Of a stretch of 64,000 bases of DNA, positions 1-64,000 are shown piece after piece. The position numbers and the translations under genes are program-made. Origin of the DNA: Candidatus Nomurabacteria bacterium GW2011_GWD2_36_14. GTDB lineage: Bacteria > Patescibacteriota > Minisyncoccia > Phycocordibacterales > UBA9973. Every line of letters starts with the position of its first letter. Within the stretch, counting starts at the first letter, position 1. Below the pieces are notes generated by a model. It ran no database searches and had not been told where the DNA came from. It was given only the letters and a program-made list of their open reading frames with translations. Where the stretch lies: assembly GCA_000991405.1 (NCBI GenBank), contig LBRL01000001.1, positions 315,200 through 379,199 of the forward strand. The letters are read 5' to 3'.

Positions 1-232
1 TATCAGAATTTGCAATGTGCATTTTTTGCACATTGCTTTTCTCATTAATTTCTTTATCTTTTAAAAGATTATTGATATGTTTTGTGATTACAGATCTTTC
101 AACATTAAAAACTAGAGCAATTTGCGCCTGTGTAGCCCATATTGTATCACTCTTAACATCCCCACGAAGCTCTAATGCCCCATTTTTAGTTTGATATATA
201 ACTATTTTATTATTTTTATCTTCTTTTTTCAT
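1..232 (-). CDS. RhuM-like virulence/DNA-binding family protein, N-terminal part; the gene runs off the window start
   Basis: Reverse strand translates as MKKEDKNNKIVIYQTKNGALELRGDVKSDTIWATQAQIALVFNVERSVITKHINNLLKDKEINEKSNVQKMHIANSD, a motif typical of the RhuM family N-terminus. ATG is the complement of 230-232. Confidence 0.5.
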   Translation of the reverse strand, partial: MKKEDKNNKIVIYQTKNGALELRGDVKSDTIWATQAQIALVFNVERSVITKHINNLLKDKEINEKSNVQKMHIANSD

Positions 233-305
233 ATTTACATTTCAATTATACCATAGACACTTATTTAGCAACTTCCAGACATAAGTCCAACTTATGTCCA
301 AATAA

Positions 306-2030
306 CTAATACACCTCATTTTGGTAACATCGTTCACAGTATACTATCTCAGGACGTTCTGGGGCATAAGAAGTTTCAAATTCATTGGTACAGCCTTCTT
401 TCATACATTGTCTATGCCAGAGCTTCATAGGGTTTCGTTGAGCTAAGCGTTCATAATGTCTACAGTTAGGACAGAGACGAGGTAAGGGTAGGTTCATACG
501 TCTGTAGAAGGATAATTCTTCGGGGATAATCTTGAAGGCTTCAGTACATTGTTGATTACAAGTACCCTTATGGGAGCATTCTATGACTTTGTTTAAGATA
601 TCGTTGTCTTGTATGTCATTTATAGAGTCAGGGATGTCTTCTGTGTGGATATCTATAGTATAGTTACGTTCTTCTTTGTCTTTCCATTTGTATCCTTGTT
701 CTAGGGCTTGTTCTTTGGTTAGAGGATAGTATTCTTGAGCGATGGTTTCGTTGTAGGCAAAGGGAGAGAGTTCAGATGGGAAGAATTCACCGTATTTGTA
801 GACTCTACCTTTAGAGTCTATGTAGGGCTGGTCGGACATGTGCTGGATGATTTTGGGAACCAACTCTTCGTACTCTTCCTTGGTGTATTGGCGGTTGAGG
901 ATGCAGTATTGTTTGGAGCGGAGGGAGACGCAGGCGAAGAGATTTTTATTATTTTTAATGCAATAAACAGAATATAAAACATCTAATGAAAATCCAACAA
1001 GAACATCAAAAAATAAATTATGCCCACTGACAGAAGTACTCTCATACATCAATTCCCCTTCTGCTGCGCAAGATAAATCCATACTATCCTTTAAGTCACT
1101 ATCAATATCATTCACAAATTTACAATTTTGAGATTTAAAAATATTAAAGGATTGCTTACAATTATCACAATTCCATATATTATTACCGGTACAATTATTT
1201 GTTTGAATATTACTATTTTCTTTATTAATTGAATCTAACTTTAATTGTTTGAATAATTTAGAAACATTTTCTCTTGCCGAAAAACTTCCATTAATATATT
1301 CTTTTTTTATTTTTTCATATTCATCCTTTGTATATTGCTTATTTAGAATACAATATTTTTGATTTCTTAAATTCGAGCAAAGAATGCAGGAAAAACAACC
1401 TTTACAATTATATAAAAAGTGAGAATCTAAACAATCTTTGCATTTTTCAAGATTACTTGATGTACTTGATTCTTGACTATCAATACACTGATAACATAAA
1501 TCAAGTTTCTTAGAATAACTATTGTCTTGTGAATCTTTTGAAAAGTGACAAGCATTAGAATAAAACACATTCTCTCCATAACCTAAATCAAAACACATAT
1601 AGCTGTTCTTGCTATTCCAAGCGTAATTTATATATGGACAATTAAAATTATTGAGAGAATTTAAACTTTGGCGAGGAACTTTTTTTATCAAATCAAAAAG
1701 CTGATTAAAAAATGGTCTGGAAAAATCATAATCAACACCATAATCCATAGGATCCCAATTGTCACTCCACCAACAATCAACACAATATACAGGAAATGTA
1801 TTTTCAGTTGGATATACTGAAATAATACTCTTTTTACATAAATCACAATTGCTTTTATATAAAGATCTCTCGTTTCTCCAAATCATCCTCCTTATTTTTC
1901 TACATTCTGAACAAAAAGTTGGTGGAGGGACTTTGATTTTCTCGTAGAATAGAAAGTCATCGGGCTCGATAATGAAGTCTTCCTTACAATTCTGACACCC
2001 CAGTACTAAATTTTTATATTCTTTTTCCAT
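306..2030 (-). CDS. Hypothetical Cys-rich protein with internally duplicated zinc-ribbon-like modules
   Basis: 574-aa ORF. The module C-x2-C...F-I...FY...P-P..C-x2-CR...RN...C appears at both termini. The segment YCILN(K/R)QYTK(D/E)EYE is also repeated. I recognise no named family. Confidence 0.5.
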   Translation of the reverse strand: MEKEYKNLVLGCQNCKEDFIIEPDDFLFYEKIKVPPPTFCSECRKIRRMIWRNERSLYKSNCDLCKKSIISVYPTENTFPVYCVDCWWSDNWDPMDYGVDYDFSRPFFNQLFDLIKKVPRQSLNSLNNFNCPYINYAWNSKNSYMCFDLGYGENVFYSNACHFSKDSQDNSYSKKLDLCYQCIDSQESSTSSNLEKCKDCLDSHFLYNCKGCFSCILCSNLRNQKYCILNKQYTKDEYEKIKKEYINGSFSARENVSKLFKQLKLDSINKENSNIQTNNCTGNNIWNCDNCKQSFNIFKSQNCKFVNDIDSDLKDSMDLSCAAEGELMYESTSVSGHNLFFDVLVGFSLDVLYSVYCIKNNKNLFACVSLRSKQYCILNRQYTKEEYEELVPKIIQHMSDQPYIDSKGRVYKYGEFFPSELSPFAYNETIAQEYYPLTKEQALEQGYKWKDKEERNYTIDIHTEDIPDSINDIQDNDILNKVIECSHKGTCNQQCTEAFKIIPEELSFYRRMNLPLPRLCPNCRHYERLAQRNPMKLWHRQCMKEGCTNEFETSYAPERPEIVYCERCYQNEVY

Positions 2031-2153
2031 ATTTTCTATTCACTTCATTAGTATATTTATTTTATCTAAAATCTTATTTAATCGAAAAATTAGTACGGGG
2101 CAAGGTTCTTTATTTCTGATTCCATAGTATTATTATACCAATTCTAACCCCTA

Positions 2154-2906
2154 TTATCCATTTGGGTACATTTTAATTGCTAGTTTCTTACATTCTTCGA
2201 GAATTCCCTCTTCTTCTGGCAAGACAAGCGGAACTTCACGGTGAAATTCGGATACAGTGCCACTCACAAAATCTTTTAGTAGTTCTATTTGAACTTCGTG
2301 TTCTACAAGCAGGACTCGAGCTTGTAAGCTCTCGGCTGTATCGTCAGGTAATATTGGTATTTGTTTTCTTTTTAATACTACACCTTCGTCAAACTTTGCT
2401 GTTACTCGGTGTGCCGTCGCCTCAGTCCAGAAATCTCTCTCTACTTTTTGTACAAAGGAAAGTCTAGCTTGATGCACTCGCATACCATACATACCGACTC
2501 CTCCGAAGTCTAGGTGTCCGGCTTGCCCGCCTGAATTACTTGTATTTTGGCGGGTGTCGAGTGGCCCTGGATGCTGGTTGATAATCATTCCCTCAAATTC
2601 ATTGATTACATTCTCGGGAGTCATTACCATCCAGCCATATTGACCAATGAAGTCCACATTTCTCTTTCTGCATTCCTCTATAATTTTCTCTCCAAATTTT
2701 TCCCGAGTCTCAAAACTTTTCGGATTTATAACTAAAATATCCTCTTCTTTTATTCCAAGTCTGCTGGCCCTCTCTATGCCTCCCGCATTTTCCTTACTCG
2801 CTATGACTAAGGCGGGTATGACACTCGAAAGTACCCCACTATGGCAAGCTTTGATAATAGCTTCCATTGTAGTTCCTCCTCCTGAAATAAGTAATGCAAT
2901 CCTCAT
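2154..2906 (-). CDS. purN: Phosphoribosylglycinamide formyltransferase (PurN-like, with an insertion)
   Basis: N-terminal LISGGGT nucleotide-binding motif, then HPGPL...TAHRV..FDEG.V pattern of the formyl_trans_N family. It is the last gene of the pur cluster. Confidence 0.7.
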   Translation of the reverse strand: MRIALLISGGGTTMEAIIKACHSGVLSSVIPALVIASKENAGGIERASRLGIKEEDILVINPKSFETREKFGEKIIEECRKRNVDFIGQYGWMVMTPENVINEFEGMIINQHPGPLDTRQNTSNSGGQAGHLDFGGVGMYGMRVHQARLSFVQKVERDFWTEATAHRVTAKFDEGVVLKRKQIPILPDDTAESLQARVLLVEHEVQIELLKDFVSGTVSEFHREVPLVLPEEEGILEECKKLAIKMYPNG

Positions 2907-2916
2907 ATATAAAAAA

Positions 2917-4326
2917 TTAATTTTTAAACCTCAAGCTATCATACTTTATCTCTTTTTCATGCTCATATATAGGCAATGGATACTCTCCATTGAAAGCAGA
3001 TAGGCATAGTCGCCCCTTGGGTAATCCTGTAGCTTTTACCATGCCATCGATAGATAAGAAAGTAAGAGAAGTAGCTCCTATGAATTGTCTTGTCTCTTCG
3101 ATTGTCTTCTGTGATGAAATTAAATTTTCTTGACGAGGTGTATCTATACCGTAAAAGTCTGGGAATTTGACAGGAGCAGAAGCAACTAAAAAGTGAACCT
3201 CCTTAGCACCTGAATCAAAGAACATTTTAGCTATATCTCGAGAAGTATTACCGCGAACAATCGAATCATCTATGACTCCTACTCTTTTCCCTGTAACTAA
3301 ACTTCGAAGAACAGTGAGCTTCATTTTTATCTTCTGTTCGCGATTGGCTTGAGTCGGCTCAATAAATGTCCTATGAATATATCTATTCTTATTTAAAGCC
3401 ATTTCAAAAGGAACTCCAGATGCATGAGAATAACCAATAGCAGAAGGAATAGCTGTCTCAGGTACTGGAACGATGAGATCGAGTTTAAGTTTAGGATTTT
3501 CCTTAAATAACATTTTGCCGAAATTTTTACGGACTTCGTAGACAGATTGTCCAAGTATCTTGCAATCATGACGAGAAAAATAAACGAATTCAAAAATATC
3601 AAACTTAGGATCTGCTGTAGCTAATATTGTACTTTTCATACCACTTTTAGAAACAGTCACCAACTCACCAGGGAGAACTTCTCTTAAGAATTTAGCATTA
3701 ACCGTTCGAAGCCCACAGGTCTCTGAAGCGAAAACTGTCTCTTCCCCATTTGTTCCGACTACTAGAGGTCTTATTCCTCTAGGATCACGGAAGGCAACGA
3801 GTTCCTTGGTTGAAAGTGCTACACAAGAAAATGCTCCAGTAAAAAGTGGATACGCCTTCTCTACCGCTTTAGACAGTGACATTCCTTTATCCATATAAAA
3901 CCCAATAGCCTTCGCCATAAGTTCAGAATCTGAATGTCCCTTCGTCACTATTTTATTATTCTTAAGAAAATCTTCCAATGCTTTAGTATTAGGTAGATTG
4001 CCATTGTGAGCAAAAGCAAATTTATCGTTGTGAACAATCGGCTGAGCATGCTTTGTACTAGAACCACGAGAAGTAGAGTAACGGTTGTGTCCAATAGCTG
4101 CGAAACCTTCAAGACTTTTAATTATCTTCTCTGTATATACCTGACTTACAAGTCCTGATTTCTTGTATGAAAATATTTTCTTCCCATCGGTAGATGCTAT
4201 ACCTGTCTGCTCTTGACCCCTATGCTGCAACGCAAAGAGTCCAAAGTAAGCATAACGAGCAGCTTCTTTGCCATCCCAAATTCCAAAAACTGCACATTTT
4301 TCATTTATCCCATTAGAGATTTTCAT
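2917..4326 (-). CDS. purF: Amidophosphoribosyltransferase
   Basis: CAVFGIW...LQHRGQEQTGIA N-terminal nucleophile (Ntn) glutaminase motif plus a PRTase domain. Confidence 0.85.
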   Translation of the reverse strand: MKISNGINEKCAVFGIWDGKEAARYAYFGLFALQHRGQEQTGIASTDGKKIFSYKKSGLVSQVYTEKIIKSLEGFAAIGHNRYSTSRGSSTKHAQPIVHNDKFAFAHNGNLPNTKALEDFLKNNKIVTKGHSDSELMAKAIGFYMDKGMSLSKAVEKAYPLFTGAFSCVALSTKELVAFRDPRGIRPLVVGTNGEETVFASETCGLRTVNAKFLREVLPGELVTVSKSGMKSTILATADPKFDIFEFVYFSRHDCKILGQSVYEVRKNFGKMLFKENPKLKLDLIVPVPETAIPSAIGYSHASGVPFEMALNKNRYIHRTFIEPTQANREQKIKMKLTVLRSLVTGKRVGVIDDSIVRGNTSRDIAKMFFDSGAKEVHFLVASAPVKFPDFYGIDTPRQENLISSQKTIEETRQFIGATSLTFLSIDGMVKATGLPKGRLCLSAFNGEYPLPIYEHEKEIKYDSLRFKN

Positions 4327-4402
4327 AAATATTTTTTTGTAATTTAATAATGTTATAATTCATATATAGTGTTATCTCTAACGGGATTCAATTTTCATTT
4401 CT

Positions 4403-5176
4403 TTATTTATTAAAATAATTTATTGCATTCTTAAATAAAATAAGTCCTGCACCTTCATCTGTTTTTCTTTTTTTATTTTTCTTTGTTTGCCAAAGTGGTG
4501 TTTGATGGAAGAATTGCGCACGTTCAGGATGAGGCATCATACCTAAGACTCGCCCCTGATATCCTAATATCCCTGCAATATCATGCATTGCTCCATTTGG
4601 ATTGGCTTCTAAACTTTGGAATTTGCAAATCTCCCCACTCGTATAAGTGAAAGCTATCTGCTTATTCTTTACCATTTCTTTGTATTCTTTAGAACTTATC
4701 AGGTATCTTCCCTCTCCATGAGCAATCGACAAAGAAATATCCTTTATACCAGTGAGCCAAGGACTCTTCCCTATAGATTTCAAATCTACCCAGCGGTCAA
4801 TATACTGTCCATTCTTGTTGTGAGTGAGAGCTCCCGGCAAAACACCCAGGGAAGTTAATATCTGAAATCCATTACAAATACCAATTGCTAAAGTATCCTG
4901 AGACAAGAATTCTTCTAACTCTTTCGATAAATGATTCTTAAATTTATTGGCATAAGCCTTACCACTACCTGTATCATCTCCATAAGAGAACCCTCCAGGG
5001 AAAACAAGTATCTGGTACTTAGAGAGCATTTTGGGTTCTGTAATCAAATCATTGATATGCACTATGTCAGCCTTGCCTCCGACAGATTCAAATGCAAACT
5101 TTGTTTCCTCTTCGCAGTTGAGTCCGTATCCAGACATTATTAAAATCTTTGGTTTTTTTATAGTATTTTTTTTCAT
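4403..5176 (-). CDS. purQ: Phosphoribosylformylglycinamidine synthase, glutaminase subunit
   Basis: GICNGFQIL catalytic Cys motif and the HPER motif. The gene overlaps purL by 4 nt. Confidence 0.85.
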   Translation of the reverse strand: MKKNTIKKPKILIMSGYGLNCEEETKFAFESVGGKADIVHINDLITEPKMLSKYQILVFPGGFSYGDDTGSGKAYANKFKNHLSKELEEFLSQDTLAIGICNGFQILTSLGVLPGALTHNKNGQYIDRWVDLKSIGKSPWLTGIKDISLSIAHGEGRYLISSKEYKEMVKNKQIAFTYTSGEICKFQSLEANPNGAMHDIAGILGYQGRVLGMMPHPERAQFFHQTPLWQTKKNKKRKTDEGAGLILFKNAINYFNK

Positions 5177-8100
5177 CTCATTTTATTTGAAAACTCATGA
5201 TAAATTGTAAACAACTTTTTAAGGTTTGTATCGATTACTTTTTTATTGTTCTTATCAAGAATAATAAATTTATCATTCTTTAGTACAGTTCCAAGCTTGG
5301 CATATGCAATTCCTTTCACTGCCTTTTCAAATTTAGATATATCTTCCTTTGAAACTGTTACAAGAATTCTACCCTGACTTTCAGAGAAGAGAGCTTCGTC
5401 AACTCCAGAGTAATTGCCTGGAAGATTTTTTAAAGAAATATTTACTCCAAGCATTCCACCAATAGATGCTTTAGCTAAAACAATAGCCAAACCACCAGAA
5501 GTCAAAGAAGTTGCAGAGCGAATCAACTCTTTCGTAATTGCTTTTTCTAGTGCTTGGTAAATTTTCGTATTCTTTTTGAAATCAACTTTCGGCACGTCGT
5601 TACCTATAGCATTTTCATCTCCATTTTTCTTTGAGATCATTTTGTAATATTCGCTTCCCCCCAATTCGTTGAAAGTCTCTCCTAATATATAGATACTGTC
5701 TCCAGCATTTTTAAATGAAGGCGAGACTGTTTTATAAATATCAGGCATAACTCCAATCGCAGAAATAAGAAGTGTGGGAGGTATAGAAATCGCCACAGGA
5801 TTACCAAATTCATCATAACCCTTAAAATCATTAAACATACTATCCTTACCTGAAATAAATGGAGTACCATATCCGACTGCATAATCATAGCAAGCCTTGA
5901 GTGCTTCTATAAGCTCATAGAGTTTATTCTGGTCATAAGAAGAACACCAGCAGAAATTATCCAAGATTGCTAAACCAGAAAGTGAAGCCCCTGCACAAAT
6001 AGCATTACGAATGGCTGTATCTATAGAACAAGCAGCCATATGATAAGTATTAATAAAAGAATAAGTAGGATAAAGCCCGCTTGAAACTACTACTCCCTTC
6101 GAAGAAGAAAGTACAGGTCTGAATACTTGCGCTTCTGTATTTATTCGTCCCCTACCATCTAACGGCTTTAATACAGAAGAAGCTTGAACCTCATGATCAT
6201 ACTGATCTGCGATAAAAGAAAATCCAGCAATATTTTTATCTTTAAGTAATTCTTCGAAAACTTTTGTCCTATTCTCTCCTTTTGGAATTTTCGGAGTACT
6301 ATTATTGTGAACTATAGGAGAACTCTCTAAATGTTTCTTAGGAAGTCCGTCATGCAAAAATTCTAATGAAATATTCATGATTTCTTTTCCATTATAATTC
6401 ACAATACACTTTCCTGAATTGGTGAAAGTACCCACAACTGAAGCTTCTACTCCACGACTATCCATTAATTTATTGAAAGTACTCCATTTCTCTTTTGGTA
6501 CAGATAGAGTCATGCGTTCTTGTGATTCTGAAATCCAAATTTGCCAAGGTTGAAGCCCTGGATACTTCAATGACACTTTCTCTAAATCAACAACAACTCC
6601 TCCACATTCCTTGGCCATCTCTGCGATAGAGCAAGATATTCCTCCTGCACCATTATCCGTAATGCTCGTATATAAATCCATACTACGTGCTTCTTTGACT
6701 ATCGCATCACTTAATTTCTTCTGAGTTATAGGGTCACCTATCTGGACTGCAGTCGCAGGACTTGTAGAATCCATCGCGACAGAAGAAAATGTTGCACCGT
6801 GGATTCCATCGGCTCCCACTCTTCCACCGACTACCACAACAAGGTCACCATTCTGAGCTTCTTTCTCGTGGGAAAGTTTACCATTTATCTTCCTAGGAAT
6901 AATTCCAACTGTCCCTACGAAAACTAAAGGCTTACCTCTAAAACTATCATCGTATTTTACAAATCCAGAAACTGTTGGAATACCAGAACAATTTCCCCCG
7001 ACGTTTACCCCCTTTATGACTCCATCCATTATTCTCTTTGGAGGAAGCATCTTCTGAGTTAAATTCTTGTCTTTATATAATGCTCTCGTATCATACGGAT
7101 TCCCAAAGCAAAATCCATACATATTTGCAACTGGCTTTGCTCCAAGCCCAAATCCAATAGTATCTCTATTGACTCCAACTATCCCTGTAATTGCCCCACC
7201 AAATGGATCTAGGGCCGAAGGACTGTTGTGCGTCTCAACTTTATGTGTAACTAAATAATCTTTATCAAAAACAATTCCACCCGAGTTATCTGAGAAAACT
7301 GAAATACAAAAATCGTCTTTTCCTTTTTGGGCTCTTATTTTATTTGTAGCTCCTTTAATATAAGTTTTATACAAGCCGTCATTAATATCATCAATAGGAT
7401 TGGCGAAAATCGTATGCTTGCAATGTTCAGACCAAGTCTGGGCCAAAGATTCCAGCTCTATGTCTTTGGGATTTCTGCCAAGAGTTTTAAAATAGTCCTT
7501 TATAACTTTCATGGATTCTAGATCCAAAGCAAGTGGACCTCTACGTACACCATCATTCCCCAAAATTCCTTCTTTGCCTATTTTAATAAGCTCTTCATCT
7601 GCAAGTGAAAGAGGAACTTCTATAAAATCTTTCTGTTTAGTTAGGACAACTTTTGGAATCTTTAATGGTAGATTGTTCTCTTTCTTAATTTCTCCGATAT
7701 CATATATATAACCTTTCTCAATCAGTGGATTGTGAAGTGAAAGGGAAACTTTCTTGGCATCTTCACTACTAATTGACCCAGAAATTAAAAAAGCTTTTGA
7801 AGTGAAGACCTCTAAGCTTGTATCATTTTTTATATGCAATAAATCGACAATAGTTTCCTTGGCTGTGTGGGCAACGTTGTCCGTAACTCCAGGCAAAAAA
7901 CCAATTTCTATTATTTGAGAGAAGTTTTTCTCTTTTACCCCCAAGTCCAAAGATGTTGGTAATTCGTTGATTAGAAACTTTTCAAAATTCTGATTCGTAA
8001 GCGATTCCGCTACTTTTGTAAGTTCACCGCTCGATAGTTCTCCATTGATAATGTAGGTGTCAAGAATCGACAAGTGTGTGATTCTACCCTTTAATCCTAA

Positions 8101-8196
8101 ACCTTGCCACGATTTTAAAAATAGCCTAGTTCGGCTATCTTCTCCTTTGGGCAAAACATACAATCGTGAAATCATGTAAGTATTATATAATACCAA
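5173..8196 (-). CDS. purL: Phosphoribosylformylglycinamidine synthase II (PurL) with a ~230-aa N-terminal extension, possibly a PurS-PurL fusion
   Basis: WSEHCKHTIF... core with AIR-synthase-related domains. The N-terminal ~80 aa (LSILDTYIINGELS...VAESL) resemble PurS. Confidence 0.8.
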   Translation of the reverse strand: MVLYNTYMISRLYVLPKGEDSRTRLFLKSWQGLGLKGRITHLSILDTYIINGELSSGELTKVAESLTNQNFEKFLINELPTSLDLGVKEKNFSQIIEIGFLPGVTDNVAHTAKETIVDLLHIKNDTSLEVFTSKAFLISGSISSEDAKKVSLSLHNPLIEKGYIYDIGEIKKENNLPLKIPKVVLTKQKDFIEVPLSLADEELIKIGKEGILGNDGVRRGPLALDLESMKVIKDYFKTLGRNPKDIELESLAQTWSEHCKHTIFANPIDDINDGLYKTYIKGATNKIRAQKGKDDFCISVFSDNSGGIVFDKDYLVTHKVETHNSPSALDPFGGAITGIVGVNRDTIGFGLGAKPVANMYGFCFGNPYDTRALYKDKNLTQKMLPPKRIMDGVIKGVNVGGNCSGIPTVSGFVKYDDSFRGKPLVFVGTVGIIPRKINGKLSHEKEAQNGDLVVVVGGRVGADGIHGATFSSVAMDSTSPATAVQIGDPITQKKLSDAIVKEARSMDLYTSITDNGAGGISCSIAEMAKECGGVVVDLEKVSLKYPGLQPWQIWISESQERMTLSVPKEKWSTFNKLMDSRGVEASVVGTFTNSGKCIVNYNGKEIMNISLEFLHDGLPKKHLESSPIVHNNSTPKIPKGENRTKVFEELLKDKNIAGFSFIADQYDHEVQASSVLKPLDGRGRINTEAQVFRPVLSSSKGVVVSSGLYPTYSFINTYHMAACSIDTAIRNAICAGASLSGLAILDNFCWCSSYDQNKLYELIEALKACYDYAVGYGTPFISGKDSMFNDFKGYDEFGNPVAISIPPTLLISAIGVMPDIYKTVSPSFKNAGDSIYILGETFNELGGSEYYKMISKKNGDENAIGNDVPKVDFKKNTKIYQALEKAITKELIRSATSLTSGGLAIVLAKASIGGMLGVNISLKNLPGNYSGVDEALFSESQGRILVTVSKEDISKFEKAVKGIAYAKLGTVLKNDKFIILDKNNKKVIDTNLKKLFTIYHEFSNKMR

Positions 8197-8259
8197 AAAT
8201 ATAAAAACAAATACCCCAATTTCCTAGCCTACCTTACCAATTTTTGTTACAATATACAC

Positions 8260-9276
8260 ATGGAAACATCTAAAACTGAGAAATACTTTTTATTTGGCCT
8301 TTTGGCCATAGTGCTTGTATTAACATTAGCGATACTTTATCCCTTCTTGGCTATCTTCATCTTGGCTGCTGCTTTTGCTGTGGTTATTAATCCTGTATAT
8401 TTATGGATTAAAAAAAACATCACAAAGAATAAATCAGGGTTTTCTTCTTTTATAACCATGCTCCTTTTCTTGTTTGTTTTATGTGTACCAATATTCTTCA
8501 TAGGAAATGTAATCTTCAAGCAAGCACAAAGTGCCTACCAGTTCATAACTTTAAATGGAGATACTAGTGTCTTTATTCAAAAAGTAGATACCTCTATCAA
8601 CAACTTAATGCCCGATGGATTTACTTTCAATACACATGAAAAAGTTGTAAGTCTTACTTCTTTCCTTTCAAGTAATATTGGGAACTTCTTTACTGCAACT
8701 TTCAATACTATCCTAATGGCGCTACTTACAATCTTTACAATGTTCTACTTACTCAAAGATGGAGAAACATGGAGAGCAGGCTTGGTAAAGATTCTGCCTT
8801 TATCAGAAAAAAATATTAACGAAGTACTTTCTAGTTTGAAAGATTCTGTAAATAGAATCATCAAGGGTTCCTTCTTCATCGCTATCGTTCAAGGTATTCT
8901 ATCTTGGGTTGGACTTTGGATTTTCGGAGTTCCTAATCCTGCATTATGGGGAGTCGTCGCAGGGCTTGCCTCTTTTGTCCCTACACTTGGAACCTCTATT
9001 GTCTTTGTTCCCTCCATATTGTTTTTACTATTTACTGGCATGCAGATACAAGCCTTGGGATTACTTTTATGGGCAATGGTACTCGTAGGAACCGTAGACA
9101 ACATCCTCTCTCCTTATATTATATCGAAAAATACAGAAGTGCCTTCTATCTTCATATTATTCTCAATATTGGGTGGTATCTCTCTAATGGGACCTATAGG
9201 TATCCTTATAGGACCACTTGTTTTAAGCTTACTTTACAGTCTTGTTGCTATTTATAGAAAAGAAGTAATCCGATAA
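8260..9276 (+). CDS. AI-2E family (UPF0118/PerM-like) membrane transporter
   Basis: Eight predicted TM segments and the conserved VP.L....AG..SFVP.LG C-terminal block. Confidence 0.7.
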   Translation: METSKTEKYFLFGLLAIVLVLTLAILYPFLAIFILAAAFAVVINPVYLWIKKNITKNKSGFSSFITMLLFLFVLCVPIFFIGNVIFKQAQSAYQFITLNGDTSVFIQKVDTSINNLMPDGFTFNTHEKVVSLTSFLSSNIGNFFTATFNTILMALLTIFTMFYLLKDGETWRAGLVKILPLSEKNINEVLSSLKDSVNRIIKGSFFIAIVQGILSWVGLWIFGVPNPALWGVVAGLASFVPTLGTSIVFVPSILFLLFTGMQIQALGLLLWAMVLVGTVDNILSPYIISKNTEVPSIFILFSILGGISLMGPIGILIGPLVLSLLYSLVAIYRKEVIR

Positions 9277-9281
9277 GGTTG

Positions 9282-10529
9282 TTATGCTGACATGCCAGCT
9301 ATATACCCTGTCGTCCAACAAATCTGAAGACTATAACCTCCTGAATTTCTACTAATATTAAGTAGATCTCCTGTAATATATAAATTAGGAATTAGTTTTG
9401 AAGACATTGTTTTCATGTTTACTTCTTTAAGTGATACTCCTCCATCTGCTACTACAGATCTCTCATAGCCCATAAGATTTGTAACTTCTATAGGAAGATT
9501 CTTTAGAAGTTTTACAAACTTTTTTCTAGATTCTTTACTTATACTATGTACCTTTATACCAAAATCTAAATCTGTATCGATAAGTTCTATAGCTTTAGTC
9601 ATGCCTTCTGGTACAATTTCTTTCAGAATAGTTCGCCACATTTTATTTTTATTTGCATCGAAAGTTTTAATAACAAATTCTTCTAATTTTCCTTCATTAG
9701 TATCAGGAAAAACATCTATATAAGCTCTCACTAAGCCAGACTGAAGTAAGTCAGAAACTTTACGAGAGCTATTCAAAATAAGCGGACCGGAGAGACCAAA
9801 ATGGGTGAAGAGAATTTTGCCTATTTTTGAAAATTGCTTTTTCCCTTCTAGAAAGAAAGTAATCTTCATAAAAGAAAGAGTTACCCCTGCTAAACTTTTA
9901 ACCCAGGCATCCCTTACTGCGATAGGAACTATGTTGGGGCTTGGAGTTTTCACTTCATGTCCCAAGTCTTTAAGCCAATTAAATCCGTCACCAGTAGCGC
10001 CAGTCTCTGGATGTGAAAGACCACCAGTCGCAAGAATAAAAGATTTCGCAAAATATAATCCATCATTTGTTTCTACAGAATCTACGAGATTATTCTTTAT
10101 ATTTATTTTTATAACTCGGCAATTATTTTTTATTACGACGTGATTTTTGTCTAAATCTTTTTTCAAAAGATTAAAAACGTCCAAAGCCTTCTCTGTAATA
10201 GGAAAGACCCTATTACGAGCTTGAACAACCAAAGGAAGACCTCTTGATTCAAAATATTGAAATGTATCCTTCACTCCAAAAATAGAAAAAGGTGAATAGA
10301 GGAATGGGGCACCTTCACCATAAACTTTTAGCATTTTGTGAATATCGGGTTCAGCATTTGTAATATTGCAACGTCCGCCACCTGTGATTTTAAACTTTTC
10401 TCCCAGGCTTTTGTTCTTATCTAAGATTAGGACAGACTTGGAGCGTGCCCCTGCTACAGCTCCAGCCATCATACCAGAAGCTCCTCCACCAATAACTATA
10501 ATATCCCAAATTTTACTATTATTTTTCAT
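9282..10529 (-). CDS. NAD(P)/FAD-dependent oxidoreductase, HI0933/YhiN (BaiN-like) family
   Basis: DIIVIGGGASGMMAG Rossmann motif followed by ITGGGRCNITN. Confidence 0.7.
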   Translation of the reverse strand: MKNNSKIWDIIVIGGGASGMMAGAVAGARSKSVLILDKNKSLGEKFKITGGGRCNITNAEPDIHKMLKVYGEGAPFLYSPFSIFGVKDTFQYFESRGLPLVVQARNRVFPITEKALDVFNLLKKDLDKNHVVIKNNCRVIKINIKNNLVDSVETNDGLYFAKSFILATGGLSHPETGATGDGFNWLKDLGHEVKTPSPNIVPIAVRDAWVKSLAGVTLSFMKITFFLEGKKQFSKIGKILFTHFGLSGPLILNSSRKVSDLLQSGLVRAYIDVFPDTNEGKLEEFVIKTFDANKNKMWRTILKEIVPEGMTKAIELIDTDLDFGIKVHSISKESRKKFVKLLKNLPIEVTNLMGYERSVVADGGVSLKEVNMKTMSSKLIPNLYITGDLLNISRNSGGYSLQICWTTGYIAGMSA

Positions 10530-11568
10530 TTAAAATCTTCACTAGAGCCATCTCTAAAGGTAATTCATTAATAACGGCATTCTTAAGAGATTGATATGCT
10601 TCAAGTAAGATAGCCAAAGTAGCTGAAGATATATGTTCTGGTTTGTTTGCTATCAGTTCTGTAATGTACAACATGTCGTGTTCAGATATAACTTTCTCTA
10701 TTTCAGTTCTTGTCTTAGGTGCATAGCGAAGCATGAGAGCATATCGAAGTTTTGAAAGAATCATTTTTAAGTAAACTTGCATTTCAATGTTTTGATCACT
10801 GGCCTTCTTTATAGTTATAAAACCTCTCTCAATATCTTTATGAGCTATTGCATTCAAGAATTCATCTACAAGGACTGCATTTGGAGAGCCAGTAACTTCC
10901 TCTATATCAGAAAGACTTATTTGATTACTTCTAGAAAAAGATATAACTTTCTGCAAAGTTCCATAAGCATCACGGAAGGCTCCATCTGCAAGAAGTGCTA
11001 TAAGTCCTGCGCCACCTTCTTCGAGTGTATAGCCTTCTTTCTTAGCGACATTTGTAACGGCTGATGTTAAAATATTGTCTGTAGGCTTTTTAAATATAAA
11101 ACTCTGACACCTAGAAACAATTGTCTCAGGAACTTTCTCAAGCTCAGTAGTAGCAAGTATGAAAATAACATGACTTGGAGGCTCTTCAATAGTCTTAAGG
11201 AGTGCATTCCAAGCATCCTTGGTAAACATATGAACTTCATCGAGAATATAAATCTTGTACTTAGAATCGAAAGGCATTGTTCCCACACTTTCACGAATAC
11301 TGCGGACATCATCAATTCCACGATTCGAAGCTGCATCTAGCTCATATATGTCATTAACAGATGAACCAAGCTCGGAAGCTATTATACGAGCAATGGTTGT
11401 CTTGCCTGTCCCCCGTGGACCACACAGAAGATATGCATGGGAAACTTTCCCAGCCTTAAGTGCTCCCCCTATAGCCTTCACTATATGATCCTGTCCTATA
11501 ACCTCATCCCAGTTCTCTGGGCGGTATTTACGATATAGTGCAATATTAGAATCTTTTTTTTCTTGCAT
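10519..11568 (-). CDS. dnaX: DNA polymerase III subunit gamma/tau (short form)
   Basis: YRKYRP..W.EVIGQ, GPRGTGKTT Walker A, and the DEVHM box. Confidence 0.8.
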   Translation of the reverse strand: MQEKKDSNIALYRKYRPENWDEVIGQDHIVKAIGGALKAGKVSHAYLLCGPRGTGKTTIARIIASELGSSVNDIYELDAASNRGIDDVRSIRESVGTMPFDSKYKIYILDEVHMFTKDAWNALLKTIEEPPSHVIFILATTELEKVPETIVSRCQSFIFKKPTDNILTSAVTNVAKKEGYTLEEGGAGLIALLADGAFRDAYGTLQKVISFSRSNQISLSDIEEVTGSPNAVLVDEFLNAIAHKDIERGFITIKKASDQNIEMQVYLKMILSKLRYALMLRYAPKTRTEIEKVISEHDMLYITELIANKPEHISSATLAILLEAYQSLKNAVINELPLEMALVKILNEK

Positions 11569-11585
11569 AAGTTGATTATAGCAAA

Positions 11586-12626
11586 TTAAAGAGTTTTTAG
11601 AAATTCTTTAATTATAGTTTCTACTTCCTTTGAATTACTAGTGTCCATGAGTTTTACACGAAGCTCCTTGGCCCCATCGAAGCCATTCACATAGGCTTTA
11701 TAATGTTTCTTCATAACGGCAAAGTTTTTAACCTTTCCTAAAAGTTTATCATAGAGCTTTGTGTGTTCAACTAGAACTTTCAATTTTTCTTTTATTGAAA
11801 TTTCTTGGCTCCTTGAGGCCTTGCCTCTGGCTCCCTTGAGGCAAGGCCTCTCCCTGCCAAAAAACCAAGGGTTACCAAAGACAGCTCTGCCTACCATGAT
11901 GCCATCGCAGCCAGTTTCTTTAGCTAACCTTATCCCATCTTCTAAACTTTTGACATCTCCATTGCCTATTATTTTTGTTTTCACCCCCATCTTGTTTCTT
12001 ATTTCTACTACTTCCTTCACGTGCTCCCATCTTGCTGGAACTAGGGACATCTCTTTCCTTGTACGAGCATGCACAGTCAAAGCATCAATATCTTGAGAAA
12101 GCAAAAAAGGAATCCATTCACTTATCTGATTTTTATTATAACCAATACGAGTCTTTACAGATATAGACATACTTTTAGCTTTCTTCTTTTTAGAGTCCTT
12201 TATACCATCCTTCACCGCTTCTATAATCTCTCCGGCTTTCTTTATATCCTTCATCATTGCTGCTCCTGCACCTTGCTTCTCTATAGAACGGTCAGGGCAA
12301 CCCATATTTATATCAATACCGTCAAATCCTAAGTCGGCACAAAGTTTAGAAGCCTCACGCATTTTGACGGGATTGGAAGAAAAAAGTTGAACAACTATTG
12401 GCCTTTCTTTCTCACTATAAAGCAAATCATATTTCAAAACTTCACGTCCCTTGCTTGATAAACCGTCTGCCGATACAAACTCGGTCCACATCACGTCTGG
12501 CTTGCCATACTTGGCAAACATACTTCGAAAAGCCACGTCGGTAACGTCTGCCATTGGCGCTAAACAAAAAAACGGTTTTGGTAATTTATCCCAGAATTTC
12601 ATAAATTTGAAAATTAAAGTCTTCAT
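11586..12626 (-). CDS. dus: tRNA-dihydrouridine synthase
   Basis: LAPMADVTD...FR TIM-barrel Dus motifs. The gene contains an in-frame palindromic insert (see the repeat at 11811-11853). Confidence 0.8.
   Translation of the reverse strand: MKTLIFKFMKFWDKLPKPFFCLAPMADVTDVAFRSMFAKYGKPDVMWTEFVSADGLSSKGREVLKYDLLYSEKERPIVVQLFSSNPVKMREASKLCADLGFDGIDINMGCPDRSIEKQGAGAAMMKDIKKAGEIIEAVKDGIKDSKKKKAKSMSISVKTRIGYNKNQISEWIPFLLSQDIDALTVHARTRKEMSLVPARWEHVKEVVEIRNKMGVKTKIIGNGDVKSLEDGIRLAKETGCDGIMVGRAVFGNPWFFGRERPCLKGARGKASRSQEISIKEKLKVLVEHTKLYDKLLGKVKNFAVMKKHYKAYVNGFDGAKELRVKLMDTSNSKEVETIIKEFLKTL
11811..11853. repeat. GC-rich palindromic insert inside dus (GAGGCCTTGCCTC-N10-GAGGCAAGGCCTC), in frame
   Basis: 13-bp perfect inverted repeat. 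It encodes the extra peptide ...RERPCLKGARGKASRSQE... The same core appears at 28116-28150 and in terminator apices. Confidence 0.6.
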
Positions 12627-12734
12627 AAAATAGCTCTTCTCATCGGGTCCGCATAATTTCTTGCTAGAAATTTGCTCATTGCTCGGGCCGTCGCCCTCCG
12701 CCGGCCCCTCTGATAAGACTATTTTATTTCGTCT

Positions 12735-13598
12735 TTAATTAAACTTATATAGTACCTTATTCTTAAACCTAAGATCTATATATAGAAGAGTATCATACTT
12801 TGAATTTATTTCATTTGCAAATTCTTTCTCCTTCATGGCTGTAGAGAAATTATCCAATATTGTTACCCAATCATTATCTTCCTTGAAAAGTATTTTAGGA
12901 TTTGAATTCCCTTGCGATTTTAAATAAAGAGAATATATGCCATTTGAATCAACAACAAGATAAGATGGATTAAACCCCAAGGATATAACTCCATCCATGA
13001 GTCTCACTAATTCATGGAACCTTTCTTTCTCATACATCTGCGTACCCAACGGATTATTAGCATCTCCTTTTATCTTTGTATAATATTTGAAATATACATC
13101 TCCTGAGAAGTATGGTGCTTTGTCGAAAATATATCCATCATTATTTACAAAGTAACAATTCTCCCCTATCTCTTCCTTATTTAGAGGAATAGATACTCCG
13201 CAATACAAATATGAACCAGTACGCTCTTCTAATTCAACTTTTAAAGTATTGAATCCAGATCTTTTTATTGTAAGTTTTTCTATTCTAGGAAATTCTGTTA
13301 TAAGACTTTTGTAAATCTTATCATGTGGATATACGAGAAAGTTAGAACGAGAAAAGAGCCATACATACTTACCTGACAATTTCACCCTAACACTAGATTC
13401 TATGTCTTTCTCATCTATAATATTATCTCCTATAACTACTATCTTATCTATCACAATCTTTGGATGTGACGAGAAATACGAAAGAGCTCCTACAAGAGAT
13501 ATAAAAAGTATAAAAAATAATATAATTAAACGCAATCGTCGAATTCTACGATTGCGCTTAATCAAAGCTATTCGTGGTGATGTAGGAATATCTTTCAT
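12735..13598 (-). CDS. ftsQ: FtsQ/DivIB-like cell-division protein (POTRA domain)
   Basis: Short cytoplasmic Arg-rich N-terminus, one TM segment, then a POTRA-like beta-rich region. Confidence 0.5.
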   Translation of the reverse strand: MKDIPTSPRIALIKRNRRIRRLRLIILFFILFISLVGALSYFSSHPKIVIDKIVVIGDNIIDEKDIESSVRVKLSGKYVWLFSRSNFLVYPHDKIYKSLITEFPRIEKLTIKRSGFNTLKVELEERTGSYLYCGVSIPLNKEEIGENCYFVNNDGYIFDKAPYFSGDVYFKYYTKIKGDANNPLGTQMYEKERFHELVRLMDGVISLGFNPSYLVVDSNGIYSLYLKSQGNSNPKILFKEDNDWVTILDNFSTAMKEKEFANEINSKYDTLLYIDLRFKNKVLYKFN

Positions 13599-13611
13599 TT
13601 ATTTTTAAAAT

Positions 13612-14871
13612 TTATGAAATAATATCTTTCCCCATGTATTTCTGTAAGACTTCCGGAACTTTTATCGTGCCATCGGCTTGTTGGAAGTTCTCTACCATTG
13701 AAACTAAAATCCTAGGAGTTGGTATAGCTGTGCAATTAAGTGAGTGGGCATAATTCATCTTGCCATTCTCATCCTTATATCTAATATTCATACGACGTGT
13801 CTGAAAATCATGAAAGTAAGAGGCAGAAGAAATCTCTCTATACTTTTCTTCCTTTGGAACCCAGAGTTCTACATCATACTTCTTCACTTGACCCATCCCC
13901 AAATCCCCTCCACAATTTACGACAGTACGATATGGAATTCCCAATGATTCTATAAATTCTTCAGTATTACGATTTATTTCTTCATGGAAAGCTACACTTT
14001 CAGTATGAGAAGCAGTGCATAGAACCACTTGCTCGAGCTTGTAGAATTCATGAACTCTTATCAATCCTTTTACATCCTTTGAGTGACTTCCAGCTTCTCT
14101 TCTATAACAAGGAGAAAATCCTAAATATTTTTTAGGTAACTCTTCAATTTTCAAAATTTCATCCGCATGGAAACCCATAAGTGGAACCTCCGCTGTACCT
14201 GCCAAGAAATCCCCATCTTGAGTTTTATACAAATCATCTTCACCTTGAGGTAAGTACCCTGTACCAAAGAAAGTTTTCCTATTTACAACAATTGGTGGAA
14301 TAAAGGGAGTGAAGCCTTTCTCTGAAAAGAAATCCATCGCATAATTCCAAATAGCCATAGACAAACGAACTCCATCTCCTGTAAGGAAGTAACCCCTGAA
14401 TCCATGAACCTTCACTCCACGTTCAAAGTCAACCATTTTGAGATTGGTCATGAGTTCTATATGATCCTTTGGCTCAAAATTAAAAGATGTTTTCTCTCCC
14501 CAAGCTTTTATCTCTTGATTATCAGCATCACTTTCCCCTTCAGGCACTGACATATCAGGAATATTAGGAACTGTAAGCATCAACGATTGCCATTCTGTCA
14601 TAACGGTTCTTAATTCTTCTTCTTTACCCACTAGCTCTTCTTTTACCATTTTCATTTCTCCTATCATTTGTCCACGAACAGCCATGTCTTTCTCTGTGGC
14701 GATAGAATTATTCATTTTATTCTGCTCTCCTCGCAAGAATTCAACACGTGAAAGAATCTCGAGACGCTTTTCATCAATATCAAGAAGCTTATCTATATCT
14801 ACTTCGATGTGCTTCTTCTTGGCACCCTCTTTAATTATATCTTTATTCTCACGTATGAATTTAATATCTAA
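13612..14871 (-). CDS. serS: Seryl-tRNA synthetase
   Basis: MLDIKFIREN... coiled-coil N-terminal arm plus class II motifs. The ORF track extends to 14907, but those extra codons are encoded by a 12-bp-stem hairpin. The start at 14871 is preferred. Confidence 0.85.
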   Translation of the reverse strand, partial: LDIKFIRENKDIIKEGAKKKHIEVDIDKLLDIDEKRLEILSRVEFLRGEQNKMNNSIATEKDMAVRGQMIGEMKMVKEELVGKEEELRTVMTEWQSLMLTVPNIPDMSVPEGESDADNQEIKAWGEKTSFNFEPKDHIELMTNLKMVDFERGVKVHGFRGYFLTGDGVRLSMAIWNYAMDFFSEKGFTPFIPPIVVNRKTFFGTGYLPQGEDDLYKTQDGDFLAGTAEVPLMGFHADEILKIEELPKKYLGFSPCYRREAGSHSKDVKGLIRVHEFYKLEQVVLCTASHTESVAFHEEINRNTEEFIESLGIPYRTVVNCGGDLGMGQVKKYDVELWVPKEEKYREISSASYFHDFQTRRMNIRYKDENGKMNYAHSLNCTAIPTPRILVSMVENFQQADGTIKVPEVLQKYMGKDIIS

Positions 14872-14886
14872 CATATATATAGTATA

Positions 14887-14923
14887 CCCCAAAGTAAAAT
14901 TTTTCACAAAATTTACTTTGGGG
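14887..14923. promoter_or_regulatory. 12-bp-stem hairpin (CCCCAAAGTAAA...TTTACTTTGGGG) in the serS 5' leader / divergent serS-dprA intergenic region
   Basis: Visible in the sequence. It lies 16 nt upstream of the preferred serS start. Confidence 0.4.
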
Positions 14924-14951
14924 CACGGTAAAAAATGTTATACTATTTAAA

Positions 14952-14983
14952 TTACTAGTCACAAACAACTAATTACTAGAAAC
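14952..14983 (+). promoter_or_regulatory. Direct-repeat box pair TTACTAGTCAC-N10-TTACTAGAAAC ending 7 nt upstream of the dprA ATG
   Basis: aTTACTAGTCACaaacaactaaTTACTAGAAACtaatccc-ATG. Nearly identical to the clpB box. Confidence 0.45.
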
Positions 14984-14990
14984 TAATCCC

Positions 14991-15854
14991 ATGGAAGACG
15001 TCTACAAATTAAAACCGGAACAATTTCCAAAAGCTTTATTAGAGATACCGGAACCGCCGAAAGTTCTATATATACGAGGGAAACTTCCGAGTGAAGATAT
15101 GATCTATTTGGCAGTTGTCGGCTCTCGTAAATACACCTCGTATGGTAGAGATATTTGCGAGAAATTAATAAGAGGACTCAAAGGCTACCCTATAGTCATA
15201 GTCTCAGGGCTTGCTATCGGCATGGATAGTATTGCACATAGAATAGCACTAGATACTGGGCTCACAACGATTGCATTCCCTGGCTCTGGACTTGATAATA
15301 CTGTCCTGCATCCAAGAAGTAATATAAAACTTGCCCAAGAAATAGTAGACAAAGGCGGGTGTGTAATATCAGAACTTGAACCGTCATGCCCAGCAGCTTT
15401 GTACTCTTTTGTAAGAAGAAATAGATTAATGGCCGGAATGGTTAAAGCTGTACTTATAATAGAAGCAGAAGAAAAGTCAGGTACACTTGTCACTGCTCGT
15501 CTTGCTCTCGACTACAACCGCGACGTTCTAGCAGTCCCAGGCTCGGCCTTCTCTTCAAACTCAAATGGGACAAACTGGCTCATCAAACAAGGAGCCACCC
15601 CTGTAACCAACAGTGAGGAAATTCTCATCGCCCTAGGATTCAATATTGAAAAGTCCAAGCAAACAGACAAAGAAAAGTACGCCGACTGCGGAAAAAATGA
15701 AATGAAAATTATTGAACTCTTGCGTGAGCCAATGGAACGCAACGACCTCATCCGTGAACTCGGCATGAACATCGGCGAAGCTAATGCCCTACTCTCCATA
15801 ATGGAACTAAAAGATTTGATTAAGGAAGAATTAGGGGAGATTAGAAAAATTTAA
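14991..15854 (+). CDS. dprA: DNA-processing protein DprA/Smf
   Basis: VVGSRKYTSYGR...SGLAIGMD...AVPG Rossmann-like DprA core. Confidence 0.8.
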   Translation: MEDVYKLKPEQFPKALLEIPEPPKVLYIRGKLPSEDMIYLAVVGSRKYTSYGRDICEKLIRGLKGYPIVIVSGLAIGMDSIAHRIALDTGLTTIAFPGSGLDNTVLHPRSNIKLAQEIVDKGGCVISELEPSCPAALYSFVRRNRLMAGMVKAVLIIEAEEKSGTLVTARLALDYNRDVLAVPGSAFSSNSNGTNWLIKQGATPVTNSEEILIALGFNIEKSKQTDKEKYADCGKNEMKIIELLREPMERNDLIRELGMNIGEANALLSIMELKDLIKEELGEIRKI

Positions 15855-15903
15855 ATAAACAATTATTTGCAAAAATAATTAGAAGGTGTTACTAATATAG
15901 ACA

Positions 15904-18132
15904 ATGAAACTATTAATTGTTGAATCACCATCGAAAGCAAAGACAATAGAAAAATATTTGGACGGCGCTTATACCGTACGCGCCTCTGTTGGACATATAC
16001 GCGACTTACCGAAATCAAATAAAGATGCCATAGATATAGAGGGTGGTTTTATTCCTCGTTATGAAATTTCAAAAGGCAAAGAAAAAGTTGTCCATGATTT
16101 GAAAACTCTTTCAGAAAAAGCGGATACCATAATGCTTGCAACCGACCCGGACCGTGAGGGAGAAGCTATCTCTTGGCATTTAAAAGAACTCTTAGATGCT
16201 GACAAGAAAATAAAAGCCAAGATAAAGCGTGTAGCCTTTCATGAAATTACAAAAGAGGCAGTAGAAGAAGCTTTGAAAAATCCTCGTGATATAGACCAAA
16301 GTCTAGTAAAGGCTCAAGAAGCTCGCAGAGTCCTAGATAGACTTGTAGGATATGACCTATCTGGAATAATCTGGAAGAAAGTCCGATACGGCCTTTCGGC
16401 TGGTAGAGTTCAATCTCCTGCACTCCGTATCATAATGGAAAGGGAAAGAGAAATTCGTGCTTTCATACCTGAACAATATTGGACTCTTGAAGGAAACTTT
16501 GAAACACACAAAAAAAACAAAATAACTTTGTCTTGTGTAGAAGAACCTCGCGACGAAAAAATTGTAAAAAACATTTTGGAACTTGGCAATAAAGAAAAGT
16601 GGTATGTAAAAGATTTGAAAACGAGTGAACAGAAGAGGCAACCTCGTGCTCCTTTTACAACCTCTACCCTTCAACAGACAGCAAGTACTAGACTTGGATT
16701 CTCCCCTTCACGAACAATGCAGGTCGCACAGAAACTTTATGAGCAAGGATTTATAACTTACATGCGTACTGATAGTACCAACTTGAGTCTTGTAGCTCAA
16801 AACCAAATAATTGCACTCGTAGAAAAAAAATATGGTAAAGAATATGCCGAGAAACATACATATAAAGCAAAATCAAAAAATGCTCAAGAAGCCCACGAAG
16901 CAATCCGCCCAACACATATAGAACAATTAAATGCTGGAGCAAATGAAGAGCAACACAAACTTTACCAACTCATATGGGAAAGAGTTGTGTCTTCACAAAT
17001 GTCTGATGCTAAATTATTAAAAACAAAAATAACAGCCAACTTAAAAGAAAATAAGATTCCTGACTTTACTGCCAATGGTTCACGAGTACTTTTCCCCGGG
17101 TGGCTCATATGCGAAACAGGGGCTCGAGGAGAGGATGTAGAACTTCCAGAAGTTACCGTTGGCGAAGAATTAAAGCTTATAGAATTAAATAGTACAGAAA
17201 AGGCCACAGAACCACCCAACCGCTATACTGAAGCAGGGCTTGTGAAAGAGCTTGAAGCTCGTGACATAGGAAGACCTTCTACATATGCATCGATAATGAA
17301 AACTCTCGAAGATAGAGGCTACGTCAGAAAAGAAGGCAAGACATTGTTCCCCACTGACACTGGGGACGTGGTCTCAAGTTTCCTTGAAGAAAATTTCGGT
17401 GAATATATTAGTGATACTTTCACTGCGGATATGGAAGATAAGCTTGACGATATATCAAATGGTAAAAGAGAATATATAAAGACATTGAAAGACTTCTATG
17501 CACCATTCCAAAAAGATGTAAAAGAAAAAGAAAAACTCGCCAAGGCTACAAATATGGGAGAAGCTCCAAGTGACATACTTTGTCCTAAGTGTGAAAGTAG
17601 GATGATAGTTAAACTTTCCCGTGGAGGTAAATTCTACTCTTGTAGCAAATACCCAGACTGCGATGGTGCTAGAACTATCGAAGGAGAAGTTCTAGATGGA
17701 CCAAAAGAAACAGGAGAGATTTGCCCAACTTGTGGGGAGAAGAAAGGTAAAAGTGGTGGAGGAAAACTTGTCATAAGAGTCAGACGTGATGGTGGTGGAA
17801 CTTTCATATCATGTTCTCGTTATCCCAAATGCAAATTTATAAAACAAGACGAAGAAGAAATAAAAAGAAAAATGACAGACATAACTTGCCCAACTTGTAA
17901 TAAAGGCAAAATGATGGAAAGAAAGGGACGCTTTGGAATATTCTATTCGTGTTCCAATTACCCAGATTGTAAAAATGCTATTAAAGCAAAACCCACAGGA
18001 AACATTTGTGAACTCTGTCAGTCACTGATGATGGAAGGTACAAAAACTATTCCGGAAAGATGTAGTAATAAAATGTGTAGAAATCATAACCCGCATAAAC
18101 TTGGCGATAATATAAAATCTAACAAAAAATAA
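15904..18132 (+). CDS. topA: DNA topoisomerase I with C-terminal Zn-ribbon repeats
   Basis: MKLLIVESPSKAKTI Toprim motif, a catalytic Tyr region, and four CxxC...CxxC ribbons. Confidence 0.9.
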   Translation: MKLLIVESPSKAKTIEKYLDGAYTVRASVGHIRDLPKSNKDAIDIEGGFIPRYEISKGKEKVVHDLKTLSEKADTIMLATDPDREGEAISWHLKELLDADKKIKAKIKRVAFHEITKEAVEEALKNPRDIDQSLVKAQEARRVLDRLVGYDLSGIIWKKVRYGLSAGRVQSPALRIIMEREREIRAFIPEQYWTLEGNFETHKKNKITLSCVEEPRDEKIVKNILELGNKEKWYVKDLKTSEQKRQPRAPFTTSTLQQTASTRLGFSPSRTMQVAQKLYEQGFITYMRTDSTNLSLVAQNQIIALVEKKYGKEYAEKHTYKAKSKNAQEAHEAIRPTHIEQLNAGANEEQHKLYQLIWERVVSSQMSDAKLLKTKITANLKENKIPDFTANGSRVLFPGWLICETGARGEDVELPEVTVGEELKLIELNSTEKATEPPNRYTEAGLVKELEARDIGRPSTYASIMKTLEDRGYVRKEGKTLFPTDTGDVVSSFLEENFGEYISDTFTADMEDKLDDISNGKREYIKTLKDFYAPFQKDVKEKEKLAKATNMGEAPSDILCPKCESRMIVKLSRGGKFYSCSKYPDCDGARTIEGEVLDGPKETGEICPTCGEKKGKSGGGKLVIRVRRDGGGTFISCSRYPKCKFIKQDEEEIKRKMTDITCPTCNKGKMMERKGRFGIFYSCSNYPDCKNAIKAKPTGNICELCQSLMMEGTKTIPERCSNKMCRNHNPHKLGDNIKSNKK

Positions 18133-18142
18133 TACACAATAT

Positions 18143-18173
18143 AAAAACTAGCTAAAAAAAGCTAGTTTTTATA
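18143..18173 (+). terminator. Rho-independent terminator after topA
   Basis: aaaaaCTAGCtaaaaaaaGCTAGttttt hairpin plus a T-run. Confidence 0.6.
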
Positions 18174-18178
18174 TAATT

Positions 18179-19657
18179 ATGTCTATGAAACCAAAGGTAG
18201 AAGAAATACTTGATTTAGCCCATAAATTAAAGAAGGAAGACGTTGAGCTTATACAAAGAGCTTACGATTTTGCAAAGAAGGCTCACTCGGGGCAACTTCG
18301 TAAAAGTGGTGAACCATACTTCAACCACGTTTTTGCAACAGCAAAAAACTTGGCTGAATTAGGAATGAAAGCAAAAACAATATCTGCTGGTTTACTTCAT
18401 GATGTCATAGAAGACACTTCTATAACAGAAGAAGATATAAAAAAAGAATTTGGGGAAGAAATACTTTCTCTTATTAGTGGCGTCACCAAGCTAGGAACTG
18501 TTAGATACAAAGGTATCGAGCGTAAGGTTGAAAACTTGAGAAGATTCTTTGTATCTATGGCAGAAGATTTAAGAGTGCTTACTATCAAACTTGCAGATAG
18601 ACTTCATAATATAGAAACTCTTGAACATATCCGCCCTGACAAACAAAAACGTATAGCTCTCGAAACTCTTGAAATATACGCTCCCCTAGCAGACAGACTC
18701 TCTATGGGTCGCTTGAAGGGTCGTCTTGAAGATGCGGCTTTCAGATATGCATACCCTAAAGAATATGAGGAAGTAAAAAAAATGCTCCTAGAGAGAAAGG
18801 ATGCAAAGGAAAGATATTTAATTGAAGTAAGAGACAGACTAAATGAAAAAATATTAGAAGCAAAAATTAAAAATACAAAAATAGACTACCGTCAGAAACA
18901 TTTATATTCTCTTTGGAAAAAACTTCAAAAGTACAATATGGATATCGGTAAGATATATGACATTATCGCAATGCGTGTAATGGTAGATACTGTGTCTGAC
19001 TGCTATCATGTACTAGGTATTATTCACGGAGAATGGACACCCGTACCTAATCGTATTAAAGACTATATTGCAATGCCAAAAGCAAATGGATACCAAAGTC
19101 TTCATACTACAATCTTCACAGGAACCGGCGGAATTGTGGAGATACAGATACGAACCCATGAAATGCATGAACAAGCTGAGAATGGTATAGCAGCACATTT
19201 TATATATAAATCTAATGGTGTAGAGAAAAATCCTGATCTTAAAGAATTAGAATGGGTAAACCGTCTTCATGATTTAAACAAAGAACATGAAGATGAGAAA
19301 CCAAAAGAATTTTTAGAAAAAATTCATATGAATTTCTTTAAAGATAGAGTTTTCATATTTACACCAAAGGGTGACATTATCGACCTACCTGATGGCTCTT
19401 CAATTATAGACTTTGCTTATGCCATACACACAGATATAGGAAATCATGCTCAGGGAGCAAGAGTAAATGGGAAAAATTCATCATTGGGAACTGTCCTTAA
19501 AACTCATGATATAGTAGAAATACAAGTAAATAAAAATACAAACCCAACATCTAAATGGCTTGACTATGCAAAGACGACTCTCGCTCGTAGAGAAATAAAT
19601 GCCTATTTAAAACAGCATAGTCTCCTGTCTAAATTCCTATCATTCGGGAAAAACTAA
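18179..19657 (+). CDS. rel: (p)ppGpp synthetase/hydrolase RelA/SpoT homologue (HD + synthetase + TGS, no ACT domain)
   Basis: HD motif region LLHDVIEDT, synthetase GYQSLHT motif, and a TGS domain. Confidence 0.8.
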   Translation: MSMKPKVEEILDLAHKLKKEDVELIQRAYDFAKKAHSGQLRKSGEPYFNHVFATAKNLAELGMKAKTISAGLLHDVIEDTSITEEDIKKEFGEEILSLISGVTKLGTVRYKGIERKVENLRRFFVSMAEDLRVLTIKLADRLHNIETLEHIRPDKQKRIALETLEIYAPLADRLSMGRLKGRLEDAAFRYAYPKEYEEVKKMLLERKDAKERYLIEVRDRLNEKILEAKIKNTKIDYRQKHLYSLWKKLQKYNMDIGKIYDIIAMRVMVDTVSDCYHVLGIIHGEWTPVPNRIKDYIAMPKANGYQSLHTTIFTGTGGIVEIQIRTHEMHEQAENGIAAHFIYKSNGVEKNPDLKELEWVNRLHDLNKEHEDEKPKEFLEKIHMNFFKDRVFIFTPKGDIIDLPDGSSIIDFAYAIHTDIGNHAQGARVNGKNSSLGTVLKTHDIVEIQVNKNTNPTSKWLDYAKTTLARREINAYLKQHSLLSKFLSFGKN

Positions 19658-19662
19658 AAATA

Positions 19663-19700
19663 AACTAAAAACTTACAGGCCTTGCCTGTAAGTTTTTAGT
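19663..19700. terminator. Bidirectional terminator hairpin between rel and parB
   Basis: aaaaaCTTACAGGCcttGCCTGTAAGttttt. The apex is 'aggccttgcct'. Confidence 0.6.
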
Positions 19701-19703
19701 TTA

Positions 19704-20748
19704 TTAGATTGAAAAATTCTTAATATTATAGAGGTCTACATCTTCCTCTGCCTTTTTCACCTCTTCATTAGTACGATCGTCTATTAAATGCATATCATCT
19801 TGTGAATCTTCTACTATCAAAACCTCTCCATCAGGTACTGAAACTTCCACCTCCCCTGCTTTATTCTCTGCCTCTTTCTGAGAGATAAATTTCTCAAGCA
19901 TTAGATTAGGGTTACCACCTTCATTATTTTTTGATTTAATGATATCGAGAATTGTACGAAGATCATCGTTGGTAAAGAAGTCGATAGTGATATACCCTCC
20001 ATTTTCTTTCCTTTCTATGTGAACTCTCGTACCAAGGGTTTCCTGAAGCTTCCCTTCTATTTCGCTTATTTCTGGGTCTTGAATATACTCCTTCTTTCGA
20101 ACCTTATCAAAGGCAATTTTGCGAGCAATCTTCTCTGCGTCACGGACAGTGAGCTTCTTCCACATGATTTCTTTGAAAAGCACAGACTGCTCATCGGGCC
20201 TATCGGAAAGCATAAGGATAGGACGTGTATGGCCTTCGCTTATTTTACCAGCAGATAGAGCATCAAGCATTTCTTGTGGAAGTGCAAGTAGACGAAGAGT
20301 GTTGGAGACGTACTCGCGACTCTTCCCCATTTTTTGACCAATCTGAGTATGATTAAATTTAAACTCTTCTACAAGTCGGAAGAATGCACGAGCACGCTCG
20401 ACTGCATTCAAATCTTCGCGTTGAAGATTCTCAATAATAGAAAGTTCAAGCTTGGCCATGTTGTCGTCTCCCACACGAATAATAGCTGGGACTTGTGTGA
20501 GCCCAGCAAGCTTTGAAGCTCGGAGCCTTCTCTCTCCAGCGATGAGCTCGTACTCTACTACTATACCTTCGTCTTCTTTAACTATCTCAATACGAGAAAC
20601 TGTAAGCGGTTGCAAAATACCATACTGACGAATCGAATCAGCCAAATCTCTCAACCTTGCTTCGTCAAACTCACGACGAGGCTGAAAAGGGTTCGGCTTA
20701 ATCTTTTCTATATCTATCCAAAAAATTGAATTACTATAAAGTTGTGAC
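19704..20748 (-). CDS. parB: Chromosome partitioning protein ParB/Spo0J
   Basis: ILQPLTV...GERRLRA ParB box and an HTH. The ORF track extends to 20825. The MSQLYS start at 20748 is preferred. Confidence 0.8.
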
Positions 20749-20852
20749 ATATCTTGTATTTTAGCATATTTTTTAAATGTTGAAAAATAAATAACAAATT
20801 GAAATACATAATTACTTATAGTCAATACAAACAGTTAATAACACAAAGCACT

Positions 20853-20882
20853 TTGACTTAAAGTAAGTTAAGATGATATAAT
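20853..20882 (+). promoter_or_regulatory. Sigma70-like promoter (TTGACT-18-TGnTATAAT); the ATG lies 7 nt after the -10, implying a leaderless mRNA
   Basis: ttgact at 20853-58. Extended -10 tgatataat at 20874-82. ATG at 20889. Confidence 0.5.
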
Positions 20883-20888
20883 ATATAC

Positions 20889-21533
20889 ATGGCAAAAATA
20901 GAAAAAAGCCAATATAAAAAGATTAAAAAAATGTATACTGAAGGCAATACAATGTCGGATATAGCAAAATATTTTAAAGTACCTCTTGATGCAATTGTAT
21001 ACGCCATGAGAAAAGCCAAAATCCCCCGTCGATCAATGAGTATGGTTCAAAAAATACGATTCATAAAAAAGCCAGCTTCATTTCAGATTCGTAAAATAAA
21101 TAATGAAAAATCTAAAAAAATTTTAATTGCGGGACTAATGTTATATTGGGCTGAAGGATATAAAACCTCAAAGAGTAGCGGAGTTGATTTTGCAAACAGT
21201 GACTCTGATATGATAATTACTTTTATGAAATTTCTAAGAACTTGCTATAAGCTCGACGAAAAACGTCTGCATGTTTTATTATATTGCTACAATGATCAAA
21301 GTATTTCAGAATTAATGCAATTTTGGAGTAAAAAAACCGGAATCCCAAGTGAACAATTTTCAAAACCATACGTTAGAGAAAAAATTAATACAAATTCAAG
21401 ACAAATGAAGTATGGATTAGTACATATTCGATATAGTGACAAAAAATTAATTTTTGATATACTAAAGCGTATCAATATTTTAAAGAAAGAATTATGCGTC
21501 GGTGGTGGAGTGGTCTATCACAGGAGTCTGTAA
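20889..21533 (+). CDS. HTH-containing protein with a degenerate LAGLIDADG-like motif (LAGLMLYWAEGYK); its 3' end overlaps tRNA-Tyr
   Basis: 214-aa ORF. It has an N-terminal HTH-like region and a single LAG-...-EG motif. The last 38 nt, including the stop codon, lie inside the tRNA-Tyr gene. Confidence 0.4.
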   Translation: MAKIEKSQYKKIKKMYTEGNTMSDIAKYFKVPLDAIVYAMRKAKIPRRSMSMVQKIRFIKKPASFQIRKINNEKSKKILIAGLMLYWAEGYKTSKSSGVDFANSDSDMIITFMKFLRTCYKLDEKRLHVLLYCYNDQSISELMQFWSKKTGIPSEQFSKPYVREKINTNSRQMKYGLVHIRYSDKKLIFDILKRINILKKELCVGGGVVYHRSL

Positions 21534-21578
21534 AACTCCCGCCTTCGGGCTTCGTTGGTTCGAATCCAACCCGGCGCA
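21496..21578 (+). tRNA. tRNA-Tyr (anticodon GTA), class II with a long variable arm
   Basis: Acceptor GCGTCGG/CCGGCGC, anticodon loop CTGTAAA, T-arm GTTGGTTCGAATCCAAC, discriminator A. Confidence 0.8.
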
Positions 21579-21855
21579 CAAAAGAAAAAAGAGGAGCAAC
21601 TTGTTGTGCTCCTCCAATAAACTATATACATATATAAGCGCAGTTACTCACCCTACATATATTAAACTTCTTGACTCAGAAGTTGCTCTTAAGAAATAGA
21701 AACACCTCACAGATGTGAGTATGAACATCTTTCTAATCAATACAATAAAAGAGTCATTTCTAATGCATTGTGCTTGTTTTTCCCTTTACGAGTATACTTG
21801 TTTTTGAGCTATATAGTTCATTCATAGATTACTATAATTTCACCTTTTGTCAAAC

Positions 21856-21888
21856 CAAAAATCGTGAGGCAAGGCCTCACGATTTTTG
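21856..21888. terminator. Bidirectional terminator hairpin (tRNA-Tyr side and NUDIX side)
   Basis: aaaaatCGTGAGGCaagGCCTCACGatttttg. Confidence 0.6.
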
Positions 21889-22407
21889 TTAATCTTCAGG
21901 TAATTCTTCTACCTCTTGTATTTTCACTTCTCTTTTCAGTTCTTTCTGGAATGGAGTGTAGTGGGACTCTACTAGAACCTTCTTACCACTCAAAATATAT
22001 GGGAAGAATTCTCTATCTGCTGGCATCATTTTGTCATAAGGTAAATCAGTGAAATTAAAGAAAGTTGGAGTTATCATAGCTCCGTCTTCTGTCTCTTTGG
22101 GTTCTCCCTTCCAATCTTTCACCAAGAAAAAGTGGACCCGTGATACGAACATACTTCCATCACTTTTCTCATTATGAAAGTCCACAATAGCTACTTTCTC
22201 TAAATTTTCTATCTTTGCTTTTAATCCAGATTCTTCTTCAAGCTCCCTTATTGCACTTTCTAAGATAGTTTCTCCGTCTTCCACTCCTCCTCCGTAGCCA
22301 TTCCAGCAACCCATACCTATCTTCCTTGTCTTCATACCAAGAAGAACTTTCCCTTCTTTTACAGGAAGGCAAACCGTGGCAACAAATAAAACCTTTTCTT
22401 CTTGCAT
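21889..22407 (-). CDS. NUDIX hydrolase (MutT-like)
   Basis: Nudix box GGGVEDGETILESAIRELEEESG. The MQEEK start at 22407 is preferred over the ORF start at 22443. Confidence 0.7.
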   Translation of the reverse strand: MQEEKVLFVATVCLPVKEGKVLLGMKTRKIGMGCWNGYGGGVEDGETILESAIRELEEESGLKAKIENLEKVAIVDFHNEKSDGSMFVSRVHFFLVKDWKGEPKETEDGAMITPTFFNFTDLPYDKMMPADREFFPYILSGKKVLVESHYTPFQKELKREVKIQEVEELPED

Positions 22408-22465
22408 AAGAGTAATTATATATTTACTAAAACAAAAATACAAATTACTGTCTATAAAATAATAC

Positions 22466-23098
22466 TTATACTTGTGGAGCTCTCCAGAAAATTCTTTCTA
22501 GTATAGAATTCCCCTTCTTGGCTTGTACCATATTTGCATATTTTTCACCTTTTCTAATACATTTATTAAGAATAACTTTATCCTCAAATGCTTTAATATT
22601 CCCAGTATAGAAAGCTCCTAGAACCTTAGCACCAAAGTATAAGAACACACCTCTTAGCCAAAAAGAAGGAAAAGCAAAGAAAAGAATAGTTTCAGCCCAA
22701 TTTGGAGTTCCCCCAGATACAAGAAAATAAGTCCTAAGATAAGATAGCTTCCCTACTGGTTGTCCAAACTTATTACGCTCGGTTAAATCTAAGGCTAGAA
22801 ATCTAATCCTATCTATAAAATTTTTCAATCGTGCTGGAACCGAAAAATTATAAGTCGGAGTTGCTATAACGAGCCCGTCAGAATTTTTAATTTTATTAAT
22901 AAGATCTCTAAACTTTTCTTCATGCAAAGCAGGGCCAACACTATTCTCATAATTATAGAAATCAATAGGGATGTCTTCTAAGTATATCTTCTCTACTTCA
23001 ATACCAGCAACTTTATTCATCCCAACAATAAAATTGTCGAGCATTGTATCAGAATTCCTATTACGTGAAGGAGAGGAAGATAAGGCTATTATTTTCAT
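22466..23098 (-). CDS. NAD(P)H-dependent FMN reductase / flavodoxin-like fold protein
   Basis: MKIIALSSSP...LVIATPTYNFSVPARLKNFIDR motif. Confidence 0.65.
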   Translation of the reverse strand: MKIIALSSSPSRNRNSDTMLDNFIVGMNKVAGIEVEKIYLEDIPIDFYNYENSVGPALHEEKFRDLINKIKNSDGLVIATPTYNFSVPARLKNFIDRIRFLALDLTERNKFGQPVGKLSYLRTYFLVSGGTPNWAETILFFAFPSFWLRGVFLYFGAKVLGAFYTGNIKAFEDKVILNKCIRKGEKYANMVQAKKGNSILERIFWRAPQV

Positions 23099-23113
23099 AA
23101 ATTAATACTTTTA

Positions 23114-23644
23114 TTAAGAATTACTCTTAACTAACTCTACACTTATATCCAAATCAACATTATCAGAAACAACTATTTCACCTTTATCTAAAGTAGCACT
23201 CCAGTTCAACCCAAAATCCTTACGATTAATAGTTCCCGAAGCATCAAAACTCATAACACTCTCTTTGTTCATATTCTCTCCAGCCCCATTTAGCTTCACA
23301 TCTAGACTAACCTCTTTAATTACCCCATGTATATCCAAATCTCCGGTCATAACAAAACTATCCTTCCCATTCTCTATTATTTTTTTTGACATGAAAGATA
23401 ATATAGGGAATTTAGTAACGTCAAAAAAATCTGGAGACATCAGATGTCCATCTCTATCAGCATTATTGGTACTTATACTATTGGTTTCGGCCTTGAACTT
23501 TATTGAGGCTTTAGTAAAGTCACTGTCCTCCATCTCTACACTTCCATCAAATTTATTAAATTGACCTCTAATATTTGAAATCATTAAATGTTTTACTTTA
23601 AAACCTATTATTGAATGCATTGTGTCTATATTCCACTTATTCAT
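23114..23644 (-). CDS. YceI-like domain protein
   Basis: IGFKVKH..ISNIRGQF...GDLDIHGV YceI signature. Confidence 0.75.
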   Translation of the reverse strand: MNKWNIDTMHSIIGFKVKHLMISNIRGQFNKFDGSVEMEDSDFTKASIKFKAETNSISTNNADRDGHLMSPDFFDVTKFPILSFMSKKIIENGKDSFVMTGDLDIHGVIKEVSLDVKLNGAGENMNKESVMSFDASGTINRKDFGLNWSATLDKGEIVVSDNVDLDISVELVKSNS

Positions 23645-23704
23645 GTTATTTTATACTTCTATTAATTTATTAATAATATTATTGTAATCTATTTACTTTA
23701 CTTT

Positions 23705-23718
23705 GTAAAGTACTTTAC
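23705..23718. promoter_or_regulatory. Perfect 14-nt palindrome GTAAAGTACTTTAC in the divergent yceI/hxlR intergenic region; candidate HxlR-type operator
   Basis: The palindrome is visible in the sequence. It lies ~15 nt upstream of the regulator ORF. Confidence 0.35.
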
Positions 23719-23732
23719 TTGTTAAAGCATAA

Positions 23733-24047
23733 ATGTTAATATCTGTCTATAATATGAACAAGAGTAAACATAGTAAATGCCCAATAGCAAAAGTTGCATT
23801 ATTGTTATCAGATCCTTGGACAATGCTTATAATTCGCGATATTTTAAACAAAAAAATGAGATTTGGAGATCTTGAGAGTTCCTTAGAAAGTATTAGCACA
23901 AGAACACTAACTAAAAAAATTAAACAATTAGAATTAGAAGGAATTATTGAGAAAACAGAACACTATTATACAATTACAAAAAAAGGTTCTGGGTTGAATA
24001 CTATAATAAAATCTATGTCTAAATATGGACAAAAATATTATAAATAA
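23733..24047 (+). CDS. HxlR-family winged-HTH transcriptional regulator
   Basis: CPIAKVALLLSDPWTMLIIRDIL...FGDL...IS.RTLTKKIKQLE pattern. Confidence 0.7.
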   Translation: MLISVYNMNKSKHSKCPIAKVALLLSDPWTMLIIRDILNKKMRFGDLESSLESISTRTLTKKIKQLELEGIIEKTEHYYTITKKGSGLNTIIKSMSKYGQKYYK

Positions 24048-24052
24048 ACAAT

Positions 24053-24085
24053 AAATACCTGATTATTTAATCAGGTGTTTATTAT
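24053..24085. terminator. Terminator hairpin between hxlR and clpB
   Basis: ACCTGATTAtttaaTCAGGT followed by a T-rich run. Confidence 0.5.
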
Positions 24086-26779
24086 TTATTTCACTCCTAT
24101 TCTTCCCTTTACTCTTACATTTGATACCATTGTCCCCTTCTTCATCTCTACTATAATTTCCTTATTTTTCATTGTGACGTTTACAATATCTCCCTTCTTC
24201 ACCCCCTTGCCTATTATAAATGTCGCCACAGGATTAAGTATTTTATCTTGTATGAGTCTACCTAGTGGCCTTGCTCCATAGTGAGGGTTGTAGCCTTCCT
24301 TTGCCAAGTAAGTGAGCGCATCATTTGAAATTTCAAAACCAATTTCTTTAGCCTTTAATCTATCCACTACCACCTTTATCTTCAAATCTACAATGTGCCT
24401 GATAGCTTCAAGGGAAAGAATATCAAAAACAATTGTATCGTCGAGTCTATTTAAGAATTCTGGACGGAAATAATCCTTCAATGATTCTAATACTTTTTCT
24501 TTAGTCTGGGTATACTCATCTACTTTTGATTTATTGGTGAAGCCTAAAGTCTCCATCTTCTCGATAAACTGTGAACCAATATTTGAAGTAAGGATTATAA
24601 TCGTATTCTTAAAGTTCACTATTCTACCCTTGGCATCTGTCAGACGTCCTTCGTCAAGAACTTGCAGAAGCACGTTGAAAACTTCTGGGTGAGCTTTCTC
24701 AATCTCGTCAAAAAGAATTACAGAATACGGTCGGTGACGCACAGCTTCTGTAAGGTTGCCTGACTCATCATAACCAACATAGCCCGGTGGTGAGCCGATG
24801 AGCTTGGAGACACTATGACGCTCCATGTATTCACTCATATCCACTCTGATCAAGGCCTTGTCATCGTTGAACATGAATTCCGATAAAGCTTTCGTAAGCT
24901 CAGTTTTCCCTACACCTGTAGGACCCAAGAAGATAAATGAGCCGATGGGCTTGTTGGGATCTGAAATTCCAGCTCTATTCCTGCGAACAACATTTGCAAT
25001 TTTCTTAATAGCTTCATCTTGCCCTATTACACGAGCCCGGAGAACATCTTCTATGTTGGCCAACTTTTCTCTTTCTTCCTCAAGCATTTTCGAAAGTGGA
25101 ATACTTGTCCACATAGAAACGACTTCAGCAATATCTTCGGCGGTAATTTCTTCTTTCAGAATTCTTCGAGACTTTTGTAACTTCTTAAGTTTGGCAAGCT
25201 TGGTATCTAACTTCTTCTTCAAGTCTGGAATCTCTCCATAACGTATTTCAGCAACTCGTGCCAAGTCCGCGTGCATTTCGGCATTCTCCCCTTCGAGACG
25301 CAAAGTTTCTAATTCTTTTTTAATACCGCGAATCTCTACGACTGTCTCTTTCTCATTTTTCCATTTGAGTTCTAGCTCGTGAGTCTTTTCTTTCAAGTTA
25401 CCTATTTCTTTGTCTATATCTTTGACACGTGCATGAGCCTTCTTGCTTGATTCAGTTTTACCTGAGTCTCTGCCAATCTCATTTAGCAATGCTTCCTTCT
25501 CTATTTCGAAACGCATAATTTTGCGATGAGCATCTTCTAGAACTGGAGGCTTGTTTTCAAGTGCGATACGGAGAGCCGAAGAAGCTTCATCGATAAGATC
25601 CACAGCTTTATCGGGAAGATATCTGTTTGTAATATAGCGAGTAGAGAGAGTTACCGCAGAAACTATAGCATCATCTGTAATTCGAACTCCATGGAAAAGT
25701 TCATACTTCTCCTTGAGTCCACGAAGAATGGCAATAGTATCGTCCACACTTGGCTCGTCGATAAATATAGGTTGGAACCTTCTTGCAAGTGCAGGATCCT
25801 TCTCTATATGCTTCTGGTATTCCTTTAAAGTTGTCGCACCTATAGCACGAAGCTCTCCTCGAGCGAGTGCAGGCTTTAGCATATTGGAAGCATCGAGAGA
25901 TCCTTCAGAGCTTCCTGCTCCGACAATAGTATGGATCTCATCTATGAAGAGTATAATTTTGCCTTCAGCCTTCTCTATTTCTTTCAAGATACCACGAAGT
26001 CTCTCTTCAAATTCTCCTCTGTACTTGGTACCGGCAAGAAGAAGTCCCAAATCTAAGGATACAACTTCTTTGTCTTTCAAACTTTCAGGTACATCATTTT
26101 TAGCAATTCTTTGTGCCAAAGCTTCTGCGACTGCCGTCTTACCAGTACCTGCCTCGCCTATAAGTATAGGGTTATTCTTCGTACGACGAGAAAGTATCTG
26201 CATCATACGCATGATCTCAGTATCACGCCCTATGACTGGGTCAAGCTTGTCTTGACGAGCAAGCAAAGTAAGATTCCTTGTAAATTTGTTGATGAGTTTG
26301 GGTTGCTTGGGAGTGTTTACCTCACTACCCTTCTCTTTCCTAAGCTGGTTTAGAACTTCTAGAACTTGGTCTTTATTGATTTTAAATTTGCCAAGTAACT
26401 CTCGTGCCTCACCCGGAGTTTCAAGTAGAGAGAAGAACAAATGCTCAGTTGATACAAAGTCATCCTTCATATCAGTCGCTATCTTGCTAGAGCTTTCGAT
26501 AACTTGAGCTAAGTCTGGAGTAAGATACAGTTGATATGATGGAGACAAGGTATTCCTATTCTCAGGTGACTCTATCATGTCACTTAAGTTGTCTACTAAG
26601 AGAGTCGTATCGATATCCATTTTCTCTAGTATTGATATAACTACTGAATCTTCTTGAATAAGAAGCGATATGAGTAGGTGTAGAGTGTTCACATGATTCT
26701 GCCCACGTTCAATAGCCAGCTCGTGAGCCTTTCTAATAACTTCTTTGGCTTTAGTTGTAAAATGATTGAATGGGGGCAT
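24086..26779 (-). CDS. clpB: ATP-dependent chaperone ClpB
   Basis: Two AAA+ modules (GEAGTGKTA; GPTGVGKTE) with a long coiled-coil middle domain and a Clp_N repeat region. Confidence 0.9.
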   Translation of the reverse strand: MPPFNHFTTKAKEVIRKAHELAIERGQNHVNTLHLLISLLIQEDSVVISILEKMDIDTTLLVDNLSDMIESPENRNTLSPSYQLYLTPDLAQVIESSSKIATDMKDDFVSTEHLFFSLLETPGEARELLGKFKINKDQVLEVLNQLRKEKGSEVNTPKQPKLINKFTRNLTLLARQDKLDPVIGRDTEIMRMMQILSRRTKNNPILIGEAGTGKTAVAEALAQRIAKNDVPESLKDKEVVSLDLGLLLAGTKYRGEFEERLRGILKEIEKAEGKIILFIDEIHTIVGAGSSEGSLDASNMLKPALARGELRAIGATTLKEYQKHIEKDPALARRFQPIFIDEPSVDDTIAILRGLKEKYELFHGVRITDDAIVSAVTLSTRYITNRYLPDKAVDLIDEASSALRIALENKPPVLEDAHRKIMRFEIEKEALLNEIGRDSGKTESSKKAHARVKDIDKEIGNLKEKTHELELKWKNEKETVVEIRGIKKELETLRLEGENAEMHADLARVAEIRYGEIPDLKKKLDTKLAKLKKLQKSRRILKEEITAEDIAEVVSMWTSIPLSKMLEEEREKLANIEDVLRARVIGQDEAIKKIANVVRRNRAGISDPNKPIGSFIFLGPTGVGKTELTKALSEFMFNDDKALIRVDMSEYMERHSVSKLIGSPPGYVGYDESGNLTEAVRHRPYSVILFDEIEKAHPEVFNVLLQVLDEGRLTDAKGRIVNFKNTIIILTSNIGSQFIEKMETLGFTNKSKVDEYTQTKEKVLESLKDYFRPEFLNRLDDTIVFDILSLEAIRHIVDLKIKVVVDRLKAKEIGFEISNDALTYLAKEGYNPHYGARPLGRLIQDKILNPVATFIIGKGVKKGDIVNVTMKNKEIIVEMKKGTMVSNVRVKGRIGVK

Positions 26780-26785
26780 AAATTA

Positions 26786-26817
26786 GGTTCTAGTAACTAG
26801 GTTCTAGTGACTAGTAA
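26786..26817 (-). promoter_or_regulatory. Direct-repeat box pair TTACTAGTCAC-N10-TTACTAGAACC ending 6 nt upstream of the clpB ATG
   Basis: Minus-strand reading: tTTACTAGTCACtagaacctagTTACTAGAACCtaattt-ATG. The dprA box at 14952-14983 is nearly identical. Confidence 0.45.
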
Positions 26818-26833
26818 AGATATTAATAAAAAA

Positions 26834-27415
26834 TTATTGCGTTACTTTTGATTCATCAGTCTTTGCTGATGTTTCAATAATAGCTTTCTTCTCTGAAATT
26901 TTTAAAATACTAAATCCGTTCGTAAACTTCTTCAAAACCGTTGCATCAAAGTCTGTCTTATTTAAAATTACTTTATACTTTAAACTATCAGTCAATATAG
27001 ATGAATCCACAAGCACTAGCCCTACATCTGAAATTATAATACCTTGTCCAAGTTCTTTTGTTGTTGTAGGGGTCTCAGCTGTACCATCTGTAGCAGAAAG
27101 TGTGGATTGATTCGTTGCCTCTGTGACAGGAATACTACTGTCTATTGCATAGATAGACACGACAGCATCTCCATCTCCAAGGACAATACTTCCATTTTGT
27201 GTATTTGTAGTTGGAGTACTTTCCTTCACTTGCGTTTCTACTGTTGTTACTTTCTCTATAGTTCTTTGAATTACGTTATTTATAGTCTGTGGTATGGCTT
27301 TCGGCATCTGATTCATAAGCGAGACAGTCACAATACCCGTAGCAATAGACACTACAAAAGTAATCAGGAGTGTAAGTAAAACCAGCTGTTTTTTGTCTAA
27401 ATCTTTAATATCCAT
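26834..27415 (-). CDS. Hypothetical membrane-anchored protein
   Basis: N-terminal TM segment. It has a Thr-rich linker and a GQGIIISDVGLVLV segment faintly resembling a trypsin-like fold. No catalytic motifs are seen. Confidence 0.35.
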   Translation of the reverse strand: MDIKDLDKKQLVLLTLLITFVVSIATGIVTVSLMNQMPKAIPQTINNVIQRTIEKVTTVETQVKESTPTTNTQNGSIVLGDGDAVVSIYAIDSSIPVTEATNQSTLSATDGTAETPTTTKELGQGIIISDVGLVLVDSSILTDSLKYKVILNKTDFDATVLKKFTNGFSILKISEKKAIIETSAKTDESKVTQ

Positions 27416-27437
27416 CTTTCTATTCTATCATATCTAC

Positions 27438-28706
27438 TTATTTTTTCCACTTTTTATATTTATCTAAAATCTTAGTTATAGTAAGGATGAATTTATCTAT
27501 GTCAGTCTTTTTGGTATCACGTCCGAGGGTGATGCGGAGCGAGCCTTCTTCGCCTTTATAAGTTTCTCCTTTAGCCTTTCTTATTTCTGTTATCACATAC
27601 GATTCATCATCCTCTCCACTTTTGCACGCCGACTTGGCAGAAACTTCTATCCCCTTGGCATCAAGCTCTATTACCAGAAGCTCGCTTGAAATGTTAGATA
27701 TTGAAATATTTATATTATTCGGAAGTCTGTTTTTTGTATTACCATTTAAAACTATTTTAAAGTTATCATTGTTTATTTTTAACAATTTACCAATCGTATA
27801 GTCGCGAAGTTTAGTGAGTCTCTCTGCTTCTTTCACTTTCATTTTGTTTGCAATTTCAAATGCTAAAGATAATCCTGCAATCGAAGAGACATTTTCAGTT
27901 CCAGAACGTAATCCAAATTCTTGCTCTCCTCCACTATAGATAGGAGAAAGCTTTATACCTCTTTTCTTATACAAGACACCTACTCCTTTGGGTCCATAAA
28001 TTTTCGAACCGTTAAAAGAAAGCATATCTACACCCAGCTTATCTACATTTGAAATATCTAAATAATTAATTGCTTGGGTCGCATCAGTATGAAATAAGGG
28101 ATAAGAAGCGGGAAAAGGCCTTGCCTCAAGAGAGTCCGAGGCAAGGCCTTGAGGAGCTCCCTTCCCTTTTCTATAATGCCTTATCTCTTTCGCAATTTCT
28201 TGGATTGGTTCAATTGTACCGATTTCATTGTTGGCATACATTATTGAAATAAGAGCTGTGTTACTTCTTATAGCCTCTTTTATATCTTTCGGATTAACTA
28301 TTCCATTTTCATTTACTTTTATATAAGTTACTTCGGCCCTTCCTCTCTCTTCTAATAATTTAAAATTCATTATGACTGCCGGATGTTCTATGGTACTTGT
28401 AATAATGTGAGGAATGTGGCCCTTGTTGTTCAATTGATAATTATTTACAACACCTAGGATAACCATGGCAATACTCTCCGTACTACTTCCAGTAAAGATG
28501 ATTTCATCGCCGTGAGCATTCATACCCCTTGCTATCTTTTCTCTTGCTTCTTCTATAATGGTTCTAGATTTTACTCCACCGCTATGAATAGAAGTAGCAT
28601 TGGCAAAAAGCTTTTTTTCATAAAAAGACATAAGTCGAAGTACCCTCTTGTCTATAGGAGTGGCAGAAGCATAATCGAGGTAAGTTTTGTGAATATTTTT
28701 AGCCAT
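27438..28706 (-). CDS. Cysteine desulfurase family (IscS/NifS-like, class V aminotransferase)
   Basis: YLDYASATP...SFNGSKIYGPKGVG PLP-lysine region. The gene contains an in-frame palindromic insert (28116-28150). Confidence 0.75.
   Translation of the reverse strand: MAKNIHKTYLDYASATPIDKRVLRLMSFYEKKLFANATSIHSGGVKSRTIIEEAREKIARGMNAHGDEIIFTGSSTESIAMVILGVVNNYQLNNKGHIPHIITSTIEHPAVIMNFKLLEERGRAEVTYIKVNENGIVNPKDIKEAIRSNTALISIMYANNEIGTIEPIQEIAKEIRHYRKGKGAPQGLASDSLEARPFPASYPLFHTDATQAINYLDISNVDKLGVDMLSFNGSKIYGPKGVGVLYKKRGIKLSPIYSGGEQEFGLRSGTENVSSIAGLSLAFEIANKMKVKEAERLTKLRDYTIGKLLKINNDNFKIVLNGNTKNRLPNNINISISNISSELLVIELDAKGIEVSAKSACKSGEDDESYVITEIRKAKGETYKGEEGSLRITLGRDTKKTDIDKFILTITKILDKYKKWKK
28116..28150. 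repeat. GC-rich palindromic insert inside the iscS-like gene (AGGCCTTGCCTC-N11-GAGGCAAGGCCT), in frame
   Basis: 12-bp perfect inverted repeat encoding ...GKGAPQGLASDSLEARPFPAS... Confidence 0.6.
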
Positions 28707-28916
28707 ATATTAATTATATCATAGAGTCTAAATTTAGCCCTCCACCCAAAAAAGTTGTAAAAAAAGCCTTATTGGTATATACTCTTTTAAGTTATGTGTC
28801 CCGTTTGAAGCTATGGTTTCAACAGAAAACGGGTAAATAAATGTAAACTTATTATTTTAAGCTAACTTGCAAAAATGGTTTATTTTAATAATAAACCATG
28901 ACTTGCTTCTATTGGG

Positions 28917-29360
28917 ATGACTATTTCTATTCTTATTTATATTCTATCGGGTGTTGTAGTTGTATTGTTGTTATGGATAAGTCTGACAGAGTACAGATTT
29001 AAGAAATTTTTCGCTGGAACCAAGGCTCGCAATCTCGAGGAGGTTATGATTCTTTTGGGTGAACAAATGAAGGAACTTAAAGAGAAACAAGAAAAAACAA
29101 ATGAACATTTAGAGATTGTCGATACCCGCTTGAACAAATCTGTAAGAAATATAGAAACAGTTCGATTTAATCCTTTTGAAGATGCTGGAAGTAACCAAAG
29201 CTTCGCTATCTCATTCTTAAATGATGAGGGTAACGGAGTAGTAATGTCTAGCCTCTATGCTCGTGATCGTATGAGTATATTTGCAAAACCGATAGTAGGA
29301 GGTAAATCAGAATTTGAATTATCTATCGAAGAAAAAGAAGTTTTAGAAAAATCAAAATAA
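28917..29360 (+). CDS. DUF4446-like small membrane protein
   Basis: N-terminal TM segment. VRFNPFEDAGSNQSFAISFLNDEGNGVVMSSLYARD matches my recollection of the DUF4446 family. Confidence 0.45.
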   Translation: MTISILIYILSGVVVVLLLWISLTEYRFKKFFAGTKARNLEEVMILLGEQMKELKEKQEKTNEHLEIVDTRLNKSVRNIETVRFNPFEDAGSNQSFAISFLNDEGNGVVMSSLYARDRMSIFAKPIVGGKSEFELSIEEKEVLEKSK

Positions 29361-30871
29361 TGAATTCAGATAAAACAAAAACAAATATAAAAGCAAGACC
29401 CCCCGTCGTCGTAGTCATGGGGCATGTTGATCATGGTAAGTCTACATTGCTTGACTACATCCGTAAGTCCAATACTGTCGAGGGTGAAGCAGGTGGTATT
29501 ACTCAGAGTATTAGTGCATATGAAGTATTCCATAAAGATGAAAGTAAAACAGATAGAAAGATTACTTTCCTAGACACACCTGGACATGAAGCTTTCTCTA
29601 AAATGCGAGCTCGAGGTGCATTTGCAGCCGACATAGCCATATTGGTTGTCTCTGCGGAAGATTCTGTAAAAGCTCAAACCCTTGAAGCATACAATACTAT
29701 TATAGAAAGCAAGATTCCTTATATCGTTGCTATCAACAAGATAGACAGACCAAATGCAAATGTAGAAAAAACTAAAATGGACCTTGTAGAGAAAGGTATC
29801 TATCTAGAAGGCTTAGGTGGAGACATTCCTTTTGTACCTATTTCTGCCAAAGTAGGAACTGGAGTAGATGAGCTTCTAGATATGATACTTCTAGTTTCCG
29901 ATATACAAGCCTTCACAGGAGACTCCTCATTAAATGCGTCAGGAATAATCATAGAAGCCAATCGTGAACCAAAACGTGGAATCAGTGCTACGTGCATTAT
30001 AAAGAATGGGACACTTAAGTCGGGAATGATAGTAGTAGCAGGGACTGCACTTGTCTCTACTCGTATGATGGAAAACTTCTTAGGTAAGCCGATCAAAGAA
30101 GCAACTTTCTCCTCCCCCATCTTACTTACAGGTTTTGAGTCAATGCCAGAAGTCGGAAGTACTTTCGAATCATTTGTAAGTAAAAAGGAGGCCGAAAATT
30201 ATATTGAAATAATGAAAAGTGCTCTACTTGAAAACAAAACGGCAGTCAAGTACAGAGCTCCTACTGGGAAAATAATTCCTATAATAATTAAAACCGATGT
30301 TGTAGGATCGATGGATGCAATAGAAAAAGAAATAAGTAAATTAAACAATGAAGAAATTTCTTATAAAATTATTAGTTTTGGGGTTGGAGCTATCAATGAG
30401 TCCGATCTTAAAATGGCCAATGCCAACAAAGAGACTATTGTTGTCGGATTCAATACCAAGCTTGATGCTGGTGCACGCGACCTAAATGAAACTCTTAAAA
30501 TAAATGTAGAGGTGTTCGATATTATATACAAGCTTACAGACTGGTTGAAAATATTAATAGATGAAAGAAGGCCGAGAATAGAAACAGTCGAGGTGACTGG
30601 ATCTCTGAAGATAATAAGAACTTTTGGGGCGACAAAAGACAAGCAAGTCGTCGGAGGAAAAGTTATCAACGGTAGAATCGTAAATGGTGGCCAAGTCCGT
30701 ATTATGCGTCGTGACTTTGAAATAGGACACGGAAAGATAGTGGAGCTTCAGCAGAATAAAATAAAAGCCAAGGAAGTCCTTGAGGAAAGTGAGTGTGGAG
30801 TACAAGTAGAAACAAAGATTACAATAGCTCCAGGTGATGTCCTCGAAGCCTTCATAATAACCATAAAATAA
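29360..30871 (+). CDS. infB: Translation initiation factor IF-2 (short form lacking the N-terminal domains)
   Basis: [17 protein letters not shown]-domain, [12 protein letters not shown], and C-terminal beta-barrels. Confidence 0.85.
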
Positions 30872-30872
30872 G

Positions 30873-31199
30873 ATGTCCGAATATCGAACAGAGAAAATAA
30901 CAAATCATATTAAGGAGCTTGCTGCTACTTTCATAGAAAGAGAAGCGGGTCCTACTTCCCTTATCACTGTCACTCGTGTGCTTCTTTCTCCTGACAATAA
31001 AAGAGCCAAGATTATGATCAGCGTCCTTCCTCGCGAGAAAGAGAACGCTGCGTTTGGATTCATCAGGAGGAACTTGGGTGACTTGCGCAAACACGTGAAG
31101 AAAGGGCTCAAGATAAACCCTATCCCCTTTCTTGAAGTTGAAATAGATGAAGGTGAAAAGAATCGTCAACGAATTGACGAATTGTTGATTCAAGGTTAA
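30873..31199 (+). CDS. rbfA: Ribosome-binding factor A
   Basis: KH-like RbfA pattern (ITVTRV.LS.D...A.I..S). It is in the canonical infB-rbfA arrangement. Confidence 0.8.
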   Translation: MSEYRTEKITNHIKELAATFIEREAGPTSLITVTRVLLSPDNKRAKIMISVLPREKENAAFGFIRRNLGDLRKHVKKGLKINPIPFLEVEIDEGEKNRQRIDELLIQG

Positions 31200-31249
31200 A
31201 AATTAGTTGCTAGGTTCTAGTTTCTAGTTTATAGTAGAAAAATAAGTAA

Positions 31250-31321
31250 GGCCTGGTAGCCAAGTGGTAAGGCAGAGATCTGCAAAATCTCTATGCGGCG
31301 GTTCAATTCCGCCCCAGGCCT
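31250..31321 (+). tRNA. tRNA-Cys (anticodon GCA)
   Basis: Acceptor GGCCTGG/CCAGGCC, anticodon loop CTGCAAA, T-arm GGCGGTTCAATTCCGCC, discriminator T. Confidence 0.85.
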
Positions 31322-31441
31322 CAGCAGGGAGTATGCAAACTACTTTGCATACGTGGCGGAATTGAAAGACTTTTCATTATTTGTTTAATAACAAATTGAA
31401 AAGTACCCGCGACCGTTGGGCGAAATTCCGCCCCAGGCCTC
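31322..31441 (+). mobile_element. Miniature element 3' of tRNA-Cys. It ends with a 16-bp direct repeat of the tRNA 3' end (attccgccccaggcct) and may be an att-like remnant.
   Basis: Perfect hairpin GTATGCAAActaCTTTGCATAC (31331-52), then GAAAGACTT, then GTACCCGCG (31403-11), then a copy of tRNA-Cys 31305-31320 at 31425-31440. Confidence 0.45.
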
Positions 31442-31547
31442 CCTAAAGTAAATTTAGTAAAATTTACTCGGGCGAACAATTTTTAACAAAATTGTTTTAG
31501 CCAAATAAGTAGCAATTTTTATAATTTTTTGCTAGTATGTTTTATAT

Positions 31548-31631
31548 GCCGGGGTGGCGAAATTGGTAGACGCACTGCTCTTAGGAAGCAGCGAGAGTAA
31601 TCTCATGAAAGTTCAAGTCTTTTCCCCGGCA
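31548..31631 (+). tRNA. tRNA-Leu (anticodon TAG), class II
   Basis: Acceptor GCCGGGG/CCCCGGC, anticodon loop CTTAGGA, long variable arm, discriminator A. Confidence 0.85.
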
Positions 31632-31835
31632 CATATTAAAAAACATTATGAAAATAGTGTTTTTTATATGATGTCGGGGAGTAAGCAAACTTCTTTGCTT
31701 ACGTAGAAGACTTGCACAGCGGAGTCATATTTTCTTACCAAAGAAAATAGATGAGCTGGTGACCAGACAAAACTTTTTGACGAAAAAGTTTTAGTCGAGG
31801 TCAAGAAGCGTACCCGCGGTCTTTTCCCCGGCACC
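31632..31835 (+). mobile_element. Second miniature element, homologous to the one after tRNA-Cys. It ends with a 15-bp direct repeat of the tRNA-Leu 3' end (gtcttttccccggca).
   Basis: Hairpin GTAAGCAAActtCTTTGCTTAC (31681-702), then GAAGACTT, then GTACCCGCG (31810-18), then a copy of tRNA-Leu 31617-31631 at 31819-31833. The repeat overlaps the 3' end of the LAGLIDADG ORF. Confidence 0.45.
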
Positions 31836-32483
31836 AAGTTTTTTGGATTGCTTCAAAATTTTAAAGGCTATATTTCTTTTCCTAGATAAAGAAGTATTTT
31901 TACCTTTATATATAAATTGTAAAACTTTTATACTATCTTCTTTTGCAAAAGTTAATGTATAAACTGATGATTCTTTAGGTAGACAAATTGAACCACCTTT
32001 AACTTCAAATAATTCAATACAAGATTTTAATATCCACTCTAGAAATAATTTACTAGCTGAACAAAGCCTTACCTTGTATTGAGGATGCTTACTTTCCTTA
32101 TGTTTTGAAATTGTAATACTTCCATCTCCATCAATACATCCTCGAAGAAAATCTTTAAAATATTCTTTTGGTATTTTTAATTCATTTATCGTTTTAGATT
32201 TTTTGGGAGTAATTCCTATACTTAATAAAAACTCAAAAAAGTTTTTATCTCCAAATTGTAAAACATAATATTTCTTATCTTTTGATCCACCCCGAGCCTT
32301 TTTGCCAATAAGGTTGTTGATTCCTAAACATTTCTTACAATTTAACAGCATTTCTTCATCTTTTGAAGTAATATGAATATGCCGTAAATCTGGAGATAGA
32401 TTACCATCTGTAGCAATTACTCCTATAACATAAGCAAAATCACCATTCCATTTTATTTTCACATTCCCCTTTCGATATGCCAT
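31791..32483 (-). CDS. LAGLIDADG homing endonuclease (two-motif, monomeric type)
   Basis: Motif 1 VIGVIATDGNL and motif 2 LRGCIDGDGSI, ~105 aa apart. The last ~14 codons are read through the tRNA-Leu 3'-end repeat. Confidence 0.75.
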   Translation of the reverse strand: MAYRKGNVKIKWNGDFAYVIGVIATDGNLSPDLRHIHITSKDEEMLLNCKKCLGINNLIGKKARGGSKDKKYYVLQFGDKNFFEFLLSIGITPKKSKTINELKIPKEYFKDFLRGCIDGDGSITISKHKESKHPQYKVRLCSASKLFLEWILKSCIELFEVKGGSICLPKESSVYTLTFAKEDSIKVLQFIYKGKNTSLSRKRNIAFKILKQSKKLGAGEKTAGTLLDLD

Positions 32484-32570
32484 ACACCCATTATACTAAA
32501 ACATATAGCGTCTGCCAATAAAAATATTAATTATATTTCATTTATGAATGCTTCATGCTAAACTACCCTT

Positions 32571-33440
32571 ATGTCCCTCGAAAAGACTGCTCTTAAAACT
32601 ACATACTTTAGTATTCTAAGTAATGCTCTTCTAGCTATCATCAAATGGACGGCTGGTTACTTTGGCCACTCTTACGCCCTTATCGCTGATGCCATAGAAT
32701 CCACCACAGACATCTTTTCTTCTGCTTTGGTACTCTTCGGTATCAAATATTCAAGTAAACCTGCCGACAAGAATCACCCATACGGACACGGAAGAATAGA
32801 GCCACTCGTCACTTTTCTAGTTGTAGGTTTTCTAATTATTTCTGCAATTATCATAGCTCGCCAAGCCATCATAAATATTGGAACTCCCCACGAATTACCA
32901 AAGTTTTATACTTTATTCATCTTGGCTGGAATTATAATATGGAAAGAAGCTTCTTATCGATTAGTCGTCAGGAAAAGTAAGGAAACCAAAAGCTCATCTC
33001 TCAAGGCCGACGCTTGGCATCATAGAAGCGACGCTATCACCTCTGTAGCTGCATTTATAGGTATCACTATTGCACTTATCTTAGGCAAAGGCTACGAATC
33101 TGCTGATGATTGGGCCGCACTCTTTGCAGCAGGTTTCATCCTGTATAATTGCTATCTTATATTTCGCCCTGCATTAGGAGAAGTTATGGATGAGCATACC
33201 CATGATGATGTTGTCATGAAAGTGAGAGAAATATCTAAAATAGTAGAAGGCGTCATAGAGACAGAGAAATGCTTCATTAGAAAGACGGGCATGAAGTACC
33301 ATGTTGACCTACATATTGTTGTCGATGGAGCGATATCAGTAAAGGAAGGCCACGCAATATCACACGTACTGAAGGATAAAATAAAGGAAGAAATGCCAGA
33401 AATTTCCAATATTTTAATTCACATTGAACCTAAAAATTAA
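32571..33440 (+). CDS. Cation diffusion facilitator (CDF) family transporter
   Basis: Six TM segments, HSYALIADA...HPYGHGR..., and a C-terminal cytoplasmic domain. Confidence 0.8.
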   Translation: MSLEKTALKTTYFSILSNALLAIIKWTAGYFGHSYALIADAIESTTDIFSSALVLFGIKYSSKPADKNHPYGHGRIEPLVTFLVVGFLIISAIIIARQAIINIGTPHELPKFYTLFILAGIIIWKEASYRLVVRKSKETKSSSLKADAWHHRSDAITSVAAFIGITIALILGKGYESADDWAALFAAGFILYNCYLIFRPALGEVMDEHTHDDVVMKVREISKIVEGVIETEKCFIRKTGMKYHVDLHIVVDGAISVKEGHAISHVLKDKIKEEMPEISNILIHIEPKN

Positions 33441-33485
33441 CTCCAAAATTTGCAAATTTAAGTAAAATATAGTACTATACAAATT

Positions 33486-33719
33486 ATGACGATTATTGCT
33501 AATATATTGCCTTATATACAAATAATACTATCTATCATCCTAATCACCGCTATTTTGCTACAGCAATCTGACGCTGGTGTAGGAGGAGTACTTGGAGGAG
33601 GAGACGGGGGTGGACTTTACCACACACGCCGTGGCTTTGAAAAGTTCCTTTTCGTTTTGACTATAGTCATTGCTATTCTATTGACTGCTTCAGCACTTAT
33701 CGCAATATTCGTTAAGTAG
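33486..33719 (+). CDS. secG: Preprotein translocase subunit SecG
   Basis: 77 aa with two TM segments and a Gly-rich loop LLQQSDAGVGGVLGGG. Confidence 0.7.
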   Translation: MTIIANILPYIQIILSIILITAILLQQSDAGVGGVLGGGDGGGLYHTRRGFEKFLFVLTIVIAILLTASALIAIFVK

Positions 33720-33772
33720 TTTTTTCTACGTAATATAACAACTAATAAAATTATACTCTCAAAGAGTGCATT

Positions 33773-35569
33773 ATGCATAAATTTCTTTCATTTATAAAAG
33801 AATTTCAAATTCCAAAAAAGCAAAACCTTAGAGATGCACTAGCTTCATTCTCTAGAAAAGAATTTTACATTTTCGCAACTATCGTTGTGGTTGCTCTTGT
33901 TGCTATGGTTGTCATGCTAAATGCTATCAACAATAAATTCCTAGTAGACGTACCTATGAATGGTGGATCCGTCACAGAAGGTATTATCGGTATGCCTACC
34001 CTCGTCAATCCAGTACTCGCAATTTCTGATGCAGATAAAGACTTGGTATCTCTAGTCTATAGTGGCCTAGTAAGGAGACAGCCTGACGGCACATATATCC
34101 CCGACTTGGCAGAATCTTATACAATCTCTCCCGATGGGCTTACATATACTTTCATCCTTAGAAAAGATGCTAAATTCCATGATGGAGTGAAGGTTACAGC
34201 CAATGACGTAGTCTACACTATAGACAAGATCAAGGACCCAACAGTGAAAAGTCCTCGCGTCGGATGGAATGTAGTATCAGTGGAGAAGAAAGATGATCGC
34301 ACCATAGTCTTCACTTTGAACAAAGCCTACATATCTTTCTTAGACAATATGACTCTCGGTATCTTACCAGAGCATATCTGGAAGGAAAAGGAGTCTCAGT
34401 TCAATATCTCCCCTTACAATATTAAAGCTATCGGATCAGGACCTTACCAGATCAAGTCTGTCGCAAAGAATAGTGACGGGATTCCACAAAAGTATGTATT
34501 GAAAAGTTTTTCAAAATTTACGCTTGGAGTTCCTCATATCAAGACCTTAAATATCGTTTCATTTTCAAATGAAAAAGATTTAGTGGATGCTATCTCAAAC
34601 GGCTCCATAGACCAAGCAGGTGGTATAAGTCCTAAGAATGCAATAGATATCAACAAAGATTCATACACTATACACACCGCTTCTACCCCTAGAATATTTG
34701 GATTATTTTATAACAGTCTAAACAACAAAATATTTGCAGATCCAAATATTGTCAAAGCCTTTGATTATGCATTAAATAGGCAAGAAGTCATCGACAATGT
34801 CCTATATGGATATGGGACAATAACCAGCAATCCTATCCCAGACACCATTTTGAAAAATGATACAGTAGTGAGAGAAGATTCTGAATCTATCAAGAAGGCC
34901 AACGACCTTCTAGATAAGAGTGGCTGGATTATAGGTGCTGATGGCTTGCGTACAAAAGGAGGTACAACAACTATTACCAAGACAAAGAAGGTTGGCAAGA
35001 AGACCGTAACTGAAAAAGTGAAGGTGAATAGCGGTCCAGTAACTACTCTTGAATTCTCTCTGACAACCCTAGATACACCCGAATTCAAGCAAGCCGCTGA
35101 AATCATCAAGAAGCAATTGGGTAGAGTAGGTGTAAGAGTCAACACAGAGAAGGTTTACGAAATGGGACCACTAAACAAGATCATTCAGAATCGCGAATAT
35201 GAGGCTCTCTTCTTCGGACAGAGGATCACCCACGAGTCTGACTTATTCTTGTTCTGGCACTCATCTCAGAATAAAGATCCCGGACTCAATATATCTATGT
35301 ATAGCAATGCTAAGGTAGATAAAATACTTGAAGATGCCCAGAAGACAATCTTGCTTGATGATAGAATAAATAAATATAAAAGTTTCATTGAAGAATTTAA
35401 TAAAGATATCCCTGCTCTATTGATATATTCTCCGAAGTATTTATATGCCACAACAATTGAGCTCAATAATATAAATATCAACACATTAATAAACCCATCC
35501 GATAGATTTGCATCTATATATACATGGTATGCAGACAAAGATCGTGTGTGGAAAATCTTTACTAAATAA
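33773..35569 (+). CDS. ABC transporter substrate-binding protein, family 5 (peptide/nickel type), membrane-anchored
   Basis: N-terminal TM anchor, then an SBP_bac_5-like fold with a conserved Y..A..W.....DG.T.TF.LR.....DG block. Confidence 0.6.
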   Translation: MHKFLSFIKEFQIPKKQNLRDALASFSRKEFYIFATIVVVALVAMVVMLNAINNKFLVDVPMNGGSVTEGIIGMPTLVNPVLAISDADKDLVSLVYSGLVRRQPDGTYIPDLAESYTISPDGLTYTFILRKDAKFHDGVKVTANDVVYTIDKIKDPTVKSPRVGWNVVSVEKKDDRTIVFTLNKAYISFLDNMTLGILPEHIWKEKESQFNISPYNIKAIGSGPYQIKSVAKNSDGIPQKYVLKSFSKFTLGVPHIKTLNIVSFSNEKDLVDAISNGSIDQAGGISPKNAIDINKDSYTIHTASTPRIFGLFYNSLNNKIFADPNIVKAFDYALNRQEVIDNVLYGYGTITSNPIPDTILKNDTVVREDSESIKKANDLLDKSGWIIGADGLRTKGGTTTITKTKKVGKKTVTEKVKVNSGPVTTLEFSLTTLDTPEFKQAAEIIKKQLGRVGVRVNTEKVYEMGPLNKIIQNREYEALFFGQRITHESDLFLFWHSSQNKDPGLNISMYSNAKVDKILEDAQKTILLDDRINKYKSFIEEFNKDIPALLIYSPKYLYATTIELNNININTLINPSDRFASIYTWYADKDRVWKIFTK

Positions 35570-35577
35570 ATAATAAT

Positions 35578-37572
35578 ATGGAAGAAAAACCAAAAACAAA
35601 TAGAAATGACGGAAATAAAAAAAGTAATTTCCAATTTAGAAAAACAAATACTATAAGAGTTATACATAAGGCAGGAACTCCTAAGGTAGACTCTATGTTC
35701 AAGCCAACAAACCGTCAGCCATTGAAGGGTAATCACGCTCAATCCGACAACAAAAACAAGACCATGAGTCGCGGAAGCTACCAATATGGCACCAACAAAG
35801 GTGGTAGACGTCCTCGTATGGCAACCCCAGTACCTCCTAAAGAGAATGCCGTCGTTGTCCGTAAGAACAAGACTACCCTTATCCCCCCACCTGAAGATGG
35901 TGTTATCCGTATAATTCCCCTCGGTGGTGTAGAAGAAATAGGCAAGAATATGACCGCTATTGAGATTGGAGATGATATCATTGTCATCGACGCAGGTATG
36001 CAATTCAAGACTGAAGATACTCCCGGTATAGACTACATCATCCCCAATACTACCTACCTCGAAGAGCGTAAGGATAAAATACGCGCAATGCTAGTCACCC
36101 ACGGACACCTAGACCACATAGGGGGCATACCTCTAGTTATGAGCCGTATAGGCAACCCACCTCTGTATTCTAGAAATCTTTCAGTCTTGGTCATGAAGAA
36201 ACGCCAAGAAGAATTCTCTCACCTCCCTCTACTCAATGCTCACATCATAGAGAAGGATTCTGTGATATATGTAGGTAAGCTTCGCATACGATTCTTTGGT
36301 GTGACTCACACCATGCCTGACTCAATGGGCATAGTTATCGAAACACCATATGGAAGTATTGTAACTCCCGGAGACTACAAGCTTGACCAGATAGATGGGA
36401 AAGTGTCAGAAGAAGAGGAGAAAGAGTACGCCTTTTTCGACAAAGAAAAAGTTCTTCTACTATTGACCGACTCTACAAATATAGAAAACGAAGGATTCTC
36501 TATACCTGAAGTTTGGGTTCATGAAGGTTTGGGTAAATTAATACGACAAGGAACTGGCCGAATTATTATCTCTGCCTTTGCTTCTTCTATTACTCGACTT
36601 ATGAAGATAGTAGAGATTGCAGAATCACTAGGCAAGAAGGTAATCCTAGATGGTAGATCACTAAAGACCAACATGGAAGTCTGCGAAGCAGCTGGAATCT
36701 TCAAGCCCAAGAAAGGCACCATAATACCCATAGAAGATGTAGACAAGTACCCTCCTAATAAAATCCTTATCATGATGACAGGTGCCCAAGGTGAAGAATT
36801 CGCAGCTCTCAATCGTGCTGCCAATAAGACTCACAAGAAGTTTACCATCCGCCCCGGAGATACTATCATCCTCTCCTCTTCTATTGTCCCAGGGAATGAA
36901 ATAGCCGTTCAGCATTTGAAGGACAATCTGACTCGCCACGGTATACGTATTATAAGTTATCGTACAAGTGAAGATACTATCCATGCCACAGGTCACGGCA
37001 ACCAAGAAGATATAAAATGGCTACACAAGAAGACGCATCCCAAGTTCTTTATCCCTATTCATGGGTGGCACTCAATGCTCGTCAAACACAAGGAAGTGGC
37101 TATGTCCTTAGGCATGTCTGAAGAAAACATTATAGTCCCCGACAACGGCTCTATTATAGAAATAGTAGACAATGGTTCTAAGATGATTCTCCGCAAAGAG
37201 AAAGCTCCCGCAGGAGCTATGATGGTAGACGGCTTCTCTATAGGCGATGAGCAAGATGTAGTCATCAGAGACAGAGTCATGCTAGCCCAAGATGGAATGT
37301 TCGTACTTATAGCTACTATTGACTCCAATACGGGTAAGCTTCGCAAGTCTCCAGACATCATCTCTAGAGGATTTATATATCTAAAAGAGAATCAAGAGCT
37401 ACTTCACCAAGTCAGACTTATCATCAAGCAAACTATTGAGGAAGGAACAATTGGTATGAATCCTATAAATTTTGATAATATCAAGACAAATCTAGGAGAC
37501 AATATCTCGAAGTTCCTCTTCCAGAAGACAGCCAAGAGACCACTTGTAATTCCAGTATTATTAAGTATTTAA
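35578..37572 (+). CDS. rnj: Ribonuclease J with a ~110-aa basic, low-complexity N-terminal extension
   Basis: IRIIPLGGVEEIGKNM, HGHLDHIGG metallo-beta-lactamase motif, a beta-CASP domain, and a C-terminal domain. Confidence 0.85.
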   Translation: MEEKPKTNRNDGNKKSNFQFRKTNTIRVIHKAGTPKVDSMFKPTNRQPLKGNHAQSDNKNKTMSRGSYQYGTNKGGRRPRMATPVPPKENAVVVRKNKTTLIPPPEDGVIRIIPLGGVEEIGKNMTAIEIGDDIIVIDAGMQFKTEDTPGIDYIIPNTTYLEERKDKIRAMLVTHGHLDHIGGIPLVMSRIGNPPLYSRNLSVLVMKKRQEEFSHLPLLNAHIIEKDSVIYVGKLRIRFFGVTHTMPDSMGIVIETPYGSIVTPGDYKLDQIDGKVSEEEEKEYAFFDKEKVLLLLTDSTNIENEGFSIPEVWVHEGLGKLIRQGTGRIIISAFASSITRLMKIVEIAESLGKKVILDGRSLKTNMEVCEAAGIFKPKKGTIIPIEDVDKYPPNKILIMMTGAQGEEFAALNRAANKTHKKFTIRPGDTIILSSSIVPGNEIAVQHLKDNLTRHGIRIISYRTSEDTIHATGHGNQEDIKWLHKKTHPKFFIPIHGWHSMLVKHKEVAMSLGMSEENIIVPDNGSIIEIVDNGSKMILRKEKAPAGAMMVDGFSIGDEQDVVIRDRVMLAQDGMFVLIATIDSNTGKLRKSPDIISRGFIYLKENQELLHQVRLIIKQTIEEGTIGMNPINFDNIKTNLGDNISKFLFQKTAKRPLVIPVLLSI

Positions 37573-37582
37573 ACAAAATTGT

Positions 37583-38770
37583 ATGTCACCAAAAATAAAA
37601 AGAATGTATGCTCTGTCATTTATATTTACTTTACATATATCAATTTCGGCTTATATTAGCTCCATCTTCCTAACAGGAATTATGAAAGAAAGCTTTATAG
37701 GAATCCTATACACGATAGCTTCACTCATTACCCTCATCCTTCTGACAAAGAGTTCAAGTATACTGAAGAATTTGGGCAACAAAAAACTAACTCTCATTTT
37801 TCTATTGGTGAACATATTATCGCTAGCAGGACTTATAACTAGTAGTAATCCATATATCATAGGATCTTCATTTATATTGTTTACCATAACGAATACTCTG
37901 GTATTTTTCTGTATTGATATATTCATAGAGCATTTTGGAGACCCGCTAACTATCGGTAAGACTAGAGGCCTATACCTGACTGTTATAAATATCGCATGGA
38001 TGCTATCTCCACTTATTGCCGTGACTCTAATCACGAAAGAAGGTGGGTACAAAGCTATCTTTACCCTCGCTTTCTTCATGGCAGTGGCAATGACTATTGG
38101 ACTACTTTTCTCTATAAAAACTTTCAAGGACAAGGTGTACAAGAAGACCCCCTTCTTGGAAACTTATAAATACCTAAAGACCAATCATCATATGTTGGCT
38201 ATCACTATCATCAACTTCATCCTGCAATTCTTCTTTGCGTGGATGGTTGTCTATACTCCTATATACCTTTATAATCATATGCATTTCAACTGGACACAAA
38301 TAGGAGTAATGTTTACCATTATGCTCGCTCCTTTCATTATCTTAGGGTTGCCAGTAGGAACACTTATTGACAAATACCATGTGAGGAAGAGAACACTTCT
38401 ATACATAGGCTTTGTCATTATAATCACCTCAACATTTTTGATTGCTTTTATAACGACTAGAAGCGTAGCCATCTGGGCATTGGTACTATTTATCACTCGT
38501 GTTGGAGCAAGTATCATAGAAACAACTTCAGAAACATACTTCTTCACTCATATAAGAGAAGAAGATGCTTATCTCTTAGGAGTGTTCCGCGATATGAACC
38601 CTGTCGCATATATTATCGCTCCAATGATAGCAACTCTTGTATTCCTAGTACTACCATTTAAATTCCTCTTTGTTATATTGAGTATTATATTACTGGCAGG
38701 ACTTTACTATATACCAAAGCTTAAACACAATCATGACCCCGCACAAACTTTTCAAGAACAAACATTATAA
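37583..38770 (+). CDS. MFS-type transporter
   Basis: About 12 predicted TM helices in a 6+6 arrangement. Confidence 0.55.
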   Translation: MSPKIKRMYALSFIFTLHISISAYISSIFLTGIMKESFIGILYTIASLITLILLTKSSSILKNLGNKKLTLIFLLVNILSLAGLITSSNPYIIGSSFILFTITNTLVFFCIDIFIEHFGDPLTIGKTRGLYLTVINIAWMLSPLIAVTLITKEGGYKAIFTLAFFMAVAMTIGLLFSIKTFKDKVYKKTPFLETYKYLKTNHHMLAITIINFILQFFFAWMVVYTPIYLYNHMHFNWTQIGVMFTIMLAPFIILGLPVGTLIDKYHVRKRTLLYIGFVIIITSTFLIAFITTRSVAIWALVLFITRVGASIIETTSETYFFTHIREEDAYLLGVFRDMNPVAYIIAPMIATLVFLVLPFKFLFVILSIILLAGLYYIPKLKHNHDPAQTFQEQTL

Positions 38771-38823
38771 TTAATATAGACTATCTTTTTACAAAATATA
38801 TTAAAAAGTTTAGGCGGACAAGT

Positions 38824-39531
38824 ATGGAATACCCAATACGAATAAATAAATATCTTGCATTAAAAAACTATGCTACCCGAAAAGGTGCCGATGAACTGAT
38901 CAAAAAAGGTTTCGTATTTATCAATGGCCGGAAGGCTGTGCTGGGGGATCAAGTATACAGAGATGAAGATGTAACAGTAAGTGATAAAGTTCCTAAGAAA
39001 GATTATGTATACTACGCTTACAATAAAGCTGTAGGGGTATCGACCAACCCAGATGTGAAAACAAAAGATATATTGAAAGTTACGAAGTTCAAGGAAGCAG
39101 TCTTCCCTATCGGCAGACTCGACAAAGATTCGCGTGGACTTATACTTATGACCAACGATGGACGAGTGACGGACAGACTCCTCTCACCTCTTTATGTTCA
39201 CGAGAAGGAATACGTGGTAAAAGTAGAACCAAATTTCTCAGATAAATTTATAGAACTTATGGGTGGTGGTGTACACTTTGATAAATTCATAAGTCGCAAG
39301 TGTAAAGTCTGGAGGAATACAGCTAAGTCTAAGGACACCTTCAATATCGTGCTCACAGAGGGCAAGAAACGCCAAATCAGACGTATGTGTGAAGCTTTGC
39401 ATCACAAAGTTGTCGACTTAAAGCGTATTCGTATTATGAACATAGAACTAGGAAAACTAAACGAGGGAGAATATAGAGACATAAAGGGAGCGGAGCTAGA
39501 CACTTTACTAAAATCTTTGAAATTAAGATAA
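38824..39531 (+). CDS. Pseudouridine synthase, RsuA/RluB family (S4 domain + catalytic domain)
   Basis: S4-like IRINKYLA... and the catalytic-Asp motif PIGRLDKDSRGLILMTNDG. Confidence 0.75.
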   Translation: MEYPIRINKYLALKNYATRKGADELIKKGFVFINGRKAVLGDQVYRDEDVTVSDKVPKKDYVYYAYNKAVGVSTNPDVKTKDILKVTKFKEAVFPIGRLDKDSRGLILMTNDGRVTDRLLSPLYVHEKEYVVKVEPNFSDKFIELMGGGVHFDKFISRKCKVWRNTAKSKDTFNIVLTEGKKRQIRRMCEALHHKVVDLKRIRIMNIELGKLNEGEYRDIKGAELDTLLKSLKLR

Positions 39532-39537
39532 ATACAT

Positions 39538-39568
39538 AAAGAGCCCGACCTTCGGTCGGGCTCTTTAT
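39538..39568. terminator. Bidirectional terminator hairpin
   Basis: aaaGAGCCCGACCttcgGTCGGGCTCttta. Confidence 0.6.
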
Positions 39569-39584
39569 GTTAGAATATTAGACT

Positions 39585-42500
39585 TTACTGTAAGTCAGCA
39601 GTTGCTGTCATAAGACTACCTCTTCCAAAGAATCCATCAGATCTAATCTTGTGTTCGGCCTGCCAAGCCTTAACCTTATTGGCCGTTCCTCTTCCAAAGA
39701 TTCCATCAGCATCTATACCAAGGAAAGCTTGAAGAATTTTGACATCATCCCCTCTTGTACCTTGTCGTAGAGTTCTATTGATCTTTGCTAAATCTTCTGC
39801 GTCAACAGTATTGTCACTTCCTGCAGAAACATCTGCACTTTTTGAAGCACCCGTACACTGGTATTTAACTATACAACCACTTGCATCTTTGACTGCTTCT
39901 GTCTGATAAGCACCACAAGATACTGGTGCAACATATGTAGGACAAGTATTTGTTGATGAAGAATTAATTGTGAAATAATTATTACTTTCGTCAGAAATAC
40001 CCTTATAGTCAGAAATTGATATTTTGAATTTTTTACTACCAATAGCAAGTATATCTTTCAATCCATCATACCCTACTATTTTATCAGTAATAAACGTGTA
40101 AATTCCAGTATTTAATACAGTATTGGCTACTTTAGAACCATCAGTATTTTTTGTAAAACCTGCAAGAGGAAAAGAAACTCCAGATTGATCAGTCAAATAC
40201 GCATAAACTCCTGTTCCTGAAATATTACAAGTAGACCACCCAACTGTAATTTGTTGTCCTGTAGTAAATGCTTCTCCTCCATTTGGAGTAGCAACAGTTA
40301 TAAATGGAGAACTATTTGAAGGACACATTACAGATTCATTAGATTTAATTGTAAATGAACTATCGGAATTATCGCCTGCAACATTTTGACCATCATAAGA
40401 GGCTTGTTGTATAATACCAATCTTGTAATATTTACCACTTTGAGGAGTACAATTTTTTATACTATAATCATCATTCTTTATTGTTACTAGTTCATATCCA
40501 TCATTTGTGGATAATAAACTGCTATTATTTAAATCACAACCCTTTGCTGTATTGCCGTTATCAAACAGACCTGACAAAGAAATTCTTATTTTTTCATTTG
40601 CATCAAGATTAGAACTCTTCCACTTTACTTCAATTTTATCTCCAACTTTATAAACCTCCCCACCATTTGGACTCAAGACTGTAATCGAAGGAGTAGTAGT
40701 TCCACATGGCAATGTTGTAAATGTTCCATCAGAAGTGTAACCTGTACCAACTGTATTTGATAATGCCCCATAGAAGTAATACTTTGTACCACAAGTTAAA
40801 CCTGTTACAGAAACATTATAAAAATCTGTTGATATAGTATAATCAGTGCCCTTAACTGGAGTTGAAGGACGAGGAGTTTTACCATAATAAATGTATCCAA
40901 TAGAAGAATTAGAAACAGGATAACCCATTAATATGACATTTGCTCCTAATACGGCAGAAGTCTGAGTAACTGACGTTGCTAATGGATTTGAGACAACGGG
41001 GACAGATGGAGTGGTTGAGGAAGCCCTAATTGAAAATGTATTATCAGATTCATCTTGAGAAACATAACCTGCCGGCCCATTAAATTTTACTAAAATTTTA
41101 TATCCATTAGATAAATTAGAATTTGACGGGATGGTTAGAGTAATAGAATCATCACCTACAACTTCTGCCCTAAAAGAACCAAAATTATAAGTATCACTAT
41201 ATGCATTTTTTAAAAAAACTGAAACAGTATCACCTACCTGTGAATCATTATTTGTCATTTTATATTTCACTGTAATTTGCTGACCAACAGTATATTGCTC
41301 TCCTCCATTTGGAGAAAGAAGTGTAATTGAGGGAGATACTGAGGCTGGAGTTGTAAAGGAAGAAGTGCTTCCACAAAATGGAGAACTTATAGATCCCTGA
41401 CCAGTAGAAAGAGACGTTGCAGCAACGCAAGCTCTATAAGAATATTTTGTATTTGGCAACAAGGTTTTAATATCAAATTGATAAGTAAAATCTCCACTCA
41501 TACTAATTGAAGAATTACTTACATTTGCCTTGCTTGAGTTTGGTAAATTAGAATACACTCCATACTCAAACCATACTGTAGCACCATTGTAATTAAAAAT
41601 TCCACCAATATTTGATTGACCATTGTTTACAAGCTTACCTCTAAATTCTCCTTCATTACTATATGGATAAGTATAAGCATAATTACTATCAACAACTCCC
41701 CCCAATGTTGTAAATGTTCCCTCTGGTGAATATCCAGTTCCTGTGGCATTTGTTGCATATCCGCGGAATTTGTATGTTGTATTGGGAGTTAAGCTAGTGG
41801 CATATACTAACGTCTGCTGACTAGCTGATTTAACACAAGTAGCACCATTTGTTTTACTTGGAGCAGAAATACTTGCACTGTAGCAAACTCCATTTTCTAA
41901 TATAGTGAGAGGATACCCATTGCTTGTTACTGTCGCACCTAGCATTGCTCTATTTTCTGTAATACTTTGAGACGTAGGATATGATACAGTTGGAACACTA
42001 GAATAAGCACAACTGACTTGCTGAGTTGCTAAGCCTTCACAACTTCCACCATTTAAAGGAGCTGGGTTTGTACAATATCTTACTTGTGTTTGACCATTAC
42101 TTGTACAACTTCCAGAATTAGTCCAATCTGTCCAACCACCGGGAACAGGAGTTACTGAGGCTGGGGTTGTAAAACTTACTGTATTGCTCCAATTGGTAGC
42201 TGTGTCATTTATAGCATAACTAATTGCTAAATATTTTGTATTTGGAGTCAATCCTGTTCTATTTTGTGAGAATGGTCCAGTAGTTTTCCCTGCATCATTT
42301 AAGCAATTACTCATAGGACCTTGTGTCTCAAGTCCATAACAAGTACCGCGAGCTATAAGTAAAGCTGGGTAGCCTAAAGATACAACGCTTGAAGATATTG
42401 TAACTCCAGTAGATGTAAAATTAGAAACAGTAGTAGTCCCTAAAGTTGGAGGTTGTGGAATATCTGCGACAGAACCCTTCAGGCTTATTTTCAATGAAGC

Positions 42501-42620
42501 AATCTCCCTCTGTAGATTTTGTATTTTTAGTAAAGTGTCACTCAACACAGATGCATGCACTTGCCCGATCCCTACAGAAAGGAATCCGAAAATGAACAGC
42601 CCAACCAGTAACTTTTTCAT
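39585..42620 (-). CDS. Large secreted surface protein with FN3-like repeats, SPNGGE-motif domains and a C-terminal peptidoglycan-binding (PG_binding_1-like) domain
   Basis: Signal peptide MKKLLVGLFIFGFLSVGIGQVHA. There are repeated TxYxF/Y...G.GYS..G.FTT blocks and three (L/V)SPNGGE...W modules. The C-terminal end has DDVKILQAFLGIDADGIFGRGTANKVKAWQ. Confidence 0.55.
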   Translation of the reverse strand: MKKLLVGLFIFGFLSVGIGQVHASVLSDTLLKIQNLQREIASLKISLKGSVADIPQPPTLGTTTVSNFTSTGVTISSSVVSLGYPALLIARGTCYGLETQGPMSNCLNDAGKTTGPFSQNRTGLTPNTKYLAISYAINDTATNWSNTVSFTTPASVTPVPGGWTDWTNSGSCTSNGQTQVRYCTNPAPLNGGSCEGLATQQVSCAYSSVPTVSYPTSQSITENRAMLGATVTSNGYPLTILENGVCYSASISAPSKTNGATCVKSASQQTLVYATSLTPNTTYKFRGYATNATGTGYSPEGTFTTLGGVVDSNYAYTYPYSNEGEFRGKLVNNGQSNIGGIFNYNGATVWFEYGVYSNLPNSSKANVSNSSISMSGDFTYQFDIKTLLPNTKYSYRACVAATSLSTGQGSISSPFCGSTSSFTTPASVSPSITLLSPNGGEQYTVGQQITVKYKMTNNDSQVGDTVSVFLKNAYSDTYNFGSFRAEVVGDDSITLTIPSNSNLSNGYKILVKFNGPAGYVSQDESDNTFSIRASSTTPSVPVVSNPLATSVTQTSAVLGANVILMGYPVSNSSIGYIYYGKTPRPSTPVKGTDYTISTDFYNVSVTGLTCGTKYYFYGALSNTVGTGYTSDGTFTTLPCGTTTPSITVLSPNGGEVYKVGDKIEVKWKSSNLDANEKIRISLSGLFDNGNTAKGCDLNNSSLLSTNDGYELVTIKNDDYSIKNCTPQSGKYYKIGIIQQASYDGQNVAGDNSDSSFTIKSNESVMCPSNSSPFITVATPNGGEAFTTGQQITVGWSTCNISGTGVYAYLTDQSGVSFPLAGFTKNTDGSKVANTVLNTGIYTFITDKIVGYDGLKDILAIGSKKFKISISDYKGISDESNNYFTINSSSTNTCPTYVAPVSCGAYQTEAVKDASGCIVKYQCTGASKSADVSAGSDNTVDAEDLAKINRTLRQGTRGDDVKILQAFLGIDADGIFGRGTANKVKAWQAEHKIRSDGFFGRGSLMTATADLQ

Positions 42621-42715
42621 GTTATTTTATAAAGTCACATTGTTATTATGACTTAAAAATTATGATTATTAATATGAGTATATTATACAATAATAGTTAG
42701 TACCCTGCAAACGAA

Positions 42716-42743
42716 AGCTCCCCTAAGCAAGGCTTGGGGGAGC
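42716..42743 (-). terminator. Terminator hairpin downstream of rpsR
   Basis: AGCTCCCCtaagcaaggcttGGGGGAGCT. The apex is 'aagcaaggctt'. Confidence 0.5.
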
Positions 42744-42800
42744 TATTTAAATATGCTTATTTAGCAATGTAGGGCTAAACCAAATTGGTCGCCCGATTGC

Positions 42801-43001
42801 CTACTTGGCAATATAGGGTAGTAATCCCATGAATCGAGCACGCTTGATAGCTATGGCTAGCTTGCGTTGATTCTTGGCTGTTACATCTGTCCTCTTGCGA
42901 GACTGCATACGAGCACTAGGAGTTATAAAGCGTCGTAGAAGTTCTACGTCTTTATAGTCTATGTGCTTTATGTTATTTGATGAAAAATAATCTTGTTTCA
43001 T
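42801..43001 (-). CDS. rpsR: 30S ribosomal protein S18
   Basis: IDYKDVELLRRFI....RKLAIAIKRARFMGLLPY. The MKQDYF start at 43001 is preferred over the ORF start at 43043. Confidence 0.85.
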   Translation of the reverse strand: MKQDYFSSNNIKHIDYKDVELLRRFITPSARMQSRKRTDVTAKNQRKLAIAIKRARFMGLLPYIAK

Positions 43002-43004
43002 ATT

Positions 43005-43034
43005 AGTGATAAGGGAATAGTGAGAAGCGAATAG
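43005..43034. repeat. Repeat family copy A (agtgataagggaatagtgagaagcgaatag) between the 4HB gene and rpsR
   Basis: It is a direct repeat of 43435-43468 and inverted relative to 43492-43510 and 44044-44063. Confidence 0.6.
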
Positions 43035-43042
43035 CAAACTCA

Positions 43043-43414
43043 TTAGTCCTGTTTTAATTTTTTAATAATAACTGATAATAATTTTTCAACTTCAATGACC
43101 AATATTAATGCTCTGTTTACATTAATTTTTGGATACATTTCATTGCATAAAATTAATTGTGTTTCTAATTCAGCAGAAGATCCATATGCAATAATGAGAA
43201 ATCGTACAAAATCTCTTGTTCCTCTTTTATGTCCCTCTGCAATATTACTCGGAATAGAGATAGCACTTCTTTTCATTTGGGAATTAAGACTGTACATTTC
43301 TTCATGAGGTAACTTTTTAGAAATATCATATATTTCTTTTGCTAATTCCATGGCTTTTTGCCAAACTATAAGTTCTTTAAATGAAGTAAGCATAAAAAAT
43401 AAATTTATTTTCAC
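43043..43414 (-). CDS. Four-helix-bundle protein (23S rRNA intervening-sequence protein family, TIGR02436-like), inserted between ssb and rpsR
   Basis: WQKA.ELAKEIY.....P.EE.YSL.SQM.RSAISIPSNIAEG..R....DF.RFL.IA.GS..ELETQL. GTG at 43414 and ATG at 43393 are alternative starts. Confidence 0.75.
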   Translation of the reverse strand: MKINLFFMLTSFKELIVWQKAMELAKEIYDISKKLPHEEMYSLNSQMKRSAISIPSNIAEGHKRGTRDFVRFLIIAYGSSAELETQLILCNEMYPKINVNRALILVIEVEKLLSVIIKKLKQD

Positions 43415-43434
43415 TATCCTCTTTACTCTTGATT

Positions 43435-43468
43435 AGTGACAAGTGGATAGTGGTAAGCGAACAGTGAG
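43435..43468. repeat. Repeat family copy B (agtgacaagtggatagtggtaagcgaacagtgag)
   Basis: Direct repeat of copy A with ~5 mismatches over 30 nt. The two copies flank the 4HB gene. Confidence 0.6.
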
Positions 43469-43491
43469 ATTTTTAATTAATTATTCTCCCC

Positions 43492-43519
43492 CCACTATTC
43501 CCTTTACTCTATTCCCTTT
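43492..43519. repeat. Repeat family copy C, inverted orientation (ccactattccctttactct attcccttt)
   Basis: The reverse complement aagggaatagtgg matches aagggaatagtgag in copy A. Together with copy A this makes a ~13-bp inverted pair bracketing the 4HB ORF. Confidence 0.6.
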
Positions 43520-43522
43520 TTA

Positions 43523-43963
43523 CTAGAAAGGTATATCCTCTGCATTTATCTGCTCTTCTGGGTACTCTATGGTATCTATCTCCTCTTCTTTTTTAGAAGC
43601 AGGTGCTTGTGAAGAAGGTGAAGACGAACCACTTGGCTTGGAACCAAATTGCACAGTATCTGCAATAACTTCTGTACGATACTTCTTAGTATTTGTGGCA
43701 GCATCATCCCAGCTTCGAGTCTCCATGCGCCCTTCGACTAGTATCTGACTTCCCTTCTTCATATAAGTAGCTACGTTCTCTGCTGTCTTGCCCCATACTA
43801 CTATATTGTGATAATCAGTCTTCTCTTGTCTTACTCCATTGGCATCTTTGTAAGTACGATTGGTGGCAATACTGAAAGTACAAACTTTATTTCCTGATGC
43901 TATGGCCTTTAATTCTGGATCACGAGTTAAATTCCCTATAAGAATTGCTTTGTTTAAATACAT
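43523..43963 (-). CDS. ssb: Single-stranded DNA-binding protein
   Basis: OB-fold NKAILIGNLTRDPEL...W motif and an acidic C-terminal tail ending in EDIPF. Confidence 0.85.
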   Translation of the reverse strand: MYLNKAILIGNLTRDPELKAIASGNKVCTFSIATNRTYKDANGVRQEKTDYHNIVVWGKTAENVATYMKKGSQILVEGRMETRSWDDAATNTKKYRTEVIADTVQFGSKPSGSSSPSSQAPASKKEEEIDTIEYPEEQINAEDIPF

Positions 43964-43983
43964 ATAATTAGTGTTTAGGGTAT

Positions 43984-44013
43984 AGAGTAAAGCGTATAGT
44001 GAATACGAAACTC
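43984..44013. repeat. Repeat family copy D (agagtaaagcgtatagtgaatacgaaactc)
   Basis: The agagtaaag-N-atagtg core is shared with the reverse complement of copy C. Confidence 0.5.
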
Positions 44014-44043
44014 AATTCCCAAAATTTATTTAGCTAATAAACC

Positions 44044-44076
44044 CTCACTATTCCCTTTACTCTACTCACTATCCCC
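44044..44076. repeat. Repeat family copy E, inverted orientation (ctcactattccctttactct actcactatcccc)
   Basis: ctcactattccctt is the exact reverse complement of aagggaatagtgag in copy A. Confidence 0.6.
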
Positions 44077-44083
44077 TAAAACA

Positions 44084-44587
44084 TTATACCACAAGAGCAT
44101 CAATTTCCTTGTCTACTTCTTCTACGTTAAGAGGTAAAGATTCCTCTGTTTTTGGAGTAAAACGACGCTTTGAAGCATCTGTTTTACCATATGCACGTTT
44201 GGTAGACATAGTACTCTCACGAACAGTCTTAATCATAAGATAACGAACAAGCTTTTCGTTTTTATCTAAGAATTCTTTTATAATCTTGCCATTTGCAGTT
44301 GTACACTCAAACTTTACCCAACCGAAATACCCATAAGAAAACTTCTGTTTCTTGTTAGCGATAGAACGAGACATCTCGTATGCTAGTTCTAACATCTTAG
44401 GATACTCATCAGAAATGAATACCGCTCCGTGGTCTCCCAAGGAGTCCTTCAATGCTGTGACTTCTCCTCCAAGATTCTCTTCTGGAATACTTGGAATCAT
44501 TATATAACCTACTTCATAAATAGAAGACTTTGCATCTGTAGTATCTACATCTGCTCCGTTATCTACAACTTCTTTTACTTTTGCCAT
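44084..44587 (-). CDS. rpsF: 30S ribosomal protein S6 (with a short N-terminal extension)
   Basis: YEVGYIMIPS...GG.V.......G.RKLAY-like S6 pattern. It is the first gene of the rpsF-ssb-rpsR operon. Confidence 0.7.
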   Translation of the reverse strand: MAKVKEVVDNGADVDTTDAKSSIYEVGYIMIPSIPEENLGGEVTALKDSLGDHGAVFISDEYPKMLELAYEMSRSIANKKQKFSYGYFGWVKFECTTANGKIIKEFLDKNEKLVRYLMIKTVRESTMSTKRAYGKTDASKRRFTPKTEESLPLNVEEVDKEIDALVV

Positions 44588-44712
44588 GTATATTTAGCGT
44601 AAATACGCTTAATTTATTACTTTTAATATCATTTCACTATGGACCAGTGTGTACCGGTTATAAGACCGGGACAAATGAAATGTAGAGTCATACTAACAGA
44701 TATTGGACTAAA

Positions 44713-44793
44713 TGTCCACTCCCACACCTATATTTTTATTGCAGGTATTTAAACCTGCGTTGAAAACTATAAAAATATAGGTGTGGGAGTCCA
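44713..44793. repeat. 20-bp perfect inverted repeat (actcccacacctatattttt / aaaaatataggtgtgggagt) enclosing a small hairpin gcaggtatttaaacctgc
   Basis: Visible in the sequence. It lies between the end of the giant fibre gene and the rpsF start. Confidence 0.6.
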
Positions 44794-44869
44794 CTTTTTC
44801 TATAGGTTGCTTTGCATAGTATTTTAACTCTACTGGATAAAATAGGTCTTTTATCTCCAGTACACTATG

Positions 44870-47800
44870 CTATTCTTCTGTATTTGATAGAGCAACAGGT
44901 GTTTCTGGTGCTACGGTTGGAGACACTTCTACGGCTTCTGGCTCTGGTACTACTACTGGCTCTGGAGCGACAGGCTCGCTTGAAGTGGGAGGAGTAGTGT
45001 CCTCTGTAGTAGTATCCTCTACTTCAGTATCAGTAGTAACTGTCGTATCAGGAGTAACCACTGGATCAGGTGTTGGTTCTGGGTCTGGAATTGTTTGAGG
45101 TTCTGGGATTTGAGTATGGGTGTTCTTAAATTCTTGAATCATTATTCGAAGTTGATCCTCATTTAAACATTCATTATCACTAGTACAAAATTCTTTCGTT
45201 TCTACTCTGTCGCTCTTCATAATTTTCGCAAAAATAATTTCAATTCCATTTGTTGCACTTGCTAACCAACCTTTCAAATTAGATATAAAAGAAGTATTGA
45301 TATCAATATTTTCTATGCTTGTAATCTTCAAATTCATTTCCTTGATAGCTTCTATGGTATAAGGGATTAGGTTGGTATAGGAGATGGATTTAAGATTTAG
45401 CCCTGTAATAGGATCAACTTTCGGATCAGTGAAGACCAAGCTTGGGAAGATTTGCTCCATCTCTTGAGCAATGAAGCCGATGTGCCGAGCATCCGTATCT
45501 GACTCAGAATTCCAATTGTAATTTACTGGAGTTAAGTAAGTGAGCTTTTCGAGGGTAGACTTACCATTCATATCGGGAATTGTTTTAAGAATAAATTCTA
45601 TGTCTTCTAGTGTAGTAATATTCTTCTTTAAGTTTATATCAGAAGAACAGACCAACGCTGTCGTCAGAGGGCTTATATCGCAATACCCCGTCGAACTAGT
45701 AAAGCGAGCAACCGTCCCCACCACCGAAGCCCCTCCAACATAGAGTACATTCCCTGTTCCTATCGTAGCCGTATTGCTCCCATTCCCCACCGCATTGTAC
45801 CCTATCACGATTTCATTCTGATTATTATCTGCACCTGCTTTAGTATCTCTACCGATATATACTCCATAATCGGAAGTAGTGTTGGCGGTTGTGCCGTCGG
45901 CAATGTATCTACCTGACCTATAACCTAGTGCAGTATTAGAACTTCCTGTTGTATTTAAGTTGAGAGAGCCATATCCATCAGCAGTATTAGAATCTCCTGT
46001 CGTGTTAGAATAAAGGGATTCAATTCCATTTGCCGTATTGTTACTTCCTGTAGTATTGGAATAAAGGGAACGTTCTCCATTTGAGGTATTGTAGTTTCCT
46101 GTAGTATTGGAATATAGTGAAGCATATCCATTTGCAGTGTTATAAAATCCTGTGGTATTTGAGTAAAGGGAAGAATGTCCATAAGCAGTGTTGTAATATC
46201 CTGTGGTGTTAGTTGTTAGAGAATATGCTCCATTTGCAGTGTTGTAAATTCCTGTGGTATTAGCTAAAAAAGAATTTAACCCATTTGCAGTATTTTGATA
46301 CCCCGTAGTATTATATCTTCCTGCCCCCACCCCTATAAATGTATTCCCTGAAGCAGTATTTGCTCTCATTTCAATACGAGCTGTACCATCGGAAGATTTA
46401 AGATTGACAAGAGGAGTGGAGACAGCAGTGAGTGACTTGATAGAGATGACTATTGTTCCGTCGAAGTCTGTTGTAGGAGTGATGGTAAGTGAAGCAGTAG
46501 AAGTTGTAGTTGGACCCCATGCTCCTGTAGCTGTTAGACTTGAAGCACTCTGTCCTCCAAATCCGATTGTGAATGAACCTGCTGTTCTACCTGTAACAGT
46601 GTAAGCTATTTGGTATTTGGTAGCATTGACTGCAACTTTATCATGCGAAAGTACAGAGGTGTTACCTACTGTATGAGTCCAGCCTGTAGCAAAGTCCCCT
46701 GTCCAGTCTGTAGAAGTCCATCCTGTATCTAGTAGAAATTCTGCTGAGTAAGTAGGCAAATCATTGACTGCTAATCCCTGAATGTCGAGCTTCCCTGTGG
46801 GGGTGGTGGTGCCGATGCCGACGTTGCCAAGGTTATTTATCCTTAAATTTGTAGCCCCATTACTATTGAAGTTATAAGTCATGTAGCCATCTGAATCCTG
46901 ACCGTTAAAAGTAGTGGTGACATCCGTAACTTCAATTTGTTGATAGGTATTATTTTCAAATCCGGGACGAGTTATTCTCATGTTTCCGATAACATCCAAT
47001 TTTCCTAAGGGACTCGTCGTCCCAATCCCGACATTGCCAGAATAATCAATTCTCATTCTTTCGGTCGATACTGTATTATAATTTCCTGTGCCAAAAGATA
47101 ATGATACTCGAGGAGACGCTGGGTATCCGCTTGCAGAATCATCATTTATAGCTTTAATAAAACCAACACTATGAGCACCTATTCCTGTTGAATCTGATGT
47201 ATTAAAATCAATCTGTCCTAATATATCATTATGTATCCAAGAAGAACCACTACGAGAATCTTTAATAGTTAATACTGGGATAGAACCTTCTAAGTGGAAA
47301 AGTGATGCTGGATTCGTCGTCCCAATACCGACAGAGCCAGATCCATTTATTCTCATTCTTTCAACTATTCCTGTTCCATTTAGATAGTTACTGAAAGACA
47401 AGTAACTTGTCCCTCCGGTTGATTCTCTTATTCCCGCTATTTGGGAACCAACTGTCTCATCAGTAGAACTCGTAAAATGAATTATTTCTCCTGCTCCATC
47501 TGTGGCAGAATCAGAATCTAGAATTAAAAGTTTTTGTGGAGTTCCTAACGTGTTTTGAACATGTAATTTTGATCCAGGTGCCGTTGTCCCAATACCGACG
47601 GAGCCATTCATGTCTATTCTTACCTTTTCATTATATCCACCAGTTGCATTATTTGTTGAAAAACTTATATAACCACCACTTCCTGTCCAACCTGTGCCAT
47701 CACTACTATCTAAACCAAAATTAAGACCACCATTGGTGCTTGGTGCTCTATATGATTTATAATGAGAAACACCAATATCTGTAAAATAACTTGCGGAACT

Positions 47801-50263
47801 ACCTTGAATACGTAATACATCAGTATCATCTGAAATATCACCGAAAATATGTAATTTTTGTTGAGGCGTCGTCGTCCCAATCCCTACCTTCCCATCATTG
47901 AGTATCGTCATCGCTTCAGTTGCTCCATTGTTCCCTACTAGGAAATGCATATCGGCTCCTGTGGCTCCAACACCGGAGGTGGTTTGAAGAGTTAGGTCTG
48001 AAGTAGTAGCAGAACCTCCGAGAATTAGAGGAGTTGTGATGTTGGTTGTAAATACAGGACTCTCTAGGAATGCAAATGTCTTTCTTGCTCCTCCTGTTGT
48101 AATTGTTCCATAGTATGCATCAGTTAGAAACTCTACTGCTCCTGCTTCTGGAGTTGTAAGTAATGTCCCTGAAGTGAATTTTAGTGGAGCAGTTCCTGCT
48201 GTGGCTGTTCCTGCTTTCAAATGCAAGGCTGCTGTAGGAGATGATGTTCCAATCCCGAGGTTTCCGACAAAGTAATTATTGCCTGCACCGAGAACGTTAA
48301 GATTTTGGGCAATGGTTGTGGAAGCGTTGATGGTTAAGGTTTGAAGAGAGGGTGTGGAATTAAACATTCCATAAAGCAAAGCTCCTGCTTTATCACCAGC
48401 AGTATTTGCTCGGTCTTGATTGTCAACATAGAAAGAGTTAGAACCAAGTTCATATGCACCTGCAAACATTCCAAACATTACATTACTATTTCCAAATAGA
48501 TTATATCCTGCTCTATATCCTACAGCTGTGTTATATGAATATGGAGTAGAGCCATTATAGCCAGTTTCTGCACCAATAAGAGTATTTTGTATAAAGACAC
48601 CGGTACCACTATAACCAGCACCATCCCCAATTGCTGTGTTGTTGCTTCCTGTGGTATTGGTGCAGAGAGCACAATCCCCAATTGCTGTGTTGGAGCTTCC
48701 TGTGGTGTTGGAGTAGAGAGACTTACCCCCATTCGCTGTGTTGTAATATCCTGTGGTGTTGGAGTAGAGAGAATTATAACCATTTGCTGTGTTTCTGTAT
48801 CCTGTTGTGTTGGAGTAGAGAGAATGATATCCTACTGCAGTGTTGGCATCAGCTGCGTTAGTTGAAGTTCCAGAGCCTGAAGTTCCTGCTTGATAACCAA
48901 GAAAAGTGTTATATTGAGCTCCTGTCACAATATTGAGTCCTGCATCTTGGCCTACTTTAACATTGAAGTCTGTATTATCTTGAGATAATGGTAAATTATT
49001 TATTGCTGATGTTGTAATATTATACGTACCAAGATTTAGATTTGCATTTGCTCCAGTGTATGGGACATACGAACCAAGTGAGCTTGCTGTTGCATAATAA
49101 CTTCCATGTTGTCCGTCTAGTAAATCGGCGTTTAAGTTTGTAACAAGGCCTGTGTTGGAAGTGGTGAAAGTATTAGCACCTAGAGCTATGTTACCTCCCA
49201 TAGTAAATCCTGCTACTGTGCCTGTGAAGGTAGGACTAGTAAACATTGTGGCTTTGCTTTCGTTGGTTACATTTCCTAGCCCGACGTCAGTTGCTGTGAC
49301 AGTACTCCATGCTGGGACTGCGCCGTTGGTACCTGTGCCTGTCATACTTAAGAAGTTCTTGGTTGTTGTTGTATTGGGAGCAAGTAAGGTAGACGTATCT
49401 GTATCGGACTGATATGGGAGGGAGCCTAAGAGAGTGGTGGAATTGCCACCTGTCAGATTATTGGCCTTGGTGATAGTTCCGACAACGGAAGCATTGAGGT
49501 TTGGAATTGTGACAACACCACTGCCAAAAGTTACAGGCCTGTTGGTAGTAGTATTGATAGACAGTGTCCCGCTTGCATTGGTTCCGTCAATCAGAGGATT
49601 AGTACCAGAGAGGTTGATAGTGTTGCCAGTTATAGTTGTGGTCCCTGTAAATGTCGGGCTGTTTAAAGTTCCACTTTCGGTAATATCATTTGAGTTATTG
49701 GAAATATTTTTATTAACAGAATCATAAATGCGATCAACTTGAAGAGAATTGAAAGAAGCATTGTTGGAGTTAGACCGCTCTAGATTCTGTAGGCGAACAA
49801 TAATACTCGGATCAGTCTGGTTTATAAAAATCGTAGTAGGTCGCTCAATGATACGCTCAACAACTTTAGTTGGAGTTAGTATTTGAGTTGGCAATAATTT
49901 GGTATTGGCTTCTACTTTGTCTTTCGTTTCTATTTTATTTTTCGCTTCTACTTTTTTATTTATTTTTAATACTTTAGGTTGAGTGGCTACAACAGTAGAA
50001 ACTTTTGGTTTAGAATCAGATAAATTAATAAATTCTTTTACTTTATTCCCTATTTGATCTATGAATTCTTTGTATTTATCAAAGGTGGGAGATGTTAATT
50101 GTCTGAATGAGTAGGGAGTATTTAATTCTTGTGTATTTATCTCTGTGTTTGTCTGCGTATCAGACACAGCAAAAGCATTGGTATAAAAACCGAAAAATAA
50201 TACCAAATATAACATCAACAATAGTTTAACTAAGTAAATTTTTGATGACCTAAAATTATTCAT
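44870..50263 (-). CDS. Giant (1797-aa) secreted fibre-like protein with Hep_Hag/YadA-head-like 14-aa repeats, G(N/S)VGIGTT.P..L(H/D)V repeats, a C-terminal peptidase-S74 intramolecular-chaperone-like domain, and a Pro/Thr/Glu-rich tail
   Basis: Signal peptide. Repeats such as NTANGYNSLYSNTTGYY occur about 12 times, and GNVGIGTTTPTGKLDIQG occurs 6 times. Near the C-terminus, SDINLKKNITTLEDIEFILKTIP...YNW.....HIGFIAQEMEQIFPSLV matches the S74 chaperone signature. Confidence 0.6.
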   Translation of the reverse strand: MNNFRSSKIYLVKLLLMLYLVLFFGFYTNAFAVSDTQTNTEINTQELNTPYSFRQLTSPTFDKYKEFIDQIGNKVKEFINLSDSKPKVSTVVATQPKVLKINKKVEAKNKIETKDKVEANTKLLPTQILTPTKVVERIIERPTTIFINQTDPSIIVRLQNLERSNSNNASFNSLQVDRIYDSVNKNISNNSNDITESGTLNSPTFTGTTTITGNTINLSGTNPLIDGTNASGTLSINTTTNRPVTFGSGVVTIPNLNASVVGTITKANNLTGGNSTTLLGSLPYQSDTDTSTLLAPNTTTTKNFLSMTGTGTNGAVPAWSTVTATDVGLGNVTNESKATMFTSPTFTGTVAGFTMGGNIALGANTFTTSNTGLVTNLNADLLDGQHGSYYATASSLGSYVPYTGANANLNLGTYNITTSAINNLPLSQDNTDFNVKVGQDAGLNIVTGAQYNTFLGYQAGTSGSGTSTNAADANTAVGYHSLYSNTTGYRNTANGYNSLYSNTTGYYNTANGGKSLYSNTTGSSNTAIGDCALCTNTTGSNNTAIGDGAGYSGTGVFIQNTLIGAETGYNGSTPYSYNTAVGYRAGYNLFGNSNVMFGMFAGAYELGSNSFYVDNQDRANTAGDKAGALLYGMFNSTPSLQTLTINASTTIAQNLNVLGAGNNYFVGNLGIGTSSPTAALHLKAGTATAGTAPLKFTSGTLLTTPEAGAVEFLTDAYYGTITTGGARKTFAFLESPVFTTNITTPLILGGSATTSDLTLQTTSGVGATGADMHFLVGNNGATEAMTILNDGKVGIGTTTPQQKLHIFGDISDDTDVLRIQGSSASYFTDIGVSHYKSYRAPSTNGGLNFGLDSSDGTGWTGSGGYISFSTNNATGGYNEKVRIDMNGSVGIGTTAPGSKLHVQNTLGTPQKLLILDSDSATDGAGEIIHFTSSTDETVGSQIAGIRESTGGTSYLSFSNYLNGTGIVERMRINGSGSVGIGTTNPASLFHLEGSIPVLTIKDSRSGSSWIHNDILGQIDFNTSDSTGIGAHSVGFIKAINDDSASGYPASPRVSLSFGTGNYNTVSTERMRIDYSGNVGIGTTSPLGKLDVIGNMRITRPGFENNTYQQIEVTDVTTTFNGQDSDGYMTYNFNSNGATNLRINNLGNVGIGTTTPTGKLDIQGLAVNDLPTYSAEFLLDTGWTSTDWTGDFATGWTHTVGNTSVLSHDKVAVNATKYQIAYTVTGRTAGSFTIGFGGQSASSLTATGAWGPTTTSTASLTITPTTDFDGTIVISIKSLTAVSTPLVNLKSSDGTARIEMRANTASGNTFIGVGAGRYNTTGYQNTANGLNSFLANTTGIYNTANGAYSLTTNTTGYYNTAYGHSSLYSNTTGFYNTANGYASLYSNTTGNYNTSNGERSLYSNTTGSNNTANGIESLYSNTTGDSNTADGYGSLNLNTTGSSNTALGYRSGRYIADGTTANTTSDYGVYIGRDTKAGADNNQNEIVIGYNAVGNGSNTATIGTGNVLYVGGASVVGTVARFTSSTGYCDISPLTTALVCSSDINLKKNITTLEDIEFILKTIPDMNGKSTLEKLTYLTPVNYNWNSESDTDARHIGFIAQEMEQIFPSLVFTDPKVDPITGLNLKSISYTNLIPYTIEAIKEMNLKITSIENIDINTSFISNLKGWLASATNGIEIIFAKIMKSDRVETKEFCTSDNECLNEDQLRIMIQEFKNTHTQIPEPQTIPDPEPTPDPVVTPDTTVTTDTEVEDTTTEDTTPPTSSEPVAPEPVVVPEPEAVEVSPTVAPETPVALSNTEE

Positions 50264-50338
50264 CTATAACTTATATTATATTAAATATATATAATATAAG
50301 CAATCAAAAATAAGGCTAAAGTGTGTATTTGTATGCTT

Positions 50339-51265
50339 TTAGAATTTAAAAAGTCGCTTGGCATTTAGGACTATCTGCTTGGCTACAATTTCTTCGTCTA
50401 ATCCTTTTATTTGAGCTATTTTAGCAACTATGTCCTTCACATATGAAGGTTCATTCCTCTGCCCTCTGTGGGGTACTGGAGCCACGTACGGGCTATCTGT
50501 ATCGGCGAGAATCATATCAAGCGGTGTCTCTCTTATGACCGCTTCATAATCACAAATCTCAGGCTTTGGCTTGTACGTTATAGGACCAGCGAAAGATACA
50601 AGTATGCCTATCTCTACGAACCTCTTCATGTCTTCTACACTTCCAGCAAAGAAGTGTGATACTCCCTTATAATATGGAAGTCCGACTTCCATATTATTCG
50701 GAAGTCGGACTTCCGAATGTTTTTTAATGAGTTCATAAATATCAAAATAAGCGTTGTGAGTTTTGTTAGTAGAATGATTGCGGACATGAAGCATCAAGGG
50801 TAAACCAAGCTCGTTGGCAAGTTCAATTTGAGCAATGAACGCAACTTTCTGTTTCTCTATACTATCTTCGTCCATATGGTAATAATCAAGTCCACACTCA
50901 CCTACTCCTACTACCTTCCCCCGTTTTGCAAGTTCTCTGTACTTATCTTTATCAAAAATTTCCCCACGAGAAACAAAACCTTGTTCATTCCTTTTCCCGT
51001 CTGTAGCTAATGCAGAGTCGGGGCTTCCCAGTTCCTCTTGATCATGATATGAAGCTCCTGTATGTATAGGATGAAGACCAATACAAGCATACACTCCCTC
51101 CCCATATTCATTGGTCATTTCTACTGCCTTCTTGGAAGTATCATATTGGGTGCCAATATTTATAACCCAAGTGTCATTTTCCAAAGCACGCGAAACAACC
51201 TCATCTCGATCTTCCTCGAATGCTTTGAAGTTCGTATGTGCATGTATGTCGATGTATTTAGGCAT
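50339..51265 (-). CDS. tatD: TatD-family metal-dependent hydrolase/DNase
   Basis: IDIHAHTNF...GLHP...GECGLDY...HVR..H motifs. The start at 51265 is preferred. The gene contains an in-frame palindromic duplication at 50676-50719. Confidence 0.8.
   Translation of the reverse strand: MPKYIDIHAHTNFKAFEEDRDEVVSRALENDTWVINIGTQYDTSKKAVEMTNEYGEGVYACIGLHPIHTGASYHDQEELGSPDSALATDGKRNEQGFVSRGEIFDKDKYRELAKRGKVVGVGECGLDYYHMDEDSIEKQKVAFIAQIELANELGLPLMLHVRNHSTNKTHNAYFDIYELIKKHSEVRLPNNMEVGLPYYKGVSHFFAGSVEDMKRFVEIGILVSFAGPITYKPKPEICDYEAVIRETPLDMILADTDSPYVAPVPHRGQRNEPSYVKDIVAKIAQIKGLDEEIVAKQIVLNAKRLFKF
50676..50719. repeat. Tandem inverted palindromes within tatD (ggaagtccgacttcc ... ttcggaagtcggacttccgaa), encoding the duplicated peptide MEVGLPNNMEVGLP
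   Basis: The palindromes are visible in the sequence, and the duplicated peptide is seen in the translation. Confidence 0.6.
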
Positions 51266-51271
51266 AAGATA

Positions 51272-51300
51272 ATTACTAGTTACCAATTACTGATTACTAA
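51272..51300 (-). promoter_or_regulatory. TTAGTAATCAG-N-GGTAACTAGTAAT box ending 7 nt upstream of the tatD ATG; a variant of the dprA/clpB box
   Basis: Minus-strand reading: aattagtaatcagtaattggtaactagtaattatctt-ATG. Confidence 0.3.
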
Positions 51301-51308
51301 TTAAAAAG

Positions 51309-52748
51309 TTACTTTCTTAAAAATAATGGAGTTTCGGGCTTTTTGTTTTGTTTGATTAGTTCCTTTAGCTTTATGTTTGTTTCGGGCATTATAGGATTCA
51401 GCATGCGGGCTATCACATACAATTTCAAAATCAAATCTTTTATCATTTCCTTCCCTTTCTCTTCATCAACTTTTACAACTTTAAATGGCTGTGTGTCCTG
51501 AATAATCTTATCTAATTCAGCAATCTTTTCCCACACATAATCTGTCGCTTTTTTAATATCAAAAGATTCATAAAATTTAAAGTATTCTGTAAAATCAGAA
51601 ACTTCGGGAATTTCTGGACACTTCTCCAAATACTTTTCAGACAAAGTCAAAATACGAGAAGCTAGATTCCCCAACCCGTTGGCTAATCCTGAATTGTAAG
51701 AATCTTTGAATCTCTCTATAGTGAAAGGACTATCCTCAAAGCTTCCCACTTCACGAAGAAGAAAGTATCGGAGAGCATCAGTACCGTATTCTTTAACTAC
51801 GTCGCGTGGATCTACCACATTGCCAAGGGTCTTTGACATACGTATTCCTCCATCACCAGTTATAAATCCATTTACAACTATCTGATGTGAATTCTCTACC
51901 CCTGCTGCCATCAGCATGGCTTGCCACATAGCACTCTGGAAGCGAGTGTTGTCCTTGCCACAGTATTGAGTAGGAGTTCCGTTGACCCAATACTTTTCAA
52001 AATTACCATCAGTCTTTGGCCAGCCAAGAGTTGATATATAGTTTACAAGTGCATCAAACCATACATACATGACTTGTGTGTCGTCCCCAGGTACTGCTAT
52101 ACCCCAAGGCATCTTCTCTTTCAAGCGTGAAATAGAGAAGTCTTGTAACCCACTTTTCACAAAGTTTTTGATTTCATTCAAACGAAAATCCGGAATAACA
52201 AAATTTGGATTTTTATCATAAAATTCCAAAAGCTTATCCCCAAATGCGGAATATTTAAAGAAGTAATTTTCTTCATTTATTATTTTCAGATCTATTCCTG
52301 GATGCTCTGGACAGTAGCCATTCACAAGCTCACCATCAGTCTTCTCACTTTCACACCCCACACAATACTTGGCTTCATAATTTTTCTTATAAATATAGCC
52401 GTTGTCAGAGACTCTCTTCCAGAATTCTTGAGCGGCTTTCTCATGATGCTTGTCTGTTGTACGAATAAAGTGTATATCATCTACCACGCCAAACATTTTC
52501 AACTGCTCTTTAAAAACTTCAAATCCTTGATCTACGAACTCTTGGGCTGAAATACCTTGCTCCTTTGCTTTCTCAAATATTTTCAATCCATGCTCGTCAG
52601 TACCAGTATTGAAGTAGACATCATAACCCAAGAGTTTCTTGTAGCGTACTATGGTATCAGCCCGCACAAACTCTAAAGCGTGCCCCATGTGAAGCGGAGC
52701 ATTGACGTAAGGTAATGTAGTTGTGAGATAAAACGGAGTATTTTTCAT
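51309..52748 (-). CDS. metG: Methionyl-tRNA synthetase (short form, without the C-terminal tRNA-binding domain)
   Basis: PYVNAPLHMGH (HIGH motif), Zn knuckle CPEHPGI..C, and KMSKS as RMSKTLGN. Confidence 0.9.
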   Translation of the reverse strand: MKNTPFYLTTTLPYVNAPLHMGHALEFVRADTIVRYKKLLGYDVYFNTGTDEHGLKIFEKAKEQGISAQEFVDQGFEVFKEQLKMFGVVDDIHFIRTTDKHHEKAAQEFWKRVSDNGYIYKKNYEAKYCVGCESEKTDGELVNGYCPEHPGIDLKIINEENYFFKYSAFGDKLLEFYDKNPNFVIPDFRLNEIKNFVKSGLQDFSISRLKEKMPWGIAVPGDDTQVMYVWFDALVNYISTLGWPKTDGNFEKYWVNGTPTQYCGKDNTRFQSAMWQAMLMAAGVENSHQIVVNGFITGDGGIRMSKTLGNVVDPRDVVKEYGTDALRYFLLREVGSFEDSPFTIERFKDSYNSGLANGLGNLASRILTLSEKYLEKCPEIPEVSDFTEYFKFYESFDIKKATDYVWEKIAELDKIIQDTQPFKVVKVDEEKGKEMIKDLILKLYVIARMLNPIMPETNIKLKELIKQNKKPETPLFLRK

Positions 52749-52751
52749 AAA

Positions 52752-53819
52752 TTAATTATTTCTCGCTTCGATTTTTTTCTTTTCTAAATCATCAAAAAAT
52801 TCAATCAAACAAACTGCTGTCGGTACAGCTAAAAATACTCCCCAAATACCAGCAAGTTCAGCTCCGATCAAAACAGAGAGGATCACAACTAAAGGAGAAA
52901 TTCCCGTAGCTTTTTTAACTATTAATGGATAAATCAAATAAGTTTCAAATTGACCAAGAATAAAATAAAAGCAAAGCACAATAGCAGAGATAGTAACACC
53001 TCCATCCAAATAAGCAAACAAGACAGCTGGGATAGTTGCCACAATAAGACCAAATGGTACGAGCTCAGCAATAACAACTATCAAAGCTAAAATGAGAGAA
53101 TATTTAACTCCAATAATAGTGAGTCCTAGATAAGCCAGAACTCCAACAATCATACCCATGAGCAATTGCCCCTGCATCCATAAGCCAATCTTTCTCTCAG
53201 TTCTGGCCCATAAACCGATAACGTATTCTTCGTGAATATCGGGGGTGACAATTCGTAAAAAGTTTTCAATTCCTTTATCAGTGATAGATAAATAAAAAGA
53301 AATAATCAAGATCAGTAGAAGATTTACAACACCCCCAAAAGCTCCTCCAAAAACATTAAAGAACCCGCCAGATAGACTCATGACTAAACCTTGGATACTT
53401 TTTATAACTTCTCCGAGAGATGCATTGTGTGAAATCGTCGAGACAACTGTTTTAGCTCCTGAGATAGTCTCCGTTTGAAATGAATTTAAAATACTACTAT
53501 CTGGAATGTATTTAGCAAGTTGACCTACAAGATCTGACATTTCCGAGATAAATACCGGAACAAATACAGATAGAAGCGAAACGATAATGGCAATAGAAAT
53601 AACGTATATCAGGATAACTGCAGCTGTTCGATTCTTGACATATTTGTTCATTTTCCCTACTGCATAAACGACGAAGGAAGCCACAACAATAGAAGTCAAA
53701 ACTATTAAAATCAGATTTGTTAGTTTAAAAATAGCGTAAAAAACTAAACCAAAAAGGATAACACGCAAAATTGAATCATTTGAAATTGAGATACGTATAT
53801 TTTTATTGTTTTCTGACAT
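52752..53819 (-). CDS. AI-2E family (UPF0118) membrane transporter, second paralogue
   Basis: Multi-TM protein with conserved C-terminal blocks. Confidence 0.65.
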   Translation of the reverse strand: MSENNKNIRISISNDSILRVILFGLVFYAIFKLTNLILIVLTSIVVASFVVYAVGKMNKYVKNRTAAVILIYVISIAIIVSLLSVFVPVFISEMSDLVGQLAKYIPDSSILNSFQTETISGAKTVVSTISHNASLGEVIKSIQGLVMSLSGGFFNVFGGAFGGVVNLLLILIISFYLSITDKGIENFLRIVTPDIHEEYVIGLWARTERKIGLWMQGQLLMGMIVGVLAYLGLTIIGVKYSLILALIVVIAELVPFGLIVATIPAVLFAYLDGGVTISAIVLCFYFILGQFETYLIYPLIVKKATGISPLVVILSVLIGAELAGIWGVFLAVPTAVCLIEFFDDLEKKKIEARNN

Positions 53820-53852
53820 ATTGCTATTTTATCACAAAATAGCTCTTTATGC

Positions 53853-55124
53853 CTAGAATTTAAGAATACCTTCAAATTGAGATTGATCTTTATATGGGCC
53901 GATGATTGCTAGATTTAAATTCTTCGTTTTGAAAATAATTTTGGCCATTTTTTGAATATCCTCGGGTGTCACCTTTTTGATTTCTTTTATTTTATCTTCA
54001 AGAGTTTTTATTTCTCCTTTCATAAGTTCCTGTCCTCCGTAAAAGTTGGCAATATCGTCTGTCGCTTCGAGAGACATCTTCATGTTTCCTATTATTAGGG
54101 ACTTCACTTTATCGAGTTCTTTGTCTGTAACTTTTTCTTTTATAAGCAAATTGCATTCTTTAATAATTTCTTTTATTACCTCTTCTGTTCTTGTATTGTT
54201 TACTCCGGCTGATATCTGGAAAGCTCCATGATCAAGTGAGGCTTGATTATAAGCTCTGACATAATAAGCCACCCCCATTTCCTCACGAAGTTTAGTGAAG
54301 AGCCTTGAACTCATACCCGCACCGAGCACTCCTGCAAGCATAGAGAGTGTGGTGTTCCTCTTGTCAAATAAATCAAAAGTTCTAACTCCTAGCACAAAGT
54401 GAGTCTGATCTGTCTCTTTGTATTTTATTAAAATATTTGGTTTATCTTGACTGTCTTTTGTCTTGGGTTTCTTGCCACTTTTATTTACAGGTACATCTTT
54501 AAAATATTTTGTAATTTCCTTGTAAACTTCTTCACTGGTGATATTCCCGGAAACTATCACGACAGTATTCTCGGCTACATAGTGAGTCTTCTTGTAATTT
54601 ACAAAGTTATCCCTTACCATTTTATAAATATTTTCTTTCGTTCCTAGAGTACTCCTACCTGCAGGCTGATCACCATACAAGACTTCTGTAAATAAATCTT
54701 GCACGTGGGAAGCTGGCATATCCTCGTACATATTTATCTCTTCGACTATCACACCTTTCTCTTTCTCCATTTCTGTTTCAGGGAAAGTAGAATTCAAATA
54801 TACATCCGTTACAATATCAAACATTTGCTTGAAGTTCTTAGAATCACCTTTCGCATAGTACCCTGTATATTCACTCCCCGTAAAAGCATTATACTGACAC
54901 CCTAGAGAGTCCAGCTCGTGAGCTATGACCTGCACAGACGGACGCTTTGTGGTCCCCTTGAAGCACATATGCTCTAGGAAGTGGGAGATGCCGTTTATCT
55001 CCTTCTGTTCATAGTCGCTCCCCGTACCCACTAGTACTAGTACCGTGACTGTCGGATTGTCTTTCATTGGTATTGTCACTACCCTCAAACCATTTTTATA
55101 TACTTTCTTTTTTGCTTTTAACAT
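53853..55124 (-). CDS. M16-family zinc peptidase (pitrilysin/insulinase-like)
   Basis: HFLEHMCFKGT inverted zincin HxxEH motif. Confidence 0.8.
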   Translation of the reverse strand: MLKAKKKVYKNGLRVVTIPMKDNPTVTVLVLVGTGSDYEQKEINGISHFLEHMCFKGTTKRPSVQVIAHELDSLGCQYNAFTGSEYTGYYAKGDSKNFKQMFDIVTDVYLNSTFPETEMEKEKGVIVEEINMYEDMPASHVQDLFTEVLYGDQPAGRSTLGTKENIYKMVRDNFVNYKKTHYVAENTVVIVSGNITSEEVYKEITKYFKDVPVNKSGKKPKTKDSQDKPNILIKYKETDQTHFVLGVRTFDLFDKRNTTLSMLAGVLGAGMSSRLFTKLREEMGVAYYVRAYNQASLDHGAFQISAGVNNTRTEEVIKEIIKECNLLIKEKVTDKELDKVKSLIIGNMKMSLEATDDIANFYGGQELMKGEIKTLEDKIKEIKKVTPEDIQKMAKIIFKTKNLNLAIIGPYKDQSQFEGILKF

Positions 55125-55154
55125 GAAGCCATTTTAGCACATTTCTTAACTATC

Positions 55155-55194
55155 AAAAAATCTCCCCCTAGGCAAGGCCTAGGGGAGATTTTTT
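55155..55194. terminator. Terminator hairpin
   Basis: aaaaaaTCTCCCCCTAGGCaagGCCTAGGGGAGAtttttt. The apex is 'aggcaaggcct'. Confidence 0.6.
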
Positions 55195-55197
55195 GAA

Positions 55198-55464
55198 TTA
55201 TTTAGATTCTAAATCTTCAATTTCTTTCTTGTAGGAGTCTATTTTATTATCAATCATTGATAATGATAATTTAACTTCTTCTGACAATTCACTGTCTATT
55301 AAATTGTGTTTCTCTAGTATCCTTTCTTTTGCTTCTTGAGCAATTTTAATTTTTTCATTCAATCCAGAAATTGTCATAATTTCTGGATTTTTTTCTTGAG
55401 GAATATTATTTAAATAACCTTCTTCTTTTGTTTTTTCCATATTTTTAAAATTAATATCAAACAT
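55198..55464 (-). CDS. Hypothetical small coiled-coil protein
   Basis: 88-aa ORF in an operon position between glyQS and the terminator. Lys/Glu-rich heptads. No family recognised. Confidence 0.3.
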   Translation of the reverse strand: MFDINFKNMEKTKEEGYLNNIPQEKNPEIMTISGLNEKIKIAQEAKERILEKHNLIDSELSEEVKLSLSMIDNKIDSYKKEIEDLESK

Positions 55465-55492
55465 AAAATTTAAATAATTTATTAATAATAAC

Positions 55493-56902
55493 CTAATTCA
55501 TCCTCTCTTTTATATAGTCCACAATATCTTCTTTTTTAATTCTCTCTTGCTGGCCTGTATCACGGTCACGAATAGTTACAGAATCATCGGACAAAGTATC
55601 AAAGTCTATAACAATACACCAAGGTGTACCTATCTCATCTTGTCTTCGGTATCGCTTGCCTATGTTACCATTATCGTCCCAGACCACCCAGCCAAATTCT
55701 TTCTTTAGTTCTCCATATACACTTTTAGCATAAGTTACAAGCTCTGGTTTATTCTTGAGTAGTGGTGATACACAAGCTTTATAAGGAGCAACAGATGGAG
55801 GTAATTTTAGGTAAACTCTCACATTATTTCCTTCGCCACTTGCCCCGTCGGAAGTACTCTTTCCTTCGGGGTCTTCTCTATAACATGAACACAATGTTGC
55901 AAGTATAGCTCTGTCTACACTGATAGTAGGCTCAATAACGTGAGGAATAAATTTCTCGCCGGTAGCTTCGTCCATCATCCACATAGATTCACCCGAGAAT
56001 TCCTGATGCCTCTTCAGATCAAAGTCTCCTCTATGAGAGAGCCCTGTTAGTTCCTTTGTTCCAAAGGGATATTCAAATTCTAAGTCAACAGTCTTGCGAC
56101 TATAGTGGGCACGAGCAGTCTCAGGATGTTCTAGAGGATGAAGCTTGGCTGTATCAACTCCAATCTTGGAAAGCCATTCCTTTTGTTCTAACAAGAAGTT
56201 GTCAAAGTAAGCCTCCCAAGGAGAAGTCGGGTGTATAAAATATTCAAATTCCATTATTTCAAATTCGCGTAGTCTATAAATAAAGTCACGAGGTGTAATC
56301 TCATTCCTAAATGCCTTCCCTATCTGCGCGATACCAAAAGGAATTTTGGGCGATAAAGATTGCAAAACATTTTTAAAGTTTACAAACATACTCTGAGCTT
56401 CTTCTGGGCGCAAGAAAGTATGGACGGATGTTTCTTCAACTGCACCCATCTTTGTCTCGAGCATAAGATTGAACTTACGAACATCGGAATACTTATTTCC
56501 ATCTGGACTCTTTAGTTCTAACTCTTTTATTTTCTGATCCATCTCTTCTACTGTAAGCTTCTCAGCATTTACTCCAGCATCTTCGAGAATATGGTCAGCA
56601 CGATACCTTTTCTTGGTTACTAAATCATCTACCAAAGGATCTATGAATTCACTTGTGTGTCCTGAAGCATCCCAAACTCTTGGGTGCATAAGTATAGGGG
56701 TGTCTATAAGATAAATATTTTCTCTATTCTTAACAAAGTATTCAATCCAAGAATCCTCAATGTTCTTTTTCAAAAGAGAACCTAAGGGTCCATAATCGAA
56801 AGTTCCAGCCAGTCCTCCATAAATCTCAGACCCCGGATATACAAATCCCCTTCTTTTACAAAGTGATATAATCTTTTCCATTAATTTTTCGTCTTTTTCC
56901 AT
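55493..56902 (-). CDS. glyQS: Glycyl-tRNA synthetase (alpha2 dimeric type)
   Basis: RRGFVYPGSEIYGG...G.YDYGPLG class II motifs and a C-terminal anticodon-binding domain. The gene contains a repeat insert at 55843-55874. Confidence 0.85.
   Translation of the reverse strand: MEKDEKLMEKIISLCKRRGFVYPGSEIYGGLAGTFDYGPLGSLLKKNIEDSWIEYFVKNRENIYLIDTPILMHPRVWDASGHTSEFIDPLVDDLVTKKRYRADHILEDAGVNAEKLTVEEMDQKIKELELKSPDGNKYSDVRKFNLMLETKMGAVEETSVHTFLRPEEAQSMFVNFKNVLQSLSPKIPFGIAQIGKAFRNEITPRDFIYRLREFEIMEFEYFIHPTSPWEAYFDNFLLEQKEWLSKIGVDTAKLHPLEHPETARAHYSRKTVDLEFEYPFGTKELTGLSHRGDFDLKRHQEFSGESMWMMDEATGEKFIPHVIEPTISVDRAILATLCSCYREDPEGKSTSDGASGEGNNVRVYLKLPPSVAPYKACVSPLLKNKPELVTYAKSVYGELKKEFGWVVWDDNGNIGKRYRRQDEIGTPWCIVIDFDTLSDDSVTIRDRDTGQQERIKKEDIVDYIKERMN
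55843..55874. repeat. 32-nt GC-rich repeat GCCCCGTCGGAAGTACTCTTTCCTTCGGGGTC inside glyQS, in frame
   Basis: 31 of 32 positions match 61358-61389 in ileS. It encodes DPEGKSTSDGASG. Confidence 0.65.
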
Positions 56903-56904
56903 AT

Positions 56905-58773
56905 TTAATTTATAACACGTTCCTGCCCTGATTGAAAGCTTGGGTCGCCAGTCAAGAAAGTGTTAATCGGGCCTCTCTTACTGCTAATACTTGTACCAGT
57001 AAATGCATCCGTCCCAGTCAAGAACAAATCCTTCATAAGTTGAGGTACACTTCCGACTTGAGAAAGCGATGGAGTAAGAGCAATAGTGAACGTCGCTTCA
57101 CGATTCAAGCTTCCTCCTGTATTTGCTTTGACAGATCCAATATTCCAAATGACTTCACGTGTTGATTCATTGTAGGAAATATTCTCACGTGGAGATACAG
57201 GAGCCACCCACTTCACATATACAGGTATCGAGGCTCTTGCGACAGCACCACTCACAGCATTGGTAGAGTTCGAAAGAGTCCAAGTTACATTGTACTGTGT
57301 TTCTTTCTCAGCCTTGGGAGGTAGAGCTCCACTCTTAAACGTGGCCGAAGAGGCTATCTGGAAGTCAGATAAGACCTTCACAATCTTCTTTGAGAAATTG
57401 TTCACATCTGTATAAGTAGAACCGAGTGATGGTTGCTTGCCTTTTATACTTACATCGAAAGTCATCTGTGGGTCTTTCACAACATTCTGTCCTCCAATCA
57501 ATGACAAGGATTTAAGACTGAAGCTGACTTCCCCCTTCTCTCCCGGCTCAATATCTGACAATGTCCACACAGAATTCTTGTCCCACACGATACGATTATT
57601 GAAAGAGTCATAGAATCCTTCTTGTGAATTAATAGATGACCTGTCTACGACGTTACCTCCAATATTTGCAATAATCTCTCCGTCTGTAATCCTGTTGGGT
57701 AAATTGTTGGCCCATGCAATTCGTACGTTGATGGTCTCTCCTGCAGAAGTTGTATCGGCGACTAGGATATTGGCTTCAATGAAAGGCTTCACTATAGTCA
57801 CACTATGTAGGATAGAACTATATACCACATCAACAGTAGATCTATCGGTGGGTCTGGTCGTCCCTGCATACACGTGGAAGACTTGCTGGTCTTGATCTAG
57901 TCCTATGATTCTACCTTTTACCACCACCGAGACTGGGTTCGTCAGACTAAGAGCACTCAAGCTCCAAATAGAATTACCGAAAGTTGGAGCAGGCACTGCA
58001 CTTTCATAAATAAAATTATTGGGGTAAGTTAATTGCATTACAGTATCACCATTAGGTAATGCCGTATTCAAAGTTGCCTTAACTGTAAACATTACTGGTT
58101 GATCTGAAGTCACAGTATCTGGAGCTTCTATAGACAGAGTTAGGGGGGATAAGCTTATATTGACTCCATAATTTATTTCCTTTGTGAAGATGGCATTGGA
58201 ACCTTCGGGGTGATAGTCAAGCTTGATATTTACATTGCGATCTGTCTTCTCATCTCCATACAAAATAACTTTTATATCTTTGGTGATAGTCTCACCCGGC
58301 TTGATAGTCCCTATATCTATACGTGGTAATCTGGTCACGTCAGCTACATTGTCGCTAGCTCCGCTAGGGTAAGATATTTGTAGATTTGCAAGTACAAGGT
58401 TCGTCTTGTTGCGGTTCACTATTTCTACTTGCAAAGGAAGCTCCTCCCCTCCTTTAGTAAAGGCACTACCGGCAACTTTGATATCTATATTGTCGCTTGA
58501 GACAGAAGTCCCTCCTGTATAAAATTTATACGAAGCAACCCCCACTGCTATCACAAAGAAGATGATGGCAAAAATAAAGAACTTTTTAAAAATAGATGTC
58601 TTAGGTTTTTTCATTACGTTCATAGAGTTAGTAAATTCTTCATTCTTCCATTCTTGATCTACCTTATGTTCTATCGGGTGAAGTATGCCTTCCTTAGATC
58701 TGTGAGTCACAGTATCTCTTGGCTCATAAAGGCGACGCTTAATATCTTCAATTTTATTTTCATTTTCTTGCAT
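56905..58773 (-). CDS. Hypothetical membrane-anchored protein with a large beta-rich extracytoplasmic domain
   Basis: About 65 aa of cytoplasmic N-terminus, one TM segment (FFIFAIIFFVIAVGVA), then 540 aa with no recognised motif. It is co-oriented with recO and glyQS. Confidence 0.35.
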   Translation of the reverse strand: MQENENKIEDIKRRLYEPRDTVTHRSKEGILHPIEHKVDQEWKNEEFTNSMNVMKKPKTSIFKKFFIFAIIFFVIAVGVASYKFYTGGTSVSSDNIDIKVAGSAFTKGGEELPLQVEIVNRNKTNLVLANLQISYPSGASDNVADVTRLPRIDIGTIKPGETITKDIKVILYGDEKTDRNVNIKLDYHPEGSNAIFTKEINYGVNISLSPLTLSIEAPDTVTSDQPVMFTVKATLNTALPNGDTVMQLTYPNNFIYESAVPAPTFGNSIWSLSALSLTNPVSVVVKGRIIGLDQDQQVFHVYAGTTRPTDRSTVDVVYSSILHSVTIVKPFIEANILVADTTSAGETINVRIAWANNLPNRITDGEIIANIGGNVVDRSSINSQEGFYDSFNNRIVWDKNSVWTLSDIEPGEKGEVSFSLKSLSLIGGQNVVKDPQMTFDVSIKGKQPSLGSTYTDVNNFSKKIVKVLSDFQIASSATFKSGALPPKAEKETQYNVTWTLSNSTNAVSGAVARASIPVYVKWVAPVSPRENISYNESTREVIWNIGSVKANTGGSLNREATFTIALTPSLSQVGSVPQLMKDLFLTGTDAFTGTSISSKRGPINTFLTGDPSFQSGQERVIN

Positions 58774-58797
58774 GTCTATTATTATATCATAATTAAT

Positions 58798-59382
58798 TTA
58801 AAGTTGACTCTCGTTCAGAGCTTTATTGATATGAGAGATTATAGACCTTTTCTCTCGAAGCAAGGTTTCCGTCTGACTCAAGTCTATCTTCCCTCCGAGG
58901 TAGTCGGTGAGCATGAGCGAGTCCCCGATATAACCCAGTGCATTCATAATACGAAGCACCAGATGAAGCTCAAGTGCCTCACGAGAAGATGCAGATACAT
59001 TCATGTCATCGAGCAAGAACAGGACTTGTATAAAGTCATCAAATATCTTCTCATTGGATTCTTCTCCATCGCAAAGTCTTTCAAGAAGTTTACTTATTCG
59101 AGCAATCATTAGAAGCGATCTCTTAGAAGAGCGAGCGAAAGGAAAGGTGGAAATATTTGAAGCTGTTGTTATCCGCCATATATCCTTGCCTCTGACGAAG
59201 TCAATATGAGAATACGACAAGTCCTGCAGAGAGAATCGAAGTTTTGACTTATGAAGTCTTATGCCTTGCACCATCGCCCGCACCAAGCCCATCTCACGTG
59301 TATAAACCGTCAGCATCTTATTCGCCTCACCTTTATTGTGAGAACTTAGTACAAATCCATGTGTGTGATAAATATGATGCAT
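58798..59382 (-). CDS. recO: DNA repair protein RecO (short)
   Basis: N-terminal OB-fold pattern GFVL......GE.....V.T...G.....V.G.R.....L. Confidence 0.55.
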   Translation of the reverse strand: MHHIYHTHGFVLSSHNKGEANKMLTVYTREMGLVRAMVQGIRLHKSKLRFSLQDLSYSHIDFVRGKDIWRITTASNISTFPFARSSKRSLLMIARISKLLERLCDGEESNEKIFDDFIQVLFLLDDMNVSASSREALELHLVLRIMNALGYIGDSLMLTDYLGGKIDLSQTETLLREKRSIISHINKALNESQL

Positions 59383-60020
59383 TATATTTCTTCTTCTTTG
59401 CCTATTTCTAATTTCCTAAAAAGAATATCATCTTCTTTTAAAATTGTTTCTGGAATTCTCCATGCTGAAGTTGAGAAGTCCTGCAATATCGCATCATGCA
59501 CTCCGAAGCAAATCCTGGGTCTAATATGCTTTGCGTATTCTATCGCTTCAGATAGTTTCATCCATGGACCTGCTACAGGGAGAGCAAGTATATCCACGTC
59601 TACATCTGGGTAACTGAAAGAGTCTCCTGCATAGCAGAGATTATCTATCATGTAGCCAGTATTTTGAACTCTTCCGAAATCTTCATATATCTGTGCATGG
59701 ATATTACCAAAACCAGAGATAATAATTCCTTCCAATTCATACTTTTCTCCTTCTTCTACTTTTATATATGGTATACCATTTTGATCTAGAATATTTCCGA
59801 CAGAAGTATTGGTTATCACAACAGCACTTGGATTGTTTTTCAAAACATCCTTCAGAGAATCCACATGCAAATGGTCTTGGTGTTCGTGTGTAATCAGAAT
59901 CGCATTTATATTGGTTTCTCCAACTTGGAGTATCGAATAAGCCCCAGGATCGGTCATAATTCTGACCCCCTCTTTAGGTTCCACTACGAAACAGCAATGC
60001 CCAAGTTTCTTAATCTTCAT
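59382..60020 (-). CDS. MBL-fold metal-dependent hydrolase
   Basis: ILITHEHQDHLH motif (HxHxDH). Confidence 0.7.
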   Translation of the reverse strand: MKIKKLGHCCFVVEPKEGVRIMTDPGAYSILQVGETNINAILITHEHQDHLHVDSLKDVLKNNPSAVVITNTSVGNILDQNGIPYIKVEEGEKYELEGIIISGFGNIHAQIYEDFGRVQNTGYMIDNLCYAGDSFSYPDVDVDILALPVAGPWMKLSEAIEYAKHIRPRICFGVHDAILQDFSTSAWRIPETILKEDDILFRKLEIGKEEEI

Positions 60021-60024
60021 CTTT

Positions 60025-63000
60025 CTATTTTACCAAATTTACAACAAATACTAAACCATCAATTTTTATTTCCCTAAATGCTTCAGTAGAAGCATCGGGC
60101 GATCCAATTTCATTGGATTTAGCCTCACCAGAATTATCCTTAAATTGTAAGTCTTTTGCACCGACAGCTTTCAGAAGCTCGTTTTTCCATTTGTTTATGA
60201 GTTCTTGTCCATCTACAGAAGTTTCAATTTCAAGAGCTATTATATCGTTTGGATTAAGTCCTGCTTTCTTTCTCATATCCTGAATAGCACGGACAAGCTC
60301 ACGGTAGTTCCCTTCTTGTTTTAACTCTTCTGTAATATTAGTATCTAGTTCAACTTTTAATTCTTCGCCTTTTATAAATTCTATTTTTTTAATATTTAAT
60401 TCGTCTTTTAAAATTTCAATATACTCATTACCTAATTTATAATCTACTTGAATATTATTTGATTCATTATTTAATAAATATGTAACTAACAATTTATTGA
60501 GTGGCTGACGAACAGGAATATTATTCTTTTGACGTTGTTGTAATCCAAGAGTTACAATTTCTCGTGTTGTTTCCATATTTATACGAACTTCTGAATGCCA
60601 AAATTCTCTTTTTGATTCTGGCCATTCTACAAGATGCACACTTTCTTTATCCTCTTCATTCTTTAATTTCTGCCAAATATCTTCAGAAGCAAACGGTGCA
60701 AATGGAGCCATAAGTGTCACCAATGTTTTTAATACATAATACAATGTTTGTTTAGCCTCAACATCCCCATCCTTAAGTCTTTCACGGCTTCGACGAACAT
60801 ACCAAGTAGATAAGTCATCCATAAAGTCGCGAATTGCTCGAACGGGTTCTAGAAGTTTATAATTTTCCATATTTTTAGTAATCGTATCTGTAAGCTCTGA
60901 CAGACGAGCAATAATCCACTTGTCCAAAGTGTTTCCTGACTCAATTTTAGTAGTTGAACTACTAAAATTTTTCTCTAGGCTTTTATCTCGATAAAGCTCG
61001 TAAAAAGCTAAAACGTTATATAGCAAATTAAAAACTTTACTATGAAGTTCCGCTACTGTCTTCTCATCAAAACTTTTAGCTTCGCCAGGTTGATTGACTC
61101 CATACATCCAAAGACGAAGGGTATCTACTCCGTATTTATGCATCATCTCCCAAGGGTCTACAATGTTGCCAAGACTCTTACTCATCTTCTTTCCATTGGC
61201 ATCAAGAAGAAGCCCCAGACAAATCACATTCTTGTATGCCTTGCCCTTACCCATAAGTACACCCACAGCATGTAGTGTATAGAACCATCCACGAGTCTGA
61301 TCGAGTGCTTCTGATATAAAATCAGCAGGATATAAAATCTGTTGTTCTTTATTCCCTGCCCCGTTGGAAGTACTCTTTCCTTCGGGGTCAAATGGATAAT
61401 GGTCTTGTGAGAATGGCATTGTACCTGAGTCCAACCAGACATCCAGAACTTCTTTCTCTCTTTTTAAATTTCCTCCGCAACTACATACCAAGCTTATCTC
61501 ATCTATAAAAGGCTTATGTAGATCAAGCTCATAATTCTCATTATGAGGAAGAGCTACAAAGTTCAATTCTCTTATCTCAGCATTTCTCAAGTATGGAGGA
61601 AAGTTTTCGTCAGTCGGTAATGTCTCGTAAGAGAAGCCTTGCACCACATGACACAGTGCACTAGTCTCCCCAGCATGACCTATGAGAAGAATATTCTTAC
61701 CAGAGTATTGGCTATCTATTTCATAAATCATTTTCCCTACTCGATTAATAACTTGCGAATAACTCTCTCCGTTTGGCATCGCTTCAAATGGATGCTCCTT
61801 ATACTGATTGCAATAAAATTCTTCGAAAGCTTCTCGCGACTTTCCTTGATAATCCGAACTTACATCCCATTCTTTCTCAAGATCGTTATAAATAACTTTA
61901 TCCAGTGGATAGCCAATCTGCTCACAAAGAATTTTTGTTGTTTCTCTAGCTCTCTCTAGAGGGGATGCTATGATGACATCAATTTTCTCTTTAAAATTTT
62001 TAGAACTTTCTATTACTTGCTCTACCCCAAATTTTGTAAGTTTGCAATTATTAGCTTCTTCATCATTCATTACAGTCTCGCTAACATTACATTCTGCCTG
62101 TCCATGACGCATGACCCAGTACTTGTTCCCTGACTTTTTAACTTTTGACTTTAAACTTTCTAAACTACCTACAACTTCCCTATTATTACATTCCGCACAA
62201 GTCCAAATAGGTAAAGGTGTACCCCAATAACGCTCACGAGAGATAGCCCAATCCTTTATGTCTTTCAACCATTCACCGAAACGCCCTTCTTTAATATATG
62301 AAGGCTCCCAATTTATACTTTTATTTTCTTCTATCAACTGATTTTTAATTTTCGGATCTGACATCTTGATATACCAAGAATCACGAGCATAGTATATAAG
62401 TGCCGTCTTACAACGCCAGCAGTGTGGGTATGAGTGCTCATACTTTTCTTTCTTAAACAGAAGTCCTCGGTGTGCTAAATCTTTTATAATATCTACAGCC
62501 ACCTCCTCGTCGCGAACAAATCGCCCTTCAAGAAAGTCTGTACCTGCTAAATACTTTCCATCAAGTCCTACCATGTGATGCTTCGGTAAGCCTACTTCAT
62601 TACCCAAAGCAAAGTCATCTTGCCCATACATGACAGCCGTATGCACAACTCCTGTACCATCTTCTGTAGTTACAAAATCCGCCGAGTAAACCTTGAATGC
62701 TTTTTCAAGCTTGGGCTTCTCAGTATCTGAAATAGTATTTGAAAGATATGGATATAGAGGTTCGTATTCTAAGCGTGTAAGTATAATGTGTGGTATAGTC
62801 TCCCATGTTGAAAAATTATCCTGTTTATACTCAGAAAAAATTTTATTAGCTAATTCTTCTGCTAAAATATAAAATTCATTTCCAACTTTAACTTTAATAT
62901 ATTCAATATCTTTACCTATCGCTAGTGCTACGTTTCCAGGAAGAGTCCAAGGTGTCGTTGTCCAAGCAAGTATATAAGTATTATCCTGTCCTTTCACTTT

Positions 63001-63627
63001 AAATTTCGCATATACAGACAAATCTTTCACATCCATATACCCTTGAGCAAGTTCATGCGAGGAAAGAGTCGTACCACAACGAGGACACCAAGGCACAACC
63101 TTGTAGTCTTTATAAATCAATCCTTGTTTATCTGTTTCTTTTATAACATTCCAAACGGACTCAATATAATCATTGTGATAAGTCACGTAGGCATTCTTCT
63201 GGTCTACCCAGTAACCCATACGTTCAGTGAATTTCTCCCAGAGATCAACATACTCCCAGACACTTTCTTTGCATTCTTTATTGAACTTTGCAATTCCGTA
63301 TTCTTCAATAGCTTTCTTGGAAGTTAGTCCCAACTTCTTCTCAACTTGAAGTTCAACAGGAAGTCCATGAGTATCCCAGCCACCCTTACGACGCACATGA
63401 TATCCTCGCATAGTTTTATAACGAGGAATCACATCTTTGAAAGCACGAGCCTCCAAGTGGTGAATTCCCGGCTTGCCATTGGCAGTTGGAGGACCCTCGT
63501 AGAAAACATACTCACCCTTCGGAGCATCTTTCTCCAAGCTCTTTTCGAAAATTTTATTTTCTTTCCAGAATTTTAAAACTTCCTCTTCTCTTAAAGCTCC
63601 CGCTGATTTTTTGTTTTCTTCACTCAT
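60025..63627 (-). CDS. ileS: Isoleucyl-tRNA synthetase carrying an inserted histidine-phosphatase (PGAM-type) domain
   Basis: HIGH as PGIHHL and KMSKS as KMSKSLGN. The editing domain and Zn motifs are present. About 190 aa (RHGQ...SPLERARET...GHAGE) are inserted between ...PIWTCAECNN and ...LHKPFIDEI. A second repeat insert lies at 61358-61389. Confidence 0.9.
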   Translation of the reverse strand: MSEENKKSAGALREEEVLKFWKENKIFEKSLEKDAPKGEYVFYEGPPTANGKPGIHHLEARAFKDVIPRYKTMRGYHVRRKGGWDTHGLPVELQVEKKLGLTSKKAIEEYGIAKFNKECKESVWEYVDLWEKFTERMGYWVDQKNAYVTYHNDYIESVWNVIKETDKQGLIYKDYKVVPWCPRCGTTLSSHELAQGYMDVKDLSVYAKFKVKGQDNTYILAWTTTPWTLPGNVALAIGKDIEYIKVKVGNEFYILAEELANKIFSEYKQDNFSTWETIPHIILTRLEYEPLYPYLSNTISDTEKPKLEKAFKVYSADFVTTEDGTGVVHTAVMYGQDDFALGNEVGLPKHHMVGLDGKYLAGTDFLEGRFVRDEEVAVDIIKDLAHRGLLFKKEKYEHSYPHCWRCKTALIYYARDSWYIKMSDPKIKNQLIEENKSINWEPSYIKEGRFGEWLKDIKDWAISRERYWGTPLPIWTCAECNNREVVGSLESLKSKVKKSGNKYWVMRHGQAECNVSETVMNDEEANNCKLTKFGVEQVIESSKNFKEKIDVIIASPLERARETTKILCEQIGYPLDKVIYNDLEKEWDVSSDYQGKSREAFEEFYCNQYKEHPFEAMPNGESYSQVINRVGKMIYEIDSQYSGKNILLIGHAGETSALCHVVQGFSYETLPTDENFPPYLRNAEIRELNFVALPHNENYELDLHKPFIDEISLVCSCGGNLKREKEVLDVWLDSGTMPFSQDHYPFDPEGKSTSNGAGNKEQQILYPADFISEALDQTRGWFYTLHAVGVLMGKGKAYKNVICLGLLLDANGKKMSKSLGNIVDPWEMMHKYGVDTLRLWMYGVNQPGEAKSFDEKTVAELHSKVFNLLYNVLAFYELYRDKSLEKNFSSSTTKIESGNTLDKWIIARLSELTDTITKNMENYKLLEPVRAIRDFMDDLSTWYVRRSRERLKDGDVEAKQTLYYVLKTLVTLMAPFAPFASEDIWQKLKNEEDKESVHLVEWPESKREFWHSEVRINMETTREIVTLGLQQRQKNNIPVRQPLNKLLVTYLLNNESNNIQVDYKLGNEYIEILKDELNIKKIEFIKGEELKVELDTNITEELKQEGNYRELVRAIQDMRKKAGLNPNDIIALEIETSVDGQELINKWKNELLKAVGAKDLQFKDNSGEAKSNEIGSPDASTEAFREIKIDGLVFVVNLVK
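61358..61389. repeat. 32-nt GC-rich repeat GCCCCGTTGGAAGTACTCTTTCCTTCGGGGTC inside ileS, in frame
   Basis: Near-identical copy of the glyQS repeat. It encodes DPEGKSTSNGAG. Confidence 0.65.
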
Positions 63628-63629
63628 AT

Positions 63630-63950
63630 GTTTTTTATTAATTATCTATAATAATTTATTAATTTTCTCTTTCTACATATATACGCCCCTGCGTATATAT
63701 GTAATCTGTATAAAAAAACTCGTCCACGTACAACAATTACAATAATTGCTATACAAGGACGAGCTTCTATGCTTTCGCATGTAGACCGTGGTACCACCTC
63801 GTTTTTTACCCGCCGAATTGCGCGGGACTTCTCATTTAAAGGGTTCTACTTGCTTTATAAATAAAGCTTTCTTCCCAATACTTGCCCCGTTAAATTTGTT
63901 CTTTATTTAACTGGGGCGAAGAGTGATATCTCTTCTTCGTATACTTAAAT
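63630..63950 (-). promoter_or_regulatory. Candidate T-box riboswitch leader of ileS (Ile specifier AUC)
   Basis: Minus-strand transcript contains AACGAGGUGGUACCACGG, matching the T-box consensus AGGGUGGNACCGCGG. The UGGU matches discriminator A. A downstream hairpin CUCGUCC...GGACGAG plus a U-run is at plus 63711-63763. An upstream hairpin GAAGAG-AUAUCA-CUCUUC presents AUC-A in its loop (plus ~63921-63940). Confidence 0.5.
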
Positions 63951-64000
63951 AATAGCATTAAAATGATAATTTGCAAGAAAAATGATTTTGGTGTAATATC

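Follow-up and report, generated by a model that had tools for sequence, protein, structure and literature searches.

Hairpin-core repeats in frame within Patescibacterial genes: probable REP/REPIN-type elements of a RAYT-like transposase clade

One short palindromic core lies in frame within two conserved enzyme genes and again at the tip of hairpins between genes in a 64-kb stretch of Candidatus Nomurabacteria bacterium GW2011_GWD2_36_14 (contig LBRL01000001.1, positions 315,200 to 379,199), called the window here. The locus raises the question of what kind of element can occupy both places. REPs are short GC-rich hairpins and REPINs are inverted pairs of REPs; the systems they form with REP-associated tyrosine transposases (RAYTs; Y1/HUH, IS200-like) are extragenic by definition and known mainly from Proteobacteria. 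A preliminary description of this DNA had proposed a mobile or REP-like unit, and the proposal is supported by empty insertion sites, unrelated host genes, a transposase gene flanked by the core and terminator-like copies. The repeats are probably REP/REPIN-type elements of a Patescibacterial RAYT clade that act as terminators between genes and are tolerated as in-frame inserts within them, since the core flanks a Y1 transposase gene in four contigs and the transposase clades match the hairpin cores.

The core AGGCAAGGCCT or its complement occurs seven times in the window, at 11816, 11839, 19677, 21867, 28116, 28139 and 55170. Dinucleotide shuffles of the window led to an expected count of 0.05 and in none of 100 cases to seven or more, so that the excess over composition is real. 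As in REP/REPIN families, the repeat is over-represented and dispersed, both as singles and as inverted doublets: the copies form two doublets and three single hairpins, to which one variant hairpin is added. The 11-mer is itself a mini-hairpin (AGGC-AAG/CTT-GCCT), so that each doublet pairs two near-palindromes, one per arm, in inverted orientation. The inverted repeats described earlier in two genes were found again at 11815-11850 and 28115-28150, with perfect 13-nt arms and 10-nt spacers. The first belongs to a REPIN-like doublet at 11807-11858 in the tRNA-dihydrouridine synthase (Dus) gene, with arms at 11815-11827 (GAGGCCTTGCCTC) and 11838-11850 (GAGGCAAGGCCTC) around the spacer TGGCTCCCTT; the second, in a cysteine desulfurase-like (IscS-like) gene, joins AAGGCCTTGCCTC and GAGGCAAGGCCTT and encodes QGLASDSLEARP. 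Each folds as one hairpin in DNA folding (-21.1 kcal/mol, z -5.7, and -17.3 kcal/mol, z -3.7, respectively).

All copies in the window are placed at a hairpin apex. The bases adjoining the 11-nt core vary among the seven copies, which share just a core of 11-13 nt and not the whole hairpin, and no GTAG or CGTC tag was found at the hairpin foot in the window copies or in the transposase-adjacent ones. The constant part is the apex AGGC-CTT/AAG-GCCT, with an outer stem free to vary if it remains paired; the apex appears to be the specificity-bearing part.

A core kept across distant Patescibacteria, in inverted pairs, at terminator apices and with a frame bias in genes recalls the DNA uptake sequences of Neisseria and Pasteurellaceae, whose inverted pairs form terminators and whose coding copies are frame-biased, and Patescibacteria are thought to depend on DNA uptake. 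That the core is an uptake sequence for natural competence is nevertheless highly improbable. Uptake sequences are non-palindromic motifs that occur about once per kb, independently of hairpin context, whereas the core has a density of only ~1 per 9 kb in the window, is always a hairpin apex and never a free motif, and occurs in 20 kb of the contigs L123 and L124 only as the two exact copies flanking the transposase gene. In addition, the copies in genes are genuine insertions that orthologues lack, rather than recoded residues, and the core is tied to a transposase gene, with dozens of alternative hairpin cores in other lineages.

Single hairpins alone are intergenic in the window. The hairpin at 19659-19705 (22-bp perfect stem, loop CTT on the plus strand, fold -21.5 kcal/mol, z -10.8) sits between convergent RelA/SpoT-like and ParB genes and has the look of a terminator for both directions; the inner portion of this hairpin, CTTACAGGCCTTGCCTGTAAG, is similar to a transposase-adjacent hairpin in L094. 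A terminator-like 15-bp perfect stem at 21856-21888 adjoins the stop codon of a NUDIX gene (21889-22443, minus strand), and the hairpin at 55153-55196 (core at 55170-55180), directly 3' of an ORF at 55198-55464 on the minus strand, is terminator-like on both strands. At 42716-42744, downstream of rpsR (42801-43043, minus strand), a variant hairpin carries the compensated core AAGCAAGGCTT. The core had been said to form the apex of intergenic hairpins with otherwise unrelated stems, and both statements hold, for three exact hairpins plus the variant and for outer stems unrelated to one another in sequence. Terminator use had also been proposed, in agreement with the hairpin-plus-T-run rule that all three exact-core hairpins satisfy; no Rfam family matched the intergenic hairpins. 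Placed just past stop codons and bracketed by A and T runs, the single hairpins would act as Rho-independent, often bidirectional, terminators.

This resemblance to functional terminators, with the CUU loop in the transcript of the respective upstream gene, would also suit a host function at the RNA or DNA level (terminator, mRNA stabiliser or protein-binding site), spread or kept by selection and gene conversion, the transposase-adjacent copies being incidental. Outer stems that differ among orthologous copies with pairing retained (ACTTGG/CCAAGT, ATTTGG/CCAAAT, ATACAG/CTGTAT) point in the same direction, as does the near absence of near-miss cores, with a single 1-mismatch relative in the window. 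A host function is unlikely as the explanation, given that it leaves unexplained the in-frame doublets of ~20 housekeeping genes, which no T run follows, the core on both sides of the transposase in four loci and the clade-specific cores; moreover, many orthologues do well insert-free.

The two host genes allow the inserts to be compared with empty sites. The Dus gene (11586-12626, minus strand; PF01207, E 9e-64) carries an insert encoding about GRERPCLKGARGKASRSQ at residues ~256-273. This part of the protein links the TIM barrel to the C-terminal helical domain, and the insert falls within a low-confidence inter-domain coil of the predicted structure (249-276, pLDDT ~52). The IscS-like gene (27438-28706, minus strand) encodes a class-V aminotransferase, and the insert splits its Pfam match (Aminotran_5) in two. 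The translations of both inserts are those given previously. Of 121 Dus sequences (72-98% identical), 54 are free of any insert, 15 contain the core insert and 52 contain a different one at that codon; the corresponding numbers for the IscS-like enzyme are 42, 23 and 54. The peptides, reported as absent from typical Dus and IscS proteins, are thus variable between orthologues and not conserved ancestral segments. Both sites are insertion hot spots for several palindrome families, because many close orthologues lack the insert and others have different palindromes there.

The IscS-like insert SAPQGLASGSLEARPFPA is nearly unchanged among orthologues just 60-70% identical overall, as would be the case if the peptides were functional protein segments and the palindromic DNA a by-product. 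The chance of this is very close to nil. Different genes read the same DNA in three frames, ~40% of the close orthologues have no insert and others have unrelated palindromes at the same codon, decayed versions exist (GLALGSLKARPFPA and GKALDSLKALPLSA), and the Dus insert lies in a predicted disordered linker.

The doublets extend well beyond this genome, though almost exclusively within Patescibacteria. When 185,579 species genomes were scanned for exact doublets, 36 loci were retrieved, 25 from named Patescibacteria lineages, 7 from unnamed MAGs and 4 from elsewhere. Copy number seems low, with 1-3 exact doublets per genome in the scan and none within 10 kb either side of the transposase gene in L123 or L124. 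About 30 of the 36 lie within long ORFs, in frame in ~20 different intact housekeeping genes including LigA, TopA, GyrB, DnaE, IF-2, RNase R, RseP, YchF, PurD, GatA, a PriA-like protein and RecR. The doublet, and not the single hairpin, is the intragenic form. Its commonest version in genes is a 42-nt unit translated LEALPPxGGKASK, which is open in all six frames; the LEALPP..GGKAS frame is used in at least 13 distinct genes against one in another frame, a bias of the coding copies that the preliminary description had proposed to look for. Across all genes, the doublet DNA is read as RPCL..GKAS, GLAS..EARP and EALPP..GKAS. Identical 42-mers occur in two unrelated genes of one genome (LigA in L013, RseP in L028), and the Dus-type unit of ~52 nt (GGCTCC..CTGCC) is also found in an unrelated context in L009. 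The same doublet in unrelated genes and genomes bears out the in-frame tolerance assumed earlier. The extragenic location by which REP/REPIN sequences are defined does not apply here, as both window doublets and ~30 of the 36 found elsewhere are intragenic. A doublet of a second REP family (GGAAGTCCGACTTCC-N9-GGAAGTCGGACTTCC) lies at 50676-50714, in frame in the TatD gene (50339-51286, minus strand).

A repeat flanking a Y1 transposase gene on both sides is the defining arrangement of REP/RAYT systems. Neither the window nor the 10 kb past its right end contains a transposase gene, and the RAYT link therefore rests on other genomes. In the metagenomic contigs L091, L086, L103 and L113, a ~220-aa Y1/HUH transposase gene has AGGCCTTGCCT upstream and AGGCAAGGCCT downstream, with ctAGGCCTTGCCTag 25-30 nt ahead of the ATG and ctAGGCAAGGCCTag at the stop; these adjacent copies carry CT..AG beside the core. 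In related genomes, the transposase gene appears to be single; the hairpin ahead of it has the CTT form and the one after it the AAG form, and the dispersed doublets have the same CTT...AAG order without the gene. Matching hairpins were found on both sides of 41 of the 64 transposase loci with enough flank, and the loops are reverse-complementary in 22. In a neighbour-joining tree of 78 transposases, protein clades coincide with the flanking hairpin cores. The variant core AAGCAAGGCTT flanks a sister clade (L083, L093, L100, L095-98), and the palindrome of the TatD doublet flanks the transposase genes of L041 and L043-L049.

The protein itself leaves room for an ordinary autonomous insertion sequence of the IS200/IS605 type, of which the palindromes would be miniature derivatives (palindrome-associated transposable elements) rather than partners of a domesticated RAYT. 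Pfam Y1_Tnp, the general IS200-like family, is above cut-off for four of the proteins, whereas NCBIfam REP_Tyr_transpos reaches E 1e-11 and 44.9 bits, under its 80-bit equivalog cut-off; the transposases therefore form a divergent clade. The HUH (NHFH) and Y..NP motifs are invariant and align with those of the closest solved structure, E. coli TnpA-REP (4ER8, E 0.0057), although ISDra2 TnpA scores almost as high, and genomic neighbourhoods differ between transposase clades. An ordinary insertion sequence is improbable all the same. IS200/IS605 elements occur in multiple copies and move as entire units; they share with the present system a Y1 HUH transposase, subterminal hairpins on single-stranded DNA and the lack of target duplication. 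Here, in contrast, the gene looks single-copy and syntenic, with one conserved location per lineage: the order trmD-RAYT-rpoB is common to L123 and L124, whose transposases are 86% identical, and the neighbours of the P0303 transposase gene are unchanged across all 24 contigs read. Just short hairpin pairs are dispersed. A TnpB partner is absent, protein and hairpin co-diversify, and, as in REP/RAYT units, inverted hairpins flank the gene no further than ~40 nt from its start and stop codons. Public annotation names of these proteins include 'REP element-mobilizing transposase RayT'.

Under the REP/REPIN reading, and with E. coli TnpA-REP and IS200/IS605 as models, we infer that the transposase mobilises the palindromes: it would bind the hairpins on single-stranded DNA and cut them, and the doublet would be re-joined elsewhere without target duplication. 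The genomes are ~93% coding, so most insertions fall in genes. Survivors would be those with a length multiple of three, no stop codon and a permissive loop or linker as target; the 42-nt unit would nearly always persist in the frame translated as the benign loop LEALPPxGGKASK, and the window survivors would be the inserts in the linker joining the Dus domains and in an IscS-like enzyme loop. To our knowledge, transposition activity has been demonstrated for no RAYT of the Patescibacterial clade, and we know of no experimental proof of REPIN mobilisation even in model species.

In orthologous codons of the IscS-like, Dus and RNase R genes (proteins 60-85% identical), the arms are either letter-perfect or rewritten on both sides. 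Rewritten arms in the IscS-like gene belong to a different REP family, and those in RNase R have different outer stems in perfect pairing. Exact arms at orthologous sites of proteins 60-70% identical are hard to explain by one old insertion and neutral drift, and the alternation of perfect and rewritten arms would imply that fixed hot spots undergo either replacement that depends on the transposase or homogenisation akin to gene conversion. We tentatively suggest that the Patescibacterial REPIN/RAYT system has moved from intergenic space into the linkers and loops of essential proteins, where the copies may be actively kept current. If so, short segments of housekeeping proteins would be repeatedly rewritten, which could be a general source of lineage-specific protein insertions in the phylum.

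The closest known type departs from these repeats in three respects: they are mostly intragenic, their apex is conserved without a 5' GTAG tag, and several families occur at one codon. REP/REPIN-RAYT (TnpA-REP) systems of Enterobacteria and Pseudomonas (Nunvar 2010; Bertels & Rainey 2011, PMC3116915; Bertels 2017, PMC5581495) likewise have GC-rich hairpins as singles and inverted doublets, a single Y1/HUH gene flanked by the same hairpins, protein-repeat co-diversification, a stable gene position and intergenic copies just 3' of genes. Unlike those systems, in which the GTAG foot tag and the whole stem are conserved, the present one conserves an 11-nt apex, has doublets mostly in frame within genes, a shorter unit (34-52 nt), an apparently low copy number and a transposase under the curated RAYT cut-off.

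In-frame palindromes have long been a puzzle in Rickettsia too, and a candidate enzyme and a tractable comparative system would be gained for it if the present reading is true. RPE-1 is ~100-150 bp long, whereas the unit here has 42 nt and the host phylum differs. As summarised in PMC3733652, Rickettsia palindromic elements (Ogata 2000/2002; Claverie & Ogata 2003) resemble these repeats functionally: they too are in-frame palindromic inserts of numerous unrelated housekeeping genes, in a genome that is reduced and AT-rich, with tolerance in surface loops and absence from orthologues. The core here flanks a Y1 transposase, in contrast to RPEs, for which the portions of the literature available to us describe no flanking transposase. 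Intragenic REPs and REP dimers tagged with GTAG/CGTC, many in replication or repair genes, occur in Opitutus terrae, Thauera and R. conorii (Di Nocera et al. 2013, PMC3733652); LigA, TopA, GyrB, DnaE, the PriA-like protein and RecR are comparable hosts here. In the available text of that article, intragenic copies are a minority and tagged, unlike the tag-free and mainly intragenic doublets of Patescibacteria, and multi-family hot spots are not mentioned.

If the REP/REPIN reading is true, part of the length variation in Patescibacterial housekeeping proteins is explained, and comparative material becomes available in the form of related transposases, which number in the thousands and have one hairpin core apiece, and of conserved genes with presence/absence polymorphisms. 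Apex-conserved, stem-free recognition and multi-family hot spots would suggest a recognition or targeting rule unlike that of E. coli TnpA-REP. At an insert, a domain match breaks in two, and both orthology and phylogeny based on alignments can be misled; the intergenic copies can be used as terminator annotations. In full-text literature searches, no paper connected REP/REPIN-RAYT systems with the candidate phyla radiation, although some Patescibacterial genes already bear the label RayT from annotation pipelines.

This 64-kb window, with a G+C content of about 36% and a coding share of about 93%, contains seven copies of the 11-nt core AGGCAAGGCCT, counted together with its complement AGGCCTTGCCT. 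Dinucleotide shuffles predict 0.05 copies, and seven or more were reached in none of 100 shuffles, which rules out chance or composition as their source. The core is commoner than composition predicts. Four of the seven copies form two doublets of inverted cores, in each of which two perfect arms of 13 nt enclose a 10-nt spacer. The first, GAGGCCTTGCCTC-tggctccctt-GAGGCAAGGCCTC at 11815-11850, lies within the Dus gene (11586..12626(-); PF01207, E 9e-64). The second, AAGGCCTTGCCTC-aagagagtcc-GAGGCAAGGCCTT at 28115-28150, lies within the IscS-like class-V aminotransferase/cysteine-desulfurase gene (27438..28706(-)), whose Pfam match is broken in two at the doublet. The other three copies are the apex of perfect hairpins at 19659-19705, 21856-21888 and 55153-55196, and a variant hairpin at 42716-42744 carries the compensated core AAGCAAGGCTT. 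The stems of the three single-core hairpins have no sequence relation to one another. The preliminary description had reported doublets in both genes and the core on top of intergenic hairpins with unrelated stems; all of this is borne out, and the peptides it gave for both inserts match the translation.

The core is a mini-hairpin by itself (AGGC-loop-GCCT), so that each doublet consists of one near-palindrome followed by its inverted copy, the first with the loop CTT and the second with AAG. Folded as single-stranded DNA, the elements reach -17 to -21.5 kcal/mol (z-scores -3.7 to -10.8). Allowing one mismatch adds just a single relative of the core in the window. The reverse layout, AAG...CTT, was absent from 730 kb of fetched DNA, a weak result, since this set was chosen for CTT...AAG. 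A special loop stability was considered and dropped after inspection of the sequence: the CTT/AAG loop is closed by C-G and is not known as one of the canonical tetraloops (CUUG, GNRA, UNCG) or as the DNA mini-hairpin d(GCGAAGC). A known RNA family was also rejected as the identity of the repeats, because Rfam at gathering thresholds returned only three tRNAs over the window and no match at the repeats.

All three exact-core hairpins begin a few bases from a stop codon. The hairpin at 19659-19705 lies between convergent RelA/SpoT-like and ParB genes, that at 21856-21888 follows a NUDIX gene, and that at 55153-55196 follows the ORF 55198..55464, while the variant is a short distance 3' of rpsR. 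The hairpin-plus-T-run rule holds for all three, and in two cases the strand is that of the upstream gene; such sites number 9 and 3 in the scanned regions, where 1.6 and 0.4 are expected. Read straight from the sequence, every intergenic copy takes the CUU loop form when its upstream gene is transcribed. The intergenic copies are putative terminators, and the T-run rule and the position at stop codons support the terminator role suggested earlier.

Other structured DNA is present between genes. About 280 nt of non-coding DNA (21580-21855) separate tRNA-Tyr from the REP hairpin; this stretch, free of family-matching ORFs and of Rfam matches, may encode a small RNA or act as a promoter region, and its minus strand has a terminator-like hairpin of its own at 21590-21615. 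Between the convergent genes 38824..39531(+) and 39585..42620(-), a perfect hairpin of 17 bp at 39534-39570, ACATAAAGAGCCCGACC-ttc-GGTCGGGCTCTTTATGT, is also terminator-like, with a GC-rich apex that is not among the cores seen beside transposases. An intergenic inverted repeat at 44710-44798, with 30-nt arms that are 90% complementary and 29 nt apart, adjoins a gene for a 1797-aa Peptidase_S74-containing protein (44870..50263) and is unrelated to REP cores.

The family extends to other genomes. A scan for AGGCCTTGCCTC-N6-20-GAGGCAAGGCCT in one genome for each of 185,579 species gave 36 exact-doublet loci, 25 of them in named Patescibacteria lineages (Nomurabacteria, Paceibacterota, Saccharibacteria, Uhrbacteria), seven in unnamed low-GC MAGs and four elsewhere. 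The most frequent form is a 42-nt unit, ACTTGGAGGCCTTGCCTC-caagtg-GAGGCAAGGCCTCCAAGT, with an 18-bp stem; some copies consist instead of two complete 23-nt hairpins (L017 and L033, where L-numbers denote contigs or loci of other genomes and metagenomes). About 30 of the 36 doublets are inside long ORFs. The host genes are intact and have housekeeping roles; they include those for YchF, PurD, TopA, a PriA-like protein, LigA, RNase R, a MiaB-like enzyme, GyrB, IF-2, RseP, DnaE, GatA, ATP synthase gamma and RecR. Identical 42-mers occur in LigA and RseP of one genome (L013, L028), and the Dus-type unit of about 52 nt was found again in an unrelated context in L009; these cases support a mobile unit. 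The 42-nt copies show no target-site duplication. Between filled and empty Dus sites the net difference is 39 nt, and divergence of the adjacent codons blurs the exact ends. The presence of copies inside intact genes across Patescibacteria supports the idea of a mobile, REP-like unit tolerated in frame.

The 42-mer is stop-free in all six frames. A frame-bias check of its copies, as recommended in the preliminary description, found the LEALPPxGGKASK frame in at least 13 distinct genes and another frame in one. In the window doublets, the 10-nt spacer shifts the frame between the arms, giving RPCL..GKAS in Dus and GLAS..EARP in the IscS-like protein. Since one element is read in three frames, the reading frames point to an element that would act at the DNA level and be filtered by selection on the peptide.

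Both window sites are variable among relatives. Among 121 Dus sequences (72-98% identical), the codon that follows GNPW[FI]F is free of any insert in 54, bears this family or its decayed forms in 15, and bears another insert in 52. At the IscS-like site, scored before [FY]P[LV]FHTDA, the counts are 42 without insert, 23 with this family and 54 with others. Had the inserts been conserved ancestral segments, as the orthologue comparison might have revealed, relatives would carry them; many do not, so that the segments are not ancestral, and judged by these alignments both sites are insertion hot spots. At the DNA level, at least four of five other Dus inserts are palindromic, one with the same architecture and a different core (AAGGACGGTCCTT...AAGGACCGTCCTT); the fifth (L039) has no clear palindrome. 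The IscS-like site of L130 is occupied by CGAGGTCAGACCTCG-gactccttt-GAGGTACGACCTC, which belongs to another REP family and has a comparable spacer. In the AlphaFold model of the window Dus (pLDDT 85.7 overall), the insert is in a coil (249-276, local pLDDT about 52) that joins the TIM barrel to the C-terminal helices. Further variable-length spots, mostly gapped runs of 13, 18 and 10-23 columns, occur at Dus residues ~17, ~44 and ~146. L130 also contains two segments enclosed by long inverted repeats: about 1.5 kb without a called gene (2940-4530), with repeats of about 50 nt containing CGCTTCCGC hairpins, and about 2.7 kb (4607-7351; HTH_3, PG_binding, PemK toxin), with GAACGGCTCA..TGAGCCGTTC hairpins on its flanks. 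Both may be other mobile units; tblastn found no Y1 transposase in either.

The arms are letter-perfect at orthologous codons although the proteins are 60-85% identical, and spacers and flanks have diverged (IscS-like gene: window, L007, L024). This conservation is biased by ascertainment, because exact arms were the criterion by which these loci were chosen. The family switch in L130 and the paired changes in outer stems are not affected by this bias: in RNase R these stems differ on both sides yet pair perfectly (ACTTGG/CCAAGT, ATTTGG/CCAAAT and ATACAG/CTGTAT in L023, L014 and L025). The exact arms may reflect selection on the hairpin, repeated hot-spot insertion or homogenisation against other copies.

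The repeats are linked to a transposase. L041, a contig with a Dus orthologue, carries a Y1_Tnp gene with TTTGGAAGTC[C/G]GACTTCCAAA on both flanks. The same palindrome forms an in-frame doublet, GGAAGTCCGACTTCC-N9-GGAAGTCGGACTTCC, in the window TatD gene (50339..51286(-), at 50676-50714) and flanks the Y1 transposase genes of L043-L049; it is probably the first repeat family of the preliminary description, in which the present family is the second. In a second homologue, L030, the transposase is flanked by CCACATGTC[G/T]GACATGTGG. A metagenome scan with an alignment of the L041 and L030 proteins gave 80 transposase loci; the same hairpin is on both sides in 41 of the 64 with enough flank, and the loops are reverse complements in 22 of those 41. 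The core under study accompanies four transposase genes (L091, L086, L103, L113), with ctAGGCCTTGCCTag 25-30 nt before the ATG and ctAGGCAAGGCCTag at the stop codon. In the 30 nt between upstream hairpin and ATG, these four loci share a conserved TTG..TATTATAT-like promoter motif. It ends just a few bases ahead of the start codon, which suggests that the transcript might be leaderless or have a very short leader.

The protein clades of a neighbour-joining tree built from 78 transposases correspond to hairpin cores. The AGGCCTTGCCT clade of the family under study is sister to that of AGGTCTTGCCT; another clade has AAGCCTTGCTT, matching the window variant at 42716, and GAAGTCNGACTTC, GACATCNGATGTC and GACGTCNGACGTC mark separate clades, with more cores in others. 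Inside one clade, the apex is constant and the outer stems vary. The proteins, of about 220 aa, score above the Pfam Y1_Tnp threshold and match the NCBIfam model for RAYTs (REP-associated tyrosine transposases) at E 1e-11, under its cut-off. A single-sequence search of solved structures found no match; only a profile search reached the best solved relative, E. coli TnpA-REP (4ER8), with HUH and Y..NP motifs aligned. Members appear in public records as 'transposase', 'REP element-mobilizing transposase RayT' or 'REP-associated tyrosine transposase' of Patescibacteria. Some transposase genes contain their own repeat in frame, encoding 'HMSDMW' from CACATGTCGGACATGTGG in L030:4033-4722 and 'LEVGLP' from GGAAGTCGGACTTCC in L041:2052-2762.

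In REP/REPIN-RAYT systems, single-copy Y1 transposases are flanked by REPs, and the dispersed unit is a REP doublet (PMC5581495). The Patescibacterial family resembles them in its single hairpins, inverted doublets, one repeat on both transposase flanks and co-diversification. By analogy, the transposase would mobilise the repeats on single-stranded DNA. One paper describes intragenic REPs as a minority in a few species and equates them with some Rickettsia palindromic elements (PMC3733652). Here, in contrast, most doublets lie in frame within genes, conservation falls on the hairpin apex, the foot carries neither GTAG nor CGTC, the unit measures 34-52 nt, and several families gather at the same codon. 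The best classification of the family is as a Patescibacterial variant of REP/REPIN-RAYT systems that resides largely in genes. The class of phenomenon is already known; full-text searches that combined Patescibacteria or CPR with terms for palindromic or in-frame elements, REPINs or RAYTs returned nothing relevant, and no paper on this Patescibacterial case.

No transposase gene was found in the window or the next 10 kb beyond. The transposase P0303, whose gene has one location in all 24 contigs read, was rejected as that of this genome; its source is a different organism, and the core on its flanks is the variant AGGTCTTGCCT. The gene order trmD-RAYT-rpoB occurs in two genomes, with transposases 86% identical. 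Reading 60025..63627(-) as rpoC, which by comparison with this order would place a transposase just beyond, was wrong, as the gene is IleRS-like. It encodes a 1200-aa isoleucyl-tRNA-synthetase-like protein in which, according to precomputed Pfam matches, a His_Phos_1 (histidine phosphatase) match is nested between tRNA-synt_1 segments; this architecture is an unusual fusion or insertion.

Follow-up and report, generated by a model that had tools for sequence, protein, structure and literature searches.

Two elements behind tRNA genes at a Nomurabacteria locus

The window (the whole 64-kb stretch of DNA analysed here, from a Candidatus Nomurabacteria bacterium) contains a tRNA-Cys(GCA) gene (31250–31321; ARAGORN; Rfam RF00005, 66.3 bits) and a tRNA-Leu(TAG) gene (31548–31631; ARAGORN and Rfam), both on the plus strand and each followed by a non-coding segment that ends in an exact copy of the tRNA's own 3′ end. 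These direct repeats had been described in an earlier note on this DNA and are slightly longer than stated there, with 18 nt for tRNA-Cys (AATTCCGCCCCAGGCCTC at 31305–31322 and 31424–31441) and 16 nt for tRNA-Leu (GTCTTTTCCCCGGCAC at 31617–31632 and 31819–31834); each has two occurrences in the window with up to 3 mismatches allowed. Both repeats start within the T-loop and end at the discriminator plus one base, and the repeat-to-repeat lengths of the two segments are 119 and 202 nt. The segments, E1 behind tRNA-Cys and E2 behind tRNA-Leu, are members of a widespread and apparently undescribed family of Patescibacteria (CPR).

E1 is a 119-nt plus-strand insertion of class A (31323–31441) whose boundaries are ambiguous, since the repeat allows them to be placed up to 18 nt further left. 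It is filled in the orthologous loci L051 and L060 and missing from L054 and L064, where the tRNA-Cys 3′ end joins directly to the flank CCCTAAAGTAAATTTAG that in the window follows 31441. The first repeat copy, A1(Cys), comprises the 3′ part of the T-loop, the 3′ strands of T-stem and acceptor, and the discriminator with one further base, while the second copy, A2(Cys), closes the element; in L051 its counterpart tracks that locus's own, different acceptor sequence. The interior begins with a hairpin, P2 (GTATGCAAA-CTAC-TTTGCATAC, 31331–31352), that has 9 of 9 pairs, shows compensatory changes across the family, and is bordered by GA and GT. It is followed by A′2 (GGCGGAATTGAA, 31355–31366), an exact antisense copy of tRNA-Cys TTCAATTCCGCC (T-loop and 3′ strand of the T-stem), which pairs with 31424–31432, and by a class A domain (31367–31423; fold z = −5.46) composed of J (AG), helix P4 (31369–31376 with 31397–31404), J4/5 (ACCCG, 31405–31409), and the P5 hairpin (31410–31422).

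Between tRNA-Leu and E2 lies an AT-rich palindrome (AAAAAACATTAT-GAAA-ATAGTGTTTTTT, 31638–31665) that reads like a bidirectional terminator; the same hairpin recurs after tRNA-Leu at L050 (without an element) and L057, and after tRNA-Gly at L003. E2 itself, again on the plus strand, consists of an acceptor-5′-like strand A′1 (TGTCGGGG, 31672–31679) that in the MFE structure can pair with CCCCGGCA and could do so with either the A1(Leu) or the A2(Leu) copy, a P2 hairpin found by pattern search (GTAAGCAAA-CTTC-TTTGCTTAC, 31681–31702), A′2 (AGAAGACTTG, 31705–31714; complementary to tRNA-Leu CAAGTCTTTT with one G-U), a class B domain (31717–31806; fold z = −7.44), a 12-nt mini-hairpin insert within a T-loop-like junction (AGCGTACCCGCG, 31807–31818), and A2(Leu), where the CA that follows gives an encoded CCA. 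The class B domain contains P4 (CAGC/GCTG with a GGA/GA internal loop) and P5 (GACC...GGTC around a hairpin), the latter changed in a compensatory manner to GGCC/GGCC at L058, and the mini-hairpin insert recurs identically in L007, L039, and L058 and as variants in L023, L038, and L054. A LAGLIDADG ORF on the minus strand (31791–32483) lies outside E2, with only the ORF tail reaching into it; at L063 and L064 such an ORF abuts tRNA-Leu without an element, and other loci have elements without such an ORF. A group I intron or other splicing origin was rejected, as the upstream tRNA is complete, E1 has no omega-G-compatible junction, the endonuclease is outside the element, and no intron model matches in the window region, where both tRNAs are intact.

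The hairpin module GTAWGCAAA-CTWC-TTTGCWTAC, pointed out in the earlier note, has a 4-nt loop and is found in the window only in these two elements (2 matches versus 0.02 expected). Two further motifs that had been taken as shared conserved parts do not stand up: GAA(A)GACTT is not homologous between the elements, being the reverse complement of the tRNA-Leu T-loop/T-stem in E2, while in E1 it joins the last bases of the complement to the tRNA-Cys T-loop to the first bases of P4, and GTACCCGCG, which alone is not significant, belongs to the J4/5–P5 core of the class A domain in E1 and to the mini-hairpin insert in E2. The proposed membership of E1 and E2 in one family holds, and their homology is confined to the hairpin module, with domains of class A and class B, respectively. 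The most diagnostic feature was absent from the earlier note: directly 3′ of the hairpin, a segment of 10–12 nt is antisense to the T-loop and the T-stem 3′ strand of the upstream tRNA (A′2 of both elements).

A family with arms that mirror the neighbouring tRNA

The hairpin pattern matches 38 genome loci, all of them in Patescibacteria, and at nearly all of these the hairpin lies 0–85 nt downstream of a tRNA or tmRNA gene on the same strand. Its hosts are tRNAs for Pro, Cys, Arg, Tyr, Leu, Lys, Ile, Ala, Met, Ser, Val, Gly, and Phe as well as tmRNA (L005 and L020), and the hairpin together with the antisense T-loop/T-stem strand is present behind at least 15 tRNA species and tmRNA. The 10–14 nt after the hairpin are the reverse complement of the host tRNA's T-loop and T-stem 3′ strand, and atypical T-loops are mirrored too (TCCGATT as AATCGGA and GTCAGCA as TGCTGAC). 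Such an antisense segment is found for 45 of the 82 tRNA genes of the hairpin loci, compared to about 2 expected by chance according to our estimate. Among 105 tRNA loci picked by synteny around IF-2, a sample that is unbiased toward element presence, 16 (approximately 15%) carry the element signature. One tRNA-Asp with an aberrant T-loop has this loop mirrored in two A′ arms. Comparing the match of A′ to the tRNA with its match to the element's own copy is biased by construction and is not counted as evidence of guide function.

The modules come in the order optional terminator-like palindrome, optional acceptor-5′-like strand, P2, A′, structured domain, and sense copy A. A′ reads as the reverse complement of position 54 (in the T-loop) through the discriminator of the neighbouring gene, and A copies this gene in sense orientation, from position ~56 up to the discriminator. 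The terminal copy as a whole repeats 16–31 nt of the sequence on the element's left. The structured domain is exchangeable and falls into three classes (A, B, and C), and P2 is optional as well: in the copies without it (L025, L036, and L058), a perfect reverse complement of A runs uninterrupted.

Folding is conserved across the family. P2 occurs in at least 12 sequence variants that are all 9 bp long, and its pairs are almost exclusively Watson-Crick (3 G-U pairs among 468). In a covariation test with 14 class A relatives, 93.5% are paired, double changes affect 13 of the 23 pairs, and none of 500 shuffles reaches the score. The plus strand folds better than the minus strand in 19 of 26 cases, and GA-type internal loops and recurring apical GAGC-N3-GCGA motifs are seen on the plus strand only. 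Assignments of the domain motifs as hammerhead, pseudoknot (GUA loop with UAC), or k-turn could not be substantiated. The idea that the RNA folds into a mimic of a tRNA half is borne out for the T-like helix (A′2/A), which is universal, but the acceptor-like helix is optional and, where present, its pairing runs through the discriminator into the trailer, unlike in a tRNA. Likewise, the suggested pairing of the 5′ end with the 3′ repeat applies to E2 (TGTCGGGG/CCCCGGCA), but in E1 it is not conserved and is absent from the L051 orthologue. Degenerate tRNA pseudogenes or fragments were rejected: the sense copy spans only positions ~56 to 73, collinear D, anticodon, and T arms are missing, the T-loop complement and T-stem 5′-like strand form an inverted copy, and the interior adopts a conserved fold that shows covariation and is not that of a tRNA.

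Polymorphism and module exchange

The elements are discrete insertions 3′ of tRNA genes that end in a repeat of the tRNA 3′ end, as had been proposed, and comparison with related genomes shows them to be polymorphic, with empty sites that have intact flanks. At the tRNA-Cys site, most relatives are empty like L054 and L064, and the tRNA-Leu site is empty at L050, L075, L094, and L104. Arms and domains can be seen in different combinations. The domains of E2 and L058 are approximately 95% identical, with arms that fit two different tRNA-Leu sequences, and on the L035 contig, a tRNA-Arg and a tRNA-Leu element have a common 58-nt core (1 mismatch) with differing arms. Conversely, L006 and L013 have flanks of approximately 98% identity and unrelated domains, and an identical 26-mer (GAGTAAGCAAACTGCTTTGCTTACGT) is found in Saccharibacteria and Kaiserbacteria, joined to all three domain classes. 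Besides complete units there are tandem (L017, L037, and L021), partial (L006, L013, L032, L034, and L060), and decayed copies (L012, L030, and L040) as well as one orphan (L026).

Searches for associated proteins and known families

No ORF lies inside any of the approximately 60 copies examined. Across the 38 element-bearing loci, no neighbouring protein family is enriched beyond syntenic housekeeping genes (IF-2 and RbfA), and no Y1/HUH transposase, reverse transcriptase, or integrase is found among the annotated ORFs of the window (part of a scaffold of ~800 kb) or enriched near the elements. A search for autonomous versions, with a tRNA-end copy more than 420 nt away, returned only L024, where tRNA-Asp 3′-end copies bracket a 257-aa ORF that looks neither like an integrase nor like an enzyme.

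Rfam 15, including the tRNA clan, tmRNA, Y RNA, T-box, ribozymes, and transposon-associated RNAs, gave only the two tRNAs and noise in the window region at E ≤ 10, and only tRNA and tmRNA at gathering score in the window and 18 element-bearing loci. The hairpin pattern has no match in 2.9 million viral contigs; two 14-mer domain patterns mostly gave chance matches there, and filtering left one true element-bearing contig, the IMG/VR contig L129 with tandem copies. In the full-text literature on CPR/Patescibacteria we found no description of the family under tRNA-like, trailer, inverted-repeat, or RNA-motif topics. Work on tRNA gene fragments (PMC9897764) and on TIGR-Tas (PMC12045711, which cites plant tRNA-snoRNA dicistrons) is unrelated to the elements.

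Integrase footprints as a possible reading

Direct repeats of a tRNA 3′ end had first been read as the attL/attR footprint of tRNA-targeting integrative elements, and the elements could be scars of tyrosine- or serine-integrase elements, either as miniature att-only units mobilised in trans (CIME-like) or as the ends of deleted prophages or islands. The repeat from T-loop to discriminator corresponds to the block of identity found at T-loop-type tRNA att sites, a type included in the classification of such sites reportedly given by Williams in 2002, the arm boundaries (53/54 and about 56–60) coincide with the cut positions of such integrases, and tmRNA is targeted as well. The bracketed ORF of L024 and the tandem copies on L129 point the same way. 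Like integrative elements of tRNA and tmRNA genes and their CIMEs, the elements lie 3′ of these genes, show presence/absence polymorphism and tandem accretion, and are bounded by a direct repeat from T-loop to 3′ end, so that the tRNA stays intact. However, they have no integrase in or near any copy, and instead of one or a few att sites, a single core occupies at least 15 tRNA species besides tmRNA, whereas integrases are site-specific. Unlike the known elements, they are only 100–210 nt long and hold an internal reverse complement of the target together with compensatory helices. All of the roughly 60 copies fall within roughly this length range, with no graded series of deletion remnants, which argues against conserved ends of larger deleted elements, and the interior displays a target-complementary arm and hairpin covariation rather than conserved arm-type protein sites. 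Together with the absence of the hairpin pattern from viral contigs, this makes integrase scars very improbable. The non-autonomous character suggested earlier does stand: if mobile, the elements must be non-autonomous because they carry no integrase.

Possible RNA genes or by-products of replication

The main rival to a mobile element is a family of small RNA genes or tRNA 3′-trailer modules that mimic the acceptor/T minihelix of their neighbour and carry a protein-binding domain. Their function would be tied to the host or to tRNA, for example as decoys or regulators of a toxin or enzyme recognising acceptor/T-stem identity or as a module for processing or quality control, and they would spread by local duplication and gene conversion rather than transposition. 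The conserved multi-helix fold with its compensatory changes and the plus-strand-only GA-type loops and apical motifs agree with this. So do the close-coupled copies (E1, L009, L014, and L017), which must be co-transcribed with their tRNA because no terminator lies in between, and the own terminator that follows many units (L008, L052, L057, and L003). Functional RNAs made from tRNA precursors have precedent in 3′ETS-leuZ of E. coli and the tRNA-snoRNA dicistrons of plants. The elements resemble these RNAs, MHV68 tRNA-miRNA, tmRNA, and bacterial Y RNA (YrlA) in their position immediately after a tRNA and in their possible release by enzymes of tRNA processing, and they share with tmRNA the acceptor/T-like coaxial helices and a branch at the position-7/8–48/49 junction.

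Yet the elements have a complement in place of the T-loop, their helices copy one specific neighbouring tRNA, their discriminator is paired, and no Rfam model matches them. Their optional acceptor-like helix, where present, is paired through the discriminator into the trailer, which sets it apart from what RNase P, RNase Z, or the CCA-adding enzyme act on. A terminator-like hairpin precedes most copies, where we looked for a promoter-like site and found none, and P2 is almost devoid of G-U pairs. Finally, decayed, truncated, tandem, and orphan copies exist, and the occurrence is sporadic, with the closest relatives empty at the same site. On balance, we consider RNA genes a somewhat unlikely explanation.

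Alternatively, the elements could be passive by-products of DNA replication and repair that have neither function nor dedicated machinery. Template switching at the T-loop sequence, which is universally conserved and quasi-palindromic, and at palindromic terminators would duplicate the tRNA 3′ end in both direct and inverted orientation, and ectopic gene conversion would homogenise the interiors. This fits long, near-perfect terminator-centred palindromes that take in the acceptor 3′ strand (L025, L030, L032, L035, and L036), the uninterrupted reverse complements of the P2-less copies, and element-free loci where the terminator palindrome reaches 4–8 nt into the tRNA (L043, L052, and L075). 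Right-hand duplications that vary in length and take in trailer sequence (L008, L060, and L006), the mirrored tRNA-Asp T-loop, and the almost exclusive Watson-Crick pairing of P2 are consistent with it as well. What such by-products leave unexplained is why different classes of Patescibacteria have homologous hairpins and the same three domain classes, why compensatory substitutions preserve helices, why the module order and the boundaries at T-loop positions 54 and 56 are fixed, and why distant lineages have identical 26-mers. We regard this origin as improbable.

A proposed structure-dependent insertion element

With somewhat less than even confidence, we favour the reading that the family is a Patescibacteria-specific insertion element, protein-less and structure-dependent, which homes to the 3′ ends of tRNA and tmRNA genes and has its arms kept matched to the tRNA by base pairing and gene conversion. 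A more specific version, possible but rather doubtful, is a new class of CPR mobile element in which the target is set by an internal "guide" that is antisense to the T-loop/acceptor 3′ strand of a tRNA or tmRNA gene, the arms are re-templated on the tRNA of the landing site, and a putative trans-acting enzyme recognises P2 or a three-way junction.

As a working scheme of insertion and excision, we propose that on the tRNA-sense strand (as single-stranded DNA or transcript) A′ would pair either with the 3′ segment of the tRNA itself or with the copy that ends the element, and that one internal guide would thereby specify the right end as well as the target or left junction. This logic would resemble that of IS200/IS605, where guide bases beside hairpins define target and end. 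The putative enzyme, supplied in trans, would recognise the hairpin or junction and carry out insertion or excision of the unit just behind the tRNA; tandem arrays would arise because each copy ends in a new target, and the direct repeats would permit precise loss. Once a unit is in place, its arms would be kept matched to the tRNA by gene conversion among the three repeats (tRNA, A′, and A), of which the tRNA is the sole copy under translational selection. A move to a new tRNA needs both arms altered, which gene conversion can explain; none of the copies examined is a proven intermediate with clearly foreign arms. The A′2 of L052 resembles a tRNA-Cys arm, which is suggestive only. Against transposition, the GA-rich internal loops and multi-helix junctions look like RNA-protein motifs, for which this model has no need, and a patchy distribution could also result from ancient presence and repeated precise loss via the direct repeats. 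Expression, should the model require it, has no explanation in the many copies that follow a terminator-like palindrome and show no promoter-like site.

Close parallels of such an insertion element are the non-autonomous PATEs of IS200/IS605 and REP/REPIN sequences, which RAYT (Y1 HUH) transposases mobilise. These are likewise protein-less hairpin elements for which, as proposed here, mobilisation occurs in trans, with a conserved hairpin whose adjacent bases pair with target or end, a target-like right end, strand-specific single-strand folding, and population-like evolution within genomes. P2 is a conserved hairpin flanked by the target-complementary A′1 and A′2, but it is single, perfect, and missing from some copies, whereas IS200/IS605 ends have two related imperfect hairpins. 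Moreover, pairing segment and "target" measure 10–21 nt and 17–21 nt here versus 4–5 nt each in IS200/IS605, and instead of insertion 3′ of a 4- to 5-nt target without duplication, a long target copy (16–31 nt) ends the element. The large structured domain is a further difference, and no Y1 transposase is linked.

Integron cassettes with attC sites are also non-autonomous units arrayed beside a fixed site, with an enzyme encoded elsewhere (as we propose here) that would act on a folded single strand of variable sequence, kept structure, and variable terminal structure. Unlike these cassettes, our elements have arms that copy the adjacent tRNA, no R/L boxes, no IntI-like gene in sight, and usually no cargo ORF, with L024 as a possible exception. 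TnpB omega-RNA and the homing crRNA of type V-K CAST share a structured scaffold followed by a 3′ segment of ~16–20 nt identical to a tRNA gene, a match beside a conserved T-rich motif (TTCRA of the T-loop), and an element position downstream of the tRNA. In contrast to these systems, neither TnpB nor Cas12k lies close by, A′ base-pairs with the putative guide, and a nuclease using such a guide would cut the intact tRNA gene of the same genome; on this last ground we rejected the 3′ copy as guide of an RNA-guided nuclease. A retroelement-like primer-binding site was rejected for A′, which runs on into the complement of the genomic trailer rather than of CCA.

Implications for Patescibacteria

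If the elements are guided insertion elements, they point to a CPR enzyme that reads a hairpin and a base-paired target of 10–20 nt, which is the design principle of programmable recombinases and transposases, and the family would amount to an insertion system guided by nucleic acid and naturally reprogrammable. In case they are RNAs, they make up a large family, so far unannotated, that mimics the minihelices of specific tRNAs in organisms whose translation machinery is minimal. Under either reading, the elements occupy a sizeable share of the intergenic DNA beside tRNA genes in Patescibacteria and mark rearrangement hotspots. Their repeats can convert the tRNA itself; one tRNA-Asp has an aberrant T-loop that is mirrored in its elements. 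The elements can also mislead the annotation of tRNAs, att sites, and prophage boundaries.

Two related elements behind tRNA-Cys and tRNA-Leu

The genes for tRNA-Cys(GCA) (31250-31321) and tRNA-Leu(TAG) (31548-31631) are genuine. Behind both genes lies a non-coding segment closed by an exact copy of the tRNA 3' end, as the earlier note had described; the repeats measure 18 nt for tRNA-Cys (31305-31322 and 31424-31441) and 16 nt for tRNA-Leu (31617-31632 and 31819-31834). No further copy of either repeat was found in the window with up to 3 mismatches allowed. The window belongs to a Patescibacteria (CPR) MAG, and an identical locus occurs in GCA_001786355.1 and an 800-kb Rifle scaffold. The two elements, E1 (31323-31441) behind tRNA-Cys and E2 behind tRNA-Leu, indeed have the hairpin GTAWGCAAA-N4-TTTGCWTAC in common (2 matches vs 0.02 expected), and they fold much more stably than shuffled sequence does (z = -5.5 for E1 and -7.4 for E2). 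Besides this hairpin and the terminal copy, two more parts had been proposed as conserved, and these are not homologous: GAARGACTT is in both elements mostly the reverse complement of their own tRNA's T-arm, while GTACCCGCG forms the J4/5-P5 core of E1 and, in E2, belongs to an inserted mini-hairpin of 12 nt (31807-31818). Mini-hairpins of this type (12-14 nt; AGCGTACYCGCG, variants GCGAAGCG and CATGTACTCATG) occupy the identical T-loop-like junction spot of otherwise different elements at comparison loci from other genomes (L007, L039, and L058; variants in L023, L038, and L054) and behave like a still smaller mobile hairpin module.

Distribution and targets

Scanning one genome per species (185,579 species) with the pattern GAGTANGCAAANNNNTTTGCNTACGT gave 38 loci, all 38 from Patescibacteria (Paceibacterota, Saccharibacteria, Kaiser-, Nomura-, Moran-, and Taylorbacteria), and the hairpin pattern had no match among viral contigs. 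Almost all of these loci have the hairpin 0-85 nt 3' of a tRNA or tmRNA gene and on its strand, with host tRNAs including Pro, Cys, Arg, Tyr, Leu (three isoacceptors), Lys, Ile, Ala, Met, Ser, Val, Gly, and Phe. The 10-14 nt 3' of the hairpin are in every case the reverse complement of the host gene's T-loop and T-stem 3' strand; because this antisense segment follows non-canonical T-loops as well, the "CGAAAG" motif that it seems to contain is copied from a template rather than fixed. It stands behind 45 of the 82 tRNA/tmRNA genes of these loci (estimated chance expectation about 2), with the hairpin diverged or absent in about 15 of the 45. An unbiased sample of 69 metagenome loci, picked by synteny of the neighboring IF-2 gene alone, showed the element signature at 16 of 105 distinct tRNA loci.

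The tRNA-Tyr gene of the window (21496-21579), into whose 5' end a 214-aa ORF without Pfam match extends (20889-21533, plus strand), has a plain terminator and no element on its 3' side; the tRNA-Tyr of L008 has one. L026 (2608-2800) has an orphan, a class B element with arms that fit a 3' end of tRNA-Leu type in an 8-kb locus where no tRNA was detected.

Anatomy and evidence for a selected fold

Read on the plus strand, the tRNA is followed by an optional long AT-rich palindrome, nearly perfect and resembling a bidirectional terminator, and by the equally optional antisense arm A'1 (complement of discriminator and acceptor 3' strand), which often prolongs the palindrome. Then come the 9-bp hairpin P2 with its 4-nt loop, set between GA and GU, and the arm A'2, which is the complement of the T-stem 3' strand and the entire T-loop and ends exactly opposite position 54. 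After "AG" and a structured domain, the unit closes with A2, a sense copy that spans about position 56 through the discriminator and sometimes continues into the trailer. There are at least three domain classes: A (E1) with a P4 hairpin, ACCYG, and a small GUA-loop hairpin; B (E2) with a GGA/GA internal loop in P4 and a GGUC/GACC helix around a hairpin often bearing GAGC-N3-GCGA; and C with a UGAG/CGAAA loop in P4, GUACYG, and a GUAA hairpin. In MFE folds, P2, P3 (A'2/A2), and the optional P1 meet in a three-way junction that closes the domain. P2 is also optional: L025, L036, and L058 do without it and carry the perfect reverse complement of the tRNA end as one unbroken stretch of 21 nt.

Selection acts on how the tRNA-sense strand folds as a single strand. 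P2 stems have at least 12 different sequences among 52 non-redundant hairpins, all of 9 bp, with 464 Watson-Crick, 3 G-U, and 1 A-C pairs. In the class A alignment (14 sequences), 93.5% of cells are paired vs 76.7% in shuffles, 13 of 23 pairs have double-sided changes, and the covariation score is 0.464 vs 0.141 in shuffles (0 of 500 shuffles reach 0.464; slid controls at most 0.125). Compensatory changes separate the window from its L051 orthologue (GC to AU in P2, AU to GC in P4) and from L058 (GACC/GGUC to GGCC/GGCC). The folded strand is the plus strand: MFE is lower there in 19 of 26 cases, and its conserved mismatches are purine-purine (G-A) where the opposite strand would have pyrimidine-pyrimidine. 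Template switching at palindromic terminators, yielding a product with no function, would account for the perfect palindromes and the varying duplications. It would leave conserved modules with covariation unexplained, and we consider it improbable.

A terminator-like hairpin with perfectly symmetric A/T arms, CA(C/T)TAT-N4-ATAGTG, lies behind different tRNAs in different genomes (window 31638-31665; L050, L057, L044, and L003), and its loops are sometimes mutual reverse complements (AAAA vs TTTT), which a flipping of the palindrome would produce. Behind tRNA-Leu genes without an element in L043, L052, and L075, the terminator palindrome takes in 4-8 nt of the acceptor 3' strand (as with GTGCCCAG behind the T-tract); these extended palindromes may be element precursors or scars.

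Insertion polymorphism and module exchange

Relatives of the window have both empty and occupied syntenic sites for tRNA-Cys and tRNA-Leu, in keeping with the integrative character that the earlier note had proposed, and insertion or deletion is precise and bounded by the repeat. In L054 and L064, tRNA-Cys runs straight into CCCTAAAGTAAATTTAG, the flank found after the second repeat in the window, and E1 is therefore a 119-nt insertion. It is missing from most relatives including the closest, L041 (95% IF-2 identity); L051, L060, L004, and L012 have it, in a decaying state in L012. The sites at tRNA-Leu(TAG) are empty in L050, L075, L094, and L104 and hold elements of various classes in L042, L052, L054, L057, L058, and L060.

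Arms follow the sequence of the adjacent tRNA, and domain and hairpin modules are exchanged. The tRNA-Cys acceptor of L051 differs (CCACGCC) and is matched by the terminal copy of its element; the domains of E2 and L058, which lacks P2, are about 95% identical over 105 nt, with arms that fit two clearly different tRNA-Leu genes. On contig L035, tRNA-Arg and tRNA-Leu elements with different arms have a 58-nt core in common (one mismatch). L006 and L013 are about 98% identical in tRNA end, spacer, P2, and A'2, and their domains are unrelated. An identical 26-mer P2 occurs in Saccharibacteria and Kaiserbacteria combined with all three domain classes, which argues for horizontal spread or module exchange since it is identical in distant groups though dispensable and sporadic. 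The odd T-loop of the L024 tRNA-Asp (GTCAGCA) is mirrored in A'2 of two separate elements whose sense copies nevertheless retain a canonical-looking CAAAT, and this mirroring is direct evidence of sequence exchange between tRNA and inverted arm. There are full tandem copies (L017, L037, and L021), right-hand partial units broken within P2 or A'2 (L006, L013, L032, L034, and L060), decayed copies, and the L026 orphan. A small RNA gene mimicking a tRNA minihelix would fit the RNA-like motifs and co-transcribed copies such as E1, but the distribution is sporadic, decaying, and polymorphic, the discriminator is paired, terminators lie upstream of elements, and no promoters were found for them, so that such a gene seems rather unlikely.

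The tRNA-Cys/Leu junction is a rearrangement hotspot. E1 is followed by a segment of about 60 nt (31441-31500) with two AT-rich hairpins, GTAAATTT-AGTA-AAATTTAC and AACAATTTT-TAAC-AAAATTGTT, and a GGGCGAAC motif. The window shares this segment, perhaps an older element in decay, with L054 and L064; it is not in L042, L043, L050, L052, and L056, where tRNA-Cys and tRNA-Leu are about 50 nt apart. At one syntenic position, tRNA-Leu(TAG) of close relatives (L042-L064 vs window 31548-31631) has two quite different sequences, with acceptors GCCGGGG/GCTGGGG vs GCCCAGG, and the gene is inverted in L041, L044, L047, L049, L051, L053, and L062.

Neighboring genes and database searches

No copy contains an ORF, no protein family is enriched around the elements, and no Rfam family matches them. 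No long version was found either; the sole distant repeat, tRNA-Asp 3'-end copies at L024 (2090-3400), brackets in cargo-cassette-like manner a 257-aa ORF with a predicted N-terminal membrane anchor and none of the enzymatic signatures tested. A domain pattern detected tandem class B elements at the edge of IMG/VR contig IMGVR_UViG_3300033463_005745 (L129, 2880-3319). The contig is classified as viral; it may show where a prophage ends at a tRNA, or be a CPR fragment that was misclassified.

A free-standing LAGLIDADG endonuclease gene (31791-32483, minus strand) abuts the terminal tRNA-Leu copy of E2, with its final ~16 codons antisense to the E2 3' end. It is a separate passenger and not part of E2: in L063 (2431-3096; protein 83% identical) and L064 the cassette is joined, with an identical junction (GGCAC|CAAG...), to the 3' end of tRNA-Leu itself. 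More distant homologues lie beside other tRNAs of the cluster (L065/L090, L099, and L105), and these endonucleases may target tRNA gene ends. Beside ssb and rpsS6, the minus strand of the window at 43043-43393 encodes a 116-aa "23S rRNA intervening sequence protein" (PF05635) that stands alone; among its relatives is Avd, an accessory protein in diversity-generating retroelements.

Proposed mechanism and relation to known elements

We tentatively read the family as a non-autonomous insertion element, which appears plausible though short of probable. The antisense arm would pair with the tRNA 3' segment and could therefore specify both the left junction (the target) and, via the terminal sense copy, the right end. 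Every copy would regenerate a target, which might explain tandem arrays, direct repeats would allow clean loss, and gene conversion among tRNA, A', and A2 would keep or make the arms matched. At the right end of class B elements, GUGACC(R)A resembles GGUUC(R)A of the T-arm, in a mimicry much like that of the IS608 right end toward its target; the logic is like the guide-hairpin recognition of IS200/IS605 and REPINs, here greatly extended. Weak points of the insertion-element reading are that no mobilizing enzyme was found in or around the copies, that there is one perfect hairpin instead of two imperfect ones, and that the elaborate GA-rich domains are not accounted for.

The elements are somewhat like tRNA-site integrative elements in position and repeat, like REPIN/PATE elements as hairpin units without a protein, and like integron cassettes in structure-defined sites and arrays, but lack testable defining features of each. 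Integrase att scars are a very improbable origin. Full-text literature searches, which were not exhaustive, returned no published description. With literature and Rfam checks of this limited reach and a mechanism that is proposed, we rate the family as a new kind of element, because no element described to our knowledge builds its helices from forward and inverted copies of a neighboring tRNA 3' end around a conserved, exchangeable core.

Follow-up and report, generated by a model that had tools for sequence, protein, structure and literature searches.

A free-standing putative LAGLIDADG endonuclease gene lodged against tRNA-Leu, and a mini-element at the tRNA 3′ end, in Candidatus Nomurabacteria bacterium GW2011_GWD2_36_14

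Organization of the Locus

The window, i.e., the whole stretch of 64,000 nucleotides analysed here, contains a tRNA-Cys gene, a tRNA-Leu gene, a short structured insert behind each of them, and a LAGLIDADG gene on the opposite strand that is convergent with tRNA-Leu and ends in the insert behind it. The features are listed below, with the basis of each assignment in parentheses.

31250–31322 (+), tRNA-Cys(GCA) (ARAGORN, Rfam)
31323–31441 (+), second mini-element, of the short class, behind tRNA-Cys (repeats, fold, covariance model)
31548–31632 (+), intact tRNA-Leu(UAG) (ARAGORN; Rfam tRNA model, 54.6 bits)
31633–31818 (+), mini-element at the tRNA-Leu 3′ end (repeat spacing, empty sites, fold, family)
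31791–32483 (−), LAGLIDADG endonuclease gene, putative activity, 230 codons plus a TAA stop at 31791–31793 (ORF listing)
31791–31817 (−), codons 223–230 (AGTLLDLD, 31794–31817) and the stop codon (3′ module of the mini-element)
31818–31835 (−), codons 217–222 (GAGEKT), antisense on the displaced original tRNA-Leu 3′ end (exact repeat; homologue tails)
31819–31836 (+), displaced original tRNA-Leu 3′ end, GTCTTTTCCCCGGCAC plus CA (alignment with locus L001)
31836–32483 (−), conserved core, residues 1–216 (24-sequence alignment, dN/dS)
32490–32519 (−), candidate orphan remnant of a tRNA-Leu 5′ half, ATTGGCAGACGCTATATGTTTTAGTATAAT (promoter scan, sequence, conserved flank)

Coding Product and Fold

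The ORF starts with an ATG at 32483–32481 on the reverse strand, has no paralogue within the window, and contains the two motifs that a sequence-only reading of this DNA had assigned to a LAGLIDADG homing endonuclease: VIGVIATDGNL (residues 19–29, nt 32397–32429), with the catalytic Asp26, and LRGCIDGDGSI (residues 113–123, nt 32115–32147), with the catalytic Asp120. The assignment was borne out by profile and structure searches. The protein matches Pfam LAGLIDADG_3 (E = 2.3e-10, 41 bits against a cut-off of 22.5 bits) and PHROG 4645, “endonuclease” (E = 4e-34), and reaches 21.9 bits with LAGLIDADG_1, narrowly below the cut-off of that family. NCBIfam gave only weak matches to intein-bearing archaeal proteins, far under the cut-offs, and sequence search of the PDB gave only chance matches (E > 0.3), so that a fold search was needed. 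The AF2 model of the 230 residues (pLDDT 87.8, pTM 0.85) predicts the order H-E-E-H-E-E-H twice, i.e., a pseudo-symmetric tandem α-β-β-α-β-β-α fold, and neither Pfam nor the model indicates an additional domain. With this model as the query, Foldseek returned 114 PDB matches at E ≤ 0.001, the best 50 of which all have the LAGLIDADG fold (enzymes, inteins, a maturase, and WhiA). The top solved match is I-Tsp061I (2dch; E = 4.7e-11, TM 0.63/0.70), followed by intein endonucleases, I-AniI, the bI3 maturase, WhiA, and I-DmoI; the nearest solved structures to the predicted fold are archaeal intron and intein enzymes.

In an alignment of 24 sequences, D26, D118, G119, D120, and G121 are invariant and the N-terminal Met is conserved. 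The dN/dS of the gene is 0.06–0.17 (about 0.1), with synonymous sites saturated. As judged from sequence and model, the gene is intact and maintained by selection, and it encodes a monomeric LAGLIDADG_3-type endonuclease with two domains and putative activity. LAGLIDADG homing endonucleases cut DNA sites of 14–40 bp specifically and leave 4-nt 3′ overhangs. By family resemblance, the protein would cut an asymmetric DNA site of about 20 bp with 4-nt 3′ overhangs, for which a tRNA-Leu gene without the cassette is the most likely candidate, and it may also bind its conserved tRNA-like promoter, described below, as an operator.

Origin of the C-Terminal Tail

The 3′ end of tRNA-Leu is repeated exactly over 16 nt (31617–31632 = 31819–31834), and the insertion between the two copies amounts to 202 nt with the duplication counted in. 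The inserted mini-element comprises, in order, a terminator-like hairpin, GTCGGGG (the complement of the acceptor 3′ strand), a conserved hairpin at 31677–31704, AGAAGACTTG (the complement of the T-loop and T-stem), two variable hairpins, and GCGTACCCGCG, and it is predicted to fold strongly (−67.4 kcal/mol, z = −7.2). Its 3′ module, which underlies the new tail, includes GTACCCGCG at 31810–31818, a sequence shared with the tRNA-Cys element.

Two related loci show the empty site. In L159, whose protein is 81% identical, and in L001, the same gene stands against the same tRNA-Leu with neither element nor repeat between them, and the tRNA-Leu of L001 ends GGCACCAGT in the alignment with the window; the second copy of the repeat in the window is accordingly what was once the end of the tRNA, now displaced but attached as before to the sequence that used to follow it, the endonuclease gene. 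Homology among relatives stops near residues 212–216, and the nearest homologues terminate at ...GAGEKT* or ...CARERT* on the genuine tRNA, whose T-loop provides the stop codon. The sequence-only reading had placed the last ~14 codons on the tRNA-Leu 3′-end repeat at 31810–31835 and had explained them by recombination. The placement is correct for codons 217–222; codons 223–230 belong to the 3′ module of the mini-element and are not part of the tRNA repeat. Its explanation did not survive the alignment, in which GAGEKT appears as an ancestral ending and AGTLLDLD occurs in no other homologue. On this sequence comparison, an ORF that enters the tRNA-Leu 3′ end is the ancestral state for the clade of the window, and the new part of the tail is eight codons alone, made by insertion and not by recombination. 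Residues 217–230 have pLDDT values below 50 in the AF2 model and are predicted to be disordered. The odd ORF tail is thereby accounted for without an exotic process.

A tRNA-Abutting Gene Family

The endonuclease has 1,449 homologues (counted as protein clusters), the named ones of which are almost all from Paceibacteria or Patescibacteria. In 48 of 53 genome loci, which were gathered via two conserved peptide patterns and hence are not a random sample, tRNA-Leu(UAG/GAG) adjoins the 3′ end of the gene; it is the constant neighbour of the family and is convergent with the gene in the clade of the window. The usual layout consists of an orphan tRNA-Leu 5′ half, the endonuclease gene, and the intact tRNA-Leu, in which the ORF runs 9–36 nt into the tRNA to reach its stop codon, tails such as GEWRNW* being the translated tRNA 5′ end. 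A sister subfamily at tRNA-Asp(GUC) shows the same flanked layout, orphan tRNA half included, and in another, at tRNA-Ser(UGA/GCU), the gene likewise abuts the tRNA. The three tRNA-abutting subfamilies comprise 1,449, 706, and 254 protein clusters, and the earlier view that free-standing bacterial LAGLIDADG genes are uncommon is not upheld in this phylum. By contrast, the view that the gene is free-standing and tied to a tRNA stands. In one relative, L172/L173, the endonuclease gene is followed by a tRNA-Asp with a group I intron in the anticodon loop.

The family locus is the tRNA-Leu of an infB-rbfA-tRNA cluster with conserved infB-rbfA synteny. Over 227 locus pairs, endonuclease identity correlates with flank identity (r = 0.82), with the endonuclease exceeding its neighbours in conservation by 13 points. 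Orthologous loci that lack the gene at the same slot, which the earlier reading suggested looking for, do exist (L122 and L143), and two further loci (L053 and L045) carry decayed copies. Transmission is at present largely vertical, and the gene is now and then degraded or lost. The tRNA-Leu sequences of loci that have the gene show no consistent difference from those of loci that lack it, and no resistant or sensitive alleles were found; no basis is seen for self-immunity, were the intact tRNA-Leu the target. A neighbour-joining tree computed without support values suggests that the same-strand arrangement is ancestral; the inverted arrangement in the clade of the window might be due to the palindrome of the acceptor stem (GCCGGGG at both tRNA ends). 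Literature searches returned no report of tRNA-linked LAGLIDADG genes in CPR, and the genes appear to constitute a large, undescribed family of tRNA-abutting endonucleases of these ultrasmall bacteria.

The Upstream Flank as a Candidate Orphan tRNA Half

The promoter scan found a promoter-like TTGGCA-17-TATAAT (11 of 12 matches) within ATTGGCAGACGCTATATGTTTTAGTATAAT. The distance from its end to the ATG is 6 nt, and the mRNA would accordingly be leaderless. The 30-nt flank upstream of the ATG, including the extraordinarily conserved promoter spacer, is conserved across orders and is kept in 39 of 54 endonuclease loci. The flank of the window resembles its own tRNA-Leu (z = 4.4), and L028 appears to retain a whole tRNA-Leu 5′ half (23 of 26 positions identical, z = 12.2); the Rfam tRNA model does not match the L028 half, as expected for a half without pairing partners. 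Among 45 flanks, 13 are significantly similar to their own tRNA, the other 32 not being individually significant. In most loci, the remnant begins at the D-loop. The anticodon-like triplet of the flank tracks the neighbouring tRNA (29 TAG/TAG and 4 GAG/GAG), a covariation that represents essentially one phylogenetic event. The flank pattern also matches genuine tRNA-Leu genes at two loci without the endonuclease (L062 and L141), and flanks of the tRNA-Ser subfamily are not clearly tRNA-like. A search upstream of the gene for a second copy of the initial 16 nt of tRNA-Leu, as expected of a target-site duplication, found none (7.19 mismatches against 7.31 in controls). The sequences compared are short, and they suggest that the flank is an orphan tRNA-Leu 5′ half. 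The earlier proposal of a tRNA-targeted insertion accordingly keeps its general form and loses its location: the repeat does not mark the insertion, and the likely footprint lies on the other side of the gene, upstream of the ATG.

Proposed History and Alternatives

The observations are probably best explained by a LAGLIDADG family lodged at tRNA-Leu through an old insertion, with a later change of the tail by a mini-element. In this explanation, DNA that inserted long ago into a tRNA-Leu gene, in the region of its anticodon arm, would have left this layout as its footprint; the displaced tRNA 5′ half would have been duplicated or carried in with it, so that a functional tRNA remained. The orphan half, from the D-loop to the anticodon loop, would now provide a leaderless promoter with its −35 and −10 boxes. 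In the clade of the window, the cassette would have become inverted on the 3′ side of tRNA-Leu, and the ancestral ORF consequently ended ...GAGEKT* in the acceptor stem and T-arm, with TGA in the T-loop as the stop. In the present genome, the 202-nt mini-element would then have entered the tRNA-Leu 3′ end with duplication of 16 nt, moved the original tRNA end and the gene away, and removed the T-loop stop, allowing translation to continue eight codons into the element. Fold, catalytic residues, purifying selection, and a promoter-like site are observed or computed directly and form the firm part of this account.

A rather unlikely alternative is that the protein is no longer, or never was, a homing endonuclease and is retained for a host task linked to the tRNA operon, for example as a DNA-binding regulator whose operator would be the tRNA-like promoter, or as a factor akin to an RNA chaperone or a maturase. 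Such a domesticated protein would agree with largely vertical transmission at a syntenic locus, the conservation of the protein above that of its neighbours, the low dN/dS with saturated synonymous sites, the promoter spacer conserved across orders, and the lack of any tRNA allele difference able to give immunity; vertical transmission and the unusually high conservation are explained by usefulness to the host no less well than by active selfish spread. WhiA and the bI3 maturase are, moreover, among the fold neighbours. WhiA is a domesticated LAGLIDADG regulator that has lost the catalytic acidic residues and carries a C-terminal HTH domain. Its solved structures (3hyi, 3hyj) resemble the window protein as a bacterial, chromosomal, vertically inherited LAGLIDADG fold, whereas the window protein retains the two Asp residues and lacks any further domain. 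The two catalytic Asp-Gly pairs do not vary, no HTH domain is added in this subfamily, and the gene is dispensable in some loci and decaying in others. Furthermore, three subfamilies occupy three or four tRNAs, with an orphan half of the same tRNA in the Leu and Asp cases, a pattern that looks like repeated insertion and not like one recruited function. If the protein is domesticated nevertheless, it would represent a new host use of the LAGLIDADG fold in minimal-genome organisms.

The insertion explanation can be extended, with low probability, to a cassette that propagates itself as an intron-less invasion of an essential tRNA gene. A naive tRNA gene would be cut by the endonuclease in the region of its anticodon arm and repaired from a cassette-bearing copy, in which the orphan half would supply the left homology arm and the tRNA the right one. 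The nuclease gene and a fresh 5′ half would be copied in together, so that the tRNA is rebuilt, and the orphan half would be promoter and operator at once. The mini-elements, with their duplicated T-loop-to-acceptor segment and antisense segments, would be a second, non-autonomous class that follows the same logic of replacing what is displaced at the opposite end of tRNA genes.

The sequence-only reading had proposed that the endonuclease arrived as cargo of a tRNA-Leu 3′-end insertion marked by the 16-nt repeat and that its C-terminus was remodelled in the process, which is now very improbable. The gene does follow immediately on the repeat, which its final codons traverse, but the two empty-site loci carry the gene without element or repeat, the duplicated segment does not include the gene, which is on the old-flank side of it, the GAGEKT tail is common to relatives without the element, and 118 mini-element loci reveal no associated protein gene. 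In favour of an ORF belonging to a group I intron or an intein, the closest structures are intron- and intein-encoded enzymes, the weak NCBIfam matches concern intein-bearing proteins, and L172 adjoins an intron-bearing tRNA-Asp. This alternative is nevertheless scarcely credible: Rfam gives no intron match within 1 kb on each side (E up to 10), the conserved Met start lies six bases past its own −10 box, no extein is present, and the flanking tRNAs are intact according to ARAGORN.

Comparison With Known Systems

In the usual view, homing endonuclease genes persist in essential genes only inside self-splicing introns or inteins. Free-standing homing endonucleases have been studied mainly in phages. 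Here, well over two thousand CPR protein clusters represent free-standing chromosomal genes wedged against tRNA genes (Leu, Asp, and Ser), and the Leu and Asp genes are preceded by an orphan half of the corresponding tRNA, which probably now serves as the promoter. Should the enzymes still cleave tRNA genes, they would represent a new solution for insertion into an essential gene and a source of many natural meganucleases with related yet distinct targets.

I-Tsp061I and I-DmoI (2vs7), top and near-top fold matches, share with the window protein the monomeric two-motif LAGLIDADG fold of about 180–200 residues; they are only 16–19% identical to it and are encoded inside archaeal rRNA introns, whereas the window gene is free-standing beside a tRNA. 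Integrase-mediated integration of phages and genomic islands into tRNA genes offers another parallel. In that process, a site-specific recombinase and an att site restore the 3′ part of the tRNA, the inserted DNA replaces what it displaced, and an orphan partial copy remains at the far end. Insertion into a tRNA gene, restoration of the displaced part, and the orphan copy would be features in common; in the window, however, the candidate orphan is a 5′ half, there is no recombinase, and the enzyme is a nuclease.

The best functional analogue of a tRNA-targeted intron-less homing gene is SegB of phage T4, a GIY-YIG homing endonuclease whose free-standing gene is situated in the tRNA gene cluster of T4 and for which homing has been demonstrated experimentally (PMC2330249). 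According to the abstract of that study, the gene stands among tRNA genes and is inherited together with the neighbouring ones; the abstract gives neither an orphan tRNA half nor an ORF ending in a tRNA (PMC2330249). SegB differs furthermore in its nuclease family, GIY-YIG against LAGLIDADG, and in its setting, a phage genome in which co-infection permits homing against a bacterial chromosome; its homing is experimental, whereas the window gene is known from sequence and model. In CPR bacteria, LAGLIDADG genes have been reported in rRNA insertion sequences and group I introns (PMC11270868). These share with the window gene the phylum, the nuclease superfamily, and a conserved RNA gene as the niche, and differ in lying inside 16S and 23S rRNA genes, within introns; the text mentions neither tRNA nor free-standing genes (PMC11270868). 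F-CphI of cyanophage S-PM2 is free-standing beside an ORF-less psbA intron (PMC6083498). Like the relative L172/L173, it is a free-standing endonuclease gene directly beside a gene with an ORF-less group I intron, whereas the tRNA-Leu of the window has no intron and F-CphI belongs to another nuclease family. Collaborative homing is said to be the mechanism that links F-CphI with that intron.

Mini-Elements at tRNA 3′ Ends

The tRNA-Cys element has a conserved hairpin at 31327–31354, a perfect 12-nt complement of the T-arm at 31355–31366, GTACCCGCG at 31403–31411, and an 18-nt copy of the tRNA-Cys 3′ end at 31424–31441; its fold has z = −5.5 and its covariance model match is 123.7 bits. It is also present in L159 and is absent from L001. 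The 28-nt 5′ hairpin module and GTACCCGCG each occur twice in 64 kb, always behind a tRNA, with 0.00 and 0.03 matches, respectively, expected in shuffled sequence.

Rfam returned only tRNA matches for the mini-element, both in the window (E up to 10) and in 11 further loci (E up to 1). Several known classes were considered and found unsupported. Terminal inverted repeats of a MITE are absent, and the guides of IS200/IS605-type ends are far shorter. Against an IS110 bridge RNA, both guide segments of the element pair to one strand and no recombinase is present, and for group I or group II introns, core motifs and an Rfam match are lacking. An integrase-type tRNA-integrating element would agree with the exact direct repeats of the tRNA 3′ end at both insert ends (16 nt and 18 nt for the two elements of the window), but the elements carry no recombinase gene and share no single attachment sequence. 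Likewise, no protein family (transposase, integrase, or reverse transcriptase) recurs near the elements, the commonest being found in 9 of the 118 loci. The hairpin gave 0 matches in viral contigs and, in a strict version, 0 in the 53 endonuclease loci, where a covariance model then detected diverged copies in L008, L015, and L040, and literature searches, including search by sequence, returned no account of such an element.

The elements are 90–200 nt long and have no ORF. At least 118 copies were found, behind 32 tRNA species, these being other tRNAs without the endonuclease gene, and the matched sequences correspond to 32 different tRNA targets. In 38 of the 83 tRNA-linked copies, the tRNA 3′ end is repeated (≤2 mismatches over 12 nt). 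The family is widespread, structured, uncatalogued, and apparently undescribed, and it merits a study of its own.

Identity and Fold of the Endonuclease

The gene adjoining tRNA-Leu(UAG) (31548-31632, plus strand) encodes a two-motif LAGLIDADG protein, as the sequence-only reading had recognized:

31791-32483, minus strand: LAGLIDADG endonuclease ORF, 230 aa in the ORF listing

The motifs VIGVIATDGNL and LRGCIDGDGSI occupy residues 19-29 and 113-123, respectively, and the protein matches Pfam LAGLIDADG_3 (E = 2.3e-10; 41 bits against a cut-off of 22.5). Searching the PDB by sequence returned nothing meaningful. The AlphaFold model, built with 24 homologues as input, is confident (mean pLDDT 87.8, pTM 0.85) and contains the alpha-beta-beta-alpha-beta-beta-alpha unit twice; its top Foldseek match is I-Tsp061I (2dch; E = 4.7e-11), followed in order by intein endonuclease domains, I-AniI, bI3 maturase, WhiA, and I-DmoI. 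In the 24-sequence alignment of homologues, residues D26, D118, G119, D120, and G121 are invariant and the homology runs out near residue 212-216; homologues are typically 212-216 aa long. The protein also matches PHROG 4645 "endonuclease" (E = 4e-34), and among its phage relatives, none of which reaches 30% identity, the annotations are homing endonuclease or mobile intron protein. Location of the ORF within an intron or intein is ruled out by its own start and by the lack of any intron model match within 1 kb on either side.

An identical hypothetical protein is found in Candidatus Nomurabacteria RIFOXYC2_FULL_36_8, and the homologues form 1,449 clusters, of which the named ones are nearly all from Paceibacteria or Patescibacteria. 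No paralogue occurs within the window. Against ten relatives, dN/dS is 0.06-0.17 where computable, with synonymous sites near saturation.

Residence at the tRNA-Leu Locus

The gene belongs to a free-standing LAGLIDADG family that is lodged at tRNA genes and probably uses an orphan tRNA half as promoter. A tRNA scan covered 53 endonuclease loci from species-representative genomes, and the homologues proved to be both free-standing and tRNA-linked: in 48 of the 53, the 3′ end of the endonuclease gene directly abuts a tRNA-Leu, whereas chance adjacency would be well below 1% per gene, given approximately one tRNA per 20 kb. This tRNA carries the anticodon UAG, except in a deep sister clade, where it is GAG. 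In the usual case the gene and the tRNA share a strand and the ORF ends 9-36 nt inside the tRNA, so that the recurrent tails GEWRNW-stop, GE-stop, and RVAELV-stop are the translated tRNA 5′ end. This overlap of the stop codon with the downstream tRNA is seen in most family members (e.g., L006:4630-4651 and L007). At same-strand loci, RNase P cleavage at the tRNA 5′ end might conceivably leave a stop-less endonuclease mRNA, which could, speculatively, provide built-in down-regulation via trans-translation.

The order infB, rbfA, and tRNA cluster is common to most endonuclease loci, and across 227 locus pairs the identity of the endonuclease tracks that of the neighboring proteins (r = 0.82); thus the gene has long resided at the tRNA-Leu locus and is passed on mostly by vertical inheritance. 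In the same pairs the endonuclease averages 13 points more conserved than its neighbors. Its high conservation and vertical descent leave room for a domesticated role, which we consider unlikely.

The gene is not essential. Orthologous slots without it were found in two relatives: in L122, whose rbfA and cation-efflux genes are 78 and 75% identical to those of the window, an unrelated ORF replaces it (L122:798-1478; 226 aa, without a Pfam match), and in L143 a deletion (L143:1528-1545) fuses the tRNA-Leu flank to codon ~132, in the middle of the cation-efflux gene. Among these close relatives, what lies between tRNA-Leu and the cation-efflux gene varies, and L143 additionally carries a partial extra tRNA-Cys 5′ fragment upstream. 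Decayed copies still lie against tRNA-Leu: that of L053 is frameshifted and lacks motif 2, and that of L045 lacks the first 58 residues.

The tRNA-Leu sequences show complete overlap between loci that have the gene and loci that lack it; for example, the same anticodon arm occurs in L007 and L155, as it does among L004, L122, and L143. If the intact tRNA-Leu were the cleavage target, these sequences would offer no apparent basis for self-immunity. The closest documented analogue is SegB of phage T4 (PMC2330249): a GIY-YIG enzyme, free-standing in a tRNA cluster, with the tRNA T-psi-C motif inside its site. To date, the LAGLIDADG genes described from CPR bacteria are located in rRNA introns (PMC11270868), in an article that does not mention tRNA.

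A Probable Orphan tRNA-Leu Half as Promoter

A promoter-like site, TTGGCA-17-TATAAT, matches at 11 of 12 positions, and the conserved N-terminal Met follows six bases downstream, which implies a leaderless mRNA. The sequence ATTGG(C/T)A(G/T)ACGCTATATGnTTTAGTATAAT stands directly upstream of the ATG in nearly every endonuclease locus:

32519-32490, minus strand: putative promoter and orphan tRNA-Leu half, window copy of the conserved upstream flank

This candidate promoter is also recognizably a stretch of tRNA-Leu, from the D-loop to the anticodon loop, as seen on comparing the window tRNA-Leu, ATTGGTAGACGCaCTGCTCTTAGga, with the flank, ATTGGCAGACGCtATATGTTTTAGta. Individually, 13 of 45 flanks are significantly similar to their own tRNA. 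L028 retains a complete tRNA-Leu 5′ half upstream (23 of 26 positions from tRNA position 1; z = 12.2), which resembles the window-type tRNA-Leu rather than L028's own (z = 0.1). In the GAG-linked clade the flank is CTTGAGGTATAAT, carrying the triplet of its clade, and thus the anticodon-like triplet follows the neighboring tRNA (29 TAG/TAG, 4 GAG/GAG, none clearly discordant). Of 54 endonuclease loci, 39 match a pattern derived from the flank; its only matches across 748 kb from other loci are L159, a pair of genuine tRNA-Leu(UAG) genes, and a single chance site.

We infer that this half is the real insertion footprint: long ago, a tRNA-Leu gene would have been invaded in its anticodon-arm region, leaving an intact tRNA downstream, and the displaced 5′ half would have been retained and re-used as promoter.

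Sister Subfamilies at tRNA-Asp and tRNA-Ser

Lodging at tRNA genes is a general habit across the Leu, Asp, and Ser subfamilies, the latter two being represented by:

L167:5948-6625 (minus strand), L133, L172:2501-3175, and L173: tRNA-Asp subfamily, LAGLIDADG
L121:6011-7033, L174:1501-2502, and L175:1501-2502: tRNA-Ser subfamily, HTH and LAGLIDADG

The tRNA-Asp subfamily comprises 706 clusters and shares approximately 32% identity with the window protein. Its genes are flanked by tRNA-Met and tRNA-Asp(GUC), and their stop codons fall inside tRNA-Asp; the tails CG(R/G)SS(T/A)G-stop or (L/M)R(S/A/P)-stop in 26 of 28 fetched members are translated GCGGTCGTAGCTCAACTGGTTAG. Its upstream flanks hold tRNA-Asp-like pieces, including CCTGTCACG (z 3.0 to 3.9). 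In one member (L172:3151-3396, also L173:1915-2160), an ORF-less group I intron occupies the anticodon loop of the tRNA-Asp(GUC) directly behind the LAGLIDADG gene (Rfam RF00028, 49.2 bits, E = 6e-10, just below the 50-bit gathering score); ARAGORN missed this intron-bearing tRNA. This layout, a free-standing endonuclease with an ORF-less intron in the adjoining tRNA, resembles collaborative homing. The tRNA-Ser subfamily (254 clusters, 333-345 aa) combines an N-terminal HTH region with LAGLIDADG and adjoins tRNA-Ser(UGA) in L121 and tRNA-Ser(GCU) in L174 and L175; some tails, RRSGSSG(LRHRS)-stop, are the translated tRNA-Ser 5′ end.

Origin of the C-terminal Tail

The convergent arrangement, with the tRNA on the opposite strand, characterizes one derived group in a neighbor-joining tree of endonucleases (the window, L159, L001, L002, L003, and L005) and arises separately in L014. 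In L001 and L002, 7-10 nt separate the end of the ORF from the tRNA 3′ end, and the ORF runs 17-19 nt into the tRNA in L159 (P0006 type; tail ...CAGEKT-stop), L003, and L005 (both ...CARERT-stop). The reverse complement of the tRNA-Leu end reads GGT GCC GGG GAA AAG ACT TGA, and thus the T-loop supplies the stop codon.

The window differs by a 202-nt insertion; L159 and L001 have the gene and tRNA-Leu without it, which indicates that it was gained at the tRNA-Leu 3′ end in the window's genome. The copied tRNA end is exact over 16 nt (31819-31834 = 31617-31632). It had been proposed that the C-terminus is encoded on this copy; this holds for codons 217-222 (GAGEKT, antisense), while the stop and the eight codons before it (223-230, AGTLLDLD) belong to the 3′ module of the inserted mini-element. 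The insertion duplicated 16 nt of tRNA-Leu, the original end followed by CCA staying joined to the endonuclease gene, and element sequence took the place of the T-loop TGA, extending translation by eight codons. The mini-element thus explains the odd tail, which is a by-product of a later, unrelated insertion and no feature of the protein; residues 217-230 are predicted to be disordered (pLDDT < 50). The sequence-only reading was accordingly confirmed in its observation and partly right in its interpretation: the gene is tRNA-lodged with an orphan half upstream, but it did not arrive with the 202-nt insertion, nor was its end remodelled by recombination.

The working tRNA-Leu is now followed by CATATT (31617-31636 vs. 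31819-31838), and thus has no encoded CCA; the displaced copy retains ACCA, as in L001. The insertion took the encoded CCA end away from the functional gene.

The tRNA 3′-end Mini-element

The mini-element deserves notice apart from the tail that it explains. Two copies occur in the window:

31323-31441: mini-element behind tRNA-Cys, window copy
31633-31834: mini-element behind tRNA-Leu, window copy

Both share the hairpin GGGAGTAWGCAAACTWCTTTGCWTACGT (one compensatory change) and GTACCCGCG, and are folded far more stably than shuffled sequences (z = -5.5 and -7.2). A relaxed hairpin pattern (loci L054-L171) matched at least 118 metagenome stretches and none of the viral contigs. Among the matches listed, 83 of 112 distinct copies lie no more than 400 nt downstream of a tRNA on the same strand, and these represent 32 tRNA species. 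No Rfam family matched, no recurring neighboring or associated protein gene was found, and a literature search gave no matching paper.

Briefly, the elements are structured, 90-200 nt long, and inserted exactly at tRNA 3′ ends; a conserved hairpin between two antisense segments is followed by variable hairpins and a direct copy of the last 16-19 nt of the tRNA. The pre-hairpin segment is complementary to the acceptor 3′ strand of the element's own tRNA (6.9 vs. 5.3 ± 0.1 for other tRNAs) and the post-hairpin segment to the T-loop and T-stem 3′ strand of that tRNA (mean helix 9.4 nt vs. 6.6 ± 0.2). In thirteen short-class copies, 98.9% of cells in three hairpins are paired, with a covariation score of 0.371 vs. 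0.114, reached by 0 of 500 shuffles; of 38 copies, 25 fold better on the tRNA-sense strand (p = 0.0014). Tandem double elements behind one tRNA (L056, L073, and L087), each unit ending in the same tRNA 3′-end copy, suggest repeated insertion into the copy or unequal exchange. A covariance model detected diverged elements behind tRNA-Leu at the same-strand endonuclease loci L008 and L015. Furthermore, L172:3440-3610 and L122:530-655 hold variants whose first hairpin is different or compensatorily changed and whose 3′ module (GTACTGnnnnTGTAAnnnn) is the same, and thus the family is broader than the search pattern.
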